64,000 nucleotides of DNA, taken from positions 1 through 64,000 of the forward strand of contig OZ316899.1 of the NCBI GenBank assembly GCA_973895155.1, written 5' to 3'. The notes beneath the pieces were generated by a model. The model was given only the letters and a program-made list of their open reading frames with translations. It was not told the DNA's origin and did not search any database. Below, in pieces: positions 1 through 64,000 of the stretch (positions within the stretch are counted from its first letter, which is position 1; each line of letters starts with the position of its first letter). Origin of the DNA: Marsupella aquatica. Lineage: Eukaryota; Plantae; Marchantiophyta. The position numbers and the translations under genes were made by a program.

Positions 1-1993
1 CTAAACCCTAAACCCTAAACCCTAAACCCTAAACCCTAAACCCTAAACCCTAAACCTACAACCCTAAACCCTAAACCCTAAACCTAAACCCTAAACCCTA
101 AACCCTAAACCCTAAACCCTAAACCCTAAACCCTAAACCCTAAACCCTAAACCCTAAAAACCCTAAACCCTAAACCCTAAACCCTAAACCCTAAACCCAA
201 ACCCTAAACCCTAAAAACCCTAAACCCTAACCCTAAACCCTAAACCCTAAACCCTAAACCCTTAAACCCTAAACCCTAAACCCTAAACCTAAACCCTAAA
301 CCCTAAAACCTAAACCCTAAACCCTAAACCCTAAACCCTAAACCCTAAACCCTAAACCCTAAACCCTAAACCCTAAACCCTAACCCTAAACCCTAACCTA
401 ACCCTAAACCCTAAACCCTAAACCTAAACCAAACCCTAAACCCTAAACCTAAACCCTAAACCCTAAACCCTAAACCCTAAACCCTAAACCCTAAACCCTA
501 AACCCTAAACCCTAAACCCTAAACCCTAAACCCTAAACCCTAAACCCTAAACCCTAAACCCTAAACCCTAAACCCTAAACCCTAAACCCTAAACCCTAAA
601 CCCTAAACCCTAAACCCTAAACCCTAAACCCTAAACCCTAAACCCTAAACCCTAAACCCTAAACCCTAAACCCTAAACCCTAAACCCTAAACCCTAAACC
701 CTAAACCCTAAACCCTAAACCCTAAACCCTAAACCCTAAACCCTAAACCCTAAACCCTAAACCCTAAACCCTAAACCCTAAACCCTAAACCCTAAACCCT
801 AAACCCTAAACCCTAAACCCTAAACCCTAAACCCTAAACCCTAAACCCTAAACCCTAAACCCTAAACCCTAAACCCTAAACCCTAAACCCTAAACCCTAA
901 ACCCTAAACCCTAAACCCTAAACCCTAAACCCTAAACCCTAAACCCTAAACCCTAAACCCTAAACCCTAAACCCTAAACCCTAAACCCTAAACCCTAAAC
1001 CCTAAACCCTAAACCCTAAACCCTAAACCCTAAACCCTAAACCCTAAACCCTAAACCCTAAACCCTAAACCCTAAACCCTAAACCCTAAACCCTAAACCC
1101 TAAACCCTAAACCCTAAACCCTAAACCCTAAACCCTAAACCCTAAACCCTAAACCCTAAACCCTAAACCCTAAACCCTAAACCCTAAACCCTAAACCCTA
1201 AACCCTAAACCCTAAACCCTAAACCCTAAACCCTAAACCCTAAACCCTAAACCCTAAACCCTAAACCCTAAACCCTAAACCCTAAACCCTAAACCCTAAA
1301 CCCTAAACCCTAAACCCTAAACCCTAAACCCTAAACCCTAAACCCTAAACCCTAAACCCTAAACCCTAAACCCTAAACCCTAAACCCTAAACCCTAAACC
1401 CTAAACCCTAAACCCTAAACCCTAAACCCTAAACCCTAAACCCTAAACCCTAAACCCTAAACCCTAAACCCTAAACCCTAAACCCTAAACCCTAAACCCT
1501 AAACCCTAAACCCTAAACCCTAAACCCTAAACCCTAAACCCTAAACCCTAAACCCTAAACCCTAAACCCTAAACCCTAAACCCTAAACCCTAAACCCTAA
1601 ACCCTAAACCCTAAACCCTAAACCCTAAACCCTAAACCCTAAACCCTAAACCCTAAACCCTAAACCCTAAACCCTAAACCCTAAACCCTAAACCCTAAAC
1701 CCTAAACCCTAAACCCTAAACCCTAAACCCTAAACCCTAAACCCTAAACCCTAAACCCTAAACCCTAAACCCTAAACCCTAAACCCTAAACCCTAAACCC
1801 TAAACCCTAAACCCTAAACCCTAAACCCTAAACCCTAAACCCTAAACCCTAAACCCTAAACCCTAAACCCTAAACCCTAAACCCTAAACCCTAAACCCTA
1901 AACCCTAAACCCTAAACCCTAAACCCTAAACCCTAAACCCTAAACCCTAAACCCTAAACCCTAAACCCTAAACCCTAAACCCTAAACCCTAAA
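1..1993 (+). repeat. Telomeric array (CCCTAAA)n, Arabidopsis-type TTTAGGG telomere, C-rich strand on +
   Basis: About 2 kb of tandem CCCTAAA from base 1; scattered imperfect units in the first ~450 bp, essentially perfect afterwards. Confidence 0.99.
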
Positions 1994-1995
1994 CC

Positions 1996-2068
<73 letters not shown>

Positions 2069-2076
2069 CTCCCAAC

Positions 2077-2107
<31 letters not shown>

Positions 2108-2200
2108 CTCCCAACCTCAACCCTCAACCCTCAACCCTCCTCCCAACCTCAACCCTCAACCCTCAACCCTCCTCCCAACCTCAACCCTAAACCCTAAACC

Positions 2201-2231
<31 letters not shown>

Positions 2232-2853
2232 CTCCCAACCTCAACCCTCAACCCTAAACCCTCCTCCCAACCTCCCCATCCCAACCCCAACACACAACTC
2301 CCTAAACACCACACTCCTCTCAACCTCCCCATCCCAATGCCCTCAACCCCCCTCACTCTCAACCTCCTAAACCCAACTCAACACACACCTCCCCCAAAAC
2401 ACTCCTCTCAACCTCCGCATCCCAGCCCCACAACTCCCTCAACTTCCCCAACCCATCTCCAACACACAACTCCCTCAACCCCCCACCCCCCAAAACACTC
2501 CTCTCAACCTCCCCATCCCAACCCCAACACACAACTCCCTCAACCCCCCACACTCTCAACCTCCTAAACCCAACTCAACACACACCTCCCCCAAAAACAC
2601 TCCTCTCAACCTCCCCATCCCAACCCCACAACTCCCTCAACCCCCCACCCCACACACCTCCACCAAAACACTCCTCTCAACCTCTCTATCTCAACCCCAA
2701 CACACAACTCCCTAACCCCCCCACACTCTCAACCTCCTAATCCCAACTCAACACACACCTCCCCCAAAACACTCCTCTCAACCTCCCCATCCCAACCCCA
2801 ACACACTCTCAACCTCCTAATCCCAACTCAACACAGAACTCCCTAAACCCTAA
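1994..2853 (+). repeat. Telomere-variant zone: (CCCTCAA)n, CCCTCCTCCCAACCTCAA interruptions, then degenerate C/A-rich repeats
   Basis: Switch from CCCTAAA to CCCTCAA at 1994; recurring CCCTCCTCCCAACCTCAA units; degenerate CACTCCTCTCAACCTCCCCATCCCAACCCC units to ~2840; ends with two perfect CCCTAAA at 2841-2854. Confidence 0.92.
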
Positions 2854-4445
2854 AGCTGCAAAAGACTTTAATTGGAAATGTTATGGGAGTGCGGGATTAC
2901 AAGTGAGCCACCATGAATGCTAGTGGTGTATGAATACTTCAAAAATAATGTTATGGGAGCCTACGGTAACCAGCCGTAAGTAACCCTAATCAATACTAGC
3001 GGAGTTTAAAGGCTTTAATAATAATGTTGTGGGAGTCCAAATGTTGAAACGTCAAGACCGTGCAGTGCATGTAGGAGACCGTGCACTAGGCTCCCTGAAA
3101 TGGCCAGAAGACCGGCCTCATTGCACGCGCAGTGAGGAGAAGATATGTACAGGCTGCACGAAAATGTATATATATGTACAGGCCTCATTGCACGCGCTGT
3201 GCAGAGAAGATATATACAGGCGTAGGCTGAGGAGCAGCAACAACGGGAGGAAGCTGAATTACAACACCTGGCATTACGGGCCCAAGAGTTTGAGGCGGAT
3301 CGGGTATAGACCCGAGTGTGGATTAGCATTGAGTCTAGAAAGTAAATAATATATCACAACTGTACAGAGTGAATTAGTTCTAATCAGGAAGCCTGGTCTT
3401 CTTTAATTTGTATCTCATTTCCCACGTCCAAAATTGAATGGTGACACATTTGATGCTAACGGAGTTTAAAGGTTTCAACATGAAAGCTATGGGAGTCTAC
3501 GGTTTAACCGGAAATGTTATGGGAGCCTCCACTTTAACCGGAAATGTTGTGGGAGTCCATATGCTGAAACTTGGAGACATACCATGCATCGCATGTGAGA
3601 CACAGCCTTTACATAAGAGTCTTGTATGGTGGGTTGGACACTGAAGGTGATTTGGGTCCTAGGAGTGTCTGAATGGAGTTGCAACACAGATGGAGGTGAG
3701 TAGCAAGGCATGAATACCGCAACCATGGATGTTGTACAGAAGACAAGCTCCATCACTACAAACTCGGCCTGAAACCATGCCACTGCCACCAGTAAGCATA
3801 AAAAATGCAACCATTCGAAAACGCCTTCGCTCAAAGACTGCATCCGACAATGACTCGAATCCATCACTTGCTGCAATTATTGACGACGTCAGTACGCCAT
3901 CCAAGCGACGCAAGATTCAGGACCCTAAACCACCAGTAAGCATAAAAAACGTAACCATTCGGAAACGCCTTCGCTCAAAGACTGCATCCGACAATGACTC
4001 TAATCCATCACTTGCTGCAATTATTGACGACGTCAGTACACCATCCAAGCAACGCAAGATTCAAGACGTAGAAGGGAATTTGGAGATGGCGAGCACTGTA
4101 AAGGACCACATTGAAGGCCAGCGACGGGAATTCTCAAAGGCCAAATGAATGCTTCCCGACAAAAATACCAACCCAACAATAATGCAGAAGGGAATTTGAA
4201 GGTGACAAGCACATTAAGGAACCAGATTGAAGGCTGGTACGGGAATTCTAGAAGCATTGACCAAGCTTTGTTTCCTTTGTATTTCTCACGAACCTAATTG
4301 AATGGTGACACTTTTGATGGTAACGGAGTCCAATGGTTTCAACATGAATGTTATAGCTGCAAAAGACTTTAATTGGAAATGTTATGGGAGTGCGGCATTA
4401 CAAGTGAGTCGCCATGAATGCTAGTGGTGTATGAACACTTAAAAA
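2854..4445. repeat. Subtelomeric repeat complex (TGTTATGGGAG-type subunits, GGCCTCATTGCACGCG units, internal duplications)
   Basis: 2854-2945 matches 4355-4445; 3405-3485 matches 4270-4350; CCTCATTGCACGCG recurs at ~3115 and ~3183, with a homologue at ~32170. Confidence 0.8.
3729..4148 (+). CDS. Small basic ORF (139 aa) built from a 144-bp tandem duplication; function unknown, may be non-coding
   Basis: 48-aa unit PPVSIKN...KRLRSKTASDNDSNPSL...KRRKIQD present twice (3786 and 3930); NLS-like basic clusters only. Confidence 0.25.
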   Translation: MLYRRQAPSLQTRPETMPLPPVSIKNATIRKRLRSKTASDNDSNPSLAAIIDDVSTPSKRRKIQDPKPPVSIKNVTIRKRLRSKTASDNDSNPSLAAIIDDVSTPSKQRKIQDVEGNLEMASTVKDHIEGQRREFSKAK

Positions 4446-5253
4446 AAAATTGTAGAAGAACAGTAGGGTCTTTTGAATCCAATTTTTGGAATATTCCATC
4501 TTTATAGGGGTTAATTTTATTTTTTTAAACTTTCATTTTAGGGGGTCCAAGGCCTAAAAACATCGCAGGTGATGGGGAGGTCCCCATATAGTGAGACCCC
4601 CGAGGCTGTGCGGAGAAGATATGTACAGATTGCCTCAACAATTTAAATTAAGAGGACTTGTGATGTTAGACACGCCCATGGAGGAGTTGCGAAGTGAAGG
4701 TGGGCAAAAGGAGAGCAAAGGAGAGCAAAAGGGTGAAATAAGGGAAGAAGACACACAGGGTGGGGTCTGATGGCCATGGAGTCGGTCATGGGTGGAGGTG
4801 TGGGCAGTTCATCGGGCAGTTAGGCGCTGCCACGGTCTGGCCAGTGTGGAGAGGCCTGGGAAAGGAAGGGGAGAGGGAGAAAGGGTAGGACAGGTATTTA
4901 AGAGGGATTGAAGAGAGTCAAGAGGGGCCAAGACTGATAAATAACCACCATTGGCCTCCATACATGCAACAACCAACCAAGCTTCCTTCCCCAAAGGAAG
5001 AAAAGCCCCACCACACAATCACCAACCAAAAAACAAATATGACCTCTTAAAAAACACAAAATGGCAACAAACGTTCCAAAAACTGTCTCCCCACCCCCTA
5101 AAAAACATTAATATGGAAAGAGGGAAAACCTTTCCAAAAATGAAAAAAAATAACTCACTTTGGTCATCCGCCTTTCTCCATCCCTAGCCATCATGCTATA
5201 CCTATCTGATTAAGTGTAGGCTGTACCTATATAACTTGCACATCCTGTACCAC

Positions 5254-5545
5254 TATCAAATGTACTCATATGAATTGTACTAACTGTCTACTCTTGAGAC
5301 AAGTACTCTTAATAAACATTTGCTTTGGTTTATAGCTTGCCCCCATTTTCAGATAATTCACTCTATCAAATGGACTCATATGAAATCTACTAGCTACACT
5401 TGAGCCACATACTCTTATACATTTGCTTTAGTTTATAGCCTGCCCCATTTTCAGATAATTCACTCTATCAAATGGACTCATATGAATTGTACTCATTACA
5501 CTTGAGAGGCCTCCGCATACTTAGAAATGGACTCATATGAATTGT
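5254..5545. repeat. ~105-bp tandem repeat, ~2.5 copies
   Basis: CTATCAAATG(G/T)ACTCATATGAA recurs at ~5254, ~5362 and ~5464 with conserved intervening sequence. Confidence 0.85.
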
Positions 5546-7048
5546 AGAGAACAAATGAGAAGGATATCATGGATTCACTCCAAAAAGCTAGTTTGTATAT
5601 GGACCACATAGTACTCTTTTTGGCTGGATTGAATATTATAGAGGTTAAGATAAGATTAAGAATCTGAGAGAATAAATTTGGAAACCTATGATGGACTCCC
5701 TCCAAAAGCTAGACTGTAAACAAAGGAGTAACTGTCTCTGTTTTGGCAGCATTGGAAATTATTGTGGTTGATCTATGTTTGGTTAGACTAAAGCCCCAAA
5801 TAATTGTCCTACCAACTAAGCCTAGGAAAAGCATACACTGGGACAGGGTTATAAGACTTCTCCTCTCTAACTTATGAATTCCTGGTATTTGAGAAATAAT
5901 TGGCCGTGGTGGGTGTGAACTTTGAGTCGCCACCTTCCCCATCTAAGGAAAATACAACTCAAGTTGAAAAACATCGAGAAAATGATGGTCCACATTGATT
6001 TCTCTTTGTAAGTTTTCGCACCTGCAATTGATCTGAAGCCAATCAAGAATGCGTTCTTGACTTTTCGGCGATGGGAAGTCTTCCTAAAGAAGTTTGTACA
6101 GAAATATGTACCAATGAGAGAGAAGCGGAATTGATGCTCAGTCCAATAAATATAGTGAAAATATTCCCACGAATGATTACAGGCTAGTATTCGCACTGCT
6201 CTTGCCATCAAACCTGTGGGATATATATCATTGCTTCTTGTTCGGTGCTCCGTGAGATACCATGTACAACTCGACTCCCGACGTCGATGCTCTTTGAGAA
6301 CCAATTTGGATTTCCATTAGACCTCCGCAGCTTCTTGCTGGCTAGTGAAGACCGCGAAGTTACAATGCAGTTATTGTACGTAGAGCCTTAAGATTGTCAT
6401 GGCTGAAGTTTCCAGACTTTAAAACGGTATGTTCCACTCCCCCGGTAAGCTTCTCTAGCTGCTTTACTTTGTTGGTTTGGTGACCATCGACAACAAGATG
6501 TGAGCAATCCGACGTTTTGCAACTCCATCATTAAGTTAGAAGACAATTGCTTGCGTTTCCTCTGATAGTTGTTCAATTCGTAAGTGGCTCCTCCCATGAG
6601 TAGCGAACTACCTACCTTCAAGGTATCCCAAAAATCTAACTCTGACTCTTAGGCAGTCTATCCAATCATGTAAGGCTACCAGTAAACAAGACTTCAATTA
6701 TTCTCTTGGGAGCGTTTAGGGTGCCATCCGATCCAGCCACCGACCTTGTTACCTCGCATGACGAAACCTACAAGCTCGCAACCCCGATCCACATGGCTGC
6801 GGAGTCCGATTTCAGTTGAAGATTTCATTCCGATTTCATTCCGAGGTGATCTAAAGAAATCTGTGATAATTGGCTTCACCGGCATAAAATAGTCATAGAG
6901 AGGCTAGATCGAACGTCCTTATGGCTAAGTTCAATGGCGCAGCGTAAGCAAGTCTGTCAAAAGTGTCCACTGATTCATCCAGTACGTGTAGCTCGTCAAT
7001 TAATGTCTGCGTAATTAAAATCTACATTTCTCAGGATCTCCTTGCAAC

Positions 7049-8320
7049 TTAACCAGTTACAGACGCTTGATCACACAAAAGAAAGCATACTCGCGTGCTT
7101 AACTCCATCAAATTCTGCCCAGTGATCTGAAGGCCCACTCTGCAATTTAAGTTTCTTGATATCGCGGACTCATCGACTAAAAGTGACAGTGCCTGTGCGA
7201 TAACCGGCCAAACATCACAGAAGGCAGCCAATTCTATCCATGAGATGATTCGAAGTAGATGTGCGAACTCCAGTGTTGATGAAACAGCTGAAATGATGTC
7301 AGGACAAAACGTAGTTAAGTAACTTAAGGAGCCAATTTGGAAAGTTGCGCCAAAGGACACATTTCTGGAGACATTGGATCATAACATAATTCTGCAAATT
7401 GCAGTTATGAACAGGATACAATCTTGACAAGGGGCTGCACAAAACATTTTGTATGAGTTCCTGAATTTCTTGATCGACAACTATGCGTCACAACTACAAA
7501 TACCTTCTGAATAACTCGAAGTGCAAGTGTATGCAAAGTTGATGGTACAGTCATATCTTGCACAACTGCAAAAACTCCCTCGAAGATATTGTCGCTAGCT
7601 TCTATACCGCAGAATACTTGTGGGACCAACTTGCTTAAACATTTCAGAGCTACAGCACGGACATTCATTCAAGGGTCACCGGCAATATAAGTAGGTAGGA
7701 CATCCACCTGAAAGTACCAGGAAGTATTTTAGTGAAGCTTAGCCTTACAAATTGTCAATGTGGCTCAATTGGAAGAGTATAACGGAAAATCGTGCTATAT
7801 GGGAGAGGCGAGTTGTACCTGGTTCCCCATAATAACACTGGACCCAGCGGCAAGCATTGTGAGAGATACGAGCATAGTGTTACAATCTCATCAAGAGGGT
7901 ATCTTAGCAATATGCACCTTCCCATCTGCAGGTCGGAACGTCGAACTTAGCACCTTTCTTTCCATCACTTACATATTACAATTTTCCACGTGAGCCACTC
8001 TAAAGTACACCTTGCAAAGCAAAGAAGGCAAATTCTTTTAACATCCGTGAGGTCGCACATCACAACAATCCAAACTACACAAAGACCTAACCCAGCTGAA
8101 CCGGTTCCAATCTCACCAAAGCTGAAGTATGGTAACCAAAACAAGAAACATAGCCCTGCCATGTCCCCGAGAAGTTTAGTCTGGGCACAGTACTGACCTC
8201 AAAAGCTTGCAGAGAAAGCACAGATGAGTTACCAAGCCTGGCAAAGAGGCGAACTGCCAACACTTTCACCTTAGCGTACATTCTCTGGTCCCTCGTAGAG
8301 AACCCATGCTGACAAGACAA
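7049..8320 (-). pseudogene. INTS7: Integrator complex subunit 7-like (EMB1895-type ARM/HEAT) internal fragment, frameshifted
   Basis: KVKVLAVRLFARLGNSSVLSLQAFEV, VRAVALKCLSKL and LHTLALRVIQKV occur in the order I recall for plant INTS7 (RLAAVRVFAKMGCS...RAFKI; RAAVLRCLHFL; MQVKALQIFQKI); split over several short ORFs. May extend toward ~6300. Confidence 0.6.
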
Positions 8321-8382
8321 GTCTTATCTCTGTCATTTCAGAAAATGCACGTCAAGTGTTAGGGGGTGTCGAGTATGTTATA

Positions 8383-8934
8383 TTACAGCAATTTTTTTGT
8401 GAATTCTTCACTTTCAGGATGGTTTTCAAGTAGTCTATACTTTCGTACCAGGAACATCTCTACCTTCTTTCTCGATTGAAGGCGGACCACTCCGGTGGTA
8501 GATGCACACATGTCACCTTCCACTCTGACTGGTTTGTCAACTTCCTCTGACGTACTATTATCAGGAGCTCTGTAAAATGATGCATTATCCTCAACTGCTA
8601 CTTTCTCTAAGCTCTTGCTCTCTGTTTCATGCAATTGCTCTTCATTCCTATCTACTAGTTCAGCATTCCCATTCACAGATCCTAGTCTACTGCTGCCATT
8701 CTTCTTCACGGTTGGTTTATCAGAGATTCCATTTACATGACCGAAAGAAACATCTGCTTGTTGTGGTCGCTTACGAGCCTCTAGGACGTCCGCCCTTGGA
8801 ATGCCTGGACTACTCGGGGTCCATCTATTTGTAGGTCCAACAATATTTCCATTCAGGAGACCCAATCCATTGCTTGGCGGGGATGAATTCACAATTGGTT
8901 TACCTATCCTATTAGAGAAAAACATTGCAGGCAC
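8383..8934 (-). other. Unidentified coding-like fragment (183-aa open frame) between the INTS7 and LRR-RLK relics
   Basis: Stop-free frame with protein-like C-terminus (KVEMFLVRKYRLLENHPESEEFTKKLL); starts at TTG, no family recognised. Confidence 0.3.
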
Positions 8935-8959
8935 CTTACGCCGCTTATTTGCACATCAC

Positions 8960-11760
8960 CTTAAACCGTTTAGGGCTTTGTGATGTGCAAATAAGACCAA
9001 GTTTGATGATGGGAAGAACTTCGTCTTCAGGGAAAAGGCGAAGCTTCGGGTCAACACAGAAAAGGACCCGACCTTCGTCCAGCAGAGCACGAACAAAATC
9101 ACACAATATTACAACATCATCTTCCATATACTCTACGGGCCGTCTTCCTGTAACAAGCTCCAGTAGCAAAACTCCAAACCCATACACATCGCACTTCTCT
9201 GTAATTTTCAGGCTTTGACATGCAAACTCTGGTGCCATATAGCCCAAGGCACTCTGCATTTTACTGCTCATCACGTAGGAGTCCAGCTTTGGTAGAAGCT
9301 TGGCGAGAGAGTAATCTGATAGACGTGCCTCGTACTCTTCATCGAGTAGAATATTGGGATTTCACATCGTAATGTCGTAATGTATGAGTTGTGGGGTACA
9401 TCCATGGTGAAGGTGAGCAAGCCCGTTAGCTGTACCTAGGGCAATCTTTAAATCTCACGCGCCAGCTCAATGGGGGCTCATCTTCTCGCCTTTCGTGCAG
9501 TTGGCTGTACAAGTTACCATTCTGGAGGTAGTCATAGACCAGAAGCTGTAGTTGCTCTGTCCAGTAATAGCCTTGCAAGCTTACAAGATGTGGGTGCCTA
9601 ACATTTCCGAGCATATGAACGACCTTTTCAAAATCGTCGCGGGTCTTAACAAGCCTCCCCACCATCAGCTTCTTCATAGCAACAGTCTCGCCATGCGCCA
9701 AAACGGCTTTGAACACGGTTCCAAAACCGCCCCTGCCAATCTCACAGTCTTTGTTGAATATTGCGTGTGTGCTTGTCATCCAGTAATCCGACTTGGGGTC
9801 ACTTTTCCGAGTGAACATCACCAATTTCCCCATTGCCATCTCAGCGGTATTTGGAGATTGAGGATCGTTGTCGACGGTGCAGACATTCAACCTGCGCCTC
9901 GTCTGGGTGTACATGTTTAATAGAGTGACCATAATCACTCCCAAAGCAATAGCCGCTGCAGCCGAAATAGACGTAATAGCCGAGACGCTCAATATAGTCT
10001 GACTTCTCTTGCTCTTGAACAGGGGAGAGAGGCCTCCTGGCTGTGAATTCGGGTCGTTTGGATTTATGATGAGTGGGTTGGGAAATGTTGAACACGAGAG
10101 GTTGATAGCTGATCCACAGAGCCCCGTATCCTGGTCAAACACAGAGGTGTTCGTATGATTAAAGACACCACCAGTGGGTATAGGACCCTGCAATTGATTA
10201 TGAGAGACGTTTATCGCTTGAAGATTTTGCAGTTGGCCCAGATCGTCTGGTATCTGTCCCGTAAAGAAATTGATCGAGAGGTCCAGAAACTCCAGGTTTA
10301 CGAGCCGGCCTAATTCGTTCGGAATCGGTCCTGTCAAATTGTTTTGAGCAATATTCAAGTCTACAAGAGAAGTCGCATTGCCAAGCTCGCCTGGCAAGGA
10401 GCCATTGAGAAAATTGCCATTAAGCCGCAATATTCGAGTTGAAGGAGCGTTTCCTAAGCTGGCGGGAATGGTGCCGATCACATAGTTGTCGCTGAGGTCA
10501 AGGACAGCCAGAAAAGGCAGAGAATCGAAGTCAATTGGAACATACGACGCTAGCATGTTTCCGGATAAGCTCAAATAGTGGAGGCTGGAGCAGGACGAAA
10601 GATTGGGGGGAACAGCACCGGAAAGGCCATTGTGAGATAGGTCCAGCCACTGTAGATTTTGACAGCCGCCATTTGAAGAGTAATCGGGAACACCTCCAGT
10701 GAAGAAATTGTTGGACAGACGGATCACCCGCGGAAGAGTAGTCAGCTTGAGGGGAATGTTCCCAGTGAGGTTATTCCAACTGAGGTCGATGGTCTCCAGC
10801 GTCTGCAGGGACCGGAAAGACGAAGGGATCTGGCCTCCAAATTGGTTCCCAGCCAAATTGAGCGATGTCAAACATATCATGTTGAAGAGCCAAGACGGGA
10901 TGCTACCGGATAAATAGTTCCAACCCAAGTCAAAGTACGGAGAGAAACCTCAAGTTGCCCAGCTGGAGTGGCAGCTCGCCAGAGAAGTGGTTCGAGTTCA
11001 GAACGAGTTCCTGCAGGAGCCCACAGTTGCCAAGCTCTGAGGGGACTTGCCCTGAAAAGCCATTTCCCTGGAGACTCAGGGAAGTCAGATTGGTCAAGAA
11101 ACCAACACCCACTGGAATTTGGCTTGAGAGAGAATTGTAGGAAAGGTCCATAGTTTGCAAACCTGCCAGAGAAAGAATTAGAAGAGAAGTTCAGTTCCTG
11201 CAGTTCCAAGCAAGAGCCAACAGAGAGAGGTATCGGGCCCTTAAGCCGGTTATTAGCCACAGAGATGTACCGCAAGCTCTGGCAATCGTTTGAAAAGATC
11301 TGCGGAGGGAGTGGTCCCGAGAGACCATTATTGGACAGATCAAGGGAGTAGAGGCTTCCAGCATTGCCAAATTCAGACGGTATGGTACCGCTGAGGGCGT
11401 TGTGACTAAAGTTCATCGATCCCAGCTTTGGAATCTGGGCAAGCTCTGGGTTGATGATGCCGGAGAAGTTGTTATAAGCCAAGTTGACACTCTCCAGCTA
11501 GTCTAGCTTCAGCAGAGCTCTCCCGATTGACCCCAAAAGAGAGAGTCCTACCAGATTCAACTGTGTGACTCTGCCACTGCTCGGTCTGCAGATAACTCCG
11601 TTCCACTTGCATGGGTTGGAGTCGTTGTCATTCCAAGAACTAAGCACCGAGTTGGGATCGCTTGAAAACAAGCAGAGCCATTACATCGTCGCTGATGAGC
11701 GGCACTGCCCCTGTGCTTGCCACTCCGCCAAGAAGTAAATGCACCAGACATGAAACCCAT
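8960..11760 (-). pseudogene. LRR receptor-like kinase, LRR-VII (IRK/PXC2-like), intronless, frameshifted and 3'-truncated
   Basis: LRRNT relic (SDDVMALLVFK; SSWNDD...PCKWNGV), many LxxLxLSxNxLSGxIP repeats, TM (ISAAAAIALGVIMVTLL), kinase GRGGFGTVFK and SKMQSALGYMAPEFAC...KITEKCDVYGFGVLLLELVTGRRPVEYMEDDVVILCD; split across 4-5 ORFs and cut after KLGLICTSQ. Confidence 0.93.
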
Positions 11761-12063
11761 AGCTAGCCTCCAGTCGCTGCCCGGACGTTTTTACAATGCT
11801 GTGAAATAGGTGAATACGGAGACCTCCGAGCAATAGGACGTGATTTCCTCAAGAGCGCCATTTCTGCGTTTGTTGATGACTCTCTCATGATTGGATCAAA
11901 TGATCCCTCATCAGCTGCAGAATTGGCAACAAGCTGCTGTGGCGCTGCTCTCCTTTGTACTGCGCGTGGGAAGACCGAAATCTAGCGACATTTTCAAACC
12001 ATGTATTGTGCAGCCGTTATGAGCAACTCGCATCCTTTGCTCACGAATTAACTGTCTCCTGTC

Positions 12064-12325
12064 ACGCCCACAGTTTTGCTGCTGAACTCTGCAGTTTCAA
12101 ACGTGGAGCTGGGTGAACTGGCCGCTAACAAGCTTTTCAAGTTGGAACCCGGTAAGCCCTATACATATGTGCTGCTCTCCAATATCTATGCTGCAGCTGG
12201 GAAGTGGAAGAAGGTGTCATCTGTGCGCACTATGATGCAACAGAGAGGTGTTCGGAAGGAGCCTGGACGTAGCTGGATCGAAGTTCATAACAAGATCCAT
12301 GAATTTGTGGTGGGGGATACACATC
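12064..12325 (+). pseudogene. PLS-class PPR (RNA-editing factor type) E/E+ domain fragment; no DYW domain follows
   Basis: TYVLLSNIYAAAGKWKKVSSVRTMMQQRGVRKEPGRSWIEVHNKIHEFVVGD is a canonical E/E+ motif. Confidence 0.9.
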
Positions 12326-12940
12326 AAACATTGCAAACATTTAGTAAATCACCGATCTGAGTGGGTTAGGGTTATATAGTATAATAGCCTGAGAAATTGT
12401 ATGTTTCTACTTAGACGGGCCCACATGACCACTGGACACGAGCTTCACAGAGCACACATGGAATCTGATGTCAGTAAGGCCCTTTTCTATTATAACTAAC
12501 CTACCGCTAATTGGTCAAGTCTAAATTGTGCTAGAATGGAAGAAGACTGATCATAACGCTTGTGCTTTTCAGTGAGTATCGACCCAATTAAACAAGCATC
12601 TTTCAAGGAATGAACGAAATCTCTCAAATGAATCAGAGCAATGAGTGAGTTGCTGCGATTCTTCTTCCTTCAAAGTCCCTACATATTGCTTTTTGATGTG
12701 AAGCTACCACTACCCGACATATGGACAGGGGCCCTAAGGCACTTTCTGTCGGCCTCGTTTCCACCAGGCTGCTCCTACTTGGATGTCAATGTCTACCAAG
12801 GTGATTGCAGTGGTGATGCCATAGACCCTAATCTGTCACTCCGAATAATGTTGGACCCAGCAAAGCTGAGCTTAGAATAAACAATTGGGCAGCAACAGGC
12901 GTTTGATACCCAACGACGATTGGAATGGATTGAATGCCTC

Positions 12941-12980
12941 TCTCCTCTCCTCTCCTCTCCTCTCCTCTCCTCTCCTCTCC
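12941..12980. repeat. (TCTCC)8 microsatellite
   Basis: Seen directly. Confidence 0.95.
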
Positions 12981-13199
12981 TTGTCTCTGCTGCTGCCTTT
13001 TGAGCTGCAATCGGAAGCGCTTCATCTTTCTTCGAGAACTCTGGCGATAGTTCACATTTTGACCCGAAGCTGCCCTGACGAGATGTCAAGATCTCTCTGG
13101 TTTGAGAGTCGAATGACGGATTGTGAATGAGTGAGTTGACAAAGATCCACAAATGATTTTTGACCTGAAACGACTTCACCATCATGTGAGCCTTCCGAA

Positions 13200-13400
13200 T
13201 CATAATGAAGTCCTTCCAAAACATCAAACACATTAGTCTTCAGGATGTCAAAGTGTTCCCTGAAGAGCTTCTCGGTTTCCTCTTCAAATTTAGTTGCTGC
13301 AAACTTCCGAGCAAGTTTGAGCATCTGCCGTACATTATCTACTCCTAATCGTTGGCAAAGCTCAGCCTCGCAAAACTCAGCGTCGATGATTAATTAGCAT
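13200..13400 (-). pseudogene. Possible BTB/POZ C-terminal helix fragment (duplicated at ~35720-35890)
   Basis: AEFCEAELCQRLGVDNVRQMLKLARKFAATKFEEETEKLFREHFD resembles the CExxL...NV...LxLA...A..L...F..NF pattern at the end of BTB domains. Confidence 0.35.
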
Positions 13401-14934
13401 CTAGAACAAATTGGAAGGGATATCTAGTGAAGGCCGATCGCGATGTAGCAGTGATGACAAAACAACGTTGTAGGTCCTGTTTGGAGGCCAATTCAACGAC
13501 AGTGCTTTGTATCAGCCCATCAAAAGCGGAATAATGATCAGCGGAGGTTAACTATTTTTGTAAATTTGTAGCAGGTCCTAGTACAGAACCATAGTGCTGA
13601 AAGTTGCCCTTTCTTTCCCGGGGGGACATTTATGACAGGACGTGATTGTTTCTCTCACCTAGAGATAGCCGATGGCATCACAATCGCTCTGGTGCTCCAG
13701 CCAAGCACAGCTCCTTGTTCCCAGAGCTACTGTCCAGAGTGCAAACTTACGTCGTGGCAGTCCTAGTGTGAACCAACCTTGATCAGGCCCCAAGAAAGCT
13801 GACAGAGCGGCTACATACTGAGGCTTGATTCCAAGCTATGCAAATCTTGCACTTATGTGAGCATGCTTTGTCCCAGATGGGAACTCTGCCCTCTGGGTCC
13901 GGCCCCGTAGCACCTGCTTGTCCCAGCTGTTTATCGAACTGTCCCCATTGCCCATTTGATCCGGCACTGTACAGCTGTAGCCCCTTTTCCTCCTTGCCCC
14001 CGCACTTTCGAATTGCAGCTCGAATGAATGTGCACCGACTGAGCAGCCAGGTGGATCAAATCAGCTTTAGTATTATGTCAGTCTTTGCCTGCTGTTGCTC
14101 CCTTTGGCTCAGCATCCAAAGCTGCTGACTACCTCGGGCTTGTTTGATAGTAGGTAGGCATGGGGTCACTGCGAGTTGTTGTACTGTCCTGTATACTTTA
14201 GTGGCGCACCTCCTACCGAAGTATCATGTCTTTCCCCTGCTCAAATCGGCTAAGGTTCTGTACCATAGCATCCGTCTATCATCGGTATCAAGTTCTAATC
14301 ACATTGGCTTGCTACAACATTACTCCGACAAGTCTCAGTGACCCAACAGCATCGCGATCCCTAACTACTCCGCCAAATTTTCCAAAGCTCAGCACAGTAT
14401 TGACTTTACACGTGACCTCTTAAGCAAACCATTCATTCCTGTAGACTCAAGCAACCGATGCTCAGAGTCTCATCGCCTTCGCAGATCATTGGGGGGCAAC
14501 AAACCACCGGCAGCACTTGAGAGATAGAAGGGATGCATGCCGACGCGGGAGCTCAATCACCACTGAACAGCCCCGCCTGGCATCACCATTCTCTGGCTCG
14601 TGGGGTCCCGCCTTCATTTCTTCATCGTTTTGCTTCTCGTTGGACTATCGCAGCTTGAGTTTTTCAATTGGGCTTGTTACCAGTCTTGTCGTCTTGAGCT
14701 TCATCGAGGAGTCTCTAACATGTGTACTTGTCGCTCGTCTGGTTAGATCGACTTTGTATCGACTGCTGCTGCCAACAGATCCTTGTGGTGAGTTCTCCCT
14801 TCTCTAGTTCGAATGTAATATCTTCCCTCCATTCTGTTGTGCCTCCCCCTAGAGTCCTGTGGGCAGGATAGAGATGGATCCTCCGAGCTTGTATAGGAGG
14901 AGAGATTGATGGACAATGGTTCAATTAGCAAAGA

Positions 14935-15176
14935 GGCGATTTGATCGCATGCGTAAGTATGCAGAGAATGATGTCATTGTCCCGGCGAAGTTAAAAGAGT
15001 TTCTGAACGCAGAGCAAGGTGAAACCGAGGTTACATTGGGTGATGCCGAGAAGATCATCAATGAGCAGATGGCTCACGAGAATACGATATTGATGAAAGC
15101 GAAGCACTCCTTCACATTGGATGCATTCCTCCGGTACCTTCTCGACCCGGTTGTCAACATTGCTTACTTAAACAAG
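14935..15176 (+). pseudogene. Phosphoinositide phospholipase C EF-hand exon fragment (partial copy at 39511-39625)
   Basis: KYAENDV...LKEFLNAEQGE...DAEKIINE...FTLDAFLRYL matches the plant PI-PLC N-terminus; ends at donor AAG|GTGAGA; no catalytic exons follow. Confidence 0.75.
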
Positions 15177-16182
15177 GTGAGACGAAACTAGACGCGTCAA
15201 TTTTTCCGTTTCTCATGTCTCGAGTAAGGCACGAATTAGAGTGGAGCCAATCCAGTACTTCACGGTGAATTCTAGCACACTATTGTGGCTGCGGTAGTAG
15301 GCAGATCGGTGCAGATTGACTTGTGTGTTCCGACAATGAGTGATTCTATAAAGCTGTGAAGAGGGTCTATATATGGCGGATCTTTATAGGTACGGATGGC
15401 TCATAGGCAGTTTTGTTGACTTTCGTGGTCGGAAGCTGCCTTCAATCTGTCCCGAGATAAGGCTGAGAAATGCTTGCCATATTCAGGGGAAACTAGGTTC
15501 TCATTGTGTGTAAATTAAGGCTTCAAGAAAAAATGACTAGTCTTGAGGGCTATAGTTCAATTTTTATTGATCATTGATCTGAGGTTTTGTCCTTCTTCTA
15601 CATTGCAGGATGTTGTGCATCTATAGTGAGAAATAATTATATCTCGTCATTGAGTTTGATGACCTGGACTTCAAGAGGCATGGACTTCTCCCCACATTTT
15701 GAAATTACATTCTGGTGGGTGCAATAGGTCCAATTTATATGTGTGGTGCAACGTTACATTGAAAAACCTCAATTGGTGCTTCTACTAGAGCAAGGTTGAG
15801 GTGAGCCGGGGAGTTGGAGTTTCTATCTAATCTTTGCAATTCATATTTCAATGAGATCTGTGCAGACACATTGACCGTGTATTTTTCTACAAGTTTTATT
15901 CTTCAAAAATCCAAAAAATGACATTTCCACAACCCACTCAAGTAAGTAACATAATATCTATTTTTTTCAATCATTTTTAAAAAAATTATTAATATAATAG
16001 ACATTATGGATTTAAGTAACTAAAAAATATTATATTATTACAAATTTATATTAATTTTTTAATCAAAATTCTGATTGGTAATAAATATTTACTATATTTA
16101 ATAGTGTAACAGTTTTATTTAAAAAGTTTGGAAAACAATTTGATTAGTACTGACACAAAAATGCAATTTGACAATTTTGCAG

Positions 16183-17559
16183 ATGCTCCATAAACGAAGG
16201 GAGAGGAGAAAAAATGAAAATAAATTTCATGAATATGGCGCCGAATTTTCTATCATAACATTTTGTTCAATATGGGATTATCTAAGCAAATTATGTGAAT
16301 CTAAACAACAATTTATTTTATATTGGATTTTAAAAAATGAAAATATTTTTGTATATTTTGTTACACACATTTTACAAATAAATGTGTCCAATTTTTCAAG
16401 AGCTAAATTTTTGAATGGGTATAACAACTGCAGAAGTGCAATTTCACCAATTCTCCCTCTTCAAACACTTCAACAAACCGAGAAAATCTTTCATCATCAT
16501 CAACAGAGACAAAAATTGCCTCCACTATTGAAAAAATTCATGGGAAAATTTCACATCCTTAACCTATCCCAACTCCGTACCTTACAAGTAGAGAGGGTAG
16601 CTTCTTGTAAAGTTGACAATACATTCTCTTCAACACAAGTAGAAGTGCAACAAATATCAAAATCACAACTGAAAAAATTGACTGGAGTGATAATGGGAAA
16701 TTGGAATGAAGACATGACTAAAACCAATCATAGTAATCTTACATTCACATTTGAGCGTTATCCATCAAATTTTCTAGTGATAGAGAAATCTGAAAATATT
16801 GTTTACTTTTACGACAAGTCAGGGAAAAAGCCTTGGCTTGTAGCAATGCTTATGCACCAACAAATATTGGGAGTGACAACATTACAATTCATTCGAAAAC
16901 TTTTGAGTGCATTGTTTGTTGCTCATTCTCCATTTCAAAGAGGCGAGGGGAAAAAAGCTTTTGACAGCTTCATGACAGGATATGGTCCTTGGAATAGCAG
17001 TTACATGGGTGGCCGTTTGACTTATTACACACACCAGAAGAAGATGAATACCATTTTCGATGATTGCCTTGATGTCAAAGATTTTGAGAAGTGGATCGAT
17101 AAATATTCACATATTGAACTTATGGATATTATATTGGGGCTTTATATGTGGTGGTGCCCAGAGATGATAGAGTGTTTTTTGGAATACTCTCATCCGTACT
17201 TACTATCATCTGATGGTGACAAATATCATGGAAGTGAAGAGCAGATAGGGGAGAATGTTAGACCTAGTACTTACCAATTATATATAAGTGAGGATTATTG
17301 TGTGCAAACACATGCTGATGATGATGCAACTGACTTCACCTTAGCGTATGCTAGTCATCCTGACCATTTCCTTTCAGCAATCGATTTTGTAATTCCAGAG
17401 TATGGAATTCGATTGCCAATTAGAGATGGAAATCTATTTGCATTTCGGAGCGATGTTGTTCATGGTACAGGCTTTAGAATGAAAACATCGAATCCTGCAT
17501 ATGTTGGAGCTATTACCGTGAATAAAAACCTCAGCAGACTGATGCAAAAATTACATTAA
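16183..17559 (+). CDS. TET/JBP-like 2OG-Fe(II) dioxygenase, copy 1 (458 aa from ATG 16183)
   Basis: Intact AT-rich ORF; core YQLYISEDYCVQTHADDD...DFVIPEYGIRLPIRDGNLFAFRSDVVHGT gives HxD...H iron ligands in a DSBH pattern; upstream RG...MTGYG motif; basic N-terminus; ATG directly after TTTTGCAG acceptor. Confidence 0.75.
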   Translation: MLHKRRERRKNENKFHEYGAEFSIITFCSIWDYLSKLCESKQQFILYWILKNENIFVYFVTHILQINVSNFSRAKFLNGYNNCRSAISPILPLQTLQQTEKIFHHHQQRQKLPPLLKKFMGKFHILNLSQLRTLQVERVASCKVDNTFSSTQVEVQQISKSQLKKLTGVIMGNWNEDMTKTNHSNLTFTFERYPSNFLVIEKSENIVYFYDKSGKKPWLVAMLMHQQILGVTTLQFIRKLLSALFVAHSPFQRGEGKKAFDSFMTGYGPWNSSYMGGRLTYYTHQKKMNTIFDDCLDVKDFEKWIDKYSHIELMDIILGLYMWWCPEMIECFLEYSHPYLLSSDGDKYHGSEEQIGENVRPSTYQLYISEDYCVQTHADDDATDFTLAYASHPDHFLSAIDFVIPEYGIRLPIRDGNLFAFRSDVVHGTGFRMKTSNPAYVGAITVNKNLSRLMQKLH

Positions 17560-18454
17560 AATTATTGTGTAGATGTGCTCTCCCGGGGCAAGCTGAGAGC
17601 GCTTGGAGGGGCTACTCAAAGTGGTGAGTGCTCGTAGGGTGGAGATGACACCATGGTCATTTTGGATTTAGCCTGGTCATCATTATATTTGGTATTGAAA
17701 TTCAGATTCTGACGTCATTTTAGCGATTCTTTCAAGAAGAGTAAGGGTTTGGCATAATCTCGTTGAAAAATGGAATGTTGTCATCATGACTTTGCAATAT
17801 TGGGCATGTTGAGGTGTGAAAGGTAAGGCATGTTACTTGTTATGGGGGTGATATATTGAAATGGGGAGGTTTTGCAAGATAGAAGAACTCAAATAAATCA
17901 ACTCAAAGGTGGAATTGACATGATCAGCACACGTACCCTTGAGAGTAACAAACACTTTGATGATGAGGCACCAACCACAAGTTGCAAACCCCAAAGGACA
18001 AGGGTGGGTGTGGATGTCCGGAAAATGGTCTTATTCTTGTGGGGTTAGTGGTATGCATTCATTGTATGACTTTGTAGAAGAAACATACAGGCAACTTCAC
18101 CTTGTTTAGTAAATCACCCTTATTGGGCTTGTTACTTGCTTCCCATGGGCTGAAGATACAACTCTAGAGATTCTATATAGGTGGGCATCCAAACTCATCA
18201 AGGGCATAGTTACACTTGATTTGCGTGAACACCTCCAGTCATCAAATTATTGAATGTTGTCCAAACTAATCTTCTAAGCCATTTTGGTTTGCCATGACAC
18301 AACCCATGCAGACCATTGAAATAAGCACATGTGAAACTGATTTTTTTGAATACCCTGTCTGATTCTTGTAGGCCCGCTTGTAGGTCCATTACAAGGAGAG
18401 TGAATTGCAGAATTGGCCATTGTTTCTAACGGGTCTGGAAGGCTTGACAAGGTT

Positions 18455-19110
18455 AGTACATCTTAACACTTGCATTTTATGATTGACATGAGGGCATTCC
18501 AGCACTCATGTTGCAAGGCAGGGGGCTGTTTCACCTGGATTCAATTATGATAAGAATTACATATAAAAGTAGTTCTAAACTAAGGAAGAATTAAATTCAC
18601 ATCCTTTATTGCCTCCTATTATTTTCACCTTCCCATGTACTTGTTTTGTCTTAGGGTATCACAATATTTCTGGGGGCGGTGGTGGTTGGAAAAGGTTGGC
18701 ACATTTTGACACTTGCATTTAACAATTGAGATAAGGGCATTCCGGCACTCATGTTGCAAGGCAGGGGGCTGTTTGACCCGGAGTCAATCATACAAAAATT
18801 ATATATAAAAGTAGAAAGAAAAAAAACCAAATTCACATCCTACATTTCCTCCTACTGTTTTCCCTCTCCTGCTTGTTTCTATTATGGTATCATATTATTT
18901 CTAAAGAAGGAGGGGGGCAGCTCAAAAAAGTTAATATATCTTGACACTTACATTTTAATGATTGAGATGAGGGCATTCCGGCACTCATGTTGCAAGGCAG
19001 GGGGCTGTTTGACCCGGACTCAATCATACAAGAATTACATATAAAAGTAGAAAAGAAAAACCAAATTCACATTCTACATTTCCTCCTACTATTTTCACTT
19101 TCTTACTTGT
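18455..19110. repeat. Three copies of a ~240-bp unit downstream of TET-like copy 1
   Basis: Core GGGCATTCC(A/G)GCACTCATGTTGCAAGGCAGGGGGCTGTTT repeats, with unit starts at ~18467, ~18710 and ~18945. Confidence 0.9.
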
Positions 19111-21746
19111 TTCTATTATAGTTGTAGTTTGCCAGAGAGAACCAAAAGCACACTTTTATGTCTCTAAACTTTTATGAACCCTAAAGTTCCACTGACCATT
19201 TGTCTTATGAATCTATACAACACAGCGGTGTTATATGAATTCACATGGTCCGAGAATTCCCAAGATTACAGGGATTTATGAAAATATACATTTTGACTAG
19301 GATGACAAAGATTTAGAGTAAAGAATTCTTTATTTTCACACAAAGTGCATTTTGGAATGACATGGGAGTTTAAAAGTTTACATGGATATCCTCTACGAAT
19401 GCATGATTCTTTCAACATCCCATCCGAGCTTATGACTCTTTTTGGTCTTTCGCCGTGGTTTAAAAAGCAAAAGCCAACGCCCGCTGAATGACTCCCTTTT
19501 TGCTAAAAGACGTTAAAACAAAAGCTCAATTTAGTCAATTGACACATTAGCTGTCCGCTATAAAGTTGGATTGCACGACATCACGAGTGACGTGTTTACC
19601 ATGTTTTGGGAGCTATTCCTTCACAGTAGCTGTAACCTTCTCCCAAGCCTGGTGGGTTGTGTTGTTGAGAGATCGCTACTACTACAGTACTCGTTCTGTT
19701 GACGGACGATCAGCTGGGCAGGAAAGCAAGGAGCGATACAAATCAGACTTTGAGATTTGTAACTCGATTCTGACCTCTGTGTCAATTAGTAACATTTGGC
19801 AGTACTATCTGCGGGTTTCCTTCTCAAGCTATCACCAATGGAGAAATTGAGTCGTTGGTCAGTCTGTTTTACTGGACCATTGCACCTTCATTCGCCGGTG
19901 CCCCATGATCAGAAACCAGCGTCAATTGTATCAGAATTTGTGAAATCAAGATCTAAAGTGCCTTGGTCCTCTTAAAGCGACAGGTTGCCAACCAGCTTTC
20001 ATAGCAGATCGGAAGGAAAAATTGAACTAAGTCTGCCTCACTGAAGGTGCATGTTTACGGATTTTACACGTCTTGCCTCTACCACTTCTGTTGACATTTT
20101 GTCCTAGCTCAGTGACTGAGGTAGACTTGTGATGATATCCGAAACTCTATGTTAAGTGTATGCGGAAAAGAGATAGTCCTATGAATATCTTAAGAACGTC
20201 CTTGAACTAAAGGACATGAGGGGCATTTTGACTAAAGCTTTGTACAGATCATTTAGAGTAGGTCCATATCAATAGACATAAGTTTACGGCTGGAGTTAGT
20301 AGCCATTCGGATTAATACAACACGGCACCTTAGGCATACTCCAAATCCCACCTTGTAATTTTACTGGAGACCCCAGTTTTGATCAGGTTGACGGCACTTT
20401 GTCTAGCTACTCAATTGATTCAGAGCCCTACACCAGCTTGCCAATTTGTGATGGCATAAATGAAGGAATTTTGCGTCCTCATCGGCCGCTGCAGTCTAGC
20501 TCGTCTACCAGCAAGACAAGCGCGAACCATACTTACACCAATAGGTTCAGATCCATGATTTAGGAAAATAACCTTTTTTGGGAAGCGTTCGCGGCACCAG
20601 ATGGGACCCGGCCCCATGCCTATCGATCTCATGAGTGCCTCTGTAATTATTTGCCTTGTTTTGAGCTGTCACTTACATAATCGTACTGTCTGGAGACTTT
20701 AGGGTTTTGTTTGATTTGCCTTGTTTTGAGCTGAGGCAAGAATCGTACCCACATCTTAATTTCAATGAAGAGCAGATTGAGACTCTGCAATAATACTGCA
20801 AGAAGTCGCCCACGTACGAAAGGTTGTTCTGAAATTGGCTAGTGACCGAGTTCCAGTAATAATGATTCAACTTAGATTACAAACGTTATAGACGAGGAGA
20901 GAAGTAGTTTTCACCGCATTCTGCAGACCACGACCGACCTAATCTGAAACGTCGAGGCTCTTATTCACAATGAGGAGTAATCCCCAAAATCAGGCAGCTT
21001 GAAATCTGAAACCTTGGATAATAAGTGGGCTGCTATGGCAGTATAGTGTTGACAACACCTCAGAAACACAGACCTCTAAATCTTGTGGAGATGAAAGCAC
21101 CGACTGATTTCTCACATGGTAAGGGACTCCATTAATCTTAATAAACGATCATGATATGGCCAGGAACTAAACAGTAGCAGAAGATAGTTTATTACGTTGA
21201 TCTTTATGCACCACCAAGCCAGTAGCATCTTCTAAACCAAGTCAACTGGATAGAAAGTCGGAATTAGGTCCAGAACATTATTTTGTAGCTAAACAAAAAC
21301 AATTACGACACAGGAGCACATATCCACCATCATTTCTTATGTTTTCCTAAATTGCCATCTACAGAAAATATCGTAGATGTCCCTAGCCCTCATATGCAGA
21401 AGGCATTCACGAAATCACATTCCATTTCCAATGACAAGAGCACAGCTTATAGGGAAGAGTACAACTGCAGCAGCTCGAAACAACCTAGACAGACATTGAA
21501 GGAGAAGTATTTCGCCCCGTACAGAGTGCGCATTTACACATTGGAGATTCGAGAAGAATTTTGATCTCGAAATACTTCACACTATTGTGTCATGTTGGTC
21601 ATGCCAATTTGCACCTTGCTGCAAATGCATGGCTGGCTGCTGGCGCGGCCAAATAGAAAGGGGGAGTGTTGGGTAGACATTAGTCGTATGCGGGTGCTCA
21701 TCTTGCTTTAAGATAGAGGCGATGGGGCAAGGGTAGGCGCTGAGGT

Positions 21747-22389
21747 ATGATTAACAAAATATCGAAGCGCCTGCCGATTTGCAACAAAGGGAGTAATGGG
21801 CCGAATGACCCCAATGAACCAGGATCTGTAGGCGCCTCAACAACTGGAGGGGTTGGACCTGCAGCTCTGGCCCCAGCCCCGGCTGCTGCATATTTAGTTA
21901 ATCTGCTGCGGGAGCTAGGGCTGCTGTAGGCCCCAGTAGCAGGAATAACGCTTTGATCAACGGCATCGGTACCCCAAGATTTGGACCAGGAAAGGAGAAG
22001 TTGTTACCAAACTTGACTCACAATGGTTGAGGTCCCTTTTTCTATCCTCTGCCTGCTTTCAAAGACCTTCCAAATTCTGACAGGCAGAACTTGTTCATTA
22101 ACAGCTCCATCTTTGCTGTTACACTTTTGACTTCACTGACCCGACAAAGAATGTCAATGACAAAGAGATTAAGAAGCAAACCTTAGTGGAGCTGATGGAA
22201 GATGCGACATCGGGAACAGGGAAGTTCACGGAGGCTGTGTTCGAAGATATCACCAAAATGCATGTAACAAGCCTGTTTCGTACGCTACCCCCCTCCTCTC
22301 ATGAAAATACCGGAGTTGATAACTTTGATCCCAAAGAGGAGGATCCAACCTTAGAACCGGCATGGCCCCATCTTCAAATACTGTACGAG
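21747..22389 (+). pseudogene. PP2A B' (B56) regulatory subunit, 5' fragment with stops/frameshifts
   Basis: MINKISKRLP start; FDFTDPTKN...KEIKKQTLVEL; LFRTLPP...DPKEEDPTLEPAWPHLQILYE ending at a GT donor. Confidence 0.9.
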
Positions 22390-22908
22390 GTACGTATTTG
22401 AAGTCAATTTACAGGATATCAATGAAGTCAAAAGCGGGCACTTCGGGTTTCAGCCCGGATCGCTCAGCTTGAGCATAGAATGCACTCAGTTACAGCAGTC
22501 AAATCTCTGTGGCTAGACGTACTACGAGTGCTGAATCTGCACTTCAATGTAGCCGCTTCGGTGAGCGTCCGAGGTCCACACTTTGAAGCATTCAGCTCCA
22601 CTGGCGCACAATAAGAGGCACGACAAATCTAATTACTTTTGAACAATCTAACTCTCTCAAAAGCGGGACTTCTAGGCAATGGATCATCAAGGTTTAATTC
22701 ACTCTCCACAAGGTGCATGATCTTGCAACTTGGTCAGCACACTCTTCGGTTCAATCCCCCCAAGACTTTGGGTCTGCTTAGCTTGGTCGGGATGCCCGAT
22801 CCTACATCCTATTGTTATATGTTGTTTCTTTGGCGTCTAGGTACCGTGGTTTCCCCATATGGATTGATCTGGGCCTTTCTCCCCTGACTCTCGGCCTTTG
22901 GCACTGAA

Positions 22909-23170
22909 GCAAAAGTTTTGGCCTTTTCTTGCCTCCTCAGCTCAACCTCCCCCTCTCACCCACCCCTTCCTGAAAGGAAAAAAAATTCACACATCAGGAG
23001 AGTCCGTAAAGCAGGTCAGTTGTAAGAAAGAGAAAAAGCTTAGCAAAAGTTTTGGCCTTTGATTGCCTCTCAACCTCCCCCTGCCACCCACCCTTCCCGA
23101 ACGAAAGAAAAATTCACACATCAGGAGAGTCCGTAAAGCAGGTCAGCTTGTCAGCTGTAAGAGAGAGAAA
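22909..23170. repeat. ~135-bp tandem duplication
   Basis: GCAAAAGTTTTGGCCTTT...AATTCACACATCAGGAGAGTCCGTAAAGCAGGTCAG occurs twice. Confidence 0.9.
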
Positions 23171-24679
23171 TATTGTTAGTATATAGGATTTATGTTGGCC
23201 CTATGAAGGTGGGTCAAAGGTGTGCATTGCGCCTAGCTAGGGTGCCTGTAAGACGCATGTGTAATGGTGGAATGCAATTCTATACATATTATTTTTGAGG
23301 CTAAGGGGGTGGGACAAGGTGGCTGCACAGAGCCTGTCATTATGTTATCAGTATGCTCATCATCTTTCCTCTCCAGCCTTCTGCTGCTATGCTTGGGAAG
23401 CCTGGGATTCCCTTTCGGGTTGTTATGTTGTTTTGGACTAAGATAATCCAATGAAGGTAAACGACAGAACAAGAAGATGATATTTCTAGGAGAAGCTCCG
23501 TGCATGCACAATGGGTTAAAGAGTGGAGATTCGGACACAGGAGGCCGGGGAGAAGGACCCTGAAAATCGGGAATCGGCAAAGGAAATGTAAACACAAGCA
23601 GCGTTGTGCTAGAGCAGCGGCCAGATTTGCTTCTTTAAATAGAAGGCAGTAGAAAGGGAAGGGGGGGATGTAATCAAATTCGCGGCAGCTTCATTCGGTG
23701 GGCCACATTGGCTGACAATTGTTTTTTGAAACCGCGGACTTGAGATTTAGTTGGCTTCAATGTGCTGGGCACTTAAGATCGAGCTTGGAGCTTCAAAAGT
23801 AGAAATTGGGATGTATGAGCTGCAATTGCCAAAATGCGTATGAGCTGCAATTGCTAAACTGCGTCTTGTTGATTGATCACTCTACTATAGAGGCCGCCTT
23901 CAGTATATTGACCCCACGTCAGTACAGTGCTCGCTAAAATGATTAGAGACTACAAACATATAAAGACAAATAATGCCACTCAATTGACGACAATCTTTAT
24001 TTTTGGTTCTTTTGTTTGTACACCAACAACTGATTCATAGAACCACAATTTCATCATTATTCTAATGCAAGTTACACGGGCCGTACCAATCCGGCAGAAG
24101 TACATCTTGGTTCGTCTAAGCAACTATCCTTTCGTTCTCGGTTGACTAACCCCTATCTGCATTTCAGCGCACTGAGACCATTCTTGGTCCGTCTAAGGAA
24201 CTATCTTCTTGCTCTCGCTTGACTAGTCCTTATCAGTATGTGCATCCACTGAGGCATTGCTTGTGGAGAGAGCATTTGCTTTGAACTAGATCAAACAGAG
24301 TACTAAAGCTCTATTATTGAACTCCAAGGAATTCTCGTGGTTCAAGCATCGTCAGAATGAGCTGAAAATTCAAATACAGCTCATTAAATAAATGAGTAAC
24401 AACATCAATTGACACAGCTGTGCATGTAACTCGGGCAACTGCAATGAACATTACTGAGAGCTAATAAGTCTTCTGAAGGACTAGATTTCACTTTTGTCAG
24501 CTGCGGCTAGGATGTTGTACTTCTCCGCCCGGACCGCCCGGGTCTCCGCCTCTCTTGGGTGTGTTAGATATTTCTCTTCTTGTCGGTACTCGAGTCATTT
24601 GACCACCGGCATCAATGAAGGCAGCAACTACAGCCATCGCTGCTCCGGCTCCCAGTCCCACAGGTATTCTGCCAGCTCT

Positions 24680-24995
24680 CAAGGCCTAGAATAGAACAAG
24701 CCAAAACAAACTTGAGAGGGGACAACCCTTAATCAGCGCTAACCTCTGTTAGGGTATATGCTCAAGCCTAGAATAGAACCAGCCAAAACAAACTTGAGAG
24801 GGACAAAAACAGCAACCTCTGTTACGTATATGCTCAAGCCTAGAATAGAACCAGCCAAAACAAACTTGAGAGGGACAAAAACAGCAACCTCTGTTACGTA
24901 TATGCTCAAGCCTAGAATAGAACCAGCCAAAACAAACTTGAGAGGGGACAAAAACAGCAACCCTTAATCAGCGCTAGCCTTTGTTAGGTATATGC
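24680..24995. repeat. 72-bp minisatellite, ~3.5 copies
   Basis: GTATATGCTCAAGCCTAGAATAGAACCAGCCAAAACAAACTTGAGAGGG at 24754, 24826 and 24898, plus partial flanking units. Confidence 0.95.
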
Positions 24996-25329
24996 TCCCA
25001 GCAGGGACATTACCTTGTTATTTTGGGGGGCGGTTTGTCTTTCTGGCTACTTTAATTAGCGGTGTTGTGCTGGGGATAACCGGGGACATAGATTGGTTAG
25101 GACAAGGCACTTGATACTAGCATAATCTTAATTAAACTAACAAAACTCCACGAGGCAAGCATGACCTTCTTTCTCAGATCAGGTTTAGGTAGCACGAAGT
25201 CACTACAATTTCTGCATGTGTAGCACAAGATTAATCATATATATACTACTAGTTAGCGGGGATCAATTGTACAGGCTTCATTAGTATCTCACTTGGAATC
25301 AGACTTGAGTGGCATAATAGCGGTACAAT

Positions 25330-25600
25330 ACTATGTGCTTCGGTAGCTTAATATGATCGATAGAGTTTGTACCATCAGCGAGAGGTGCTCGCCTACTAAG
25401 TGCTTCTGTAGCTTATGATCGATAGAGTTTGTACCATCAGCAAGAGGTGCTCGCGGAGGTGCTCGCCTACTATGTGCTTCTGTAGCTTATGATCGATAGA
25501 GTTTGTACCATCAGCAAGAGGTGCTCGCGGAGGTGCTCGCCTACTATGTGCTTCTGTAGCTTATGATCGATAGAGTTTGTACCATCAGCAAGAGGTGCTC
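25330..25600. repeat. 62-75-bp minisatellite, ~4 copies
   Basis: TATGATCGATAGAGTTTGTACCATCAGC(A/G)AGAGGTGCTCG repeated in tandem. Confidence 0.95.
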
Positions 25601-27421
25601 GTCGTCGTTGTAGTATGTTGGCAGGTATATATTTCTGTTGCTCCCGACATTTGCAGAATTTTAAGATACTCGTACCAGTTGATAGTGGGAGTTGTAGACA
25701 ACGTTCCTTTGGAACTCACAGGCGCTTCTAGCTCGTTCATCGGCGGGCCAGCAAGCCAGCCAGCCACGCCGTCGTCAGCTGAGAGAGGTAATTCAATTTC
25801 TCCGTGAACCTTGTGCATTGATAAAAATGACACTGCTATCTTCCCTCACTCTTGCTCAGCTAAAGACCGGGAAATAGGGGGGTCATTTCTACCTGAAGCT
25901 TTTGAATTGATAAACGGTAGTCCGTCTGTGCTCTCTCGATCCCCTGAATCTTGCTTTGACAAACAATGCTTGTTTCTCGGGGTGCAATCTTGGTTTGGTT
26001 GAAGACGAAGATGACGTTTACTTGTGGCAAGCACATCATGCATCATTTGAATTGCAGCTTCGTCTGCTGCCTTTTCGTCCCTTTTCCTATTCCTGTGGAG
26101 GATTTCCCTGTAAATGAGGACCAAGCGTGCGTTGCTGGGTTCGTTGGTGGAATAACAAAAGAGAAAGGGAGAGACACGGGACAATTTGTAGATATCCTGT
26201 CCTTGAGTCACTCATGCCCTACGGTCGTGTTTATGTTTCTCGATTGTGGTCTTGTTCTGTCTGACTCTTACCTGGTTGAGCTTTCTATCGAATTCCCCTA
26301 CTTCCCTGGACTTTGTAATTTTATTCAACAGCAATTTATTCTCTCCAGTTGCAATAGCTGCATCCAGATCCTTTCAAAGATCGCAGACTTGTTTTGGCCT
26401 GCATTAGATTTTAGGCTTTCTTGTGCGAGTATGCCTACCAGTCGAGCTCCCAGTTCTTTGTTTGTTGGACGAAGTCCGACGCGAGTGATACTGATCTTCC
26501 CCGGCCAGTCTTTCGATTTCTTCCTTGAGGGAATTGTGTAAAACGAACAGTATTTTGCTCGCGGAATGCTGCAGCAGAATCTTTGGTGGGTATATGTCTG
26601 GTGCTGGAAATTTCATTGCCTCGAGGTCAATGTACAGGAAATTGGAGTGTAATCAAACGACAAACTGAGAGGTCTGTGTGTCATCTATGTGGTCTTTGGC
26701 AGTCTGTGACGCTCTTGTCTTCCTTCTTCCGTGTCTTCGGTCTGTCTGTGGAATTGACGATGTTTAAGCCCGACATGCTGATTGAACTGAGGTCATTTGC
26801 AATAGCAATTTCTTGATTTTCCCCTTGTAAATTGACTTGCATTGAAATCATGGTGCTTCAATCCCAGTCTACTTCTAATCTTCTTCCGTAACAGCCTTTC
26901 TCGGGCAGCCTTTTGTAGTAGTATTCAACCAACGAGCACCTGCACGAGAAACTGAGAAAGTGCTATGGATGAAGTACTGTAGTTGATTAGATGCTTCTGA
27001 GAGTTTGCAATAATTGTCCAAACTTGTCCAAACCCACTTCACCACAATGAAAACAAAGCGTGAAATCTTGGCAGCTCTCTAGACAATCTCATGTCCCCCT
27101 GCTGTGCAACTGGGAGGGTAGGGTACGTTTACTGCCTTCGCGGTAAGGAAATTGCGACACTAAAATGTAAGGTGACCGACTCTCCCGCATTTCTTACAGG
27201 CACCACGGACGTCATCCGCGCTCGAGCCCGTGAGACGGGCTAAGGCGAGAAGCCCTTGGAAACTGTCGTACGCATTCTGCTGGTCCTCTATATATTATCC
27301 CGCCTTCTGGAACAGATGCACTCGCGCCCCCCGCTGGAGCACCGCGGAGGGCATCCGCTTGGAATGCTCGCGCTGCCTTCTGGTCCGGAGCATAAGGATC
27401 GTAACTTTGATTTGAAGTGAA

Positions 27422-27696
27422 TTATAAATCTAATCTTCTCGTTGCCTGTGTGGGCTTTGAATTACACATCCCTGCATGCAATAGAAAGCCCAATTCTCGA
27501 GACTGCTTCATGTCTTCCAAGAGAGTAACGAAGAAGTGAGTTTTACGATACCATCGATTGAAGTCTGGGCGACGCTCGGCAGAATCTGTTCGAGCATGCA
27601 GATGACAATAAGCAATACAACCCACGCCATCTTCCCACTGCGAGCTCCGTAGTTGAGATGTCGCTGTTGCCTCAAGCTAATCGTCGTCATGGCCAT
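27422..27696 (-). pseudogene. Possible relic of a signal peptide plus LRR N-terminal cap
   Basis: WVVLLIVICMLEQILPSVAQTSIDG...SLLSWK, then GMCNSKPTQATRRLDL in another frame, resembles an LRRNT; heavily degraded. Confidence 0.3.
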
Positions 27697-29519
27697 CCCG
27701 GATCCCTCTCCAGCTTCAATTCCAGCTTTTGCAGCAACTTCTACATGTGCTGAAAAAAGTACTTCCGACTTTCCGCGGCATAGTCCATTGAATACTGGTT
27801 ATGTTTGTATAGTTGCTGAGACGAATGCGCTGCTTGCTGTAAAGCAGAATCGCCTACGTAGCCGAGAGGAAGCATTTATGCTGCCACTACTCCAGCAAAT
27901 GCCAGGAGAGCGCCTCCGTCAGGTGAGGCGGCTCAGACAGCACTAGATTTGCAAACTAAGACTGTGAGTTGCTCACCCAGCTCCAAACGAGGGTGACGTT
28001 AGCGGACAATCACATCCGCTCCCAACAAGCCTTCAATATATTGCACACTTTGATGGGTATTGCACCTGTGTCATTGATTACCCAACTCCACCGATGTGCT
28101 ACCCAATTTCTTCACCTTCCCCAACAATTCTCCCGAAAATAGACACCCAAATGCCATCGTCCTCAACTTTTCAGTTGCTCATAATTATAATTCATTTCCA
28201 CACGAAAGAGATGCTCTGATAGAACACGAATCATAGGACAATCGGCACTTCCACCCTCCCCCCCCCCCCTCTCAGTCTAGTCTTGTCCTTCCACGTTGGA
28301 GCTGGTTGATAATTTCCAGAGTCTCCCTTCCACGCGGTCATTTCCAGAGCAGGTCCACGAGTAACCCAGAGCAATTGAGATTCTCAGTGCCATTCATAAT
28401 GAGCGTGGAAAAGCAGTCATCGGAGGTCCGACCATTTCTGCCGAGAGCCAACAGCGATCATCCAAGACTGAAGACAACCAGTGGCGACAAAATTTGGGCG
28501 CCGATTGTCCGATTGCAAAGTCACTTCAGGGACTTTGCAATCTGTTCCAACGCAAAGGACCCAGGTGAGCTCAGCTCAACTCAGTGGGGCCGCAGCATAA
28601 GTAGAAGGTCCTTCATTGATCTTCTAGCTCCCAACACTTCAGGCACTTTGCATGAGTCTCGTCGTAGTAGTACGTACCCGTAAATTGTGGCGCTTGATTC
28701 AATTGTTGAGTTATATGGCATTCTGGAGCTTTACTTCTCCTTCTCAACAAGAGGGGTTGCACACCAACTTTGCCACAACACTTGCTACCACCCATCAACA
28801 AGCTAGTTTATTTTGAGCACAACCTTTACATGGTATGCTTCTTAGTTGGTATTTTTGAAATTTCTTTTAATTGGAAGTTCACACCCATTGATTCAGTCCT
28901 TAGATTGATTTTTGGTAGGGTGCAGCTCATATAGAAATAGTGATACAATGATTGTTTCTTTCACGTTCCTAACCTCACAGAGTTTACTTTAGTCTCTTTT
29001 GGATACCCTGTTACAATCTACAAAGTAGTTATTTGCTTTTAGGTAAACATTTGTCTTGCATGTCATTTGTACTTTGCTAGGTTGGAAGTCTAAATGCTAA
29101 CACTTTGGCAACAATAGGTTCCAGTTTCCTATGTTAAATGTGTACAGTCAGAAGGGAGCCAGAGTATATTCTTAAGGGATTTTGTTCTTCAAGGACTTAC
29201 TGCAAGCAAGTGAAACTTGTTAGTTAAGTACAAGCTCATTTTGGCATTAATTTGATGTTTGTTTGCAATCAGCTCAAGTTGCTACGTGGAGCCCCAAATA
29301 CTAACCTAGAAGTTGGGAAATCATACTTGAATTTCATTTATTTTCTCTAAGGTGAGTTCTTACTATCATTTATTTGTTTAAGTATAATTCATGAAGGACA
29401 TGGAAAAATAAAATAAAGCAAAGAAAATATAAGTATTTTAAAACAAATATTGACTATATTTTTCTACTTATTATCTTATGAATTTGCCTAACATATGTAT
29501 TATAAAACTAAAAAATTGA

Positions 29520-29690
29520 CTTTATTTTGAAATATATATCTGGCATGCTTTTCTGATTATTGTTATTTAATAGTTCCAGATAGTTTGGCCGGAGATATGT
29601 ATTTTGAAATATGTATCTGGCATACTTTTCTGGTTATTGTTATTTAATAGTTCTAGATAGTTTGACTGGAGATATGTATTTTGAAATAAA
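29520..29690. repeat. ~77-bp tandem duplication in the intron upstream of TET-like copy 2
   Basis: TATTTTGAAATAT(A/G)TATCTGGCAT...GGAGATATG twice, plus a partial third. Confidence 0.9.
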
Positions 29691-29729
29691 TATCTGTATA
29701 AATTAAAGTATGTTTTTGGAATTTTTCAG

Positions 29730-31172
29730 ATGGCAAAACGAAAGTTTTGGAAAGTGAACAAACAAATGAAGGAAGATGGCAAATATGAGTATGAGAAAAT
29801 GAAATTTGCAATGGACGTTTTCATTCAAATTTTTTCAGCGATCATGATATTGCATCCACGTTCACAAAAGTTTGCCATGTTATTTCTTCTTCAAGAAGAT
29901 AATATTTTTCAAGCATTTGTACAAAATGTATTGAATATTAAACATACTGTATCGAAAGCAATGATATATAATGCTTACTATAGATTTAAAGAAATTGGAC
30001 CACCAAAAACCTTTACTTCTTGCGCATGGGAGAATATCTGTGATATTCTTGATCATCATTATTCTTTAGATTCAGTACCCTATAGTATAAGAAAATACAT
30101 CCATTTTCTTAGGTCATCTACCTATATTGAAGAGTGTGTAAAAAGAGAAAAAAATATGCTAGAGAAAAAAGAAATGGTGTTTGAAAAAATTATTTCCCAA
30201 TTTTGGTGGGGAAATGTGAATCCAATGGAATTAGTGCAAGGATTTTGGGGAAGAGTTGATGATGAAGGTGAATGTTTTTATCGCTTAGAATTAGAAAAAA
30301 CATTACAAATACTTTCTAGAAGAAAAAACAAAGGGAAAGAAATTGAAATTGAAGAGGCACCTATATATAGGGAGCTTCCAATTTCTTATGTTGAAATCCA
30401 AAAAACAAAACAGGTTACTGAGATCTATGATAAAATCTCAAGTGAGCTAGTGGGTATCCATATTCGCCCTAAAGATGTTCATAAATCTTTTACTATATTG
30501 ATGCGAACTTATCTTAAAGATCTTTTTTGTGCTCATCCAAGTTCAAAAAGATCTAAAACTAGAGCATCCTATATGAGTGAAATGGTGGGGTTCGGTCCAT
30601 TTCACCATACATGGACACCTGGAAAAAATGTTACATCTTTCTACACTCATAGTAATAAGTTAGTAAAAGCTTCAAAACCTTTAAAAGATTTTGGTAGATT
30701 TATTGATCGATTTGCACATGGGGCTGTGGTAGAAATTTTAATGTCTATGTGGTTTAGATATTATCCTACGTTATTACATACTTTTCTTAGATGTTGTAAC
30801 CCTTACTTAGAAACTTCCCAATATATTAAGGAAGGTGTTGAGATACCATTTTTTGATAAGCACATGAAGAAGGGACCTCCTGCTTATCAACTATTCATTA
30901 CTAAAGATTATTGTTCACGTTTTCATGTGGACAATGATAGGACAGAGTGGACACTAGCATATACTAGTCACCCTGATGAACATATTTCACCAGTTGATTT
31001 TGTATTTGCTAAACATGGATTTATATTACCTTTGCATAATGGTGATTTATTTGCATTCAAAGGCAAACATCTCCATGGTATGGCTTTTAGAAAACCAACA
31101 GAAAATCCTGCCTATATTGCAGCTTTAGTTATGAATAGTGGCTTAGGAAAATTATTAAATAAAATAGAGTAA
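29730..31172 (+). CDS. TET/JBP-like 2OG-Fe(II) dioxygenase, copy 2 (480 aa, most divergent)
   Basis: Intact ORF; YQLFITKDYCSRFHVDND...DFVFAKHGFILPLHNGDLFAFKGKHLHG; SEMVGFGPF; ATG directly after TTTTTCAG. Confidence 0.75.
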   Translation: MAKRKFWKVNKQMKEDGKYEYEKMKFAMDVFIQIFSAIMILHPRSQKFAMLFLLQEDNIFQAFVQNVLNIKHTVSKAMIYNAYYRFKEIGPPKTFTSCAWENICDILDHHYSLDSVPYSIRKYIHFLRSSTYIEECVKREKNMLEKKEMVFEKIISQFWWGNVNPMELVQGFWGRVDDEGECFYRLELEKTLQILSRRKNKGKEIEIEEAPIYRELPISYVEIQKTKQVTEIYDKISSELVGIHIRPKDVHKSFTILMRTYLKDLFCAHPSSKRSKTRASYMSEMVGFGPFHHTWTPGKNVTSFYTHSNKLVKASKPLKDFGRFIDRFAHGAVVEILMSMWFRYYPTLLHTFLRCCNPYLETSQYIKEGVEIPFFDKHMKKGPPAYQLFITKDYCSRFHVDNDRTEWTLAYTSHPDEHISPVDFVFAKHGFILPLHNGDLFAFKGKHLHGMAFRKPTENPAYIAALVMNSGLGKLLNKIE

Positions 31173-32149
31173 TTAGATATGTTTCAGGTATCATGAAACA
31201 AACTTTAATGTATCTTTTTAGAAACAATTATGAAGTTTATTAACTATGTATTTAATATTTGGACCAATTTAGTTTAGGATTGTAATTGTAATATAAATAC
31301 TTATGTTTGACAAAATCTTTATGTATATTGACTTACTTTAGAAAATAATTTTCAGCTCTTATAGCTCTAGAAGGTAATAGGCCTAGGGTAGTGTAGGTAA
31401 AATCTATAAGGCAAAACTAACACACCCAAATAAATCAAAATTATCCCACCTTATGTAGATCATTTGCGTAGTCAAAGGCCTTTATTGGGTCAGCCTACTC
31501 AGGCACCAACTATATATGCAGCCCAAATGCCAGCTCAACAGTCCAAATAGGTTAATTGGCTAGTTAATGCTACAAACTTTCACATTAGAAATTGTCAGAA
31601 TTGCAAATCAAAGACAATGTCCAACGTCATGGTTGTAAACCAACGTTGTTTTTAGGCACAAAATAGGCATCAACTCTGCGCTGCCCTATCCTGTGCTTTA
31701 CTGCTCTCCATCCATGGCCGTTCTCAGTTGAAGAAGCATCGAGACGATCAACCCAGATGTTTAGAGAAAAAGGAGGCATACTCCGTACTATGATTACTGC
31801 TTCTATATTACCGGTTGACTACTGTCAATCCATATCTGATGCTACATGTTTTGCAGCACAAGAGCTCTCCTTAGGGTCACTGTTTGTTAGTGTCATCCAT
31901 GCCTCGCAGGTAGTAGATGTGCTGTGTGTTGATCTCCTGAACGGGGCGCACATTTGGCATAAGCTGCAGGAACATCACAAACTAAAAGTCCGTCATATCA
32001 TTTCGATTGCACCAATTTCATTTGATCAGGGTAAATTCTTCAATTTGATAACAGGCTCCATAACTACCAACCAGAAGCCAAGTGTCAATCTCTTCTTGTG
32101 AAAAACAAGTGAATGCTCACCTAAATGTACAGGCTCCCTAAATACCTTG

Positions 32150-32215
32150 AAATGGCCTGAAGACCAGGCTCATTGCACGCGGAGTGAGAGGAAGATATAT
32201 ACAGGGTTTAGGGTT
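32150..32215 (+). repeat. Internal fragment of the subtelomeric repeat capped by GGGTTTAGGGTT
   Basis: Homologous to ~3090-3150, followed by telomeric sequence at 32204-32215. Confidence 0.75.
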
Positions 32216-35079
32216 ATAACCCATATACGAGGTCATATTAACCCAAATACAAAATGGGAAACAAGTTCATAGTATTGGGTACTTTAGAGGACAGGTAACT
32301 AGTAAAATGCTGTTTTTTTTTAACTATGGCAGTCTGCAGCTGACCAGTGACATGATCCGTGACAAACTGATGAGCTTCTCAACAATGACCACCCTCTACA
32401 ACCCGCTCATGAACAGTGACAAACTGATGAGCTTCTCAACAATGACCACCCGCTACAACCCGTAACAGGTCAGTTTTAGGACGGAAATGTAAAGAGTGTC
32501 ATCCATGTCAAATAATATGTTTGGCAAAGGTCCATTCGGGTTGCTCAAACCTTCATCAGCATTTCAGCATACTTGAAGGTCCATCCTGGCTTCAAGTTCT
32601 CACGGATCAGGTCGTTGCTTTTAATTGACGAGCTGGAAAAGCATCTTCCACCTCTGAGGGGTCTTTCACTTGCTTCATACAACTTTCCCCATTAACTTTT
32701 TCAATGGGGTTGCCATGGGGATATCGCCCTCCTGCACTCAATTTGCTCCTCAAATAATCCAAGACTCGTCAACTGTGAATGTATTCTCTCAAACTACAAG
32801 ACAATCTCAGGTTCAATTTCAGTTCAGTTTTCTCGGAGTGATGCACATACTTGTGGCTCCTCACAATCCTCAGGACATCATCGTGCACTCACATCTCTTC
32901 TTTTACCTCACCTCAATTGGATCAGCGGCATAGCTGTTGTGAGGAAACTATTGTAAGACGGGAGGCAATCAATACGCAGTGGAACCGCGTTCGGATTTGG
33001 AATAGTGCACTTCGGCTCACTTACCTGGGCTCAGTCCACCTGAATTCCAAGTCACAGATCAAGGTTTGTGCGAAAAATTTGAGTGACAGATCAGGTTTCA
33101 CAGTGCCGCTTCTCATGGTTCATTCTCCTCGCCACCAACATCTCTACATGATCTAAGGACATCCCGGTGCCTATCCTCGCAAGCTCACAATCCTTGTAGA
33201 ATTCACAATCTGCTAAGAATTACTTGTCGTACTGGCTTCGGATTGCTCAATTGCTATAGTTGCTTCTCGGGGACTTGGTATCGAGCTTTGCGTAGCTACA
33301 TGCTCACGAATCCGGTCATCCCTGTTAGGTTCGCGTTACCACTTTTACACGGCCTCTCGTCATGTCCTTTGGGCACACAATTCCTAGTAAGGGTACCTAC
33401 ACTGGATGTTCTTCTGCGTTTCGACCGTACATTGCTGGGCAACTATGCTTCTCACCTCTGAGCGCCCAAGGAAGCGGGGCAGAATCTCTTTTTCAGCCCG
33501 GGATACTGTCCATCCTGGTTCAAGTCCTGCTCATTTCTTGCATGACGTCTCCTGCTGCCTGAGCTCCTTTTATTTCCCGTCACAATCTACATCAATTTTG
33601 TTGCCACTTGCTTCAACTTGTCGTTCTGAATGAATTGTCGAGCCTGCCCTAAATTTGCTACTTACACGGTCTGCATAACACTTTTTCGCAAGTTCTTCTT
33701 TGAAGAAATGTCGTCAATTCTTCGTTTGGTATGCACGACACTTCAGTTGGAAAGGGTTCTTTCTTGGAGGGCGATAAACAACAGTACTCGCGCCATAGTT
33801 TTTCAGAGGGCAATGTGCGCGTATGACGGTGGGTTGCTTTGGGGTTTGGATGGAAGATCTTCTCATACTTTTTCTTCTCAAAACTTGTAGATTTGATTCT
33901 CAAGTTTTGATGGCAAAGCTGGGATGATTCGTAAAAGAGTCCACCAGGAGGAATTTGATCCTGGAGAAGATACCGCTACTGCTATGCTTCTAGGGCTTCC
34001 TCCAACAGTTACGCTGAGCTGATCGAGATTCCTCTGCCCGGGCAAGGTTTCCCCAACAGAGCCTTCGCGTAATGAATAATCTTTCCTTAGTCCATGCGAA
34101 GGAAAGATGAGACCTTAAATTTGAGGGCTCTGCAAGATTGCACTACTTACACTGATTTGAACCTTTGTCGAACAGGTAACATCGTATTTCTCAAAACTGT
34201 ACCATTGAGCTCCGTATTCCCGGCACGGGAACGGAGCTGACTCGATGGAACTTTTGGAGATGGACCGCTTTTTAGGCAACAGTGCTCAGCCAGGTATGAT
34301 TCATTTTGTATGCATGTCATTTTGTTGGATCAATACATTCTCAACAAAGACGTTTGATTTGCAGAGTTTATCCTTAATCTTCCGGTTTGGTATTGGGAAG
34401 GGGAGGGGAGGGGAGGCTGTTACATTCATGTCGTATGTGTCTCTTCACGGATTGTATAAGAGCCAAGTTCAAGAATGATGGATAGCCTTTATTTCTGAAT
34501 TGTAGGAGAGGGAGGGAAGCGCTTTCACGTTCATGTCATCTGTGTCTAATCACGATGGATTCTACACATGATGGCTACGCTTTATTTCCAAGTAGTCTCT
34601 TTTCAGAAACCTGAGATTCTGGTTTGTGTGTAGCGCAGAAAAGGACAGTGTAGTAGGCAACTTACAAGTGAACGCTTGTCAAGATGCCCTAAGAGTCTGT
34701 CCTGTACACAACCCAAGGATAACATGTGACTGCTGGCTGAAGTGTTTTAGTACCAATTCGACAGGCTCTTCACTCTGTCCTTTCTTTGGGTACAGTGAAA
34801 TACCGGAGAAGGAACGAGCTACTTGATACCTGGATATGTCTTTCACAATTATTTCAATATTCTATTCTAACATCATTGCATTCTTGACAGATAGCCGTTA
34901 CTCTCAGTTGGAAAGTTTAGATGGATGGTCAACCCCAGCCTGGGGGTTAAGGCAAGGGCGAATTTGGTTACTCACTGCAGATTTCCATCTAATGTTAGTT
35001 ATTGCACGAGAGATCGGTCTCAAGTCACTGCAAAAGAAAGGGATTGGCAGTAGGCATATGCATCCTGGTAGCACGGGTC

Positions 35080-35567
35080 AAACAATTGCTATGTTGAAAG
35101 GTCGTCTACAGCGAGGCATTGCTATAGACTCGTACACATATGTTAAAAGTTCTGCAAATGTGCTTGCAACAGAAAGACCTTTCAGGAGCCAAGCAAATTC
35201 ATGATTGCATCATCGAGAGTGGAATTCACGAAAATCCATATGTGGCAATCACGGTATATCAAATGCAGAGGTTTATCGGATGCACGTAGAGTTTTTGATC
35301 AAATTCAGAAGAAGAGTGTTATTACTTGGACCAGCATGATTGCGGGATATGCTAGGAGTGATCATGTTCAATCTGCACTCGACATTTTCAATCTAATGCG
35401 CCAAGAAGGCGTGAAGCCAAATGAGATCACGTATCTGAGCATCCTGAATGCATGGTCAAGCCCATTAGCTCTAACATGCGGAAAAGAAATTCATGAGCAT
35501 GTTCGACAGGTCGGCTTTGAATCATCCGTGCGTGTAGGATCTGCTCTCGTACTGATGTACGCTAAAT
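35080..35567 (+). pseudogene. PLS-class PPR N-terminal fragment, frameshifted and truncated at the duplication junction
   Basis: DSYTYV...; DARRVFDQIQKKSVITWTSMIAGYA...GVKPNEITYLSILNA...GKEIHEHV...VRVGSALVLMYAK followed by a stop at the junction. Confidence 0.9.
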
Positions 35568-38500
35568 AGTTTGCATTTTGACCCAAAGCTGCCCTGACGA
35601 GATGTCAAGGTCTGTCTGGTTTGAGAGTCGAATGACGGATTGTGAATGAATGAGTTGACAAAGATCCACAAAAGATTTTTGACCTGAAACGACTTCCCCA
35701 TCATGTGGGCCTTCCGAATCATAATGAAGTCCTTCCAAAATATCAAACACATTAGTCTTCAGGATGTCAAAGTGTTCCCTGAAGAGCTTCTCGGCTTCCT
35801 CTTCAAATTTAGTTGCTGCAAACTTCCGAGCGAGTTTGAGCATCTGCTCCTAATCGTCGGCAAAGCTCAGCCTCGCAAAACTCAGCTTCGATGATTAATT
35901 AGCATCTAGAACAAATTGGAAGGGATATCTAGTGACGGCCGATCGCGATGTAGCAGTGATGACAAAACAACGTTGTAGGTCCTGTTTGGAGGCCAATTCA
36001 ACGACAGTGGTTTGTTTCAGCCCATCAAAAGTGGAATAATGATCAGCGGAGGTCAACTATTTTTGTAAATGTGTAGCAGGTCCTAGTACAGAACCATCGT
36101 TTTGACTGGCACTCTGCCAGTGTGAGAATTGAATGATTGGCACGATGTCAGCTACGTAACACCAGGCCTTAATAGTATCGTCCCCCAAAATCTGGTACAC
36201 TGGAGCATTGTGTCCAAAGTGGTGGTCCATCCCGGCTTCACTTTCCCCTTAGCAATGAGGTAAAATTTGGTGTATAACAGCCCCTGCTTACAATGGAATG
36301 GCTGATGACGATTATCAAAAAGAGGGAGCCTCGGTACGTCACCTAAACATACCACGAATTCGTCCCATTTCGCATGATGGCATCTGATGGATCACCTCTG
36401 CCAATGCCTTTAAAATTCTCTCAGTTTGATTCCAGCATGGGCTCTGTCCCAATTCAAATGCTTGGCATGACCCAATTTACTAACGTTGCAGCTCACCAAT
36501 TGCTGGAAAAGGAAGGGGGCAGCGCTTCTGCATGTTTGTAGGATTTAATGGTTATGCGGACGGCAACCACGACTGAAGAATAATCACGGAATAGCTAGCT
36601 TCCTCCCTAGCTAGCTAGATATGGTGGCAGGAAAGCAATTCATTCATGATCCAGGCGCAACAGTGCACGAGAGAACGAGACTGACATCCCTAGCGAGCGG
36701 TGACTTCCTCCAATGCAGCAGCATGTACTGTAGGCAGAGCTCGACTCACTAGTTAACACTGCAATCAGTATGGGAATTGATGTGTGATCTTCCATAGCCA
36801 AGTAAGCAATGAGACCACACTGCTGTTGATGCTGCTGTGCTTGCTGTCTGAGGCGACGGCGGCTGATGATGCCGTTGCATGCTGCCTGATGAGGTCATAT
36901 ATTCAGAGATAGTATGTTTGCATGGCAGCTAGCTGCTGCTGCTGTATGTTCGGAGCACTATTCTGTAGTCAGACGACTGCTGCGCCTCTTGCGCTCTAGG
37001 GATTAACAGTGCTGTTGCTGCTCAGGTCTACTATGGGATGGAATCATTCTGTCTCACTCAGACCAACTACATCTGAGATTAAAATGGAAGGAAGAAGGAA
37101 TGAAGGTGCGCGGTGCATGCATGAGCCCCCAGGAAAAGAGAGAGAGACGAGAGAAGGAGAAACGGAATAGAGAGAGGAAGAGATCTACGGACAATACCGG
37201 GGGTTGGGAGATTGTCGTGTGTTTGCAACCTCCCCAAGTCTCAAACTAGCAGACTGACTCACATCTGCTATTCTCAGGACTGGTCTGGTCTGATGGTCTG
37301 GTCTGGTCTGGTCTGGTGGTCTGGTGTGGTCTGGTGTGGTCTGCTCGGGTCTGGTCTGATCGATGGGATCTCCCGCTCTCTTACACGCTCCCTTTTTCCC
37401 TCTGCTAGTCTATTCTAGAATACAGGTGAGGATTGGGAATGGAACACAGGTGTGTGAGTCATGCGGAAGTGAAGAGGATTCTCCGGTTTACTCCTATTAA
37501 ATGAGATGGGACTGGGCTATGGTGGGTTCTAGTGGCCTTCTTCAGTTGCGTCAACAGGCGACGGCAGGTAGAGTAGAGTTTCATGATCCCGATGAAACTT
37601 TCGCTTTGTCACTTGCCTGGTGGTGGACGGAGGGAGGGCTTTCATTATAAGATGGGACTTGTATCATGCGTATCATGCGCTGCTCTCCGCCCTCCCATCT
37701 CAGCTGCTGCCGAGTGCTTGTGAAGCATCACTGTACTGTTTTTAATATATTTCAGGCCCTAGCTTCATCATGAGTACTCTCTCCTGTGGACGGTGCTCCG
37801 AGTGGCTGCAGCATCTTCGTCCCCATTGTCCCCCATATTCGCGTAATTCTAGGGCTGTATTGTGATAACAGCAGCTTCGTTCTGGTGCTCTGCCAAGCAC
37901 AGCTCCTTGTTCCCAGAGCTACTGTCCAGAGTGCTAACTTACGTCGTGGCAGTCCTAGTGTGAATCAAGCTTGATCAGGCCCCAAGAAAGCTGACAGAGC
38001 GGCTACATACTACGGCTTGATTCCAAGCTGTGCAAATCTTGCACTTATCTGAGCATGCTTTGTCCCAGATGGGAAGTCTGACCTCTGGGTCCCGCCCCCT
38101 AGCATCTGCTCATCCCAGCTGTTTATCGAACTGTCCCCATTGCCCATTTGATCCGTAGGCTGTGTAGAGCTGTAGCCCCTTTTCCTCCTTGCCCCCGCAC
38201 TTCCGAATTGCAGCTTGAATGAATGTGCACTTTGTAGCCGACTGAGCAGTCAGGTGGATGAAATCAGCTTTAGTACGTATTATGTTAGTCTTTGTCTCCC
38301 TTTGGCCCAGCGTCCAAAGCTGCTGACATGGCTGTTCTAATCACATTGGCTTGCTACAACATTACTCCGACAAGTCTCAGTGACCCAACAGCATCGCGCG
38401 CGGTCCCTAACTACTCCGCCGAATTTTCCAAAGCTCAGCACAGTATTGACTTTACACGTGACCTCTTAAGCAAACCATTCATTCCTGTAGACTCAAATCC

Positions 38501-40430
38501 TGCTCCCTTTGGCCCAGTGTCCAAAGCTGCTGACATGGCTATTCTAATCACATTGGCTTGCTACAACATTACTTCGACAAGTCTCAGTGACCCAACAGCA
38601 TCGCGCGTGGTCCCTAACTACTCCGCCGAATTTTCCAAAGCTCAGCACAGTATTGACTTTACACGTGACCTCTTAAGCAAACCATTCATTCCTGTAGACT
38701 GAAGCAACCGATGCTCAGAGTCTCATCGCCTTCGCAGATCATTGGGGGGCAAGAGACCACGGGCAGCACTTGAGAGATAGAATGCATGTCGACGCAGGAG
38801 CTCAATCACCACTGAACAGCCCCGCCTGGCATCACCATTCTCTGGCTCGTGGGGTCCCGCCTTCATTTCTTCAGCGTTTTGCTTCTCGTTGGACTATCGC
38901 AGCTTCAGTTTTTCAATTGGGCTTGTTACCAGTCTTGTCGTCTTGAGCTTCATCGAGGAGTCTCTAACATGTGTACTTGTCACTCGTCTGGTTAGATCGA
39001 CTTTGTATCGACTGCTGCTGCCAACAGATCCTTGTGGTGAGTTCTCACTTCTCTATTTCGAATGTATCTTCCCTCCATATATAGTTAGATCTGACTGGTA
39101 ATTAGCTATTGTATCTCTCAATTATTTTGCACTTTATTAACGTACTCAAGGTGCAAACATGGGATCATTAATTTGGCACTGCGAATGTGTTGGAATATAT
39201 TGGGCAACAGACCACCGGCAGCACTTGAGAGATAGAATGCATGTCGTCGCAGGAGCTCAATCACCACTGAACAGCCCCACCTGGCATCACCATTCTCTGG
39301 CTCGTGGGGTCCCGCCTTCATTTCTTCATCGTTTTGCTTCTCGTTGGACTATTGCAGCTTCAATTTTTCAATTGGGCTTGTTACCAGTCTTGTCGTCTTG
39401 AGCTAGCTTCATCGAGGAGTCTCTAACATGTGTACTTGTCACTCGTCTGGTTAGATTGACTTTGTATCGACTGCTGCTGCCAACAGATCCTTGTGGTGAG
39501 TTCACCTTGAGATCATCAATGAGCACGAGAATACGATATTGATGAAAGCGAAGCACTCCTTCACGTTGGATGCATTCCTCCAGTACCTTCTCGACCAGGC
39601 TGTCAACATTGCTTACTTAAACAAGGTGAGACGAAACTAGATGCGTCAATTTTTCCATTTCTCATGTCTCGAGTAAGGCACGAATTAGAGTGGAGCCAAT
39701 CCAGTACTTCACGGTGAATTCTAGCACACTATTGTGGCTGCGGTAGTCGGCAGATCGGTGCAGATTGACTTGTGTGTTCTGACAAGTCAATCCCCCTCTG
39801 GTCTCTCGTCTCGCTTCTCCTCCTCGTCTCTCTTCTCCTCTTCGTCCTCTTTGTCGTCTTCATCGACCTTCGTGTCGTCGACTTCTTCCTTTTCCAGAGT
39901 TCCGCAATTCTCTCGAGTCAGAGCGTCTCCGCGAGTGCTTTTTTACTGCGGAGTGAATTACCTTACCTTGACGCCCCCATGGGGCGCGTTGACTGCTGGC
40001 CCAAGATTAGTAGGCTGGACCGCTGGAAGTAGTGGTGCTCTGATTATTAGCGTCCGTCAAGTTCAGCACGGCAACTTGGCCCTGGAGTCCCGGACACATT
40101 AGGGGCGCTGCCCTTTGCACAAGGGCCTGATTTGTCCTTAGTTGAACTACAGTTAATTAAGGAGAATTACACCAACATGTTTTTAACTAAATGGCCACTA
40201 GCCATATCAGTGTATTTTATAAGGTTTTTACTTTTTCGCCAGTGACGAATGTACGATGCTAGAAATTAATATTTCTTATTTGATTATTTTACTGACCATC
40301 TATAAAGCTTTTATTCTATAAAGCTGTGAAGAGGGTCGATATATGGCGGATCTTTAGAGGTACGGATGGCTCATAGGCAGTTTTGTGACTTTCGTGGTAG
40401 GAAGCTGCCTTCAATCTGTCCCAAGATAAG
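35566..40430. repeat. Segmental duplication copy B, with insertions (36098-37880, 39785-40300) and internal 207-bp and ~300-bp tandem duplications
   Basis: Collinear with 13047-15463; 38296-38700 is a 207-bp unit twice; 38750-39050 is repeated at 39210-39500. Confidence 0.93.
37280..37358. repeat. Imperfect (GGTCT)n microsatellite
   Basis: Seen directly. Confidence 0.9.
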
Positions 40431-40760
40431 GTTGGGAAATTGGCATAGAGGGTGACCTTGCCATGTATGTTGTATGAGATTGTGGCCATTTCAGCCAATT
40501 CTTTTGATGCTTCAACCGAGTTGTTGTTGCACCTCACTGGTCACGTCAAGTGAACTACTGTCCTACTGCGTTTATGTCCACTAAGGCCCTTGGTGGCTGG
40601 TCGAGTAGAACTCCCACACCAATTGCATCCCCATCCTTCGTGTTGCTCAAAAGTTGGCGAGAGGACTTGGAAAGTTCCCTACCCATCGAGTCAGCACTCT
40701 AACGTCTTCTGGGGAAAGGTTGGGGAAAGATGCTTCCGAGATAAAAATCTCCGAGGCAGT

Positions 40761-40775
40761 CCCTAAACCCTAAAC
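40761..40775 (+). promoter_or_regulatory. Interstitial telo-box (CCCTAAACCCTAAAC) upstream of the PHD ORF
   Basis: Two telomeric heptamers ~550 bp upstream of ATG 41329; regulatory role is inferred from known plant telo-boxes. Confidence 0.4.
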
Positions 40776-41328
40776 ATCCTAAAATCTCCTCCGTGTTTCC
40801 TTGTAGTTCTCCATTTTCTTCTCCATCTGTCATTTTTAACTTATTAAATTTAGTTAACTGAGTTCTCAAATTATCTAGCTACATCTTTGGATACTATATG
40901 CTTCAACATCCCAAGACATTGCACCCCTTGTTTACTCACAGTAGTCAACAAGTTTGGTTACATGCATGAATGGTCTTAGTGTACACATATATGACATTGA
41001 AATCTACAATTTATTATGCAACCCTGAGGATTATCATTGCAATGATAATAATTCTTTTGAATCCCATGGGGAAACCTTTGTATCTTATCTCATTCATATC
41101 CTTGTATGAAATGGTGTTGCAGAGTTCTTTTGGCTTTTCATGTGAACACAGAATTGAGGTGTAGGGTGAGCAATTGTAGTAGTAGGTCAGATCTCTGCGT
41201 GGGCTCACCAAACTGAAGGTAGGGCTGGTGTCCATCCTATACACAGTGACACTTCCAATTCATTCCAATTACAGCAAATGTCTTTCCAGTATGTCAACTA
41301 AACTGCAATGTCTTATTGATTTGTAGGC

Positions 41329-42009
41329 ATGGCACGTAACAAGCAGAAGGCCAAGAAGCCTAAGACAGAGGTGAGCAACACGCAGGTGTTTGGGACAGAT
41401 TGTGAAAAGTTCTCCAAGAGTCAAGTGTACCAGAAGGCAGCTCATTGTTGTGCCATTTGTGATGATGGTGGGGGCTTGGTTATCTGTGATGGCCCATGCA
41501 TGAGACATTTCCACCTAAACCCTGAGTCTAACCTTGCCGTAGAGAACAACTGTCCAGGGGTGGGCCTCCCCTCTGCACACGAGGGAGCCTGGATGTGCAC
41601 TGATTGTGTAGAGAAGCAAGCTAAGTGTGCACAGTGTGGGAAGTTGGGGTCTTATGAGACCTTTGCTGATGCTGGACCAGTTGTTAGGAAATGCCCTGAC
41701 AAATTTTGCATGAGATTTTATTGTTTGTCATGTTTGCCTACTCATGCCACAGTTTGCCCAGTTCATACATGCAAGGCATGTGGTGAGCATGATGATGAGT
41801 ATTGGACAGACATAGTCCATTGTGTTAGATGTCCCACAATGTGGCATTTTCATTGCTTGAAGGACCTTCAAGCAGAAGGCTATGCTTGTGATAGAGAAAT
41901 CTATGATCACTCTGCACATGGCGTTGATCGATGGATATTTTATTGTCATCGCCATCCAATTGATCCTACTTTGCGCATTCCTATCAGAGATCACATATCT
42001 TGGCTTTGA
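41329..42009 (+). CDS. Stand-alone EDM2-type triple PHD-finger protein (226 aa)
   Basis: CAICDDGGGLVICDGPCMRHFH...C...WMCTDC...CAQCGKLGS...CPVHTCKAC...CVRCPTMWHFHCL...IFYCHRHPIDPTLRIPIRDHI follows the EDM2 PHD cluster as I recall it (CAICDNGG...CEGSCLRSFH...CPLHKC...CRRCPKSYH...IYCQEHEIDEELLTPVRDHV); acceptor TTGTAG sits 2 nt before the ATG. Confidence 0.85.
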   Translation: MARNKQKAKKPKTEVSNTQVFGTDCEKFSKSQVYQKAAHCCAICDDGGGLVICDGPCMRHFHLNPESNLAVENNCPGVGLPSAHEGAWMCTDCVEKQAKCAQCGKLGSYETFADAGPVVRKCPDKFCMRFYCLSCLPTHATVCPVHTCKACGEHDDEYWTDIVHCVRCPTMWHFHCLKDLQAEGYACDREIYDHSAHGVDRWIFYCHRHPIDPTLRIPIRDHISWL

Positions 42010-42668
42010 AGCTGAACAAAGTGGGTTGGCATAGTGCCCCTAATGTGGATGTATTGTTTGGAGATTGCAGAGAGTTCATTTTTGATGAGAAGGGCCATTG
42101 AGATATTAGGCAACAGTTATCTTGTGCTTACATGTGGCTAGGTACATGCCACTAAAAACTTATCTTAAGCCTTCCATGATCTCTTCAGACTGAGCAATCA
42201 TTTTGAAAATTAATAAAATTATAAACTTATTATTATGTGTCTATGAAGTATTTAAGGCTTTTTTAACGGATGACAAATTCTTAATTTGTATAAGTTCTTG
42301 ATTCTGATTCAATGGGTAGTCCTTCATTTATAACATACTTTATATGTGTTATCACAAAACAATACTCAAGACACTATCTCCTTTTTGTATTCTGTGCAGT
42401 ATCATTCATGTCAACATTTGTACAATATTGAAGCCAGACCCAAGAAAAGAAGTGACAACTACTTTGGACAAATCAGTACCTTTGGGAAGGTGAGTACCTA
42501 AACATCAAATTTATTCCTTTCTGTCCTCCTAAATCTTAAATGGTTTGTAAATCCAATGACAAAAGTTACAACTTACGGCATTTCGGTACTCAGATCTTAA
42601 ATGGTTCGTGTACTATTTGACCGGAATTGTAATTTTTACTAAATAAATTATTTGTTCTTACATGGCAG

Positions 42669-44033
42669 ATGGGAAAAAGAAAGCGTAATACTTTGAGAAA
42701 AAAAGAATTGGGGGAAGATTTTTCTGTGGATGTATTTGCTACAGTGTGGGAAGACCTTAAAAAATTAGATACCATAAAATTGAAGTTTGCACTTCATTGG
42801 ATTCTATGTCACGACAACATTCTTGAACTTTTTGTTAAAAAAGTTCTTAAACTAGAGTCTTCAAGATTTTCAAGAACACTATTCTTGAATGGGTATCAAA
42901 ATTGTAGAAGCCATATCATTCAGATCTTTCCTCCTGAGGTGTTCATTGAAATTGATGACATCTTTCTTCATCATGGTTTCAGACTAAAATTACCTCAACC
43001 TTTGAAAAAATCAATTTCCATGTTTTCTAATCTTAACATTAGAAAGCTTAAACTTTTTCAAAAAGAAAGAGATAATCTTTGTAGAAGTGGAGGAACTTAT
43101 GCCAAAGTTGAAGTAGACGTTCAACGTATTTCCTCTTCAAAACTAAAAACACTTACTGGTGTAATTTTAGGTGATTGGGATCAAACTACAACAACATTTA
43201 CCTCTGATCCAAACTTTAGTTTCTTAAAATTTCCATCAGACCTTATTATCATAGAAGAAAAGAAAGGGTTTACTTATCTTTTTGATAGGTCTGGAGTCAA
43301 CCCATATCTGATAGCAATGATATTCCATCAAGATATCCTATCACCTGATTCAATGGTCTTCATTCGAAGATTATTAGAACAATTACATGCTGCCCATCAT
43401 GTTATCCAAAGAGGGAAAGGAAAAAGATCATGGGAAAGTAAGATGACGGGGTTTGGTCCTTTTCATAATCCTTACAAAAAAGATCAAAGTTGTGTATCTT
43501 TTTATACCCATGAACAAAAGATAAAGACATTCTTCAATCAAGATTGTCCTGATGCAGCCAATTTTGAAGACATGGTAGATAAATATTCTCATCGAGAGTT
43601 AATCGATATTATTCTTGGACTGTACATGTGGTTATGTCCACAAATGTTAGACAGTTTTTTAGATTATTCTCATCCTTACTTACATTCAAATGATTATAAG
43701 ATGAACATATTTGATAAAGCACTAAAATGTAAAGGTCCTAGTGCTTATCAATTATATATTAGTAAAGATTATTGTGTAGAAACTCACGCTGATCATGATA
43801 CAGCAGAATTTACTTTATGTTATGTTAGTCATCCTAATGCCAAAATTTCTCCTGGAAATTTTGTTATTCCAGAGTATGGAATATTATTACCTATTAGAGA
43901 TGGTAATTTATTTTTATTTCGTAGTGACGTTGTCCATGGCACAGGATATAGAATTCCAACATCAAATCCTATATACGTAGGAGCTGTTACCATAAACAAA
44001 AAATTAGATAGACTTTTACGAAAAAAACATTAA
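42669..44033 (+). CDS. TET/JBP-like 2OG-Fe(II) dioxygenase, copy 3 (454 aa), preceded by a 90-nt exon (42400-42489) and intron (42490-42668)
   Basis: YQLYISKDYCVETHADHD...NFVIPEYGILLPIRDGNLFLFRSDVVHGT; donor AAG|GTGAGT and acceptor GGCAG|ATG. Confidence 0.78.
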   Translation: MGKRKRNTLRKKELGEDFSVDVFATVWEDLKKLDTIKLKFALHWILCHDNILELFVKKVLKLESSRFSRTLFLNGYQNCRSHIIQIFPPEVFIEIDDIFLHHGFRLKLPQPLKKSISMFSNLNIRKLKLFQKERDNLCRSGGTYAKVEVDVQRISSSKLKTLTGVILGDWDQTTTTFTSDPNFSFLKFPSDLIIIEEKKGFTYLFDRSGVNPYLIAMIFHQDILSPDSMVFIRRLLEQLHAAHHVIQRGKGKRSWESKMTGFGPFHNPYKKDQSCVSFYTHEQKIKTFFNQDCPDAANFEDMVDKYSHRELIDIILGLYMWLCPQMLDSFLDYSHPYLHSNDYKMNIFDKALKCKGPSAYQLYISKDYCVETHADHDTAEFTLCYVSHPNAKISPGNFVIPEYGILLPIRDGNLFLFRSDVVHGTGYRIPTSNPIYVGAVTINKKLDRLLRKKH

Positions 44034-45889
44034 TAAAAAAGTAGATATATTATTTGTATTTATAATTATTTTTTATTACTCTGGACAAGTTAAAGTCTAG
44101 ATTCTTTAATTTGAAAAATATAGGATCATAGGAAAATGTGTAAGAGTATGAATCATGGCATCTTATGCTAGGAGTGGAAAAACCAGAGGGTTAAGAGGAG
44201 ATGATGGTCTAACAAAGAAAGGCTTCTTCAAGGGGAGGAGGTGAAAAGGACCTAGTAGTGAAAGTGAATCTCAATGTCAAGTGGATAGTTTTCCTCAACA
44301 TCTCCCTTAAGTTCTTACAAAACCATGAAAGGCCTATAAATACATCATCCATTTTGACACTCTCATCCACTATTAGGTGATTTATCTTGGAGAATAGAAT
44401 GAGAGTGGTATTCTTGACCAAGTATTCATCATGTTGGACCCTAGATATACCATTCATTTCATTTCATGACAATGAGCTTTAAAACCAATTTTCTAGAGGC
44501 AACTCCAAAGCTAGTTAGGACCTGATAGGCACAGTCCCAATCCTAATATTTCTTCAAACCAAGTAAATGGTTTTTTTTCCTTCAAAAAAACCATAGAAAC
44601 CCATGGGAAGGGGGGCCCAACAGGGCAACAAAAACCGAAGTAGCAAAATGCAAACTTGGTGAGACCAAAGGAGTCCAAAGGTGCAAGGGCTCAAAAGGAG
44701 GGAACAAGGTAGGAAAAAACACTAGTCAAAGAAAAATCCTGTAAGTTATGACTGTTTCAACTAGAAAGCCACGCATCCGAACGAGTAATCCACCTAAGAC
44801 ATTCCTTACTCACCAACTCTTTGACTCTCAATAATCTAGTATGTTTTCTACTGGGACCCGAGGCCTCATAAAGGCCATGCAAGGCATCCAATATTTCTGA
44901 AAGGAGGAGATTCAAGTTGAACCTTCTACTTGTCATATAGCAATAAGTATCAAAAGTGTAATTTCTCACTTAAAACCAAGATTCTGATCCCTTAAAGAAC
45001 ATATTTTGGTATGAATTGACTAACTTTCATCATTCTGAGTGATATAGAACTCATAGCTCTACACTTTCTTTACTTCTCAACAAAATAAAGTAAACAAAAC
45101 ATAAAAATAAACTAACTTCAGATTTACAGACTACAAAGGAAATGATTCCAGTTTTGGAGACTCTAGTAAATTATTGCCACACCTTCAGAAAGGACTTGGT
45201 CTCAATATAAGCACGCCTAAAGTCTCTCAACTCATCAATCTTTCTACTGAAGATACAAAATTGAACAGAGATGAAGTTCTGAATCTGATAAACAAAGCAG
45301 CTTTCTGGTTGCAAATGTAATGATATGCCTTAAAATGCCATCAACACGGTTTAACATCAGCATCGCACAATTCAGTCAAACTCTAAGTCATATTCCGGAA
45401 CAAAGCAACGGTACTGAAAGCTCTGAGAATCAAATTTATTTCTCATTCATCAACAACTACTCTTGAATTGGCTAGCGAATCTTGACTCTACAAGCAAGCC
45501 TAGCAGTGAATTCAATACGAGTCTTAGAAGTCTGTAACTAAATTCAATCACCACAGGAATTCATGAGTTTCAATCACAACTTCAAACAAATGTTGCTTCA
45601 CTTCCATACAATGCACTCTCAACATGCCTTGTTACAATGGAAGGAGGAGGGACTATTCAGAAGATCCAATTCTGAATAGAGTGTTGTCTCTAACTCTCTC
45701 TCTCCCTCTCTGGTTCAAATGAGCATCCTACTCTGTCTTATAAGTGCTAAGGTCCTAAAATGAAGGAAATATGAAAAGCTATACCTGTTGAACTTGAACT
45801 AAGTATGAGGAAAGTACAGCATAAGTACTTAGAGGTCGGAAAATACTACTATATGGGTAATCTATTTTGAAAGTTAAATCTAAGTATCG

Positions 45890-46100
45890 GAAAATGAGGG
45901 ACGCTTCTAAAAGCGTCGGGTGTGGATGGACGCTTCTGAGCGTCGAGTCAGAGTGGACACTTTTAGAGTGGACGCAGAAGTACTCGAGAATAGTCGACGC
46001 TGCTGAAAGCATCGGGAGTGAATCATTGGAGAAGAGCGGACGTTTCTGGAAGCGTCGGTCAAAACATGGTCGATGAGGGTAGACGTTTCTGTTTAGCGTC
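45890..46100. repeat. Cluster of short GACGCT-N-AGCGTC inverted-repeat motifs (second cluster at 49157-49245)
   Basis: About five motifs here and three near 49.2 kb, some imperfect. Confidence 0.75.
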
Positions 46101-46329
46101 CAGAATAGAACAAATGTTTGAAAAATGTCAAAAATAAACTATCTTCCAAGAGGAATGGTAGAGATCATCATTCCACATAGCCCTCCATTGAAATTTTGCC
46201 GTGTCCACACAAGACAACCACGCTTTGATTAAAGACCAGTGCTGGATTCTTCATCAAAAATCTTCTGGCTAGGGAATCCAAGTGGTACTCAAGACCATTG
46301 ATGGAATATGGTTGTCATTGGGGTTCACA

Positions 46330-46622
46330 ACATAAAAATTGAGGTCATAAAATTCTTCTCCAATTTGTAATGGCACTTGTTTTACTCTTCCCCAAAGTAA
46401 AATTAATCATCCATCGATTGAGATTTGAGCACATATGGGCTGAACGTGTTGGCGAACTAATTGATGAAACAGTCTGTGGGACAGTAAATTTATTCCAGAG
46501 CCTGGGTCAATAATAAAGTGTTGCATAGTGTGTCCTTCCAATTTAATCTCCCCTTCAAGAGAATACTGAAATACGCAAGAGAGAGAATCACAGCAATCCA
46601 TAGTAGCTTTTACGGTCCACAT
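46330..46622 (-). mobile_element. Retroviral-type aspartic protease relic (Ty3/Gypsy)
   Basis: FIIDPGSGINLLS motif, then LNFYVV...MVLSTTWI in another frame. Confidence 0.6.
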
Positions 46623-46731
46623 GATGACTCAAACAGAATAAGTGTTGCTCAGTGCTTCAATCAGGTCCATTCATACTCCAGGGAATAAACGCCCCTTCAA
46701 ATCTTATATACATGAAGACGTTACAAATCTG

Positions 46732-49140
46732 CTATCTACTCAACAACCCTTGAGTGACAACGTCCGGCCACGAAGGAGGAGTAGGTAACCTTACTAGTCT
46801 CCTAAGTGACTTATACCCTTGAGCAGAAGAGTTCATAGCCTTATTCCGTATCAACTGTTCTCGTAGCTTAACAAGCTCTTTCTCATACTTATGCGGAACA
46901 GCATACCCTTCATGGCAGACCCAAACAGAGTATTGGTATGGCCAAGGAAATTCTGGAGTTATTGGCGGAAAAGGAGCTTCAGCACGTCGGAGGACATATA
47001 CCCAACACCAAATTTCATATTCCGAAAATTTATATCTTCTACCCTTATCAATGGGAGGAATAGCCTTACCCGGCTTATAAGTGGGAATCAACATTCGAAT
47101 ACTCGGTAGATACGTACCAGGTAAAATCTGTTGTTGTTGATGTATACTCTCCATTTCCAGATGTCGGAAAGCTATCCGAAAATCATTCTTCTCCCACTTA
47201 TGAATTGAAGCAAGGTTAGGTATAGGAATTAGGGATGGTAGTACCACTGTGTGCCCAAGTTTGGGAGGTACTCTGATAATACGAGGATCTTCGTCTTCCT
47301 CTCCATCGCTTGGAGCTCCTTTCCAACGAAAAATAATGTCTGGGTTTGAAGAAGGTATCACCGACTCCTTAGTAGGCCAACGTGATAGTACAACAGGAGA
47401 TGAAGATGCAGGAGGTGGAGAAGAATTCCCCATTGTCGTGTTGATGGGCTTCAGCTGCTCAAAATCTGGTGAATTTGATTCATGAAAGATCTGTTGATTT
47501 CTTACACGACGCAACCTTTTCCCAGGTCTTCGAGTATATGTCACTTGAAATTGCTCGGTAATAAGTGAACTCTCATCTCCAAGTGATATCCGAGTACCCT
47601 TATCTCTGCTTGAATCCAGTAAGATAGAAGCTGATGCAGAGCTAAATGCCAAATCAGGTGTTCCAGACAGAGGTATGGGTGGAGATACACTCTTGGTCTC
47701 AGGTAGCCCTAAATTGCTTGAAGGTCCGAGAGATGGAGTGGTCTGTAGACTGTGTTGAGACTCAAGTAATCTCTCTTCTGGAAGGTAAGCTGGAGAAACC
47801 CAATCAACAGATGGGTGTGGAGGAGGCCCTTTTCTCGCCAATGCTTCTGCTAACTCCTCAGACATAATCAGAGCAACTGTTATCCTGGTTTCGGGGGTCG
47901 GCCACATAGGAAATGGCATGACAAAATTAGGTGAAGTTGGTTGTCCAGCTACTCCTTCTACATCTACTATTTCGTCCTCTGAATCAGCCTTAAACAACTT
48001 TACAAGCTCTGGGCATAATACCGCCGGAGGTTCCATTGATTGTTGTACAAGAGGAACCACATCTAGGTTTGGGGAGGGACTACGAGAATCTTCCGAATTA
48101 TACTCCTGTAAAGCTTTTAAAGCATTATTACTCACTTCCATGGGTGGTGAAGCAGGGTTCTGTGAAGTTTTATCATACCCATCCGCTGCAGTAGTATATT
48201 GTTGAGGAGGTTCTCCTGGTAAGCTTTCTTCATCCACATCCATCCTGTCTTCGTCATTCGCTCTGAAAGCAAAATTGTCCTGATCAAGATCTTGATCCTC
48301 TGATGGGTGGGAAAGAATTGGCTCGTCTCTCCCGCCAACTGGTTCTCTTGTCTCTTTCAGTCTCCGAACTTCATTTACCAGCTCAGATTCTTCGCAAGTG
48401 AGTAGTTCGCATAACGCCACCAGTGTTGAACTGGATCGGACTTCTCGTACTTCCGGCAACTCATTTGCTTCACAGGTAGATGCGCTCCAATGGGTACGAT
48501 AGAAAACTTTCTCTGAAAGGAGCAGACATTTATGCTTGTGATAAATGTGAGCTAGATAGGGAGTCAAGTTGGTAAATCTCAACTTTCCAGCTTGCAACCT
48601 GCTACGAAAGTTCTTTACCTGGGTATGAATTACCCTATATAAGATCTTCGTCCAATTGATGGTCTGCTTCTGTTCTAATGAAGAGATAACGGTGGCAGCG
48701 AAAGAAAGAGTAATACGTGTCTGACTCTCTGGATAGAAAATTGGTGACAGAAATCGAAAAAGATGCTGCAAAGAGGTAACTAAACAGTCCGTGGTTACCC
48801 AACCATTTCGCCTCTTAAAGGATTCAGGAGCAAAGAAAGACTCTATATAAGCTCGGGGCTCTCCATCAATCCTCTGCAAATCCTCGCCCGTTGTCGGCGT
48901 CGAGTAGACTCCCGCTATGAGCGCTTCAGTCCAAACACTTGGACGCGAGCGGACACCGATTCCTTCCTCAGCGTCCCACACACCTTGGTCGATGAGGCTG
49001 AACTCGCACATCCTCCAAGGGAAACGAAGTAATTTCTTCAAGCCCATCAATGCAAGATTTGTCCTCAATTGTCGGCGGTCCACCATATTCGATGGGATAA
49101 TTGCGAGTATTGGTCGCGTCGTAAGTTTGGACTCCACCAT
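46732..49140 (-). CDS. Extra ORF downstream of integrase in a Ty3/Gypsy non-chromovirus element (~800 aa; plant-transposon-type N-terminal domain plus P/S-rich region)
   Basis: Intact frame, likely ATG at 49140; GLKKLLRFPW...WTEALIAGVY...GWVTTDC...FLSPIFYP...INWTKIL; same strand as and directly 3' of the integrase. Confidence 0.7.
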   Translation of the reverse strand: MVESKLTTRPILAIIPSNMVDRRQLRTNLALMGLKKLLRFPWRMCEFSLIDQGVWDAEEGIGVRSRPSVWTEALIAGVYSTPTTGEDLQRIDGEPRAYIESFFAPESFKRRNGWVTTDCLVTSLQHLFRFLSPIFYPESQTRITLSFAATVISSLEQKQTINWTKILYRVIHTQVKNFRSRLQAGKLRFTNLTPYLAHIYHKHKCLLLSEKVFYRTHWSASTCEANELPEVREVRSSSTLVALCELLTCEESELVNEVRRLKETREPVGGRDEPILSHPSEDQDLDQDNFAFRANDEDRMDVDEESLPGEPPQQYTTAADGYDKTSQNPASPPMEVSNNALKALQEYNSEDSRSPSPNLDVVPLVQQSMEPPAVLCPELVKLFKADSEDEIVDVEGVAGQPTSPNFVMPFPMWPTPETRITVALIMSEELAEALARKGPPPHPSVDWVSPAYLPEERLLESQHSLQTTPSLGPSSNLGLPETKSVSPPIPLSGTPDLAFSSASASILLDSSRDKGTRISLGDESSLITEQFQVTYTRRPGKRLRRVRNQQIFHESNSPDFEQLKPINTTMGNSSPPPASSSPVVLSRWPTKESVIPSSNPDIIFRWKGAPSDGEEDEDPRIIRVPPKLGHTVVLPSLIPIPNLASIHKWEKNDFRIAFRHLEMESIHQQQQILPGTYLPSIRMLIPTYKPGKAIPPIDKGRRYKFSEYEIWCWVYVLRRAEAPFPPITPEFPWPYQYSVWVCHEGYAVPHKYEKELVKLREQLIRNKAMNSSAQGYKSLRRLVRLPTPPSWPDVVTQGLLSR

Positions 49141-49359
49141 CGCGTCAATCGTAAAGGACGCTTCTCTTGCCGTTCCTAGAAGTGGACGCTTCTTGCAGCG
49201 TCCCGTCAAGACTAAGTTTTAGGGTGGACGCTTCTCTCAGCGTCCAGTGCAAAAACTAAAATTCCGAACACTTGTGAAGGGGGAGGGAATGCTGATTCTA
49301 ATAAAGTACAAACTACCTACCGCCCTCCACTGAAACTATGACCTGTCCCAGGTGAAACA

Positions 49360-50700
49360 CTAAATAGGAGACTCATGATATCGCTTAACCCGGAATCCAT
49401 TGATTCGGGTGTCAAGTGGGTGACCATCTAAGGTAGTCAAGGAAACCGAACCGTTATCCCAGATTTGGGTAACTCGATAAGGACCAATCCAATGGGTATG
49501 GAGTTTCCCAGGAAATAACATATAACAGGAATCAAAGACTAATGCTAAATCACCAACATCTAAATTCACGACTCGCAGCTTTTGATCATAAACAAGCTTA
49601 CGCTTGTTCTGAATTGTAGCTGTATGGTCTAACGCTAAAAGTCTAACTTCTTCTAATTTGACAATATCATAAAACCTATGTGGGAGACTAGCCGTTGGAG
49701 AGAGACGGTTGGATACCAAGAGTCGTTCTGTCGGGAAGGAGAATTCAATAGGAATAATACTGTCCAGGCCATAAGTCGGGTAGAAGGGAGTGTGAAGGGT
49801 TGTAATTTTCTCGGCAGTACGGTAAGCCCATAATGCAGAATGTAACTTCACATCCCAGTCTGTCTTGTGAGACTCTACTATCTTATTCAGGATCTTGCCC
49901 ACAATGCCATTAGCTCTTTCCGTTAAGCCATTAGCTCTGGGGTTGTAAGGAGTAGTTTTGCGATGCTTGATAAGATATGTGTTAGTAATTAACTCAATAG
50001 TTGAGTTAAGAAAATGCAAACCCCTATCGCTTACCAACTCCAAAGGACACCCGAACCGAGTAATAATGTGCTCAAAGAGAAATGCAGCAGTTGTTGTAGC
50101 ATCATTCTTGCGAGTGGCTTTAGCCTCCACCCATTTGGTGGCATAATCAGTGGCCAAAATAATGTATTTACTTCGGCTTTTTCAAGCTGCTGGTGAAATT
50201 GGGCCAATAAAATCAATACCCCATTTCTCAAATGGTGTCAAAGGCAGGATGGGCGTAAGAGGCCATTTGGAACTAGCAGTGGGTTTCCCTATTCTTTGAC
50301 AGGGGTCACACGTCTTAATAAAGTTGTAAGTATCTCTATGCATGGTAGGCCACCAGTACCCATCATCCAAAATTTTCTTTACAGTAGTATTGACAGCATA
50401 ATGGCCACGTGTTTCTCCAGAATGTAAAGCTTCAATTACTTGTGGGAGTTCCCTGTTCTCCAGACATCATCGCATCTTCTGATCAGGACCTTCTTTAAAC
50501 AAAGTGCCCTGGAGGATAGTATAAGGTCCCACCTTATGTGCAAAAACAGCTCGTTCTTCCGCATTAAGGCCTTCAGGAAAACTACCATGAATCAACATGT
50601 GCACAATATCAAAATACCGTGAAGACTCTCCTTCAATGTGCCACAAATGCTCATCTGGGAATTCATCAGAAAGATTATGCTGATTCTCTGGCCCGGGTAA
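49360..50700 (-). mobile_element. Ty3/Gypsy (Athila/Tat-related) pol remnant: H2C2 zinc finger plus integrase core, two in-frame stops, 5'-truncated
   Basis: LHSGETRGHY...GYWWPTMHRD...CDPCQR, FEKWGIDFIGP, ATDYATKWVEA, VSDRGLHF, TPYNPRANGLTER, GKLHTHWIGPY; no RT or RNase H upstream. Confidence 0.95.
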
Positions 50701-51308
50701 GATGCACGGGCATTGGGCAAGGTGAATCTTGTCAGAAGTTCACATTTGTTAGACTAGAACCATTGGGATGCACAAGCTTTGAGGTCTCCTAAGCAATCAC
50801 CAGTGCCTTTGATTTTGTCCCTAAACTAAGCAAAGTTCTCTTGTAGCATGTTAAGGGGAGCCCTCTACCTCTAAACCATGAGATCCTAAACTAACTTCAC
50901 TTGAGACATCTCTAGGTACGTAAATAGACAAACACTCATCAGGGAGGTCCAATTCTCAATTTCAGAGACAGTAGACATAGAAGTAGGCCCTATGGAGATA
51001 GATGAAATCAATAGAACTGAGAAACTAGTGGGGAGCAGGAAAACTACTCATACACAAATAGTCGCTTCCAAGTTGAAATTCCAAGTTTTAGAATAGAAAG
51101 AAAAGTGACTCTTCTATGGTAATAATGGATAGAAACCAAACAGAGATAAATAATAAGAAAAAAAACAACTAATGCAAAGATAAATTGAATTTAGGGTGAA
51201 ATGAATACAATGGGCATCATCATATATACGGGCATATATATCTCACAGCTTTATTCATTAGAATCCCCTGGGAACTCCACATGTACAGATTTTGACTTTG
51301 ATTCTTAT

Positions 51309-54300
51309 CTAACTGTAATTGTAATCAGTAAACATATCAAAGTGAATTCGCTCCGAGGTCGTGTTGTCCCTTTGATCAAGTGCAGCATATCGAGCTTCCC
51401 GGTCTTCATCTACTTGCTCTTGTCTTGCATGACACTGAGCCCATCTTCTCTTACTCATGTCATTCCTAAATGCCATTTGTCTCTCCTCTCTCTGTCCGGG
51501 GGTTTCCTCGACCATAATACCTTCCTCATTGTACAGTTTATACACACCAGGTCCTCGCTTGTCTGAAAGTTGTAATTCATCATCAATGTCCCCTTCTTCT
51601 AGGGATTGAGTAATGAGGTAGGACTTACTGACACCTGCAGCACTTCCCCATCTTAACATAGGCAGCTCACCTTTCAGAAACCCAGCTGCCACCATCAAAT
51701 TGTACATCCTAGCAGCCGAAGGCCCTGCTCGACTAAATAATTTCCACAAATCTAGACCACCATCCTCCATCTCTCCAGTAACTGAGATGCGGACATTTGC
51801 TTTCTTGCCTGACCTTCCCACAACTTCGTATAATGTTCTTGTGAAGCAGTACCATTTGAAATACCGAGGATCCTTGAGCATGTTGTTGTATGTTTCAATG
51901 TGATGGACACTCCACAACCATTTCTCGATCTGCTCCAAAAAACTTATCTGCTGATTTTTCCTGTAACTAGGTGTCATTAGTATCCGGATACTTGGATGGT
52001 GCTGCCAGATAGAAAAGTAAGTGGGGGTCGCTTCGTACATAACAGCTATTCCATCCTGTCCTTCTATTTGATCTCCCTCTTGCACTTGGTAATCCTGTGG
52101 TGGATCATGATATCCCCAAAGCAAAGCGGGACCAAAGTACTTCCCAATATTATAATTATACACACCTAGCTCTAACCATGTAATAACTACTTCCGTGGGA
52201 GTCACTGCTTCCCAATAACTACTTTTCTCCAAGTGAACCAAAGATACATCTTCGGGGTTAAAGGGGTATACATCATTTCTAAAGTAACCCCCTTGACGAG
52301 CCACCACCGCTGGGTCACGCCTCAATTCATAAAAGAACCTCATTGCCAAGTGACTAAGCTCAGGTGCAATTGGTAGATTGAAACTCATCCAATCATCAGA
52401 TACTACTATGTCAGAGGTGAAAAATGGGTTGAATGCGACAGTAACCCCGTCCCTCTCCATCTTCTTCCACTGGGCAGCCTCCAAAAATGTGATGAGTCGG
52501 GGAAGTGTATACTTCCCACAATTGATCCGTACTTCCCGAGCAGCCCACGTTTTCAATATCAAGGGCAACAACTCATATAACTTACTATAAACATCTAGAC
52601 AACATTTTCTCTGGTTATCCCTATGTGCTAATCCCTCATGAACCATATTAGCCATTGCTTTAAGTGCAATAAAAGTTTCATTTTGAGGATGCTCCCTTTC
52701 TAATTCCGACAGCATGAATTGAGCTATTCGACTGTTAGCCCGACCTCCTAATCTATAAGACAAATCCTCAGGTAATTGTACATTAATATGTCCAGACCAC
52801 TCAAAAAAAGGCAGCATGAATCTAATCCTTATGGGGACTTCATCCCAAATCTGATCCCAATCTCCAGGTCTGATGTCCCTTTTATTTACCTCTGCACTAG
52901 CCAAAATTATCCGAAGGGTTTCTAGTCCGAGGGCTTCATCAACCTCAATCGGATGCCAACCATCACTCTGCTCTCCAGACATTGTGGTCCAGTGGTTGAT
53001 GCTGATCTTTTTCAGGATCTCAACTCGTTGTTTGTTTATTGGGTCTTTCAAAGCCCCATCCAATAACTTGGTGGCTTTCTTTGCTTCATCTCTCAACTCT
53101 TGCACTCGAAGTTCCCAAGCATCATAAGCATGTCGTGGTATCCGAACATCCTTAGAATTACATTGCACCAACTCTCGCTGGGCTATTTCACCCAACCACT
53201 TCTTTCTCTCCTTCTCTCTCTGCTTGGCACTTAATTCCAATGTTCGGATATACTCCACCCTCTCCAGGTTTTGCTGCTCCAACTTTTGTAACGCTTCAAA
53301 AGTCAGTGTGAGCTGCTGGGTAGTTTCTTTTAGCGACTTCTCTATCACTGTTATCATCTGAGAGGTATGACCTGCACATTGAGAGTGAGTATGGCGCACT
53401 TTAGCAAATTCATCTTCTAATTGCAGCCGCTTCTCCTTTTCTTCTTCATATTGGCCTGAAGCCTCCTTGCTCGCTTTTTGGGCCTCCTTCAATTGTGCAT
53501 TCAACTCTCTGCCCTCTTCTTCAAAGGCAGCTACATACCGACTCAATTCTTCTGCCTTTGTGGTATTCTGAGCGTGTTGCTTCTCTGCTTCCTTCCGGAC
53601 AGTTGTCACTTCCTCTATCAGCAAAGTAATCCTTGCCTCTTTTTCTTGGGACTTCATCTCCTGCTCATGCAACATTTGTTCTCGTATCTCCACCTTCTCA
53701 TTGAGGAGTCTCACCATCTCCTTGTTTTCCTTCAGCAAACTCTCCAACTTCTCAATCCTCTCTTGGAGCTTAAGGTTGGTGTTGGCACTTATGAACAGAT
53801 CTTCTTCCTGCTGCTTTGCCTTTTCTCTCTCTCTTACCCCAGTTTCTGCTTCGAGTGCACAAATGTGGGCCAACCCGCACACTTCCTTGGCTTGATGTAA
53901 CCACAAACGCTTGTCACTTCCTACAGGGAAGGGTCGATTAATAAACTTCATCCTCTGCTCAAAGGAGGTGAGTTCAGACAGAACAACATTTGATAACAAC
54001 TCTGTCAACACTGGTTGATGGTATACATAATCAGATTGGGCAGTGGATGTCATAGCTTCTTCTTCCTCTTCGACCGGGATTATCACTCTCCTTTTCTTTC
54101 TTTTCAAGGACTTAACACACGCATTCCCCTTTATCCTCAATGTGCGTAATCCTTGTGCGCCTTCTTCATCAGAATTGTCCACTTCATCTGCACTGCTTGA
54201 GACCAGGCCCGAGACCAGGGATCCATTTGGGGCATAGAGTCTCGGATTATCTTCTTCCCCATCCTCGCTCTCCGACTCCTCCTTTTCTTCTTCCTCCTGG

Positions 54301-55046
54301 TTTGCCTCCTCTCGCTCCTCTGAATCGCTGTCCTGCAAGGAGATTATTGTGACCGCGGTTGTGATCCTATCGGCAGTGAGGGCGTGGTCCATCACTACGC
54401 TTAATACATATGCACAAATTGACGGAAACAATGGTAGCCCCTTCCTGGTTATAACACTTGCAAGGTTGCGCTTCCATATCAGCAATGGGTGAAGAGTTCC
54501 ATCTAATACTCTCTTGGCAACTGATAGTTGCTCTGGCGTTACATAATGGTACCCACTCTTGAGGATTACCCATTTAGTAAAGAACTCCACATACTTGCGG
54601 ACCTCTTGGTTTGTCATAACGCCATATTGGACCTTCTTCTCATGCTGGAGCTCTCCTCCTTGTTTTAGGAAGGCACTCATCTCTCTTCCCGTAAGTGCCT
54701 CAATTGGATAGTCAGCTGGTAGGCTGTCTGGGGCGAAAATCCCAAACAAAGTCGCTAATTCCTTGTTGGGGATGCGGTAGGCTTGTGCTCTGTATGTGAT
54801 AAACACTCCAGTATCTGCAAAATTGACATCCACAATATCTTTGTAAAGCTGACAAGCACGATCAATTGATACAAACCTATCAATTCGGACAAGCCCATAG
54901 CATCGAGCCCTTTCAAATATCTCTTTGTATTCTTCAATGAAAGCCACCTCAGAGATTGAGTTCCTCAATCTTTCTTCTGGAGTTGATCGAGGTTGTTTAT
55001 TTTTGGCTGGAGGGACCTCTACTCGGGTTTGATTTGGAGATGTCAT
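51309..55046 (-). CDS. Intact 1245-aa ORF: plant-transposon-type N-terminal domain, acidic linker, long coiled coil, unknown C-terminal domain
   Basis: Uninterrupted 3.7-kb frame; N-terminus GLVRID...LYKDI...IPNKELATLFGI resembles the other two TE-type ORFs; heptad-rich E/K/Q/L region at ~aa 400-650. Confidence 0.8.
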   Translation of the reverse strand: MTSPNQTRVEVPPAKNKQPRSTPEERLRNSISEVAFIEEYKEIFERARCYGLVRIDRFVSIDRACQLYKDIVDVNFADTGVFITYRAQAYRIPNKELATLFGIFAPDSLPADYPIEALTGREMSAFLKQGGELQHEKKVQYGVMTNQEVRKYVEFFTKWVILKSGYHYVTPEQLSVAKRVLDGTLHPLLIWKRNLASVITRKGLPLFPSICAYVLSVVMDHALTADRITTAVTIISLQDSDSEEREEANQEEEEKEESESEDGEEDNPRLYAPNGSLVSGLVSSSADEVDNSDEEGAQGLRTLRIKGNACVKSLKRKKRRVIIPVEEEEEAMTSTAQSDYVYHQPVLTELLSNVVLSELTSFEQRMKFINRPFPVGSDKRLWLHQAKEVCGLAHICALEAETGVREREKAKQQEEDLFISANTNLKLQERIEKLESLLKENKEMVRLLNEKVEIREQMLHEQEMKSQEKEARITLLIEEVTTVRKEAEKQHAQNTTKAEELSRYVAAFEEEGRELNAQLKEAQKASKEASGQYEEEKEKRLQLEDEFAKVRHTHSQCAGHTSQMITVIEKSLKETTQQLTLTFEALQKLEQQNLERVEYIRTLELSAKQREKERKKWLGEIAQRELVQCNSKDVRIPRHAYDAWELRVQELRDEAKKATKLLDGALKDPINKQRVEILKKISINHWTTMSGEQSDGWHPIEVDEALGLETLRIILASAEVNKRDIRPGDWDQIWDEVPIRIRFMLPFFEWSGHINVQLPEDLSYRLGGRANSRIAQFMLSELEREHPQNETFIALKAMANMVHEGLAHRDNQRKCCLDVYSKLYELLPLILKTWAAREVRINCGKYTLPRLITFLEAAQWKKMERDGVTVAFNPFFTSDIVVSDDWMSFNLPIAPELSHLAMRFFYELRRDPAVVARQGGYFRNDVYPFNPEDVSLVHLEKSSYWEAVTPTEVVITWLELGVYNYNIGKYFGPALLWGYHDPPQDYQVQEGDQIEGQDGIAVMYEATPTYFSIWQHHPSIRILMTPSYRKNQQISFLEQIEKWLWSVHHIETYNNMLKDPRYFKWYCFTRTLYEVVGRSGKKANVRISVTGEMEDGGLDLWKLFSRAGPSAARMYNLMVAAGFLKGELPMLRWGSAAGVSKSYLITQSLEEGDIDDELQLSDKRGPGVYKLYNEEGIMVEETPGQREERQMAFRNDMSKRRWAQCHARQEQVDEDREARYAALDQRDNTTSERIHFDMFTDYNYS

Positions 55047-55082
55047 TGTGAAATCTTTACAAATGAAGGTAGTTCAGTCAAC

Positions 55083-55454
55083 TTATCCACTTCGCAAACA
55101 TTCGGAACATCCTTCTTTCCTAAAGATTTCAATGGGGCGCTCGCACTGTGAAAACTCTAATATACTTGGCAAACATGTTGGTCTCATAGATTGAAGTGGT
55201 TTCAACAATGGCACGGTCAATTGAATAGCGGACGGTGGTCTTAGTGTCTTAGTGCCTTTCCTTTTATGGTGCTTGAATCCTCTTCCTCCTACGTCTTGGA
55301 GCAATAGCTTCCCTTGTTCCACTTCCTTCTGTATCCAAGCAATGATGACTCTTCTTCTCTTGAATGGAGACTGAGGGTACAATCCCTCTTGTGATGATAT
55401 TCGCTTGAATGGAGAGGGTACAATCCTGACACTGTTCATTTTCTTGTCGGCCAC
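55083..55454 (-). CDS. Small basic ORF immediately upstream of the 1245-aa ORF, function unknown
   Basis: 123-aa frame ending 37 bp before the long ORF; no recognisable domain. Confidence 0.2.
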   Translation of the reverse strand: MADKKMNSVRIVPSPFKRISSQEGLYPQSPFKRRRVIIAWIQKEVEQGKLLLQDVGGRGFKHHKRKGTKTLRPPSAIQLTVPLLKPLQSMRPTCLPSILEFSQCERPIEIFRKEGCSECLRSG

Positions 55455-56544
55455 CCTTTTGTCCTATATCTCATGAAGTTGGGTACACCCCACACAACGT
55501 ACAAACCGTTAAAAGTTTCTGACAGTTAACCTAGTTGTACTTAGACAATACTTTAATATATAAATCATGACTTGTTAATCATTAATTATGCTTTATTATC
55601 TCTCTTTGCAACACTATTAGGGGGTCACACATTACACACAACTTATAAAAAAGGAGATTGAACTAAAAAAGAACAAACTATATGACCAAAGGATAGACTC
55701 TCAATCTAGGGGATCTTTCCGCAAGCCACCTAATCTAGAATAGTTTTCATTACTTAGATAGTTTGCACTACTATATATTATTCATAACTATATTATATCT
55801 CAAATATATGTTTCATGAAGAAGTGTGTTATAATTCCACTCCTCTCAATTAGTTGTTTATTTTAATATATGTACTAGAAAGCTTAATTTCTACTCAATTA
55901 GTAGTTTAATGTATGCTAGCATAACATTATGGACCATATTAGACTCTCAAAACTCAAGCTAAAAGCCCTTATTTTCCTGGTCATATATTATGCAGAAGAT
56001 TGCAAAAATCACATCACTTTGGATGAGGTAATTAATTTCTCCTATATTTTCACTAAAATTTGTAAAATTATCTTATCATAACAATCTACGATACCATAAA
56101 AATTTTGACCATAAATAATAGCCTTTGACAACTTGAGTTAGAGTAAATATTACATACATTAATTATACTCAAACAAGGCCTAAAAAATGTAACTAGGGGG
56201 CCCACGAACTAATTCCAAATACTCTTTTAGCTCCAATGCACTATCTTTAAAATTTGAAATATTATGGTATCTCCTCAAAACAACAAGCTGTAAGACTCTA
56301 ATGCATATACTGAAATCTCTTGTTTAGACTCTATTAGGGCATCAAAGCCCAGCCGTAACTCAGTTATAGCTTAGGACATAAATCACTTTTATGGCCTGGA
56401 AGTAACTTCTTATGGGGTACCTACAAAGGTGCCCCGCAAGTCTCATACATCATAAAGTTTTATGTCCGTAGGGTGAAGACCATCTGTTTTAAGAGAAGTC
56501 GCCCCGGCACTAGTCACTAGTGCAAAGCCTACCCGGCATAAGTG

Positions 56545-56770
56545 GCCCCTACGATGATCCCAATGATGGAATGAGGGGTGAACTGAGTGTATTTTCCCCA
56601 CTCACGAATTTGGGCAGCTCCTCTGAAATTCTTGATGAAATCCATCTGGGCATCACACTTAGGTCCACATTCATCAATATCGTTGTTGTTTGTCCTGAAT
56701 TCGTAGTCAATGCACTATTGGGGTGAGGAAGAGATTCCCTCCAATCTTATTTAATGATGAGAGCCGCATA
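56545..56770 (-). pseudogene. VSR: Vacuolar sorting receptor internal fragment
   Basis: DWRESLPHP then [11 protein letters not shown]...[22 protein letters not shown]...YTQFTPH matches the VSR motif DWRE.LPHP...YE.WTNSNDECG.KCD.Q..F.KNFKGAAQILEKGG.TQFTPH. Confidence 0.85.
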
Positions 56771-57973
56771 GGTGACGGCGAGCAAGCTCACCGACATGGC
56801 TGCTACGTCGAGCTGTGAATTGTGGTGATGGATGGTTGTCTCCCAAAATTGTTCTACAGGCACTCTCGAGCAAGGAATTCTTCTAATTGTTTGCTACTTG
56901 TTCTTCCATATTACATGAATTTAGTTTTGACAAAGAACAAACAGTTCTGAAACCGAGATTCTACGGGGAATAGAAATTGCTTGCTCTTGGATGTCCTTTG
57001 CTCATTTTAACAGACTTTCAAACAATGGATTTGATTTTAGAAGTATGTTGGTGACAAATCCCCACATGTAACAATCTATTGCACATCACATGAAACTAAA
57101 ATGCTAATCTCTGTGCAAGCGCAATTGAACAACTACTGTTTTTTACTCATCTGTACTTCAATGTTGGTGTCTCTATTAGCTTTGAGTGCTTAATTTCAGA
57201 GTCTCTCTTAGCTTTGAGTGCAGAATTGTGACTACGCCCCTGTCGAAATAGTTTCGAGGCGCTCAATTGTCTCAGAAGTTATTAAATTCCTAGGTTCAAC
57301 ACAGTGGCAAAAGTTACGACGATGCGCCGTCCAAATTTCTGCTGTTCTGATTCTGGCCAACGCTTTCTATTCTGGATTTGATTGCCACTACATTTACTTT
57401 GTTGCTAAGACCAAAAATCTCTCTTGAAGACTCATTGACAGCCTGCGATGGTGATGACACCTGCAACTTTGTCACCATCCTTAAGATTCTTTTCTACCCC
57501 ATAACTAGTTCTTACAGGACGTGTCAAAGTACCTGATCAACTTCTGCCCTTAAAATTCCCGTAACTTTGTTTTACGGCTATTTGAAAGAGGGACTGACAG
57601 TGGACAGGGCTTATGGCTGTGTTTTGACACGCCCTATTGGCACTCTTGTTTGGTACTCTCATCCGAAGAGATCTAGTACAAAAGTTTATGGCTTTCTATG
57701 TCACTTCCCGATCAAATTTGTTCATTGCTCTGACTTGCATCATTCAATTTAAACTGTGTATTCAACTTAAATGAACATCAGGACATGGAACACATTATTT
57801 ACAATAATGTTGCACAAGCACACAACCAAGAATGTGTGTCCAGACCAACTTATAACACTAAGTTCTCTCAAAGATCAGCCAAAAATCTTCAAATGAATGT
57901 AATTAATCTCCAAAATGTAGTTCAATAGCTGTCCTCTAGACTAACAGGCCCTTTCTTAATCTTGGCCAGTTGG

Positions 57974-57975
<2 letters not shown>

Positions 57976-58030
<55 letters not shown>
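57976..58030. repeat. (CT)n microsatellite
   Basis: Seen directly. Confidence 0.97.
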
Positions 58031-58033
<3 letters not shown>

Positions 58034-58334
58034 TGAAGCCATTGTCGACAACTTAACTAGAAGGAAGAGATTTTTGTCCACTTATCAGTCATTTGCAAGC
58101 CAATCTCTTCATCACTAACGATGAAGGTAGGGATTTTCTGATTGCTCAATGAATGAATGAGGGGGTCTCAACCTTCCTTTGACCCTAAATGCATGCTCCC
58201 TTCCTCCTCTTCCACAAACTTTGCTTTCATCTCCCTCATCCATCCGTACTTGCACGACCATGAGAAATTTCACTCCTTGGTGGCATTCACTCATTCGAGG
58301 CTTGACACAGGGTATGGTCCCGCCCTATGGTCCT

Positions 58335-61300
58335 TTAATCCTTTAAATCTTTTGTTTGAAGGTTTCGCCACTTGTCTTTCAGATCAATCTGTGTCAAAGT
58401 CAATAAAACATGATAGATGAGCATGCAATTTGTTTTGTGTGCAAGGGTAAATACAGTAATACAAAAAGCAGGATATAACCGTAGAAGACTTACTTCAGAC
58501 CGGTCAATGAAGTGTGCACCCTCGGCAGCAAGAATTCGACTCCACTTGCCTGGTCCAAACCTGAAATTAACCTTGGCTTAGAAAACCTCTTGTTCTTAGA
58601 GAAAAACACCAATTAATACCAGCTAGGTAAGATATTACGTCAATGCATTTTGATTGATAAGTCATAGGTTCTCTACTTGCCTGCGGACTGCCTGTTTGAG
58701 ACAATTTGTTTCCTCTTTAGACCACCTTTTAGTTGCCCTACGAACACGTATTAGACCATTGGGGCCTTCTTTCATGACTGCCCGGGTGATCAATTTGGAA
58801 TTTTGTATTCCAATACAATCTTGATGCAGCCTCAACCTCTTAGATGACGGGCTGGACGTATCCTCCTTCCCTGGGCCCTGCAAAGACATCCAATTTGTAA
58901 TACTCCAGCAAGGATTGCAAACATTACAAAATACAGTACATCTTCCATACTGTACAAGATAGATGTTGTTGTCACCAATGATTAAAAACAAGAAGTTTCC
59001 TGCGGACCACCTCACCTTGGCACTCGAAGTTGCTAGATTGCCCTCCTCTGCTTTGTCTTTGGATTGGAACGGGGTGATTAGGGATCGAGAAGGAGGATTT
59101 AGCAAATCTGTAATTCGTTTTCTCCCTAAGTTCTTCCCCATATCACAAATGCCTTTGTAATTCTCACTCTGTGGGGCTGGAAGCTCAACTAATCTCTGTG
59201 CTTCCGGATGAATTAGGTGTTGGACTTCATTTGATGATTGTTGCATTTTGCTAGTAGTAATTCCTCTGTTGAGCATATTAACCTCTGTGCTCACCTCTGT
59301 CACAAAAAAAACACCACATTAGAGACTTCAATTCTCCATCAACAGCACATACAAAGACCTAGGAGTCTGAAACTACTCTATACACTATCAATCTGAACTA
59401 ATCAATGCTAGTTCTAGTGCAATTTTGGTCAAACTGTAAGACTACATATGAGTTGAACTATGACATTGGTGAGCACTACATACCATACACTGGTTGGGAG
59501 GATGCCTGCTTTGGCAACAATACAGGCGCCATGATCTGCTGGTTGGCCACCTCCAAAGGAGCTCCTTCATTCTCATCTATCAAATTCTCTTTACCTGTTC
59601 CAATCTCCACCCGCCTTTTTCTATAGTGATCCAATTTAGACTGCAAATACAACCATCCAATTAACGGAAATTATATTTCTCCACCACAATATGTATATTC
59701 ACAATGACTTGCAGCAAACAACAAATCAGTCCCAACTTTTTACCAAATCTGATAGCTAGTGAGAGAAGACAAGGCCCAAACATTGTTAAAACAATGCATC
59801 TGTCTCCTAGCCTGTGAGTGCGGGACAAAACCAATGGAAAAATCCCAAACTTTTTGTGCACCACTCCATCGAGCGGTGCAAATTAAACCAACTATTTAAT
59901 AAGACATTTAAGAAAACAATCCTTTGGAGGAGGAGGGGAAGGGAGAGAATCATGAGCTAAGTTACCCAAGGTTGATCCAAATAAATACCTGAAGCTCAAC
60001 TCGGACTTCCTCGGCAACACTTTCATACTTGTCTTTCAAAGTATCCACATCCCTACGAACTGCGGCCAAGGTGGTCACCATCATTTCATTCCTCTGTAGG
60101 AGTAGCTCCAACTTGACACCTATTGTGTTGTTTGCCTCTACTTGCATCCTCAAGTTGGTCAGTATTGTTTCGTTCCTCTCTGTCTGTAACTCCAAGGTGG
60201 TTGTCATCTTCTCATTCCAGTCTTTCTGGCGCTCTTTCTCTATTTTCAACTCACCTACAACCTCCATCAAGCACAGGCATGATGTACAACAAGATCTGAC
60301 TGTTTTTGAAGCTTCTGAAATGCTCAAGGGGAATACATTCTTTAGTGTGAATATGTCAGAGTGCTCCAGCAACTCCGTACCAGTTGTTGTCAACTCGATA
60401 CCAAATTTTGTCTTCAATTTTTCCTGTTCTCTATCCTCTGTTCCAGGTGTTGCTTCCGCTTCGCCCAATGTCTTCCCTGATATTTCATGTTCTTTACCCC
60501 CCGACAGAGGTTCTGTCTCTTGAAGACTCAATGTCTTCATGGACGTTGCATGATCTTTGTGGATTATCCCAACCTTTGTCACCATCTCATTGTCACAAGC
60601 TCGATTGAACAAAGAACCATCTTGGTGTCCGTTCACAAAAGAACCATCTTGCTGACCTTGCGGCTCTGCTCCACTAGTTGAGAATAGCCCGAGAAGTCCT
60701 CCACTGCTACATGGATCACCCTCATGCACACTAGAAACAACAGTTCCTTTCGCATGTCCTGACATTGCATCATCGTCGTTCACAATTTGCAGATGCATTG
60801 TGAGATGTTTTTGTCCTGTGCAGTTCTCCTCCATCCCGTGGTTTTCCACTCCATGATGCTCCACACCCACTTGAGTAGATGTTTTCCAATGGAATACTTG
60901 TGGCCTTGGCAAAGACACAATTGAAGGGGACTTCTCACTCAACAGAATTTGCAGATGGGATCCAAAATTGTAAGTGCAAGTCATGTTACCTTCGGAGATT
61001 TGTTTCCGGGCTCTGCAGAGGAGGTCGATCAGTCTCCCGCCAAGATATTCTCCCCAATTCTTCCTACTACTTGTTTCTTCAACTTGCTTTATCTGGCACA
61101 AAGACACATCGGCCCTGCTCCCCTTAAAGTGAAGAGCCCCCAATTGAAACTCTAGCCTCTCTCTGATTAGGGAATCTTTGCAATATTGCAATGAGTAAGA
61201 ACCATTGCTGTTCCTTTTAATCCCTGCGAATGACCTTGGATTATATCGAACTGCTTTTTGCTCAAATGGCTCCCCTGACCCTTGCAACTTGAATGTCTTC

Positions 61301-61551
61301 TTGATAGAATCCAAACTCAAGTCTATTCTTCCCCCACAAACCCATGTTTCAGATTGTTCACTGTCAAAGTTCCGGATGAAATCTATCATGTCAGACTTAG
61401 AATGACTCTTAGTGTCCCAACGAACTCCCAAAACAAAATCTGCAAGCCCATTGTGCTGAAGATATTCTGAATGTCGCGCTTGACACAATGTCGTCACCAC
61501 AAGTGGTGGGATAAAATAGAATGTTGGCATCGCCATAGGCTTGGAAGACAT
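58335..61551 (-). CDS. Six-exon gene (~772 aa): transposon-type N-terminal domain + coiled coil + C-terminal telobox Myb (TRF-like)
   Basis: Exons 61551-59989, 59640-59484, 59296-59016, 58877-58681, 58560-58494 and 58388-58335 join in frame (one GC-AG intron) to give ...RWSKEETNCLKQAVRRFGPGKWSRILAAEGAHFIDRSEIDLKDKWRNLQTKDLKD*. Confidence 0.85.
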
Positions 61552-61722
61552 CGTTGTCCCTTCTTCCCACTAGTAGGCATGTACACCAAACCTCTGGTGG
61601 CACACTATCTTGGTTTGATATCAGTTTGATATGTAGACAAATGTCATGCTAGACTGTGGTGACAATGAGAATGGTCGTGCTCCCCAGGTTCTTACAATAG
61701 TCTACGAGCCCATTACAATAGT

Positions 61723-62190
61723 GTCAATAACACCAAGTAATTAACATTCATCACCAAGAATGCTAAAATGCATTTGAGTCTGGATATTCGGGTGCTATGG
61801 TGATTGGCGCGAATGAAATCCGCCACTTCCCCGGGAAAATTCACAATGTCTATGCACACATGAACCCACTGTCCCTACTTGTCAACCTTGGGTTCAACTA
61901 GAAAGAATTGTAGGGAACTAGATCCAGAGGCACATAGACATGTACAGTAATAAATCTGGTGTACAATGTCAATAACACCAAGTAATTAACATCCATTGCT
62001 CAAAATGCTAAAATGCATTTGAGTCCAGATATCCGGTTACTATGGTGATAGGCACAAATGAAATCCACCACTTGGAGGAAGATCCACAAAGTCTATGCAC
62101 GCAGGAACCCATGTACTGTCCCTACCCATCAACCTTGGTTCAACTAAAAACAATTGTAGGGGAACTAGATCTAGAGACACGTAGCTATGT
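61723..62190. repeat. ~245-bp diverged tandem duplication upstream of the telobox gene
   Basis: TGTCAATAACACCAAGTAATTAACAT...ATGCTAAAATGCATTTGAGTC at ~61723 and ~61967. Confidence 0.88.
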
Positions 62191-63289
62191 TTTGCAATAA
62201 ATCTAGTGTGATTCAATCCGTACAATTATGTTTAACTATTCAATCTGTACAATTATGTTTAACTACAGTATAATATTCACGCTTATTCTATGATCCAAGC
62301 CGTCACCAAAGATTTGCTCTAGAGGGATAATAATGTGGATTCCTATGAATCACCTAACAAGAAGCGGGCACTAACTAAGTACAAGTGTCCCTAATTAAGG
62401 CTTCCATGCTTGAATTGGTCTTAGCCAATAGGAAGCAAGACCAAATTAACAATACTTTTTGTGTCCTCATGAATACATATATTCGAAGCTCTTAATCTAC
62501 CACCAATGCTCTCTCCCCTTGCACCAGCCTAGGTACTTACATTCTTGAGGAGACCCATCCAGTGTGTCTAGAATGTTATACACAAGCCCAGGGAGAAGGA
62601 ATTTTTTGCCCATTCCCTTTCTTTCAGTACACCTCTGTATGACATAAATTCCCATTGCGACATTTTCCTTTCTAGCATAGAGTGGGAGCCACACAAGGAG
62701 CCATGGCTCCACCCTTTCCCATTCTTTCAGTGTGCCTTTGGTGTAGAGCAGGAGCCAAATATTGGAATTGTGTAATCCTGCACACCTCTAAGCTTGAACT
62801 CAGGCAGGCTAATTTCATAGTGTGTCGGATTGGGATATGACAAAAAGCTAAAATCTCAGCCCACAAGATGCAGGTAATTAAGATTCCTTAGTTAGAAAAC
62901 CCCTCCCTAACCCTAGTACTTCCGGAATGACATACAAATGGGCATACAAAGGCCCAAAGGAAAATGAATTTTTTGCCTTTCCCAATCTTTCAGTTCTTTT
63001 AGTGCACCTTTAGCGTAGAGCAATCCAAAAGGATGAATAGGGCGTGTCAAAGTGTTACAGTCCAAATAAATAAATCAAAGTGTTATGGGATTCGTATTTT
63101 GGTAGCCCATAGTGATTTTGTCTTGACTGTAATAGTGTTTTATGACCTGAGCAATAATTGAGTTACATCTATGCAGCTTTAACACTCCTTTATGGAATCT
63201 TGGAATGAGGTGCTTGAACTTAGGTGGGCTAACTTCATGGTATGTACCTTTAGTATAAGGCAAACAAATAAAATTCCAGCAGACAGGAT

Positions 63290-63735
63290 CATCCTAATTC
63301 ACCATGTACAAATATTGAGGCGAGACCAAGGAAAGAACTGTACACTCCTTGGGACAAATCAATAGTAGATTTATGAAGGTGAGTACCTTAACATCAAAAT
63401 TCCCCCTTTCTTCCCACCTAGTACATGTTAAAATATTCATAAATCTAATGATAAAAATTACAACTTACAACTGCATTTTGGTACTCAGATCTGAAATGGT
63501 TCGTGTACTATTTGACCAGAATTATAATTTTTACTGAATTAGAATTAAAATCTTGAGAAAATTGTTTGCTACAGTGTGGGAAGATCTAAAAAAATTGACA
63601 CCATAAAATTGAAGTTTACACTTTATTGGATTCTTTATTATGAAATATTCTTGAACTTTTTGTTAGAAAAGTTCTTAAACTAAAGTCCTCAAGGTTTTGA
63701 AGGACAATGTTTTTGAATGGCTATCAAAGATGTCA
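63290..63735 (+). pseudogene. TET/JBP-like copy 4: decayed 5' fragment closest to copy 3
   Basis: Homologous to 42400-42905 (exon, AAG|GTGAGT intron, TTTGCTACAGTGTGGGAAGA...TTGAATGG); acceptor and ATG deleted, frameshifted, truncated. Confidence 0.88.
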
Positions 63736-63784
63736 CCATTTGGATGTGGTTACAATTATCCCTATTTTCATTGCTCCCCGTGTG

Positions 63785-64000
63785 AATGAGGGTACTCTTA
63801 TCTCTTGAGGGTACCCTTGTGCTTGAGGGTACTCTTATCAGTGAGGGTACTCTTATCAGTGAGGGTACTCTTATCAATGGGTACGCTTATCAATAATGGT
63901 ACTTTGATCAATAAGGGTACCCTTATCAATGAGGATACTCTTATCTGCTGAGGGTACCCTTGCGTATGAGGGTACTCTTATCAATGAGGATACTCTTATA
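63785..64000. repeat. 18-bp tandem array (GAGGGTACTCTTATCA(G/A)T)n running off the window end
   Basis: Seen directly; about 12 variant units. Confidence 0.95.

Follow-up and report, generated by a model that had tools for sequence, protein, structure and literature searches.

Candidate TET/JBP-fold dioxygenase genes of a divergent land-plant clade among separate repeat units in a subtelomere

We propose that the window (the whole 64-kb stretch of DNA analysed) carries several members of a highly divergent and hitherto undescribed clade of land-plant Fe(II) dioxygenases with a TET/JBP fold, encoded in compact one-gene units that are juxtaposed with separate PHD and PMD-Myb units in the subtelomere. 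We regard this reading as somewhat probable. To our knowledge, TET/JBP-type DNA-base dioxygenases have been reported as absent from plants.

TET-like genes and their predicted fold

The window is a transposon-rich, gene-fragment-littered subtelomere of a land plant (Table 1). Host genes were seen in it only as broken fragments (LRR receptor kinase, PPR-E, PPR, PP2A-B56, GyrB, PLC, VSR and Stu2), which agrees with the initial annotation that nearly all of them are broken. A search for telobox motif enrichment found none (2 observed, 2.0 expected). The same 94-95% identical block, in the same orientation, precedes both TET1 and the PHD-TET3 pair, and could be the marker of a larger shared element.

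Table 1 Features of the 64-kb window
Feature	Position	Strand	Description
Telomere (CCCTAAA)n	1..2262	.	~326 units, ~2.2 kb, at window start
Telomere-associated repeats	after telomere to ~2835		C-rich, degenerate
Broken LRR receptor-kinase gene	8383..11497	-	LRR part frameshifted, kinase truncated
PPR-E fragment	12052-12357		upstream of repeat block copy 1
Repeat block copy 1	13047..15471	+	94-95% identical to 35566-40440; stops ~400 bp short of TET1 leader exon
TET1 5'UTR intron	15943..16182	+	GTAAGT donor; acceptor CAG abuts ATG
TET-like gene 1 (TET1)	16183..17559	+	458 codons, CDS intronless, GC3 0.30
PP2A B56 fragment	22031..22398	+	frameshifted first conserved exon only; downstream core absent
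TET2 5'UTR intron	29352..29729	+	GTGAGT donor; acceptor CAG abuts ATG
TET-like gene 2 (TET2)	29730..31172	+	480 codons, GC3 0.22; most divergent, 28% identical to others
PPR fragment	35147-35566		directly upstream of repeat block copy 2
Repeat block copy 2	35566..40440	+	internal duplications
High-copy PHD unit	41277..42209	+	ORF 41329-42009, 226 aa, three putative NSD/EDM2-type PHD fingers
TET3 unit	42419..44038	+	leader exon, 5'UTR intron 42490-42668, CDS 42669-44033 (454 codons)
Pro/Ser-rich ORF, 825 aa	46732..49209	-	no Pfam match; directly downstream of integrase remnant
Ty3/gypsy integrase remnants	49360..50466	-	rve core in one frame, H2C2 zinc domain in another; RT and LTR pair absent
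Coiled-coil ORF, 1245 aa	51309..55046	-	no Pfam match; weak PMD/plant-transposon-protein lead
Putative chimeric PMD-Myb gene	58335..61551	-	N-terminal PMD/DUF1985-like domain + coiled coil, ORF 59962-61551 (529 aa)
Telomere-repeat-type Myb, three exons	58742 down to 58335	-	IDLKDKWRNL from 58388
PMD-Myb gene, middle exon region	58662-59303	-	
Fourth TET copy, decayed	63305..63763	+	leader, intron and ~90 initial codons, frameshifted and interrupted by stops
18-bp tandem repeat	63777..64000	.	continues past window end

The three TET-like dioxygenase ORFs first annotated as intact are indeed open, and modelling supports the fold assigned to them. The probability that any one of them remains open, given its composition, is ~1e-16 to 1e-18, and the remaining five frames over these ORFs contain 25-57 stops. 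All three copies have a short leader exon and a 5'UTR intron ahead of an intronless CDS of ~455-480 codons, which starts with a basic NLS-like stretch. The genes are AT-rich (GC3 0.21-0.30 versus 0.38-0.56 in other window ORFs), lie ~13 kb apart at regular spacing in a single orientation, and encode proteins with a mutual amino-acid identity of 28-50%. Between TET1 and TET3, dN/dS is ~0.28 with dS saturated, indicating purifying constraint. The fourth, decayed fragment is 80-87% identical to TET3 and is truncated by the 18-bp satellite.

As modelled, the TET-like proteins fold into a double-stranded beta-helix like that of TET/JBP enzymes. An AlphaFold model built from a 78-sequence alignment reached a pLDDT of 90.7 and a pTM of 0.92, and its best Foldseek matches in the PDB were CcTet, TET2 (the solved protein, not the window gene), CMD1 and NgTet1, with E-values of 2e-8 to 8.5e-5. 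TM-scores to the solved TETs were modest at 0.34-0.47 (0.34-0.76 overall, depending on normalisation). The best AFDB matches were fungal Tet-like PF20515 proteins, with the N-terminal helical domain included in the alignment, and the structures matched in ESM Atlas and BFVD were those of TET/JBP families.

PF12851 and PF20515 gave no match to the window proteins even at E 5, and PF20515 was matched weakly, only by the distant relatives P0041 and P0059. The family profile, run against PDB sequences, returned CMD1 as its sole significant match (E 6e-4 to 3e-3), with the HxD...H core aligned. Some 43 clusters were found at E<=1e-10 among 1.8 billion representatives; ten were looked up, and all six of the closer relatives were from Logan, ENA or JGI contigs that carry no annotation.

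Unit boundaries and mobility

Neither the TET nor the PHD genes behave like single-copy syntenic host genes; many 85-99% variants of both occur in low-coverage runs (four runs, two organisms). The TET and PHD genes appear to be separate units because (i) they have boundaries of their own; (ii) read depth differs between them; (iii) PHD occurs without TET and TET without PHD. By read depth and loose ends, the PHD and TET3 units have separate boundaries. Homology of TET3 to other copies begins at ~42419-42457, a 5' boundary common to TET3, the fourth fragment and a locus in another run (L005), and other copies diverge at 44038. The boundaries of the PHD unit are common to a further locus, L007. 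Between the PHD and TET3 units there is a 10-100-fold difference in depth (summed word depth, not copy number) in the low-coverage runs from two organisms. No PHD gene adjoins TET1, TET2 or the fourth fragment, and none lies upstream on L005. Different runs of one SRA series yielded TET1-like, TET3-like and PHD-like copies. On L005, from a related run, the sequence upstream of the TET3-like copy is not that seen in the window, and a TET1-like copy in the SRA series is 5'-truncated. The abrupt upstream loss of TET homology could partly reflect fast promoter divergence instead of the edge of a mobile unit.

Within the 64-kb window, domain searches turned up no transposase, helicase or recombinase, and neither a TIR pair nor an LTR pair was seen; the result covers elements that fit inside the window. 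This repeats what was first annotated for transposase, helicase and TIR pairs. The only mobility-related remains in the window are those of the Ty3 integrase. The initial annotation had also proposed one or more mobile element families. The TET and PHD genes do behave as multi-copy repeat units. A single element or coordinated kit was not supported.

An unusual host gene family offers a different account, in which resident nuclear TET-like genes expanded tandemly or segmentally in the subtelomere, serve host DNA modification or demethylation, and have the PHD and Myb genes as coincidental neighbours. Exon-intron structure kept across synonymously saturated paralogues under purifying constraint would fit such a family, as would the even spacing and common orientation of the three copies and the lack of mobility machinery in the window. 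Both the TET1-like and the TET3-like subfamilies recur in other runs and would therefore be older than those species splits. However, a resident family sits poorly with the many 85-99% variants in low-coverage runs, with decayed and truncated copies, and with a TET3-like copy elsewhere that has another upstream flank and a sharp shared unit boundary. The composition of the TET genes is also unlike that of other window genes, and their surroundings consist of repeats and gene fragments only. We consider this account possible, though unlikely.

An integrated toolkit seems to us improbable. Here one composite element family, non-autonomous or inside a larger one (for example CACTA), would carry the TET-like writer/eraser, the PHD reader and possibly a telobox binder, home to chromosome ends and undo its own silencing. 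The PHD and TET3 genes are neighbours in the same orientation, with 410 bp between the unit edges, the repeat block lies upstream of both TET1 and this pair, and fungal TET genes ride in 11 transposon lineages, EnSpm/CACTA and Helitrons among them (PMC12730594). These points are set against the differing boundaries and depths of the two units, the TET copies with no PHD upstream, a PHD cassette with no TET gene (L004), and the absence of TIR, LTR and transposase from the 64 kb. The Myb gene lies 15 kb off on the opposite strand, and the paralogues, at 28-50% mutual identity, are far too old for one recently active element.

Under the favoured reading of one-gene units, each TET unit would consist of a leader exon, a 5'UTR intron with its acceptor at the ATG, and an intronless CDS. 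Such units may travel as passengers inside larger elements, or spread via subtelomeric duplication, by analogy with the fungal 'TET+' transposons (KDZ, EnSpm, Plavaka and Helitron; PMC12730594). The triple-PHD gene beside TET3 would be a transposon-cargo module in its own right, of much greater abundance, and the PMD-Myb gene a third independent unit. Like the fungal TET/JBP proteins (CcTet of Coprinopsis, PF20515), which are their best structural matches with the N-terminal helical domain included, the window genes appear to form a multi-copy, diverged family of one-gene modules in varying contexts within repeat-rich DNA. Unlike them, the window genes come from a land plant, have a conserved 5'UTR intron, have no transposase, TIR or TSD detected around their copies, and encode proteins that do not match PF20515 and lack the C-terminal 2-oxoglutarate Arg kept by the distant, weakly PF20515-matching relatives.

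Active site and proposed activity

The iron triad HxD...H of TET3 is H373, D375 and H423, which align to H345, D347 and H397 of CMD1. Across 27 relatives Y368, H373, D377 and H423 (TET3 numbering) are near-invariant; D377 is the invariant Asp at H+4, and R248 is a conserved upstream Arg. Canonical TETs hold 2-oxoglutarate with a pair of arginines, R1261 and R1896 in the characterised TET2 and R224 and R289 in NgTET1. Judged from the alignment, TET3 appears to keep only the upstream member, R248. At the canonical C-terminal position, which is alignment-assigned, Arg is absent and the column reads I/A/T/V across the clade, with Arg in distant relatives. R428 (H+5) is conserved within the close subfamily.

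A close comparison for the window proteins is CMD1, a TET homologue of Chlamydomonas that uses vitamin C to produce 5-glyceryl-methylcytosine (PDB 7cy4-7cy8; PMC7854593). CMD1 retains an Arg at the canonical C-terminal position that does not serve co-substrate binding, and a Trp blocks 2-oxoglutarate (PMC7854593). It is the only solved protein reached by the sequence profile and, like the window genes, belongs to the green lineage; the arginine idle in CMD1 is absent from the window proteins. The two differ in that the Arg still stands in the CMD1 sequence and is lost from the window clade, and CMD1 has ~14% identity and a TMq of 0.34 to the window protein. We know of no report of CMD1 as multi-copy or subtelomeric.

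We propose that the TET-like proteins, predicted to be nuclear, would flip 5-methylcytosine, or a different 5-methylpyrimidine, out of the DNA helix and oxidise it or modify it in some other way, and that their co-substrate arrangement may be non-canonical, as in CMD1. A shift of the TET/JBP fold towards substrates such as RNA, proteins or small molecules, or loss of 2-oxoglutarate-dependent catalysis because the C-terminal Arg is missing, would suit the altered C5-carboxylate Arg column, the unmatched Pfam TET models and the position of FTO and AlkB-type RNA/DNA demethylases as the next-best structural matches. This reading is quite improbable given that selection has conserved the iron triad together with the upstream Arg and the Asp close to HxD, that every one of the best structural matches is a DNA-acting TET, that CMD1 acts on DNA with ascorbate despite having no working C-terminal Arg (PMC7854593), and that R428 could substitute for the missing one.

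A bolder extension, which we hold to be speculative and improbable, is that, in land plants of this lineage, transposon-linked TET enzymes with a non-canonical co-substrate pocket convert bases of methylated repeat DNA to an oxidised or adduct form, in analogy to the vitamin-C chemistry of CMD1, and, with a transposon-borne PHD H3 reader and perhaps a telomere-repeat-binding PMD-Myb protein, would act as selfish counter-silencing at chromosome ends. If true, direct enzymatic 5mC editing in a land plant would be a transposon invention. VANC of the Arabidopsis MULE VANDAL21, as summarised in PMC12730594, is transposon-encoded and reverses methylation of its own family. It resembles the arrangement discussed here in concept only, as VANC belongs to an unrelated protein family and sits in a defined MULE with TIRs, and no such element was seen in the window.

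Neighbouring PMD-Myb and PHD genes

The telobox-Myb fusion of the initial annotation stands in its Myb half. Spliced at inferred GT/AG sites, the Myb scores 32 bits on Pfam Myb PF00249 (cutoff 24.4), and all 21 of its 21 PDB matches are telomere-repeat-binding Myb proteins. Its exons and the 529-aa ORF would together form one gene, a joining that we infer from sequence. This ORF has no Pfam match (including PF10536) and no sequence homologue; its Atlas feature scores of 0.92-0.95 to PMD/DUF1985 clusters are a language-model lead. The transposon accessory proteins claimed initially were not confirmed: the 825-, 1245- and 529-aa ORFs have no Pfam match, and PMD/DUF1985 is suggested by language-model leads only. 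In contrast to the telomere-repeat Mybs (plant TRB/SMH and TBP1/RTBP1; vertebrate TRF1/TRF2), the window Myb would lie C-terminal to a PMD/DUF1985-like domain and coiled coil, with no H1/H5 domain. It shares with them a single Myb domain bearing the telobox signature IDLKDKWRNL in helix 3.

The EDM2-type PHD protein annotated beside TET3 is a real stand-alone ORF with three putative PHD fingers, their class having been compared as NSD-type only. It differs from the EDM2/NSD composite PHD proteins in standing alone, in its very high copy and in the setting of a homologue, which lies on an independent contig (L004) in a cassette that also contains a BRCT gene and a weakly matching Transpos_assoc domain. 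As in EDM2/NSD, the order is PHD-1st, PHD and variant PHD: the fingers follow the canonical NSD sequence PF23011, PF22908 and PF23004, each under the Pfam cutoff, and a homologue (P0085) passes the cutoff for PF23004. Against the PDB, the ORF matched NSD2 (E 6e-5), aligning to its PHD1-3.

TET-like genes at a chromosome end

What stands from this analysis is a land-plant family of the TET/JBP fold that is divergent, multi-copy, constrained and clustered at a chromosome end. About 326 CCCTAAA units (1-2262), followed by degenerate C-rich repeats, identify the window as a chromosome end bearing a plant-type telomere; the interval under study lies 15-64 kb from that telomere. That the DNA is of a land plant is shown by a broken LRR receptor kinase, by PPR pieces of the PLS class that bear an E motif, and by proteins resembling those with a plant mobile domain (PMD). 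TET1, TET2 and TET3 are paralogues with 28-50% amino-acid identity. At the AT-rich composition of these genes the chance of an open frame of 454-480 codons is 1e-16 to 1e-18, and each of the other five frames carries 25-57 stops. TET1-TET3 dN/dS is ~0.28, at saturated dS. A basic KRKR-type stretch at the N-terminus of the proteins is a putative nuclear localisation signal. The fourth, decayed copy is truncated by an 18-bp satellite (TGAGGGTACTCTTATCAG-like, ~12 copies, 63777-64000) that runs off the window.

Coordinates and state of the features in the window
Feature	Position	Strand	State
TET1	16183-17559	+	long intact ORF
TET1 5'UTR intron	15943-16182		
TET2	29730-31172	+	long intact ORF
TET2 5'UTR intron	29352-29729		
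TET3	42669-44033	+	long intact ORF
TET3 5'UTR intron	42490-42668		
Fourth TET copy	63305-63763		decayed by stops and frameshifts; first ~90 codons left
PHD ORF	41329-42009		226 aa
Ty3 integrase pieces	49360-50466		sole mobility-related remains in the window
LRR receptor kinase (LRR-RLK)			broken gene
PPR, two pieces			PLS-class, E motif
PP2A-B56			one frameshifted exon, without the conserved core
GyrB			piece
PLC			piece, EF-hand-like
Vacuolar sorting receptor			piece
Stu2/MOR1			piece, C-terminus
SF3a60-binding domain			piece

In TET1, TET2 and TET3 alike, a short leader exon precedes a 5'UTR intron that has GT(A/G)AGT as its donor and a CAG acceptor abutting the ATG. Leader exon and intron are still present in the fourth copy. 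Since this intron structure is common to all copies, it shows that the TET-like genes arose from one eukaryotic gene through duplication at the DNA level. The conserved intron also argues against a recent prokaryotic, viral or other foreign acquisition. A giant-virus or virophage origin gained no support, with no confirmed relatives among metagenome and viral contigs, and a retrocopy origin is ruled out by the intron kept in all copies and the absence of poly(A).

Each TET-like gene sits within a sharply bounded, CpG-depleted island of low GC (0.24-0.36; 15501-17500, 29001-31500 and 42001-45500), and GC3 is 0.21-0.30 in these genes versus 0.38-0.56 in the other ORFs of the window. A TET3-like contig from another run (L005) is as AT-rich as the window genes (GC 0.325). 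Homologues of the TET-like and PHD proteins with 21-80% identity occur on independent contigs (L002, L003, L005, L006 and L007) from several runs between SRR18067351 and SRR18067573, one SRA series. This suggests that both families have a wide distribution within a single plant group that had been sequenced at low coverage.

Fold and active site

Pfam gave no match to the three TET ORFs, even at E 5, and a word-based homologue search with TET3 returned one protein only. When 1.8 billion representatives were searched exhaustively with a profile, no more than 77 relatives emerged, mostly fragments, 43 of them at E<=1e-10. Ten relatives were looked up, and the six closer ones trace to Logan, ENA or JGI contigs alone, all of them unannotated. 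The AlphaFold model, built from a 78-sequence alignment, has a pLDDT of 90.7 and a pTM of 0.92. Its first Foldseek matches in the PDB are Coprinopsis CcTet, human TET2, Chlamydomonas CMD1 and Naegleria Tet (E 2e-8 to 8.5e-5); FTO and other dioxygenases are found among and below the weakest TET matches. Matches in the ESM Atlas and BFVD are likewise to TET/JBP families. In the AlphaFold DB the first matches are fungal 'Tet-like 2OG-Fe(II) oxygenase' proteins, and since these align over residues 11-453 the N-terminal helical domain of the model is also common to both groups. Taken with open frames improbable by chance, these best matches uphold the initial annotation's description of three intact TET-like dioxygenase ORFs.

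When the family profile was compared with solved proteins, CMD1 was the sole informative match, over the HxD...H core. Alignments assign the iron triad to H373, D375 and H423. Across 27 relatives Y368, H373, D377 and H423 are near-invariant, and the upstream R248 is conserved. In TET2 and NgTET1 the C5-carboxylate of 2-oxoglutarate is held by an Arg (PMC7854593). In the alignment this Arg is kept in distant fungal-like relatives and is I, A, T or V in the whole plant clade, where a conserved Tyr sits one column after it. CMD1, a TET homologue in which the C-terminal Arg does not work, is nevertheless an active DNA modifier that uses ascorbate (PMC7854593). R428, conserved in the close subfamily, may be an alternative 2OG ligand. 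Since the 2-oxoglutarate arginine is missing, unusual chemistry is possible. With a constrained, multi-copy family of this fold in a land-plant chromosome, there are now specific candidates whose enzymatic activity could be assayed.

TET genes in fungi ride on many transposon lineages (PMC12730594), and these TET-carrying transposons are the nearest known situation to that of the window family. If the TET-like genes described here are indeed transposon passengers, plants would be the second kingdom after fungi with a methylation-editing enzyme carried by mobile DNA.

Gene fragments, PHD and Myb genes

Host-derived sequences in the window are fragments only; the initial annotation had described nearly every host-derived gene as broken. 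Pieces of mutually unrelated source are scattered over 12000-40100 and the TET flanks, the pattern expected of transposon gene-fragment capture or of a subtelomeric gene graveyard. Stop-to-stop ORFs of at least 90 aa, and ORFs of at least 50 aa in the TET flanks, contain no domain of a transposase, helicase or recombinase. The window has no LTR pair and no convincing TIRs; around the individual TET units, candidate terminal inverted repeats did not exceed chance level, nor did matches to CACTA ends. These domain and repeat searches bear out the earlier caveat that no transposase, helicase or TIR pair was found. Rfam gave no match at gathering thresholds, nor did Pfam on the 529-, 825- and 1245-aa ORFs, even at E 5. 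Downstream of TET1, at a distance of ~900 bp, there is a tandem repeat with a 236-bp unit (18452-19119, 2.8 copies, 81% match).

The PHD ORF matches three NSD-type PHD models of Pfam in their natural order, each below threshold, and aligns to PHD1-3 of NSD2. Two tandem telomere-type units (CCCTAAACCCTAAAC) occur at 40757-40775, ~560 bp upstream of its start codon.

The telobox Myb domain of the fusion in the initial annotation was substantiated. Three minus-strand exons can be joined in phase at GT/AG sites, and the predicted spliced domain, which contains IDLKDKWRNL, exceeds the Pfam Myb cutoff with 32 bits. It has 21 PDB matches, every one a telomere-repeat binder (TRFa, TRF1, TRF2, TBP1 and Tbf1). 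The first 230 residues of the 529-aa ORF upstream match PMD/DUF1985 clusters of the Atlas with scores of 0.92-0.95; a word-based search found no sequence homologue of this ORF. We infer a full gene model that joins it with the Myb exons.

Separate modules in one subtelomere

The initial annotation had proposed a single mobile chromatin toolkit holding the TET, PHD and Myb genes. An argument for a larger structure is a 2.4-kb block (13047-15471) and its internally duplicated 4.9-kb copy (35566-40440), which are 94-95% identical and lie in like orientation upstream of TET1 and of PHD plus TET3, respectively. Each copy has a PPR fragment before it and a TET-like gene after it. The TET genes behind the two copies have ~72% nucleotide identity, over the 3' ~480 bp only, and no transposon termini are recognisable at the block ends.

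Against a single element, PHD and TET have boundaries of their own. Four runs from two organisms were compared over 40400-46399 by summed word depth; they are probably low-coverage DNA, since they consist of nothing but short repeat-like contigs and a small number of very long records. The evidence can be summarised as (i) depth over PHD (41400-41999) is 30,000-57,000 in run X1 and 134,000-165,000 in run X3, whereas over the TET3 CDS (42600-43999) it is 1-1,400 and 4,000-11,000, with a dip between the two segments at 42200-42399 and loose ends clustering at 44038, five bases past the TET3 stop codon; (ii) on a contig from another run (L007) the match to the window is confined to the PHD unit, 41277-42209; (iii) on L005 the match begins at 42457, and the ~400 bp upstream are unrelated to the window; (iv) a 5'-truncated TET1-like copy (L006) ends 34 bp after its stop; (v) homology of the fourth TET fragment begins at the equivalent of 42419 in TET3, with no PHD before it. 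PHD is likewise absent upstream of the TET-like genes on L001-L003 and L005.

At 1911-5471 on a JGI metagenome contig (L004), a PHD homologue with 44% identity and the same C-terminal residues as the window protein precedes a BRCT gene (29.9 bits, above cutoff), an ORF with a weak F-box match and a weak transposase-associated domain; a TET gene is absent downstream. This arrangement resembles a cargo cassette of CACTA type, carried by related plant DNA from the environment. From the depth contrast, the independent contigs (L004-L007) and the fourth fragment it follows that PHD and TET are separate modules of unlike abundance, lying 410 bp apart here by chance. The Myb gene lies on the opposite strand at a distance of 15 kb, and an enrichment of telobox motifs in the window was rejected (2 observed versus 2.0 expected). 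The single toolkit is thus not supported, an outcome that matters in its own right, as the picture is attractive and the structure of the locus does not sustain it. In a looser version, several repeat families, each with a chromatin-related gene, may be gathering in one subtelomere.

Downstream of TET3, a short segment at 45400-45600 exceeds the adjoining sequence 10-50x in word depth, in each of the four runs; this segment is another high-copy repeat.

What the first reader, a model, noticed from the sequence alone, without database searches (positions are those of the whole stretch)
16183..44033. Family of intact TET/JBP-like dioxygenases in a land-plant subtelomere
Seen: three intact 454-480 aa paralogues (16183, 29730, 42669) share an N-terminal helical region, an R(G/S)...M(T/V)G(Y/F)GP motif, Y-x6-DYC-x3-H-x-D-x-D, FV(I/F)xxxG..LP...G(N/D)LF.F and a distal HG. 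By manual count the 87-aa core is 63/87 identical between copies 1 and 3 and 43/87 between copies 1 and 2, while neighbouring host fragments are broken, implying selection. Known: HxD...H is the 2OG-Fe(II) triad; TET/JBP enzymes oxidise 5mC or T; they are expanded with KDZ transposons in basidiomycetes and present in Chlamydomonas; angiosperms demethylate via DME/ROS1 glycosylases. Inference: a plant TET-like DNA base-modifying family, probably element-borne.
Basis: partly seen in the sequence, partly recalled or inferred. Interest (0 to 1): 0.9.

Follow-up and report, generated by a model that had tools for sequence, protein, structure and literature searches.

The report
TET-like DNA dioxygenase genes in plant subtelomere
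Next to a plant telomere lie three intact, anciently diverged genes (and one decayed copy) for enzymes whose predicted fold is that of the TET/JBP DNA-base oxidases, a kind of enzyme that land plants are generally thought to lack, from a family absent from annotated protein databases.

Summary
A fourth, frameshifted fragment lies at 63284-63763.

- The best reviewed match is S. pombe Cif1, then JBP2, CMD1 and JBP1.
- The HxD...H iron triad is kept across the family.

The family is divergent. Pfam does not recognise it. The usual co-substrate arginine on the last core strand is missing, and another arginine sits five residues after the distal histidine.

Each copy has a plant-type intron ending exactly at its ATG.

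Relatives occur only in unannotated raw-run and metagenome assemblies. Two related coded organisms hold many variant copies.

I found no transposase or terminal repeats, so "element-borne" stays open. Activity on DNA is inferred, not shown.

Other first-stage notes report more such ORFs elsewhere in this genome; I could not check them.

The parts
1..2290 (.). Telomere array (CCCTAAA)n grading into degenerate CCCTCAA-type repeats; sets the subtelomeric context
   Evidence: Read directly; GC skew -1.0
16183..17559 (+). TET-like gene copy 1 (c1), coding exon, 458 aa, intact
   Evidence: HxD...H triad present
15942..16182 (+). c1 predicted 5' intron (GTAAGT ... TTTTGCAG), ending exactly at the ATG; GC 0.17
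   Evidence: sequence signals only; no RNA evidence
29730..31172 (+). TET-like gene copy 2 (c2), coding exon, 480 aa, intact; the most divergent paralogue
29352..29729 (+). c2 predicted 5' intron (AAG|GTGAGT ... TTTTTCAG|ATG); GC 0.23
42669..44033 (+). TET-like gene copy 3 (c3), coding exon, 454 aa, intact; the copy that was modelled. Iron ligands H373, D375 and H423 are at nt 43785-43793 and 43935-43937
42400..42668 (+). c3 upstream exon (42400-42489, bounded by an acceptor and a donor) and predicted intron (42490-42668, AAG|GTGAGT ... GGCAG|ATG)
   Evidence: the exon and intron are conserved at about 80% in the c4 fragment
63284..63763 (+). Fourth copy (c4): upstream exon, intron and N-terminal coding part of a c3-type gene, broken by frameshifts and lacking the start region; similarity is lost after 63763
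   Evidence: tblastn pieces in three frames; 78-87% nucleotide identity to 42397-42900
13047..15471 (+). Upstream block, 94-96% identical to 35566-40440; ends 0.7 kb before c1. Context only; relation to the genes is unexplained
   Evidence: holds a gyrase-B fragment
35566..40440 (+). Second copy of the upstream block (with internal duplications); ends 2.2 kb before c3
41329..42009 (+). PHD-finger ORF (226 aa) between the block and c3. Its part 41430-42018 is a very high-copy repeat in related genomes. It is absent next to c1 and c2, so it is not a constant partner
   Evidence: Pfam NSD-type PHD hits below threshold; depth 10-100 times the flanks and loose ends at 41430 and 42018; no other copy in the window

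Best explanation
These are genes of a divergent, plant-resident branch of the TET/JBP superfamily of Fe(II)-dependent nucleic-acid-base dioxygenases. Their nearest relatives are the fungal 'Tet-like' proteins (CcTet, Cif1) and algal CMD1.

Shown here:
- Three intact paralogues and one decayed copy.
- A confident TET-type fold over residues 133-454.
- A conserved HxD...H iron triad.
- A conserved N-terminal arginine (R248).
- An acidic residue two positions after the HxD aspartate (D377).
- A family-specific helical N-terminal domain headed by a basic KRKR-type stretch.
- Plant-type 5' introns.
- Many variant copies in related genomes.

Inferred:
- The proteins enter the nucleus, flip a 5-methylpyrimidine (most likely 5-methylcytosine) out of duplex DNA and oxidise or otherwise modify its methyl group at the iron centre.
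- This weakens methylation-based silencing at or around the repeats that carry them. TET/JBP genes carried by KDZ transposons in fungi, and by DNA-1_cRei and Helitrons in Chlamydomonas, are thought to act in this way.

The co-substrate site is not canonical. The arginine on the last core strand that holds the 2-oxoglutarate C5 carboxylate in TET2 and NgTet1 is absent, and an arginine at distal-His+5 is conserved instead. Whether 2-oxoglutarate is still the co-substrate is open.
For: Fold:
- AlphaFold2 model: pLDDT 89.2, pTM 0.91.
- Foldseek PDB: ranks 1-22 are all CcTet, TET2 or CMD1.
- VIA-align: TET2 18.1, CMD1 16.2, CcTet 15.0, NgTet1 14.2, against AlkBH3 11.7. The independent wide search gives the same order.
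- Swiss-Prot models: Cif1, JBP2, CMD1, JBP1.
- AlphaFold DB clusters: fungal Tet-like proteins, some covering query residues 1-453.

Sequence:
- The family profile hits CMD1 across both iron motifs (E 9.8e-4).
- The only Pfam families recurring among 69 family members are PF20515 (9 members) and PF12851 (3 members).

Catalytic residues across the family: H373 44/46, D375 43/47, D377 43/47, H423 37/37, R248 32/35.

Selection:
- The ORFs are intact despite 26-49% identity.
- dN/dS is 0.28 for c1-c3, with dS saturated.
- c2 branches outside a clade that holds sequences from other datasets.

Plant gene structure...CAG|ATG acceptors and GTRAGT donors in all three copies.

Multi-copy: 6-34 variant contigs per position in four runs of two coded organisms.

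Precedent for TE-borne TET/JBP genes in the green lineage: bioRxiv 10.1101/2022.06.16.496473. Residue roles in TET2, NgTet1 and CMD1: PMC7854593.
Against: - No biochemical evidence, and no RNA evidence that the genes are expressed or spliced. The runs available were contigs of unknown kind and showed no splice joints.
- Pfam gives no hit for c1-c3, even at E of 1.
- The canonical strand-VIII arginine is missing.
- The base-contacting D/N is at His+4 rather than His+5, as aligned to CMD1.
- The aromatic residue that stacks on the base in TET2 and CMD1 has no clear counterpart.
- No transposase, terminal inverted repeats or shared flanks lie around the copies. Deep divergence with a conserved intron looks more like an old gene family than an active transposon.
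- Variants among near-identical copies gave 6 synonymous to 8 non-synonymous changes, which shows no clear constraint (only 14 sites).
Confidence: 0.6

Rival explanations
1. An ordinary, non-mobile host gene family. It is an old TET/JBP-type paralogue group that happens to be amplified by subtelomeric segmental duplication. It serves the plant itself, for instance by resetting methylation or regulating subtelomeric or telomere-adjacent chromatin, rather than serving a mobile element.
For: - Deep divergence among the copies, with dS saturated.
- A conserved intron position at the ATG in all paralogues, and an acceptor 14-15 nt before the ATG in homologues from other datasets.
- No transposase, terminal repeats or target-site duplications.
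- The flanks are unrelated apart from one recently duplicated block.
- In organism B, similarity to c3 is bounded almost exactly by the ORF (42636-44038), as expected if only the coding part is constrained.
Against: - Many variant copies in related genomes.
- GC3 of 0.21-0.30 and CpG o/e of 0.36-0.48 are unlike every other ORF in the window, which suggests repeat-like methylation history.
- A decayed copy lies beside what another first-stage note calls a recombinase-helicase ORF (s1-327367, unchecked).
- TET/JBP genes in fungi and Chlamydomonas are mostly transposon cargo.
- The family is absent from annotated plant proteomes.
Confidence: 0.25
2. A TET-fold oxygenase that no longer works on DNA. 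It acts instead on RNA, a protein or a small molecule, or it is a non-catalytic structural or prion-like factor as proposed for S. pombe Cif1.
For: - The best reviewed structural match is Cif1. From my memory of Iyer et al. 2014, Cif1 is described as an inactive TET/JBP.
- The canonical co-substrate arginine is lost.
- The base-stacking aromatic is not conserved.
- The N-terminal domain has no known DNA-binding fold.
Against: - The iron triad is almost invariant across the family, so the proteins are not inactive like Cif1.
- All four solved relatives, which outrank everything else, are DNA-base enzymes.
- R248 is conserved; it aligns with the arginine that contacts both co-substrate and flipped base in TET2 and CMD1 (PMC7854593).
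- The basic N-terminus looks like a nuclear-localisation signal.
Confidence: 0.1
3. Not functional plant genes at all: either chance ORFs or pseudogenes in decaying repeats, or fungal or other contaminant DNA in the assembly.
For: AT-rich composition unlike the flanks; the closest annotated relatives are in fungi and Amoebozoa.
Against: - Three open frames of 454-480 codons at 32-35% GC, with catalytic residues kept.
- The genes are contiguous with a plant-type telomere, LRR receptor-kinase, PPR and gyrase-B fragments on one stretch.
- The introns are AT-rich with plant-type signals.
- The same sequences are seen in four runs of two coded organisms.
Confidence: 0.02

Closest known systems
Fungal 'Tet-like 2OG-Fe(II) oxygenase' clade (Pfam PF20515; CcTet of Coprinopsis cinerea, PDB 7VPN/7W5P/8JKK; S. 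pombe Cif1)
   Same: - Best Foldseek matches in the PDB (CcTet, E 1.8e-8) and in Swiss-Prot (Cif1).
- AlphaFold DB clusters of this clade align over nearly the whole protein, including the N-terminal helices.
- PF20515 is the only Pfam family that recurs, below threshold, among family members.
- The family is multi-copy and repeat-associated, as in basidiomycetes.
   Different: - None of c1-c3 reaches any Pfam score.
- There is no KDZ or Plavaka transposase nearby.
- The host is a land plant.
- The strand-VIII arginine, present in the distant relatives nearest this clade, is lost in the core plant family.
CMD1, the 5-methylcytosine-modifying enzyme of Chlamydomonas reinhardtii (PDB 7CY4-7CY8)
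   Same: - The only solved structure reached by the family's sequence profile (E 9.8e-4, aligned across HxDxD and the distal His).
- It is from the green lineage and is transposon-borne (10.1101/2022.06.16.496473).
- Its strand-VIII arginine does not serve the co-substrate (PMC7854593).
   Different: - About 13% identity.
- CMD1 keeps the arginine (R410) but turns it away and blocks the site with W358, whereas here the arginine is absent and V386 aligns with W358.
- CMD1's use of vitamin C is an experimental fact. Nothing is known about the co-substrate here.
Human TET2 catalytic domain (PDB 4NM6, 5D9Y, 7NE3)
   Different: There is no Cys-rich domain, no low-complexity insert and no CXXC partner. 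R1896 has no equivalent. N1387 (His+5) corresponds at best to D377 (His+4).
Naegleria Tet-like dioxygenase NgTet1 (PDB 4LT5, 5CG8) and kinetoplastid JBP1/JBP2
   Different: NgTet1 is a minimal core with both canonical arginines. The JBPs carry a J-DNA-binding domain or a SNF2 helicase. The plant proteins have their own helical N-terminal domain with no PDB match.
AlkB/FTO family of nucleic-acid demethylases
   Same: Double-stranded beta-helix core and iron triad; next-best structural group.

Membership tests
TET/JBP superfamily (2OGFeDO, nucleic-acid-base dioxygenases) | Double-stranded beta-helix core with the TET-type N-terminal extension, closer in structure to solved TET-family enzymes than to other 2OG oxygenases | tested here: met
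TET/JBP superfamily | HxD...H iron-binding triad | tested here: met
   H373, D375 and H423 (c3 numbering) are present in c1-c3 and in 44/46, 43/47 and 37/37 family sequences that cover those columns.
TET/JBP superfamily | Arginine on the last core strand (TET2 R1896, NgTet1 R289) binding the 2-oxoglutarate C5 carboxylate | tested here: not met
   Positions 433-438 hold no Arg or Lys in c1-c3. Distant relatives have R-[YF] at 435-436, the core family has [A/I/V]-Y there and a conserved R428 at His+5. This rests on sequence alignment and aligned ranges, not on residue-level superposition.
TET/JBP superfamily | N-terminal arginine contacting the co-substrate C1 carboxylate and the flipped base (TET2 R1261, CMD1 R244) | tested here: inconclusive
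   R248 is conserved in 32/35 sequences, including the distant relatives, and lies at the expected place before the M-x-G-[FY]-G motif. Its equivalence was not checked in three dimensions.
TET/JBP superfamily | Asp/Asn shortly after HxD that reads the exocyclic amine of cytosine (TET2 N1387, NgTet1 D234, CMD1 D350; His+5) | tested here: inconclusive
   A conserved Asp (D377, 43/47) sits at His+4. The profile alignment pairs it with CMD1 D349, not D350.
TET/JBP superfamily | Recognition by the curated Pfam models Tet_JBP (PF12851) or 2OG-FeII_Oxy_6 (PF20515) at the gathering score | tested here: not met
   There are no hits for c1-c3 at E up to 1. Only sub-threshold hits occur, in 9 and 3 of 69 family members. 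This is a divergent branch outside the current models.
TET/JBP superfamily | Oxidation of 5-methylpyrimidines in nucleic acid | not testable with these tools
   Needs recombinant protein and LC-MS.
Transposon-borne TET/JBP genes (KDZ/Plavaka in fungi; DNA-1_cRei and Helitrons in Chlamydomonas) | Gene lies inside an element with a transposase or RepHel gene, or defined termini and target-site duplications | tested here: not met
   - No inverted repeats of 25 nt or more anywhere in the window beyond chance.
- Pfam on 22 of the 28 ORFs of 120 aa or more found only a retrotransposon integrase downstream of c3.
- The flanks of the copies are unrelated.
- Helitron-type ends, or an element larger than the window, are not excluded.
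Transposon-borne TET/JBP genes | Many near-identical copies in a genome | tested here: inconclusive
   There are 6-34 variant contigs per position at 90-99% identity in four runs of two coded organisms. Run type and single-copy depth are unknown. In the window the copies are old (26-49% identity).

The most novel reading that the evidence does not exclude
The family is a land-plant, repeat-carried DNA modifier whose rebuilt co-substrate pocket (strand-VIII arginine lost, new arginine at His+5) means it does not run the ordinary 2-oxoglutarate reaction. Like its nearest solved sequence relative CMD1, it would use another co-substrate such as ascorbate, which is abundant in plants. It would then write a base modification not yet known in land plants, acting as an anti-silencing device for subtelomeric repeats or a mobile element.
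Probability: 0.12. Interest if true: 0.9.

Novelty: new variant of a known kind. Interest (0 to 1): 0.68.

Why it matters
Active DNA demethylation in land plants is attributed to DME/ROS1 glycosylases. Whether plants have any TET equivalent, and whether reported traces of 5hmC are enzymatic, has been argued over for years; the review PMC6949463 calls it unresolved.

This window gives concrete, clonable candidates. They are intact genes with a confidently TET-type fold and a complete iron site, contiguous with plant sequence in one stretch. The family is invisible to Pfam and absent from annotated proteomes, which would explain why domain-based surveys of plant genomes miss it.

It also extends to land plants the recurring link between TET/JBP genes and repeats or mobile DNA seen in basidiomycetes and Chlamydomonas. 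The altered co-substrate site is a natural experiment on how this enzyme class chooses its co-substrate.

One caveat on novelty. From my memory of the abstract of Iyer et al. 2014 (PNAS 111:1676; the paper is not held in the library), lateral transfer of fungal TET/JBP genes to some Viridiplantae was already noted. The presence of such genes somewhere in green plants is therefore not wholly new.

Tried and rejected
- Pfam on c1-c3 gave nothing.
- The PDB sequence search with the three-sequence profile gave only noise. The 69-sequence profile reached CMD1.
- The word-based homologue search found a single relative for c3 and none for the Planoprotostelium bridge protein. I therefore could not assemble a canonical TET/Tet-like alignment for a profile-profile comparison or a rooted superfamily tree.
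- Thirty cluster look-ups gave names only for two distant relatives, from Planoprotostelium and Geranomyces.
- Short contigs carrying homologues had no informative neighbours.
- Searches for terminal inverted repeats around each copy and across the window found nothing beyond chance. Flank-to-flank comparison found only the 13047-15471 / 35566-40440 block.
- The N-terminal domain, modelled alone (pLDDT 78), has no PDB match (best E 0.9). The feature search on it gave only weak pointers to fungal Tet-like clusters (score 0.63).
- RNA evidence was not obtained. All four runs found were contigs of unknown kind. Coverage was flat across intergenic DNA and no joint matched the predicted introns, so they are probably DNA.
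- dN/dS is saturated for most pairs. The 14 listed variants among near copies are uninformative.
- I considered a PHD-TET fusion by splicing and rejected it. The PHD ORF ends in a stop before any usable donor, its core is a separate high-copy repeat piece, and c1 and c2 have no PHD neighbour.
- I considered contamination and rejected it (see the rival explanations).
- The Iyer et al. 2014 paper and Chavez et al. 2014 are not held.

Full report
**What is there**

The window begins with about 2.2 kb of CCCTAAA telomere repeat that grades into degenerate variants. Three long open reading frames lie on the + strand between 14 and 42 kb from the inner end of the telomere:
- c1 at 16183-17559 (458 aa from the ATG)
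- c2 at 29730-31172 (480 aa)
- c3 at 42669-44033 (454 aa)

They are paralogues. c1 and c3 are 49% identical in protein, and c2 is 26-28% identical to either.

A fourth copy lies at 63284-63763. It is 78-87% identical in DNA to the upstream exon, intron and N-terminal coding part of c3. It is read in three different frames and lacks the start region, so it is a decayed copy.

Other fragments in the window are an LRR receptor kinase (9426-11482, minus strand), a PPR piece and a gyrase-B piece. All named relatives of the kinase are embryophytes or a streptophyte alga, at no more than 42-50% identity. The host is therefore a plant without a close annotated relative. I did not determine the lineage.

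**Gene structure**

In all three copies the ATG is directly preceded by a polypyrimidine tract and CAG. A consensus donor (GTAAGT or GTGAGT) lies 179-378 nt upstream, and the stretch between is very AT-rich (GC 0.17-0.32). The predicted introns are 15942-16182, 29352-29729 and 42490-42668.
- For c3, a 90-nt exon (42400-42489) with its own acceptor lies upstream and is conserved in c4.
- Two homologues from other datasets have an acceptor 14-15 nt before their ATG.

The coding part is thus intron-free, but the genes carry a positionally conserved 5' intron of plant type. This argues against contamination or very recent transfer. No RNA data could be brought to bear, so these introns are predictions from sequence signals.

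**What the proteins are**

Pfam does not recognise c1-c3, even at E of 1. A profile of the three finds nothing among PDB sequences.

An exhaustive HMMER search of 1.84 billion cluster representatives found 64 relatives (pending). Almost all are fragments from raw-run (Logan), ENA or JGI metagenome assemblies without names. Of the 30 that I looked up, the only named ones are two distant proteins, from the amoebozoan Planoprotostelium fungivorum and the chytrid Geranomyces variabilis. Among the 69 aligned family members, the only recurring Pfam families are PF20515 (Tet-like 2OG-Fe(II) oxygenase; 9 members) and PF12851 (Tet_JBP; 3 members), all below threshold.

With this alignment AlphaFold2 gives a confident model of c3 (pLDDT 89.2, pTM 0.91). 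Residues 14-141 are helical, and a double-stranded beta-helix follows.
- **Foldseek against the PDB:** CcTet, human TET2 and CMD1 fill ranks 1-22, ahead of FTO and AlkB.
- **Independent wide search:** a search of 48,161 PDB clusters that does not rely on Foldseek returns the same four at the top (18.0, 15.4, 14.0, 14.0), and then AlkBH3 at 11.1.
- **Swiss-Prot models:** the order is S. pombe Cif1, JBP2, CMD1, JBP1, and only then FTO and plant flavonoid oxygenases.
- **AlphaFold DB clusters:** these give fungal 'Tet-like' and 'JBP1/TET oxygenase' proteins, several aligning over query residues 1-453.
- **ESM Atlas:** searches by features and by shape point the same way.
- **Sequence level:** the 69-sequence profile reaches CMD1 (E 9.8e-4), aligning HxDxD and the distal His.

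That did not occur.

**Active site**

Across the family the iron ligands are nearly invariant (c3 numbering): H373 44/46, D375 43/47, H423 37/37. Also conserved are R248 (32/35), M259, G263, Y368, D377 (43/47), Y436 and N443.

The CMD1 structure paper (PMC7854593) gives the residue roles in solved enzymes:
- TET2 R1261, NgTet1 R224 and CMD1 R244 contact the co-substrate and stack on the flipped base.
- TET2 R1896 and NgTet1 R289, on the last core strand, hold the 2-oxoglutarate C5 carboxylate.
- An Asp or Asn at His+5 reads the N4 of cytosine.

In the plant proteins R248 is in the right place for the first role. D377 is at His+4, and the profile alignment pairs it with CMD1 D349 rather than D350.

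The strand-VIII arginine is absent. The distant relatives (P0035, P0046, P0057, P0058, P0059, P0064) have R followed by Y or F at positions 435-436. The core family has A, I or V followed by Y, and instead keeps an arginine at His+5 (R428) that the distant relatives lack. The aligned ranges to TET2, CMD1 and NgTet1 place their arginines at model positions 433-438, where c1-c3 have no basic residue.

Another first-stage note (s1-327551) says that tyrosine replaces the arginine. By the family alignment the tyrosine is the conserved neighbour, and the arginine position itself holds a small hydrophobic residue. Whether R428 takes over, or the co-substrate differs as in CMD1 (which uses vitamin C), cannot be decided without coordinates or an assay.

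The N-terminus starts with a basic KRKR-type stretch in most members, which is likely a nuclear-localisation signal. The helical domain that follows is family-specific. Modelled alone (pLDDT 78), it has no PDB match.

**Selection and age**

At 32-35% GC a 454-codon open frame is vastly improbable by chance. For c1-c3, dN is 0.44 and dS is at least 1.58 (saturated), giving a ratio of about 0.28. Other pairs are saturated.

In a maximum-likelihood tree c1 and c3 are sisters (90/86). c2 branches outside a clade that also holds sequences from other runs and metagenomes, and the Planoprotostelium/chytrid group is separate. The paralogues are therefore old and have been kept intact.

The 14 best-supported variants among near-identical copies in other runs split 6 synonymous to 8 non-synonymous, which is uninformative.

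**Mobile or not**

For mobility or repeat status:
- In four runs of two coded organisms, the c3 region is covered by many short contigs 90-99% alike, about 6 to 34 variants deep per position. In organism B the similarity is bounded at 42636 and 44038, almost exactly the ORF.
- All three paralogues have GC3 of 0.21-0.30 and CpG o/e of 0.36-0.48, whereas every other ORF in the window has GC3 of 0.40-0.56. This fits a long history of methylation and deamination.
- In Chlamydomonas, CMD1 lies in the DNA transposon DNA-1_cRei, and most other TET/JBP genes lie in Helitrons (10.1101/2022.06.16.496473). In basidiomycetes they travel with KDZ elements.
- Other first-stage notes report further ORFs of the same lengths elsewhere in this genome, and a recombinase-helicase ORF just beyond c4. 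I did not check these.

Against mobility:
- There are no inverted repeats of note anywhere in the window.
- The ORFs tested hold no transposase, apart from a retrotransposon integrase downstream of c3.
- The flanks of the copies are not homologous.

One oddity remains. A block of 2.4-4.9 kb (13047-15471 and 35566-40440) is 94-96% identical and lies upstream of both c1 and c3 in the same orientation, although the genes themselves are anciently diverged.

I leave 'element-borne' at about even odds.

**The PHD ORF**

The PHD ORF (41329-42009) upstream of c3 is not a constant partner.
- c1 and c2 have none.
- It ends in a stop before any usable splice donor.
- Its part 41430-42018 has 10-100 times the depth of its flanks, with loose ends at both borders, so it is a piece of a very high-copy repeat.

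**Literature**
- A 2019 review treats the existence of TET equivalents in plants as unresolved (PMC6949463).
- A 2023 review says that reported plant 'TET-like' enzymes remain unverified (PMC10306282).
- A 2026 genome paper reports Plavaka transposons, known from the fungal TET/JBP study, in streptophyte algae and a moss (PMC13519894).
- From memory, the abstract of Iyer et al. 2014 mentions lateral transfer of fungal TET/JBP genes to some Viridiplantae. I could not read the paper.

**Verdict**

The family is a divergent, unannotated branch with its own N-terminal domain and a rebuilt co-substrate site. Activity on DNA, expression and mobility are inferred or open.

Noticed in passing
window 13047-15471 and 35566-40440: Two copies of a block, 94-96% identical in DNA; the second has internal tandem duplications around 38296-39521. 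Each ends 0.7 or 2.2 kb upstream of a TET-like gene on the same strand, although those genes are only 49% identical in protein. Both copies end at a donor-like AAG|G(C/T)TG. This could be a shared promoter or first exon, or a recombination edge. It is unexplained.
   Followed up: partly
window 41329-42009 (core 41430-42018): A 226-aa ORF with three NSD/EDM2-type PHD fingers (Pfam hits below threshold). In four public runs its core has 10-100 times the depth of the flanks, with loose ends at 41430 and 42018, so it is a piece of a very abundant repeat. One listed variant introduces a stop codon (41383 C>T).
   Followed up: partly
window 16183-17559, 29730-31172, 42669-44033: All three deep paralogues share an unusual composition (GC3 0.21-0.30, CpG o/e 0.36-0.48), against GC3 of 0.40-0.56 in every other ORF of the window. 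Homologues from other datasets have GC of 0.40-0.45, like their flanks.
   Followed up: partly
window 9426-11482 (minus strand): An LRR receptor-like kinase gene in two adjoining ORFs (500 and 201 aa), truncated within the kinase domain. The best named relatives are land plants at no more than 42-50% identity.
   Followed up: partly
window 46732-55046 (minus strand): Retroelement-like region: an integrase-core ORF (49360-50157) flanked by an 825-aa ORF and a 1245-aa coiled-coil ORF, neither with any Pfam match. It is inserted just downstream of c3.
   Followed up: no
window 12793-13233 (minus strand) and 35201-35569 (plus strand): Fragments of a DNA gyrase B-like gene and of a PPR-repeat gene at the left edges of the two block copies.
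   Followed up: no
window 40757-40775: Interstitial telomere-like motif (CCCTAAACCCTAAAC, telobox-like) between the duplicated block and the PHD ORF.
   Followed up: no
window 18446-19122, 24672-24969, 25320-25603, 29523-29676: Short tandem arrays (units of about 235, 72, 74 and 77 nt) in the spacers between the TET-like genes.
   Followed up: no
window 1981-2290: At the inner edge of the telomere the CCCTAAA repeat changes to CCCTCAA-type and CCTCCTCCCAACCTCAA-type variant repeats.
   Followed up: no

Follow-up and report, generated by a model that had tools for sequence, protein, structure and literature searches.

A stand-alone EDM2-type triple-PHD gene, probably stranded from a CACTA transposon, beside a probable TET/JBP-like dioxygenase gene

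Introduction

Transposon-encoded manipulators of host chromatin are few and informative, and they include VANC, TnpA of Spm, and chromodomain integrases. VANC is encoded by VANDAL (Mutator-like) transposons of Arabidopsis and counteracts epigenetic silencing of its own family. Chromovirus Ty3/Gypsy retrotransposons encode a histone-mark reader in the form of a chromodomain-bearing integrase. The CACTA transposon En/Spm produces several proteins from one transcript through alternative splicing, and its TnpA helps the methylated element to lose its methylation and become active again; TnpA is not known to resemble PHD fingers. In basidiomycete fungi, TET/JBP genes are linked to Kyakuja-Dileera-Zisupton (KDZ) transposons.

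EDM2 (ENHANCED DOWNY MILDEW 2) of seed plants itself regulates heterochromatic transposons: it influences H3K9me2 as well as CHG methylation of transposons, and binding of its PHD repeat to modified histone was observed in vitro (PMC3632883). A DNA-transposon family with a captured EDM2 histone-reading module would be a new example of an element-encoded chromatin manipulator, and our literature search found no description of EDM2-PHD in CACTA elements. A literature search for TET/JBP in bryophytes returned nothing on point, with a phrase ("TET JBP") that probably missed "TET/JBP".

Here we compare these systems with a locus in a 64,000-nucleotide stretch of DNA (the window), in which an open reading frame (ORF) for an EDM2-type PHD module lies beside a TET-like gene. 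A sequence-only reading had proposed that the two form an anti-silencing cassette.

Results and Discussion

The PHD gene is an intact ORF of 226 amino acids at 41329..42009 on the + strand. It begins with ATG in the ORF listing of the window and is the only PHD copy there. Three NSD-type PHD models of Pfam align to it, and their order is the expected one: PHD-1st_NSD (aa 39-93), PHD_NSD (aa 96-140), and PHDvar_NSD (aa 148-179). All three score under their gathering cutoffs (23.5, 22.1, and 20.4 bits versus 27, 27, and 23.9), and the PHD region of NSD2 was matched in PDB (E 6.3e-5). BLASTP aligned aa 41-225 with aa 240-437 of EDM2 (P0021, 1241 aa) at 33% identity (E 5e-31). Over this alignment of ~190 aa the two proteins have the same order of three PHD-type zinc fingers and the same C-terminal "PIRDHI" motif. 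The EDM2-specific C-terminal extension (ID..L.TP.RDHI) was also found in the ORF, as IDPTLRIPIRDHISW aligned with EDM2 IDEELGTPIRDHIRF, and a further EDM2-like protein (L009) has it as well. The ORF ends just past the PHD module, and both the N-terminal RFD-like region and the C-terminal methyltransferase-like domain of EDM2 are absent. The sequence-only reading had described an EDM2-type triple-PHD ORF that lacks the methyltransferase-like domain and lies upstream of a TET-like gene on the same strand. That description holds in each part: the Pfam order and the EDM2 match agree with it, only aa 240-437 of EDM2 are covered, and the gap to the TET-like gene is 659 nt. By these alignments, the ORF is a stand-alone EDM2/NSD-type triple-PHD gene, a relative of EDM2 at the level of the module and not an EDM2 ortholog.

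The ORF has 258 relatives at E ≤ 1e-3. Short proteins of 166-245 aa with 41-58% identity rank first among them, and the longer relatives are EDM2-like or bryophyte triple-PHD proteins. An exact-protein look-up with the window ORF returned no record. In a phylogenetic tree, all nine short PHD proteins fall on one side of a branch with support of 100/100. The window ORF clusters with P0001-P0003, and the sister group consists of members with transposase on their contigs. We conclude that an old family of stand-alone EDM2/NSD-type triple-PHD proteins, which forms a distinct clade of ~220-aa proteins, has an intact member in this ORF. Compared with EDM2, this clade is separate and long branched, and its members are multicopy and reside in CACTA transposons, as described below.

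Across the family alignment (13 members) the zinc-ligand Cys/His residues are invariant, and the stop codon after "DHISWL" is kept in diverged members. Between the ORF and its closest outside copy (L003, 79% aa identity), dN/dS is 0.23 at a dS of 0.49; against other family members, pN is 0.35-0.39 and pS is about 0.8. Judged by these ratios, the ORF evolves under purifying selection. It is therefore not a dead or neutral fragment of EDM2, an outcome that the sequence-only reading had allowed for, with a dN/dS near 1. The PHD module appears to have been kept under purifying selection across deeply diverged copies of a CACTA-borne family, and such a family would lend itself to finding out what the EDM2 PHD module recognizes.

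The neighbors of PHD relatives outside the window point to the vehicle of the family. Five independent contexts, all on contigs long enough to show a neighbor, were compared, and in all five the PHD gene is next to a CACTA transposase (Transposase_21 or Transpos_assoc), a BRCT gene, or both. The gene order on L004 is PHD, BRCT (E 6.7e-9), Transposase_21 (E 3.9e-41), DUF4218, and DUF4216, and that on L001 is PHD, BRCT, and a transposase N terminus; PHD is followed by transposase on L005/L006, by Transpos_assoc on L013, and by a BRCT-like gene on L002. A TET-like gene accompanies the PHD gene in none of the five. Going by this context in relatives, the stand-alone PHD gene family is carried by CACTA transposons. 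On the contigs of PHD relatives, a Transposase_21 (TnpD-like) gene with Transpos_assoc, DUF4218, and DUF4216 lies downstream of the PHD gene, a likeness to En/Spm.

The window itself differs from En/Spm in lacking a transposase and any CACTA termini that we could find. At E 1e-3 the window gave no Transposase_21 match, and at E 5 transposase remnants were not detected in 44034-46731. A search for CACTA terminal inverted repeats with a 3-bp target duplication around 40-47 kb gave nothing convincing; a 15-nt inverted pair at 40095/42033 begins with CACAT but has unequal flanks (GGA and GAT), and inverted pairs of such length number 28 in 14 kb. Labeling the window ORF a CACTA fragment would accordingly draw on the family context and not on local structure.

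The PHD ORF is followed by TET-like copy 3 (T3; 42669..44033, +), which encodes a probable TET/JBP-like 2OG-Fe(II) dioxygenase of 454 aa with a helical N-terminal half. The window holds three intact TET-like ORFs and one degraded fragment, and a PHD gene lies upstream of T3 only, i.e., of one in four. T1 (16168..17559, +) and T2 (29730..31172, +) share 49% and 28% aa identity with T3, respectively. T4 (63284..63735, +) has stops and frameshifts and is truncated by a tandem repeat; it is the closest DNA relative in the window of the 5' part of T3 (71-87% identity). The TET-like genes could have been retrogenes, an origin we rejected: intron-like GT...AG segments are kept before the ATG, and there is no poly(A) tail.

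Assignment of T3 to the TET/JBP-like dioxygenases draws on several lines. An HxD...H iron-binding triad (H373, D375, and H423) is invariant in four diverged TET-like members; H423 lies 48 residues from HxD, a spacing that fits a compact beta-helix. R428, 5 residues past H423, is also invariant, and the position expected for the canonical 2-oxoglutarate-binding Arg of the last strand appears to be taken by an invariant Y436. Full-length TET-like proteins did not match Pfam Tet_JBP (PF12851) or PF20515, and the best Pfam match was that of the C-terminal part of T2 to PF20515 (E 0.061; 13.8 bits versus a cutoff of 27). Searched with profiles of the TET-like alignments, PDB sequences gave nothing relevant and no residue-level alignment to a solved TET. 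By language-model features, 84 of 100 named neighbors belong to the Tet_JBP set, and the clusters closest in protein features have Tet_JBP or PF20515. The AF2 model of full-length T3 was unusable (pLDDT 41.6). A low-confidence model of aa 183-454 (pLDDT 48.2) matched 2OG oxygenases in all 50 of the Foldseek PDB matches listed. The matches extending over most of the domain in this weak model were CMD1 (prob 1.0; query TM 0.41-0.45), CcTet, and NgTet1, and VIA-align gave Z scores of 9-10 to generic 2OG oxygenases with the same C-terminal model (pLDDT 48.2). T3 is thus probably a TET/JBP-like 2OG-Fe(II) dioxygenase, and the TET label is plausible, not proven.

Only one outside TET-like homolog (P0005, 37% identity) was found among 5.8 billion proteins, and none was found in metagenome and viral contigs. 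No PHD gene is present in the 533 nt upstream of P0005 on its contig (L007), which is not decisive because the window gap, at 659 nt, is longer. Like the KDZ-linked TET/JBP genes of fungi, the window genes are multicopy TET/JBP-like dioxygenase genes in transposon-rich DNA; they differ in having no visible KDZ transposase and in that their host is a land plant.

DNA alignments separate the two genes of the pair into different repeat units. Homology to L003 extends over 41230..42240 (+), which approximates the PHD-bearing unit, and homology between T3 and T4 begins at 42397. The spacer (42010..42396, +) therefore opens with ~230 nt of PHD 3' flank, and the junction of the units falls between ~42240 and 42397. 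GC content is 0.46 in the PHD ORF versus 0.32 in the T3 ORF. In four sequencing runs from three organisms, contig word depth at 41410-42053 was ~20 to 240 times that of the spacer and TET ORF, a difference that may partly reflect expression, and loose ends at high depth were seen at ~41430 and 42016-42018. Contigs from a second organism (X3) span the PHD-TET spacer, and one contig from a third (X6) joins TET-like 43416-43794 to the PHD 3' end at 41962-42086. Linkage of PHD and TET-like sequences therefore extends to more than one genome, and their adjacency is probably not unique, a sharing that duplication or shared ancestry explains.

We consider it moderately probable that the window PHD gene is a CACTA accessory reader gene stranded beside an independently dispersed TET-like gene. 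In bryophyte-like plant genomes, CACTA transposons (En/Spm type, Transposase_21) would carry the stand-alone PHD gene as their first accessory gene, in the order PHD, sometimes BRCT, and then transposase. About 1 kb of such an element would survive in the window, comprising the PHD gene and short flanks without transposase, and this remnant would abut a TET/JBP-like unit that is AT rich and was dispersed separately, the whole lying in a subtelomere rich in transposons. If so, the PHD-TET adjacency is most likely a local juxtaposition, one that duplication or descent would have carried into a few copies with no conserved two-gene system. By analogy with the EDM2 PHD module, the PHD protein may bind histone H3 tails, and it could serve its own transposon family through targeting or interference with silencing. 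The TET-like protein would be a separate element-borne or selfish Fe/2OG dioxygenase, probably acting on a modified base. The likeness to VANC is one of concept only: VANDAL and CACTA transposons are of unrelated superfamilies, VANC is not a PHD protein, and an anti-silencing role for the window PHD protein is a proposal. The chromovirus reader forms one protein with the integrase and steers integration, whereas here the reader would be a small protein of its own, encoded by a DNA transposon.

A different explanation for the pair, which we regard as unlikely, is that PHD and TET are one unit of a non-autonomous CACTA-derived element in which a common leader is spliced to either a PHD or a TET exon and which counteracts silencing. 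The TET exon would be reached via a 90-nt exon, and the reader would bring the dioxygenase to, or accompany it at, the element's own heterochromatin. Several features of the locus, read from the letters alone, are compatible with this arrangement. Upstream of T3, a candidate 90-nt exon (42400..42489, +) lies between a CAG acceptor and a GTGAGT donor and reads without a stop in the frame of the TET ATG, and a candidate intron (GTGAGT...CAG; 42490..42668, +) ends directly before that ATG. Splice-acceptor-like sites directly precede both the PHD and the TET ATG. A phase 0 GTGAG donor at 41371, after PHD codon 14, is kept in L003 and could be spliced in frame to the 90-nt exon and from there to the TET ORF, so that coexpression from one leader is possible, as in En/Spm. 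T2 has the same upstream arrangement (donor 29352, acceptor 29729). The shared strand and 659-nt distance, the X3 and X6 contigs, purifying selection on both ORFs, and the variable second gene of related CACTA elements (with or without BRCT) fit as well.

Against such a unit, TET-like genes are missing from all five outside PHD contexts, and three of the four window TET-like copies have no PHD gene; GC content, depth (~20- to 240-fold apart), and repeat-unit boundaries all differ between the genes, and no termini were found around both. The upstream exon of T2 is not open, the T4 segment homologous to the 90-nt exon carries a stop and indels, and by our own estimate the in-frame arrangement would arise by chance with a frequency of 5-10%. 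No GT..AG spliced joints were seen in the sequencing-run contigs over the region, though these runs look like DNA. The anti-silencing cassette of the sequence-only reading thus stands in its parts, namely an EDM2-type module that is transposon associated and under purifying selection, and lacks support where PHD and TET are joined into a functional unit. PHD-TET cooperation is possible, and the linkage gives no indication of it. The stronger version, in which a CACTA-derived sublineage would use one leader and alternative splicing to express an EDM2-type H3-tail reader and a TET/JBP-like dioxygenase as a self-encoded reader-plus-eraser module against 5mC-based silencing of the element or its subtelomeric neighborhood, seems to us quite unlikely. 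If true, the cassette would matter more than the CACTA-borne reader, as a reader-eraser pair in a land plant; on present evidence it is a minority reading.

The ratio of observed to expected CpG is 0.22-0.38 at the PHD-TET loci versus 0.66 for a host LRR kinase gene, a depletion that suggests past methylation of these loci. This value bears on two further accounts of the PHD ORF. It could be an inert relic that owes its intact look to recent copying from an active CACTA element, with this copy not expressed; the ORF's own CpG ratio of 0.22, suggestive of long-term methylation, the lack of a transposase in cis, and sequencing-run searches in which no run with the region was identified as RNA would agree. 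However, the full-length ORF retains every zinc ligand and the conserved C terminus, and family-level dN/dS is well under 1 (a constraint that may act on master copies and not on the window copy), so we rate this account as quite improbable. Least probable by far is domestication, with the ORF now a host gene for a stand-alone EDM2-like reader that regulates subtelomeric chromatin. The intact ORF, purifying selection, and subtelomeric location would suit it, but the many diverged PHD copies at very high depth, the consistent CACTA transposase context in relatives, and a CpG depletion unlike that of the host LRR kinase gene speak against it.

A young repeat block at 35566..40440 (+) is 93-96% identical in DNA alignment to 13047-15471, with two extra insertions, and the two copies lie upstream of the PHD-T3 pair and of T1, respectively. 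We considered whether this common block marks T1 and PHD-T3 as one element type and rejected the idea, since the blocks are 93-96% identical and the TET ORFs only 64%. The PHD-TET region of the window is subtelomeric and rich in transposons.

A stand-alone EDM2-type triple-PHD gene from a family under purifying selection

In broad agreement with the sequence-only reading, an intact 226-aa ORF (41329-42009, +) lies upstream of the third TET-like copy, T3 (a 454-aa ORF, 42669-44033, +), on the same strand and across a gap of 659 nt, and it consists of the EDM2 triple-PHD module alone. It matches residues 240 to 437 of a protein named ENHANCED DOWNY MILDEW 2 (33% identity, E 5e-31), including the "PIRDHI" tail, directly after which it stops. 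Pfam returned three NSD-type PHD models in the expected order, each below threshold, and the PDB returned the NSD2 PHD region (E 6.3e-5). An exhaustive profile-free search yielded 258 relatives; the best were short proteins (166 to 245 aa, 41 to 58% identity), with long EDM2-like and bryophyte triple-PHD proteins ranking after them, and the best full-length relatives of the module came from liverworts and mosses (Calypogeia, Riccia, Marchantia, Ceratodon, and Sphagnum). A maximum-likelihood tree placed nine short PHD proteins on one side of a branch of length 1.66 (support 100/100), and the window ORF clustered with the short proteins P0001 to P0003.

Compared with its closest outside copy, on contig L003, the window ORF gave a dN/dS of 0.23 at dS 0.49, rather than the value near 1 of a neutral EDM2 fragment; more distant members gave pN of 0.35 to 0.39 at a saturated pS of ∼0.8. 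Conservation across the family extends to the zinc ligands and the C terminus. Judged by these substitution patterns, the short PHD family is under purifying selection, and we consider it improbable that the window ORF is an inert relic copy.

Just past the stop codon (42033-42047) lies a motif, AGTGCCCCTAATGTGG, that is conserved among copies; its counterpart is GCACAGTGCACCTGATGTGG in loose contig ends from three organisms and is similar in L003, and an imperfect inverted copy occurs at 40095-40109. A metagenome contig (L009:325-4212) carries an unbroken, intronless 1,295-aa EDM2-like ORF with an RFD-like region and the triple PHD, probably derived from a transcript.

Relatives of the PHD gene reside in CACTA elements

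On the 13-kb contig L004, the PHD gene is followed by a BRCT gene (E 6.7e-9) and then by Transposase_21 (E 3.9e-41) with Transpos_assoc, DUF4218, and DUF4216. On L001 it is followed by BRCT, a 190-aa ORF with a weak F-box-like match, and a transposase N terminus; on L005/L006 by a transposase; on L013 by Transpos_assoc; and on L002 by a BRCT-like gene. The gene neighbors of the short PHD genes are thus the CACTA/En-Spm protein set, and none of these five contexts contains a TET-like gene. We hold with moderate confidence that the PHD ORF is a selected CACTA accessory gene: an EDM2-type reader module would have been captured by CACTA transposons and kept under selection, and the window would hold a transposase-less fragment adjoining a TET/JBP-like gene of independent dispersal. 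A domesticated host gene is very improbable. The CACTA-borne PHD family seems to be undescribed in the searchable literature and is the more solid novelty at this locus.

The BRCT-domain gene, a second accessory gene (L004:3587-4402, L001:2983-3948, and L002:1322-1891), often sits between the PHD gene and the transposase, so that one element encodes two chromatin or DNA-damage-type modules.

The second ORF is likely a TET/JBP-like gene

Sequence comparison gives the TET label little backing: full-length TET-like copies had no Pfam match, and a profile search of the PDB with these proteins found nothing relevant; the C-terminal part of T2 (29730-31172, +) gave a single weak PF20515 (Tet-like) match (E 0.061), and 5.8 billion proteins included one outside homologue. 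An HxD...H triad (H373, D375, and H423) is invariant in the copies; the usual 2OG-binding Arg position seems to be Tyr436, with the invariant Arg428 close by. Among 100 named neighbors in language-model feature space, the Tet_JBP set accounted for 84 and the PF20515 set for 9. All 50 structural matches listed for a low-confidence model (pLDDT 48) were 2OG-Fe(II) oxygenases, those spanning most of the domain being CMD1, CcTet, and NgTet1, and VIA-align of this model with generic 2OG oxygenases gave Z of 9 to 10. It is quite likely that the ORF belongs to TET/JBP.

The TET-like ORFs each occupy an AT-rich island (15500-17500, 29000-31500, and 42000-46000; GC 0.24 to 0.38, surrounding DNA 0.43 to 0.50). 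All copies are CpG depleted (observed/expected 0.36 to 0.48). The fourth, T4 (in 63284-64000), has decayed to a pseudogene fragment carrying stops and frameshifts; a tandem repeat, whose units contain GAGGGTACTCTTATC, truncates it near 63735 and extends to the window edge.

The PHD and TET-like genes appear to be separate units

The sequence-only reading had proposed that the PHD reader guides or accompanies the TET-like enzyme to desilence the element. Of the three intact TET-like ORFs (T1, 16168-17559, +; T2; T3) and the degraded T4 (63284-63735), only T3 has the PHD ORF upstream, and conservation among T1 to T3 is confined to the ORF itself. T4, the closest DNA relative of the 5' part of T3, is homologous from 42397 onward only, its upstream DNA being unrelated, and L003 homology runs from ∼41230 to ∼42240; the junction of two repeat units hence falls between 42240 and 42397. 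GC content is 0.46 in the PHD ORF versus 0.32 in T3. Summed word depth over 41410-42053 in assembled contigs (four runs, three organisms) is ∼20 to 240 times that of the spacer and TET ORF, which is not a clean copy number because run types are unknown. Loose contig ends occur at 41430 and ∼42018, and the many diverged contigs over the PHD segment imply a large family.

The adjacency is probably not unique to this locus: contigs of a second organism tile the spacer, and one contig of a third joins 43416-43794 to 41962-42086. Given how similar the sequences are, duplication or shared ancestry suffices to account for this. Acceptor-like sites directly precede both ATGs ("TGTAG|GC ATG" and "GGCAG|ATG"), and a GTGAGT...CAG segment ends at the ATG in both T3 and T2. 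A 90-nt segment (42400-42489) with acceptor and donor at its ends has an open frame continuous with that of the TET ORF, and a GTGAG donor behind PHD codon 14, conserved in L003, is phase 0, so that splicing from leader to TET would preserve the frame. En/Spm elements produce several proteins from a single transcript, which, with this arrangement, keeps the proposal alive. The corresponding upstream exon has no open frame in either T2 or T4, and by our estimate such an arrangement would arise by chance with a probability of ∼5 to 10%; it is a weak lead for coexpression. Adjacency, purifying selection, and the candidate splice sites speak for a reader-eraser cassette, but the single pairing among four copies, the TET-free outside contexts, and the separate units with differing GC and depth make it unlikely.

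CpG observed/expected values are 0.22 (PHD ORF), 0.27 (spacer), 0.38 (T3), and 0.66 (LRR kinase gene). The depletion at PHD-T3 would be a trace left by long-term CG methylation, a record of the past and not of the present state, and does not fit loci that stayed unmethylated.

Subtelomeric setting

Degenerate CCCTAAA repeats of the plant telomere type open the window (1-2800, ∼2.8 kb), making the whole window subtelomeric; with LRR receptor kinase gene fragments at 8.4 to 11.5 kb and the liverwort and moss relatives of the PHD module, we infer a land-plant subtelomere, probably that of a bryophyte. Downstream of T3, the minus strand (46732-55046) carries three large ORFs: those of 825 and 1,245 aa have no Pfam match, and that of 265 aa has a weak integrase-core match (E 1.3e-6). 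A young repeat block (13047-15471 and 35566-40440; copies 93 to 96% identical, same orientation) lies upstream of T1 and of the PHD-T3 pair, leaving 712 nt to the T1 ATG (16183) and 889 nt to that of the PHD ORF; the T1 and T3 ORFs behind it are only 64% identical. The second copy has two additional insertions (36105-37864 and 39785-40313), and its exact start is the end of a 122-aa ORF (35201-35569) resembling a pentatricopeptide-repeat gene fragment.

What the first reader, a model, noticed from the sequence alone, without database searches (positions are those of the whole stretch)
58335..61551. Transposon-type protein fused to a telobox Myb domain, 58 kb from a telomere
Seen: six exons splice in frame (phases 0,1,0,2,0; one GC donor) to a ~772-aa protein ending in a complete Myb with W-W-W spacing and the LKDKWRN telobox; the ORF track misses this because the Myb spans three exons. 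Known: telobox Mybs (TRF/TRFL/TRB) bind telomeric repeats, but Arabidopsis TRFL proteins lacking the Myb-extension bound poorly in vitro, and this protein stops right after the Myb. Inference: either a TE protein that targets or tethers its element to telomeric repeats, or a domesticated telomere factor.
Basis: partly seen in the sequence, partly recalled or inferred. Interest (0 to 1): 0.8.

Follow-up and report, generated by a model that had tools for sequence, protein, structure and literature searches.

The report
Transposon-type domain fused to telomere-binding Myb
A six-exon gene near a plant chromosome end encodes a protein that joins a transposon-derived (PMD/VANC-type) domain and a coiled coil to a telomere-repeat-binding Myb domain; the same fusion turns up in distant relatives, so it is an old, undescribed gene family rather than a chance chimera, though no RNA evidence shows it is expressed.

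Summary
The six exons on the minus strand (61551-58335) join in frame to 772 aa with phases 0,1,0,2,0 and one GC donor. The product ends in a complete telobox Myb (W719/W739/W762, LKDKWRN). The telomere array is at 1-2262.

"Transposon-type" is right by fold, not by sequence. Residues 1-212 hit no Pfam family. A confident model (pLDDT 91) matches Arabidopsis MAIN/MAIL1/MAIL2, and its only match among solved structures is the transposon anti-silencing factor VANC21 (Z 8.7).

The fusion is not a one-off:
- Three loci whose N-terminal domains are only 29-36% identical carry Myb exons downstream, cut by introns at the same two positions.
- A closer copy (L001) has all six exons but is a pseudogene.
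- Both folded domains show purifying selection (Ka/Ks about 0.3).

My best reading is a coiled-coil dimer that binds TTTAGGG arrays or teloboxes and brings a PMD/VANC-type chromatin, possibly anti-silencing, domain there.

Whether it rides on a mobile element is unresolved. One relative sits next to a large RecQ helicase. First-stage notes place a recombinase-RecQ gene about 3 kb upstream here, and two further copies of the fusion 68 kb and 147 kb beyond this window. I could not check those notes. No RNA run was available, so the splicing is supported only by comparison.

The parts
60916..61551 (-). Exon 1, first part: start codon and the PMD/VANC-like N-terminal domain (residues 1-212)
   Evidence: AlphaFold2 with 22 homologues gives pLDDT 91.2 and pTM 0.83. 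Foldseek top hits are MAIL2, MAIN and MAIL1 and PMD, DUF1985 and plant-transposon-protein clusters. VANC21 (9lnj_A) scores Z 8.7 over 201 residues. There is no Pfam sequence hit. Ka/Ks against L001 is 0.28-0.31. Several homologues start at the same N-terminus.
60280..60915 (-). Exon 1, middle: poorly conserved, probably disordered linker (residues ~213-424)
   Evidence: pLDDT is below 50 in the single-sequence model. There are 168 gap columns and 67% identity against L001, with Ka/Ks 0.73.
59989..60279 (-). Exon 1, end: long helix, predicted coiled coil (residues 425-521); GT donor at 59988
   Evidence: A single helix spans 425-520 with pLDDT about 90 even without an alignment. Over 303 nt against L001 there are no indels, identity is 78.5% and Ka/Ks is 0.43. 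Similar C-terminal helical stretches occur in P0002, P0010, P0031 and P0013.
59484..59640 (-). Exon 2 (157 nt, residues 522-574)
   Evidence: It joins in frame. Identity to L001 is 77%, against 60-64% in the flanking introns, and the AG acceptor and GT donor are conserved in L001.
59016..59296 (-). Exon 3 (281 nt, residues 574-667), linker
   Evidence: It joins in frame. Identity to L001 is 70%. The L001 copy carries a stop codon and has lost the acceptor.
58681..58877 (-). Exon 4: basic KRLR motif (possible nuclear localisation signal) and Myb helix 1 with W719; GC donor CAG|GCAAGT, phase 2
   Evidence: The same phase-2 intron position follows helix 1 in L001, L005, L006 and L002. A KRRL/KRLR motif upstream of the Myb is also seen in L001, L002 and L006.
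58494..58560 (-). Exon 5: Myb helix 2 (FGPGKW, W739)
   Evidence: Homologous exons exist in L001, L005, L006 and L002.
58335..58388 (-). Exon 6: Myb helix 3 with the telobox IDLKDKWRNL (W762) and stop codon TAA at 58337-58335
   Evidence: Identity to L001 is 85% and homology ends at the stop codon. A phase-0 intron before helix 3 is conserved in L005 and L006.
61722..62209 (.). Tandem duplication of about 245 bp (81% identity), 170 bp upstream of the start codon, in the presumed promoter
   Evidence: Its function is unknown.
1..2262 (.). Telomere array (CCCTAAA)n of about 326 copies: the chromosome end and the presumed binding substrate

Best explanation
This is a real and probably functional gene of a previously undescribed bryophyte-centred family. 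Its product has three modules. The first is an N-terminal domain with the fold of plant mobile domain (PMD) proteins MAIN/MAIL and of the transposon anti-silencing factor VANC21. The second is a coiled coil of about 100 residues. The third is a C-terminal TRF-type telobox Myb without an extension.

Proposed mechanism, all of it inferred: the coiled coil makes a dimer, as the TRFH domain does for TRF1/TRF2. The two Myb domains then bind tandem TTTAGGG repeats, either the telomere, interstitial repeats or promoter teloboxes. This concentrates the PMD/VANC-like domain on that chromatin, where it modulates silencing; by analogy with VANC and MAIN/MAIL the direction would be anti-silencing.

What is shown: the gene structure, the two domain identities, conservation of the fusion and of its intron positions, and purifying selection on the folded parts.

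What is inferred: dimerisation, telomere-repeat binding and the chromatin effect.

Whether the gene is host-resident or carried by a subtelomeric mobile element is open. I put it at roughly 60:40 in favour of host-resident.
For: - Gene model: it reproduces in frame, including a consensus GC donor.
- Myb domain: PF00249 at E 1.3e-10. The nearest solved relatives are the telomere binders TRF-A, TRF1, TRF2 and TBP1, and the helix-3 LKDxWR motif is aligned.
- N-terminal domain: the model has pLDDT 91. It matches MAIN, MAIL1 and MAIL2 at probability 1.0 and TM 0.51-0.63. It also matches PMD, DUF1985 and plant-transposon-protein clusters. Among 222 solved chains given a second look, VANC21 bound to DNA is the only one with Z of 2 or more (Z 8.7).
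- Coiled coil: a confident helix spans residues 425-520 and has no indels against L001.
- Family: 24 representative clusters hit the N-terminal domain.
- Conserved fusion: Myb exons lie downstream in L001, L005, L006 and L002, with both intron positions and phases conserved. The N-terminal domains are only 29-36% identical in the three distant loci.
- Phylogeny: all Myb-bearing lineages fall in one half of the domain tree.
- Selection: exons are 70-85% identical to L001 and introns 57-74%. Ka/Ks is 0.28-0.31 for the PMD-like domain, 0.32 for the Myb and 0.43 for the coiled coil, against 0.63-1.05 for the linkers.
- Literature: VANC binds short motifs arrayed in tandem and removes silencing marks (PMC5735166). 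PMD-C proteins oppose Polycomb at promoters that also carry teloboxes (10.1101/2024.09.27.615353). The extension-less TRFL7 is at telomeres in vivo and dimerises (10.64898/2026.01.29.702503).
Against: - No RNA evidence exists. No RNA run was listed, and the runs I laid are DNA-like.
- The window's own protein is absent from the protein collections I searched.
- The closest homologous locus, L001, is a pseudogene. It has a frameshift near residue 166, a stop in exon 3 and three broken splice sites.
- The telobox is degenerate in L005 (KDKWLGI), so not every member need bind telomere repeats.
- Arabidopsis TRFL group II proteins without the extension did not bind or dimerise in vitro (PMC4700174).
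- No interstitial telomere repeats or teloboxes are enriched near the gene.
- The PMD assignment rests on predicted structures with TM 0.5-0.66 and 10-17% identity. No Pfam PMD or DUF1985 sequence match exists in any of 22 family members.
Confidence: 0.5

Rival explanations
1. It is an accessory gene of a subtelomeric mobile or recombining element, possibly paired with the large recombinase-RecQ helicase genes. The Myb tethers or targets the element to telomere repeats. The VANC-like domain protects the element from silencing, as VANC does for VANDAL transposons.
For: - The fold is typical of TE-encoded proteins and closest to VANC21.
- In L002 and L003 a family member with Myb exons is the divergent neighbour, about 1 kb away, of a 1490-aa RecQ-family helicase.
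- First-stage notes (unchecked) place a tyrosine-recombinase/RecQ ORF 652 nt beyond this window, about 3.1 kb upstream of the gene's start. They also place two more such Myb fusions 68 kb and 147 kb further on, plus further RecQ copies.
- In organism B many diverged contigs (36 at 90-95% identity, 62 at 95-99%) lie on the gene. Summed depth over exon 1 is 4-20 times that of the flanks.
- There is a pseudogene copy.
- The neighbourhood is TE-rich: an rve integrase ORF and large unknown ORFs lie on the same strand.
Against: - No terminal inverted or direct repeats bracket the gene within 40-64 kb.
- There is no second copy in the window.
- Homology with L001 stops at the stop codon rather than at an element end.
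- Other members have no helicase nearby. L005 sits next to an F-box/kelch-like gene, and L004, L006-L009 have none.
- Deep divergence with a conserved architecture and intron positions also fits a host gene family.
- Summed contig depth is not a copy number (tool caveat).
Confidence: 0.3
2. It is an unexpressed, decaying chimeric gene: a relic of subtelomeric duplication whose open frame survives by chance or by youth.
For: No RNA support exists. The gene is not in the protein databases. The nearest copy is a pseudogene. The gene sits in a repeat-rich subtelomere.
Against: - The 772 codons across six exons are intact, and all ten splice sites are usable.
- The domains show Ka/Ks about 0.3, against about 0.6-1.0 in the linkers.
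- The same architecture is kept in lineages only 29-36% identical.
Confidence: 0.12
3. It is an ordinary single-copy TRFL (group II) orthologue whose N-terminus merely looks unusual.
For: It has a C-terminal telobox Myb without an extension, and that Myb is closest to vertebrate TRF Mybs, as reported for TRFL family 2 (10.64898/2026.01.29.702503).
Against: - The N-terminus has a PMD/VANC fold.
- The 24 homologue clusters are found through that domain, and several lack a Myb.
- There is no acidic-tryptophan iDDR motif before the Myb.
- Signs of multiple copies exist (and the notes).
Confidence: 0.03

Closest known systems
VANC21 (VANDAL21 transposon anti-silencing factor; DUF1985; PDB 9lnj)
   Same: It is the only solved structure that matches the N-terminal domain (Foldseek probability 0.99; VIA-align Z 8.7, 201 residues, rmsd 4.1). 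VANC is recruited to dense tandem arrays of a short motif (PMC5735166), which is conceptually what a telomere array is.
   Different: Identity is only 12%, and there is no DUF1985 Pfam match. VANC21 binds DNA without a Myb and sits in a MULE transposon with a transposase. Here DNA targeting is presumably supplied by an added telobox Myb, and no transposase is linked.
MAIN / MAIL1 / MAIL2 (Arabidopsis PMD-C proteins)
   Same: They are the top three Swiss-Prot structural matches over the whole domain (TM 0.51-0.63, probability 1.0). They are TE-derived domains working as host chromatin and gene regulators (PMC7156037; 10.1101/2024.09.27.615353).
   Different: Identity is 10-15%, and there is no PF10536 match. 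MAIN, MAIL1 and MAIL2 are stand-alone PMDs; the only described fusion is PMD-PP7 phosphatase (MAIL3, PMC7156037). The cited paper describes the PMD as widespread in angiosperms, whereas this family is bryophyte-centred and carries a coiled coil and a Myb.
TRFL group II / TRFL7-type telobox proteins (plant TRF2-like)
   Same: Both have a single C-terminal Myb with a telobox and no Myb extension. This Myb scores best against vertebrate TRF1/TRF2/TRF-A, as reported for family 2. TRFL7 dimerises and sits at telomeres (10.64898/2026.01.29.702503).
   Different: The N-terminal architecture is entirely different. There is no iDDR motif in front of the Myb. Orthology was not tested.
TRB / SMH telomere-repeat-binding proteins
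   Same: The telobox helix reads LKDKWRN, which from my own recollection is the TRB-type wording. TRBs bind teloboxes and telomeres and recruit PRC2 (10.1101/2024.09.27.615353; PMC10167121).
   Different: TRBs carry the Myb at the N-terminus, followed by an H1/H5 domain (PMC4700174). Here the Myb is C-terminal, and no linker-histone domain was found in exon 1.
Fungal telomere-linked RecQ helicase (TLH) genes and yeast Y' elements
   Same: A large RecQ-family ORF is the neighbour of a family member in L002. According to unchecked notes the same holds for this gene. The setting is subtelomeric.
   Different: As far as I know, those elements encode no PMD-Myb partner. I verified the linkage here in only one locus.

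Membership tests
PMD / DUF1985 (VANC) superfamily | Sequence match to Pfam PF10536 (PMD) or PF09331 (DUF1985) above the gathering score | tested here: not met
   Exon 1 gave 0 families at E up to 1. None of 22 family members hit either model, and none of 10 further members did.
PMD / DUF1985 (VANC) superfamily | The same fold as MAIN/MAIL PMD-C and VANC21 over the whole domain | tested here: met
   The model has pLDDT 91. MAIL2, MAIN and MAIL1 are ranks 1-3. PMD, DUF1985, Transposase_32 and ATHILA ORF1 clusters also match. 9lnj_A scores Z 8.7 over 201 residues and is the only chain with Z of 2 or more. Protein-language-model features point the same way at 0.86-0.89, which is a lead only.
Telobox (TRF-type) Myb proteins | A single Myb/SANT repeat with three spaced tryptophans and a helix-3 telobox motif (LKDKWRN-like) | tested here: met
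   W719, W739 and W762 are present with IDLKDKWRNL. PF00249 scores E 1.3e-10. The best PDB hits are TRF-A, TRF1, TRF2, TBP1 and TRP1.
Telobox (TRF-type) Myb proteins | Specific binding to double-stranded telomere repeats | not testable with these tools
   This needs EMSA, DAP-seq or ChIP.
TRFL group I (TBP1/TRP1 type) | A Myb extension of about 30 residues (fourth helix) after the telobox | tested here: not met
   The protein stops 8 residues after WRN764. The feature is as defined in PMC4700174 and PMC2377444.
TRFL group II, TRFL7 subgroup | An iDDR motif (acidic stretch around a tryptophan) immediately before the C-terminal Myb | tested here: not met
   The 40 residues before the Myb are basic or neutral (KRLRLHQ...KEGPNGLIRVRR) and contain no tryptophan. 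The motif is as described in 10.64898/2026.01.29.702503.
TRB / SMH | An N-terminal Myb followed by a histone H1/H5 globular domain | tested here: not met
   The Myb is C-terminal, and no linker-histone Pfam hit was found in the 521-aa exon 1.
Transposable element (any class) carrying this gene | Terminal repeats or target-site duplication delimiting a unit that contains the gene | tested here: inconclusive
   No inverted repeats of 60 nt or more lie in 40-64 kb. The only flanking direct repeats (42419-42900 and 63305-63728) are paralogous gene starts. An element could extend beyond the window.
Transposable element (any class) carrying this gene | A linked transposase, integrase, recombinase or reverse transcriptase within the same repeated unit | tested here: inconclusive
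   An rve integrase ORF at 49360-50157 lies on the same strand 8 kb downstream but was not shown to belong with the gene. A RecQ helicase is adjacent in L002. The recombinase-RecQ ORF next to this gene is known only from an unchecked note.
Transposable element (any class) carrying this gene | Many dispersed copies in the genome | tested here: inconclusive
   There is one copy in the window. Many diverged contigs appear in organism B but depth is flat in run X1 of organism A. Two further copies are known only from notes.

The most novel reading that the evidence does not exclude
The PMD/VANC-like-coiled-coil-telobox protein and the large tyrosine-recombinase/RecQ helicase are the two genes of a new class of plant subtelomeric element. 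The helicase-recombinase moves or recombines the unit among chromosome ends. The telobox protein docks it on telomere repeats and keeps it free of silencing. This would be a plant counterpart of fungal telomere-linked-helicase/Y' elements, with its own telomere-targeting factor.
Probability: 0.15. Interest if true: 0.9.

Novelty: new variant of a known kind. Interest (0 to 1): 0.62.

Why it matters
PMD and VANC-type domains are known as transposon proteins that plants have repeatedly domesticated as chromatin regulators. How they find their targets is still debated. In this family evolution has bolted one of them onto a well-understood DNA-reading head, the telobox Myb, and kept the fusion across deep divergence.

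That gives a natural experiment. It predicts a PMD-type activity acting at telomere repeats or teloboxes, the same motif through which TRB proteins recruit Polycomb.

It also extends PMD-like domains to bryophytes, and it adds a fourth architecture to the plant telobox proteins (TRB, TRFL group I, TRFL group II).

If the link to RecQ/recombinase genes holds, it would point to an undescribed kind of subtelomeric element in plants.

Tried and rejected
- **Word-indexed homologue search.** It found nothing, either with exon 1 or with a 24-sequence alignment. The exhaustive HMMER search was needed instead.
- **Single-sequence AlphaFold of exon 1.** Uninformative apart from the coiled coil.
- **RNA evidence.** Both run searches gave no RNA-Seq run. 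The one read-laying run returned DNA-like contigs only.
- **Paralogue in the window.** None found. HMMs of the N-terminal domain and of the Myb found no second copy. A weak hit of the domain HMM to the 1245-aa ORF falls in its low-complexity columns, and I discount it.
- **TE ends.** No convincing terminal repeats.
- **Helicase linkage beyond L002.** The L005 neighbour is unrelated to the L002 helicase and looks F-box/kelch-like by eye. No helicase lies in L001 or L004-L009.
- **DNA for the closest intact relatives.** The P0001 cluster (50% identity) had no DNA available, nor did P0042.
- **Organism identification.** An LRR-kinase ORF gave only hits of 50% identity or less, spread across land plants. 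A literature search for the run accessions found only unrelated papers.
- **Local binding sites.** No teloboxes or interstitial telomere repeats are enriched near the gene.
- **Literature.** I found no description of a PMD-Myb fusion.
Full report
**1. The observation**

The gene lies on the minus strand. The long ORF 61551-59962 (529 aa) is exon 1. I located the splice sites by motif and joined six exons: 61551-59989, 59640-59484, 59296-59016, 58877-58681, 58560-58494 and 58388-58335. The result is a 2319-nt CDS of 772 codons plus a stop.

Exon start phases are 0,0,1,0,2,0. Donors are GTATTT, GTATGT, GTGAGG, GCAAGT and GTAAGT, and every acceptor is a pyrimidine-rich ...CAG. The one GC donor has the context CAG|GCAAGT, which from my own knowledge is the usual context of GC-AG introns.

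The window opens with 326 copies of CCCTAAA at 1-2262. The gene therefore sits 56-59 kb from a plant-type telomere.

**2. The Myb**

The last 62 residues are assembled from three exons. They score PF00249 at E 1.3e-10. Against solved structures they score best with zebrafish TRF-A, human TRF1 and TRF2 (E 1e-8 to 1e-6), then with plant TRP1, TBP1 and RTBP1.

The tryptophans are W719, W739 and W762, and helix 3 reads IDLKDKWRNL. The protein ends eight residues later, so it lacks the Myb extension that defines TRFL group I (PMC4700174). It also has no acidic-tryptophan iDDR motif in front of the Myb, unlike the TRFL7 subgroup (10.64898/2026.01.29.702503).

By position and length it resembles TRFL group II, and by wording of the telobox it resembles TRB. 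The rest of the protein resembles neither.

**3. The N-terminus**

Exon 1 has no Pfam hit, and the word-indexed homologue search found nothing. Protein-language-model features pointed to DUF1985 and PMD clusters at 0.86-0.89, which is only a lead.

An exhaustive HMMER search of 1.84 billion representatives found 24 clusters, nearly all matching residues ~1-230. None of 22 members matches Pfam PMD or DUF1985 by sequence.

With these homologues as an alignment, AlphaFold2 gave a confident model of residues 1-230 (pLDDT 91.2, pTM 0.83). The structural matches were:
- In Swiss-Prot the only significant matches are Arabidopsis MAIL2, MAIN and MAIL1 (probability 1.0, TM by query 0.51-0.63).
- In the AlphaFold DB clusters the top 30 are dominated by PMD, "plant transposon protein", DUF1985 and ULP1-type proteins.
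- The ESM Atlas adds Transposase_32, ATHILA ORF1 and DUF7745.
- Among solved structures the single real hit is VANC21 bound to its target DNA (9lnj_A; Foldseek probability 0.99).
- VIA-align gives that hit Z 8.7 over 201 residues. It is the only one of 222 chains with Z of 2 or more.

As a sequence family, however, this is a separate and uncatalogued branch.

**4. The rest of the protein**

Residues ~213-424 are poorly conserved and predicted disordered. Residues 425-520 form one long, confident helix even in the single-sequence model. I read that helix as a coiled coil.

**5. Comparative support for the gene model and for selection**

L001 is a 4.2-kb Logan contig that holds a homologous locus with all six exons. 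It aligns end to end, including the introns.

| Region | Identity to L001 | Ka/Ks |
|---|---|---|
| Exons (all) | 70-85% | - |
| Introns | 57-74%, with many indels | - |
| N-terminal (PMD-like) domain | 81% | 0.28-0.31 |
| Coiled coil | 78.5%, no indels | 0.43 |
| Myb exons | 76-85% | 0.32 |
| Linkers | - | 0.63-1.05 |

(Values.)

L001 itself is a pseudogene. It has a frameshift near residue 166, a stop in exon 3, donor 4 changed to AC, acceptor 6 changed to AA, and acceptor 3 deleted. Homology ends at the stop codon, and the downstream flanks are unrelated.

**6. The fusion is a family trait**

This is the main new result. Loci of three distant members carry Myb exons downstream on the same strand:
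- L005 (P0030, 29% identity in the N-terminal domain)
- L006 (P0003, 36% identity)
- L002/L003 (P0005, 33% identity; a 60% GC metagenome scaffold)

Each has a helix-1 exon ending in phase 2 within the same codon. Each has a helix-2 exon of the FG.GKW or HGERW type. In L005 and L006 a helix-3 exon follows a phase-0 intron at the same place.

The teloboxes read CKDRWRNL in L006 and the degenerate IKDKWLGI in L005. L002 ends before that exon.

Other members show no Myb: L008, L007 (only 1 kb of downstream flank), and the intronless Calypogeia fissa genes L004 and L009. Ten further proteins, seven of them annotated Calypogeia proteins, show none either.

In a tree of the N-terminal domains, all Myb-bearing lineages fall in one half. 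The split is only weakly supported (79/87). This is compatible with a single acquisition of the Myb.

A chance chimera or an annotation artefact would not reproduce the same three-exon Myb behind the same domain in lineages this far apart.

**7. Copy number and context**

There is one copy in this window. The four public runs holding the sequence behave as DNA:
- In run X1 of organism A the depth is flat; in the other organism A run (X2) it rises several-fold over part of exon 1.
- In organism B, 199 contigs were laid on the gene in run X3. Of these, 62 were 95-99% and 36 were 90-95% identical.
- In organism B the summed depth over exon 1 and exon 4 is 4-20 times that of the flanks.

This suggests several diverged copies, although the tool warns that depth is not a copy number.

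First-stage notes on the same genome describe two more "retroelement domain + telobox Myb" genes 68.5 kb and 147 kb beyond this window's end. They also describe tyrosine-recombinase/RecQ ORFs, one starting 652 nt beyond the window, which is about 3.1 kb upstream of this gene's start codon. I could not read that DNA, so these remain leads.

Independently, in L002 the family member is the divergent neighbour, about 1 kb away, of a 1490-aa protein. Residues ~898-1221 of that protein are a RecQ-family helicase core (RECQ5 at 2e-30).

The link is not general. The L005 neighbour is unrelated to the L002 helicase and looks F-box/kelch-like by eye. No helicase lies in the other loci.

Inside the window no terminal repeats bracket the gene. 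An rve integrase fragment and two large unknown ORFs lie 3-12 kb downstream on the same strand.

**8. Mechanism**

I infer that the coiled coil dimerises the protein. Paired Myb domains would then give it affinity for tandem TTTAGGG repeats, as homodimerisation does for TRF1 and TRF2. The PMD/VANC-like domain would then be concentrated there.

Three published results make a silencing-related role at telomere repeats or teloboxes the most economical guess:
- VANC proteins localise to dense tandem arrays of a short motif and remove silencing marks (PMC5735166).
- PMD-C proteins MAIN, MAIL1 and MAIL2 counteract Polycomb at promoters that often also carry TRB-bound teloboxes (10.1101/2024.09.27.615353).
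- The extension-less TRFL7 is at telomeres in vivo and forms dimers (10.64898/2026.01.29.702503).

None of this is shown for this protein. The earlier in-vitro failure of TRFL group II to bind (PMC4700174) and the degenerate telobox of L005 are genuine cautions.

**9. Verdict**

The thing is a new architectural variant combining two known kinds, the PMD/VANC superfamily and the telobox Myb. It is conserved as a family in bryophyte-type sequences. I found no description of it in the literature I could search.

Missing RNA evidence and the unverified helicase linkage keep the score moderate.

Noticed in passing
L002:143-4615 (minus strand; identical in L003): A 1490-aa single-ORF protein has a RecQ-family helicase core at residues ~898-1221 (RECQ5 at 2e-30) behind a 900-residue N-terminal region with a weak OrsD/C2H2 zinc-finger hit. 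It is divergently adjacent to a member of the N-terminal-domain-plus-Myb family on a 60% GC metagenome scaffold. It resembles fungal telomere-linked helicases.
   Followed up: partly
window 46732-55046 (minus strand): An rve integrase-core fragment (49360-50157, E 1e-6) is flanked by two large ORFs of 1245 aa and 825 aa. Neither has a Pfam hit, and both show only weak language-model resemblance (0.76-0.83) to plant TE accessory proteins (PMD, Transposase_32, ATHILA ORF1). No reverse transcriptase was detected.
   Followed up: partly
window 13047-15336 vs 35566-39785; 17081-17559 vs 43561-44033; 42419-42900 vs 63305-63728: Segmental repeats occur within the subtelomere. Blocks of about 2.3 kb are 89-96% identical and 22-24 kb apart. 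More diverged paralogous pieces (72-87%) include the starts and ends of the ORFs that first-stage notes call TET-like.
   Followed up: no
window 41329-42009 (+): A 226-aa ORF has three NSD-type PHD finger hits below the Pfam cut-offs (E 5e-5 to 6e-4), directly upstream of the 454-aa ORF at 42669-44033 that has no Pfam hit. This matches the first-stage note about a PHD reader next to a TET-like gene.
   Followed up: partly
window 9426-11482 (minus strand): ORF pieces of an LRR receptor-like kinase (LRR_1, LRR_8 and the start of the kinase domain) lie only about 7-9 kb from the telomere array. The best database hits are at most 50% identical and spread over all land plants, so the source species could not be named.
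   Followed up: partly
window 2259-2814: Directly inside the telomere array there are degenerate C-rich tandem repeats (periods 31-173 nt, 61-92% matches) that still contain CCTAAACCC-like pieces. This is a telomere-associated transition zone.
   Followed up: no
window 61722-62209 and 57976-58030: A 245-bp tandem duplication (81% identity) starts 170 bp upstream of the gene's start codon. A perfect (CT)27 microsatellite lies about 300 bp downstream of its stop codon.
   Followed up: no
window 63787-63999: An array of an 18/36-bp unit (TGAGGGTACTCTTATCAG-like, about 12 copies) runs off the end of the window, next to the repeated block 63305-63728.
   Followed up: no
L004, L009 and proteins P0013, P0016, P0017, P0019, P0020, P0024, P0033-P0037: The liverwort Calypogeia fissa has at least a dozen annotated paralogues of the N-terminal domain family. 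Some cluster on one contig. At least one is intronless, and none has a Myb. This is a lineage-specific expansion of the Myb-less form.
   Followed up: partly
L001 and L008 (both from run SRR18067352): Two family members from the same run differ strongly in GC content (41% against 53%) and in sequence (26% against 75% identity to the window protein). The run either holds more than one organism or a genome with very heterogeneous composition.
   Followed up: no
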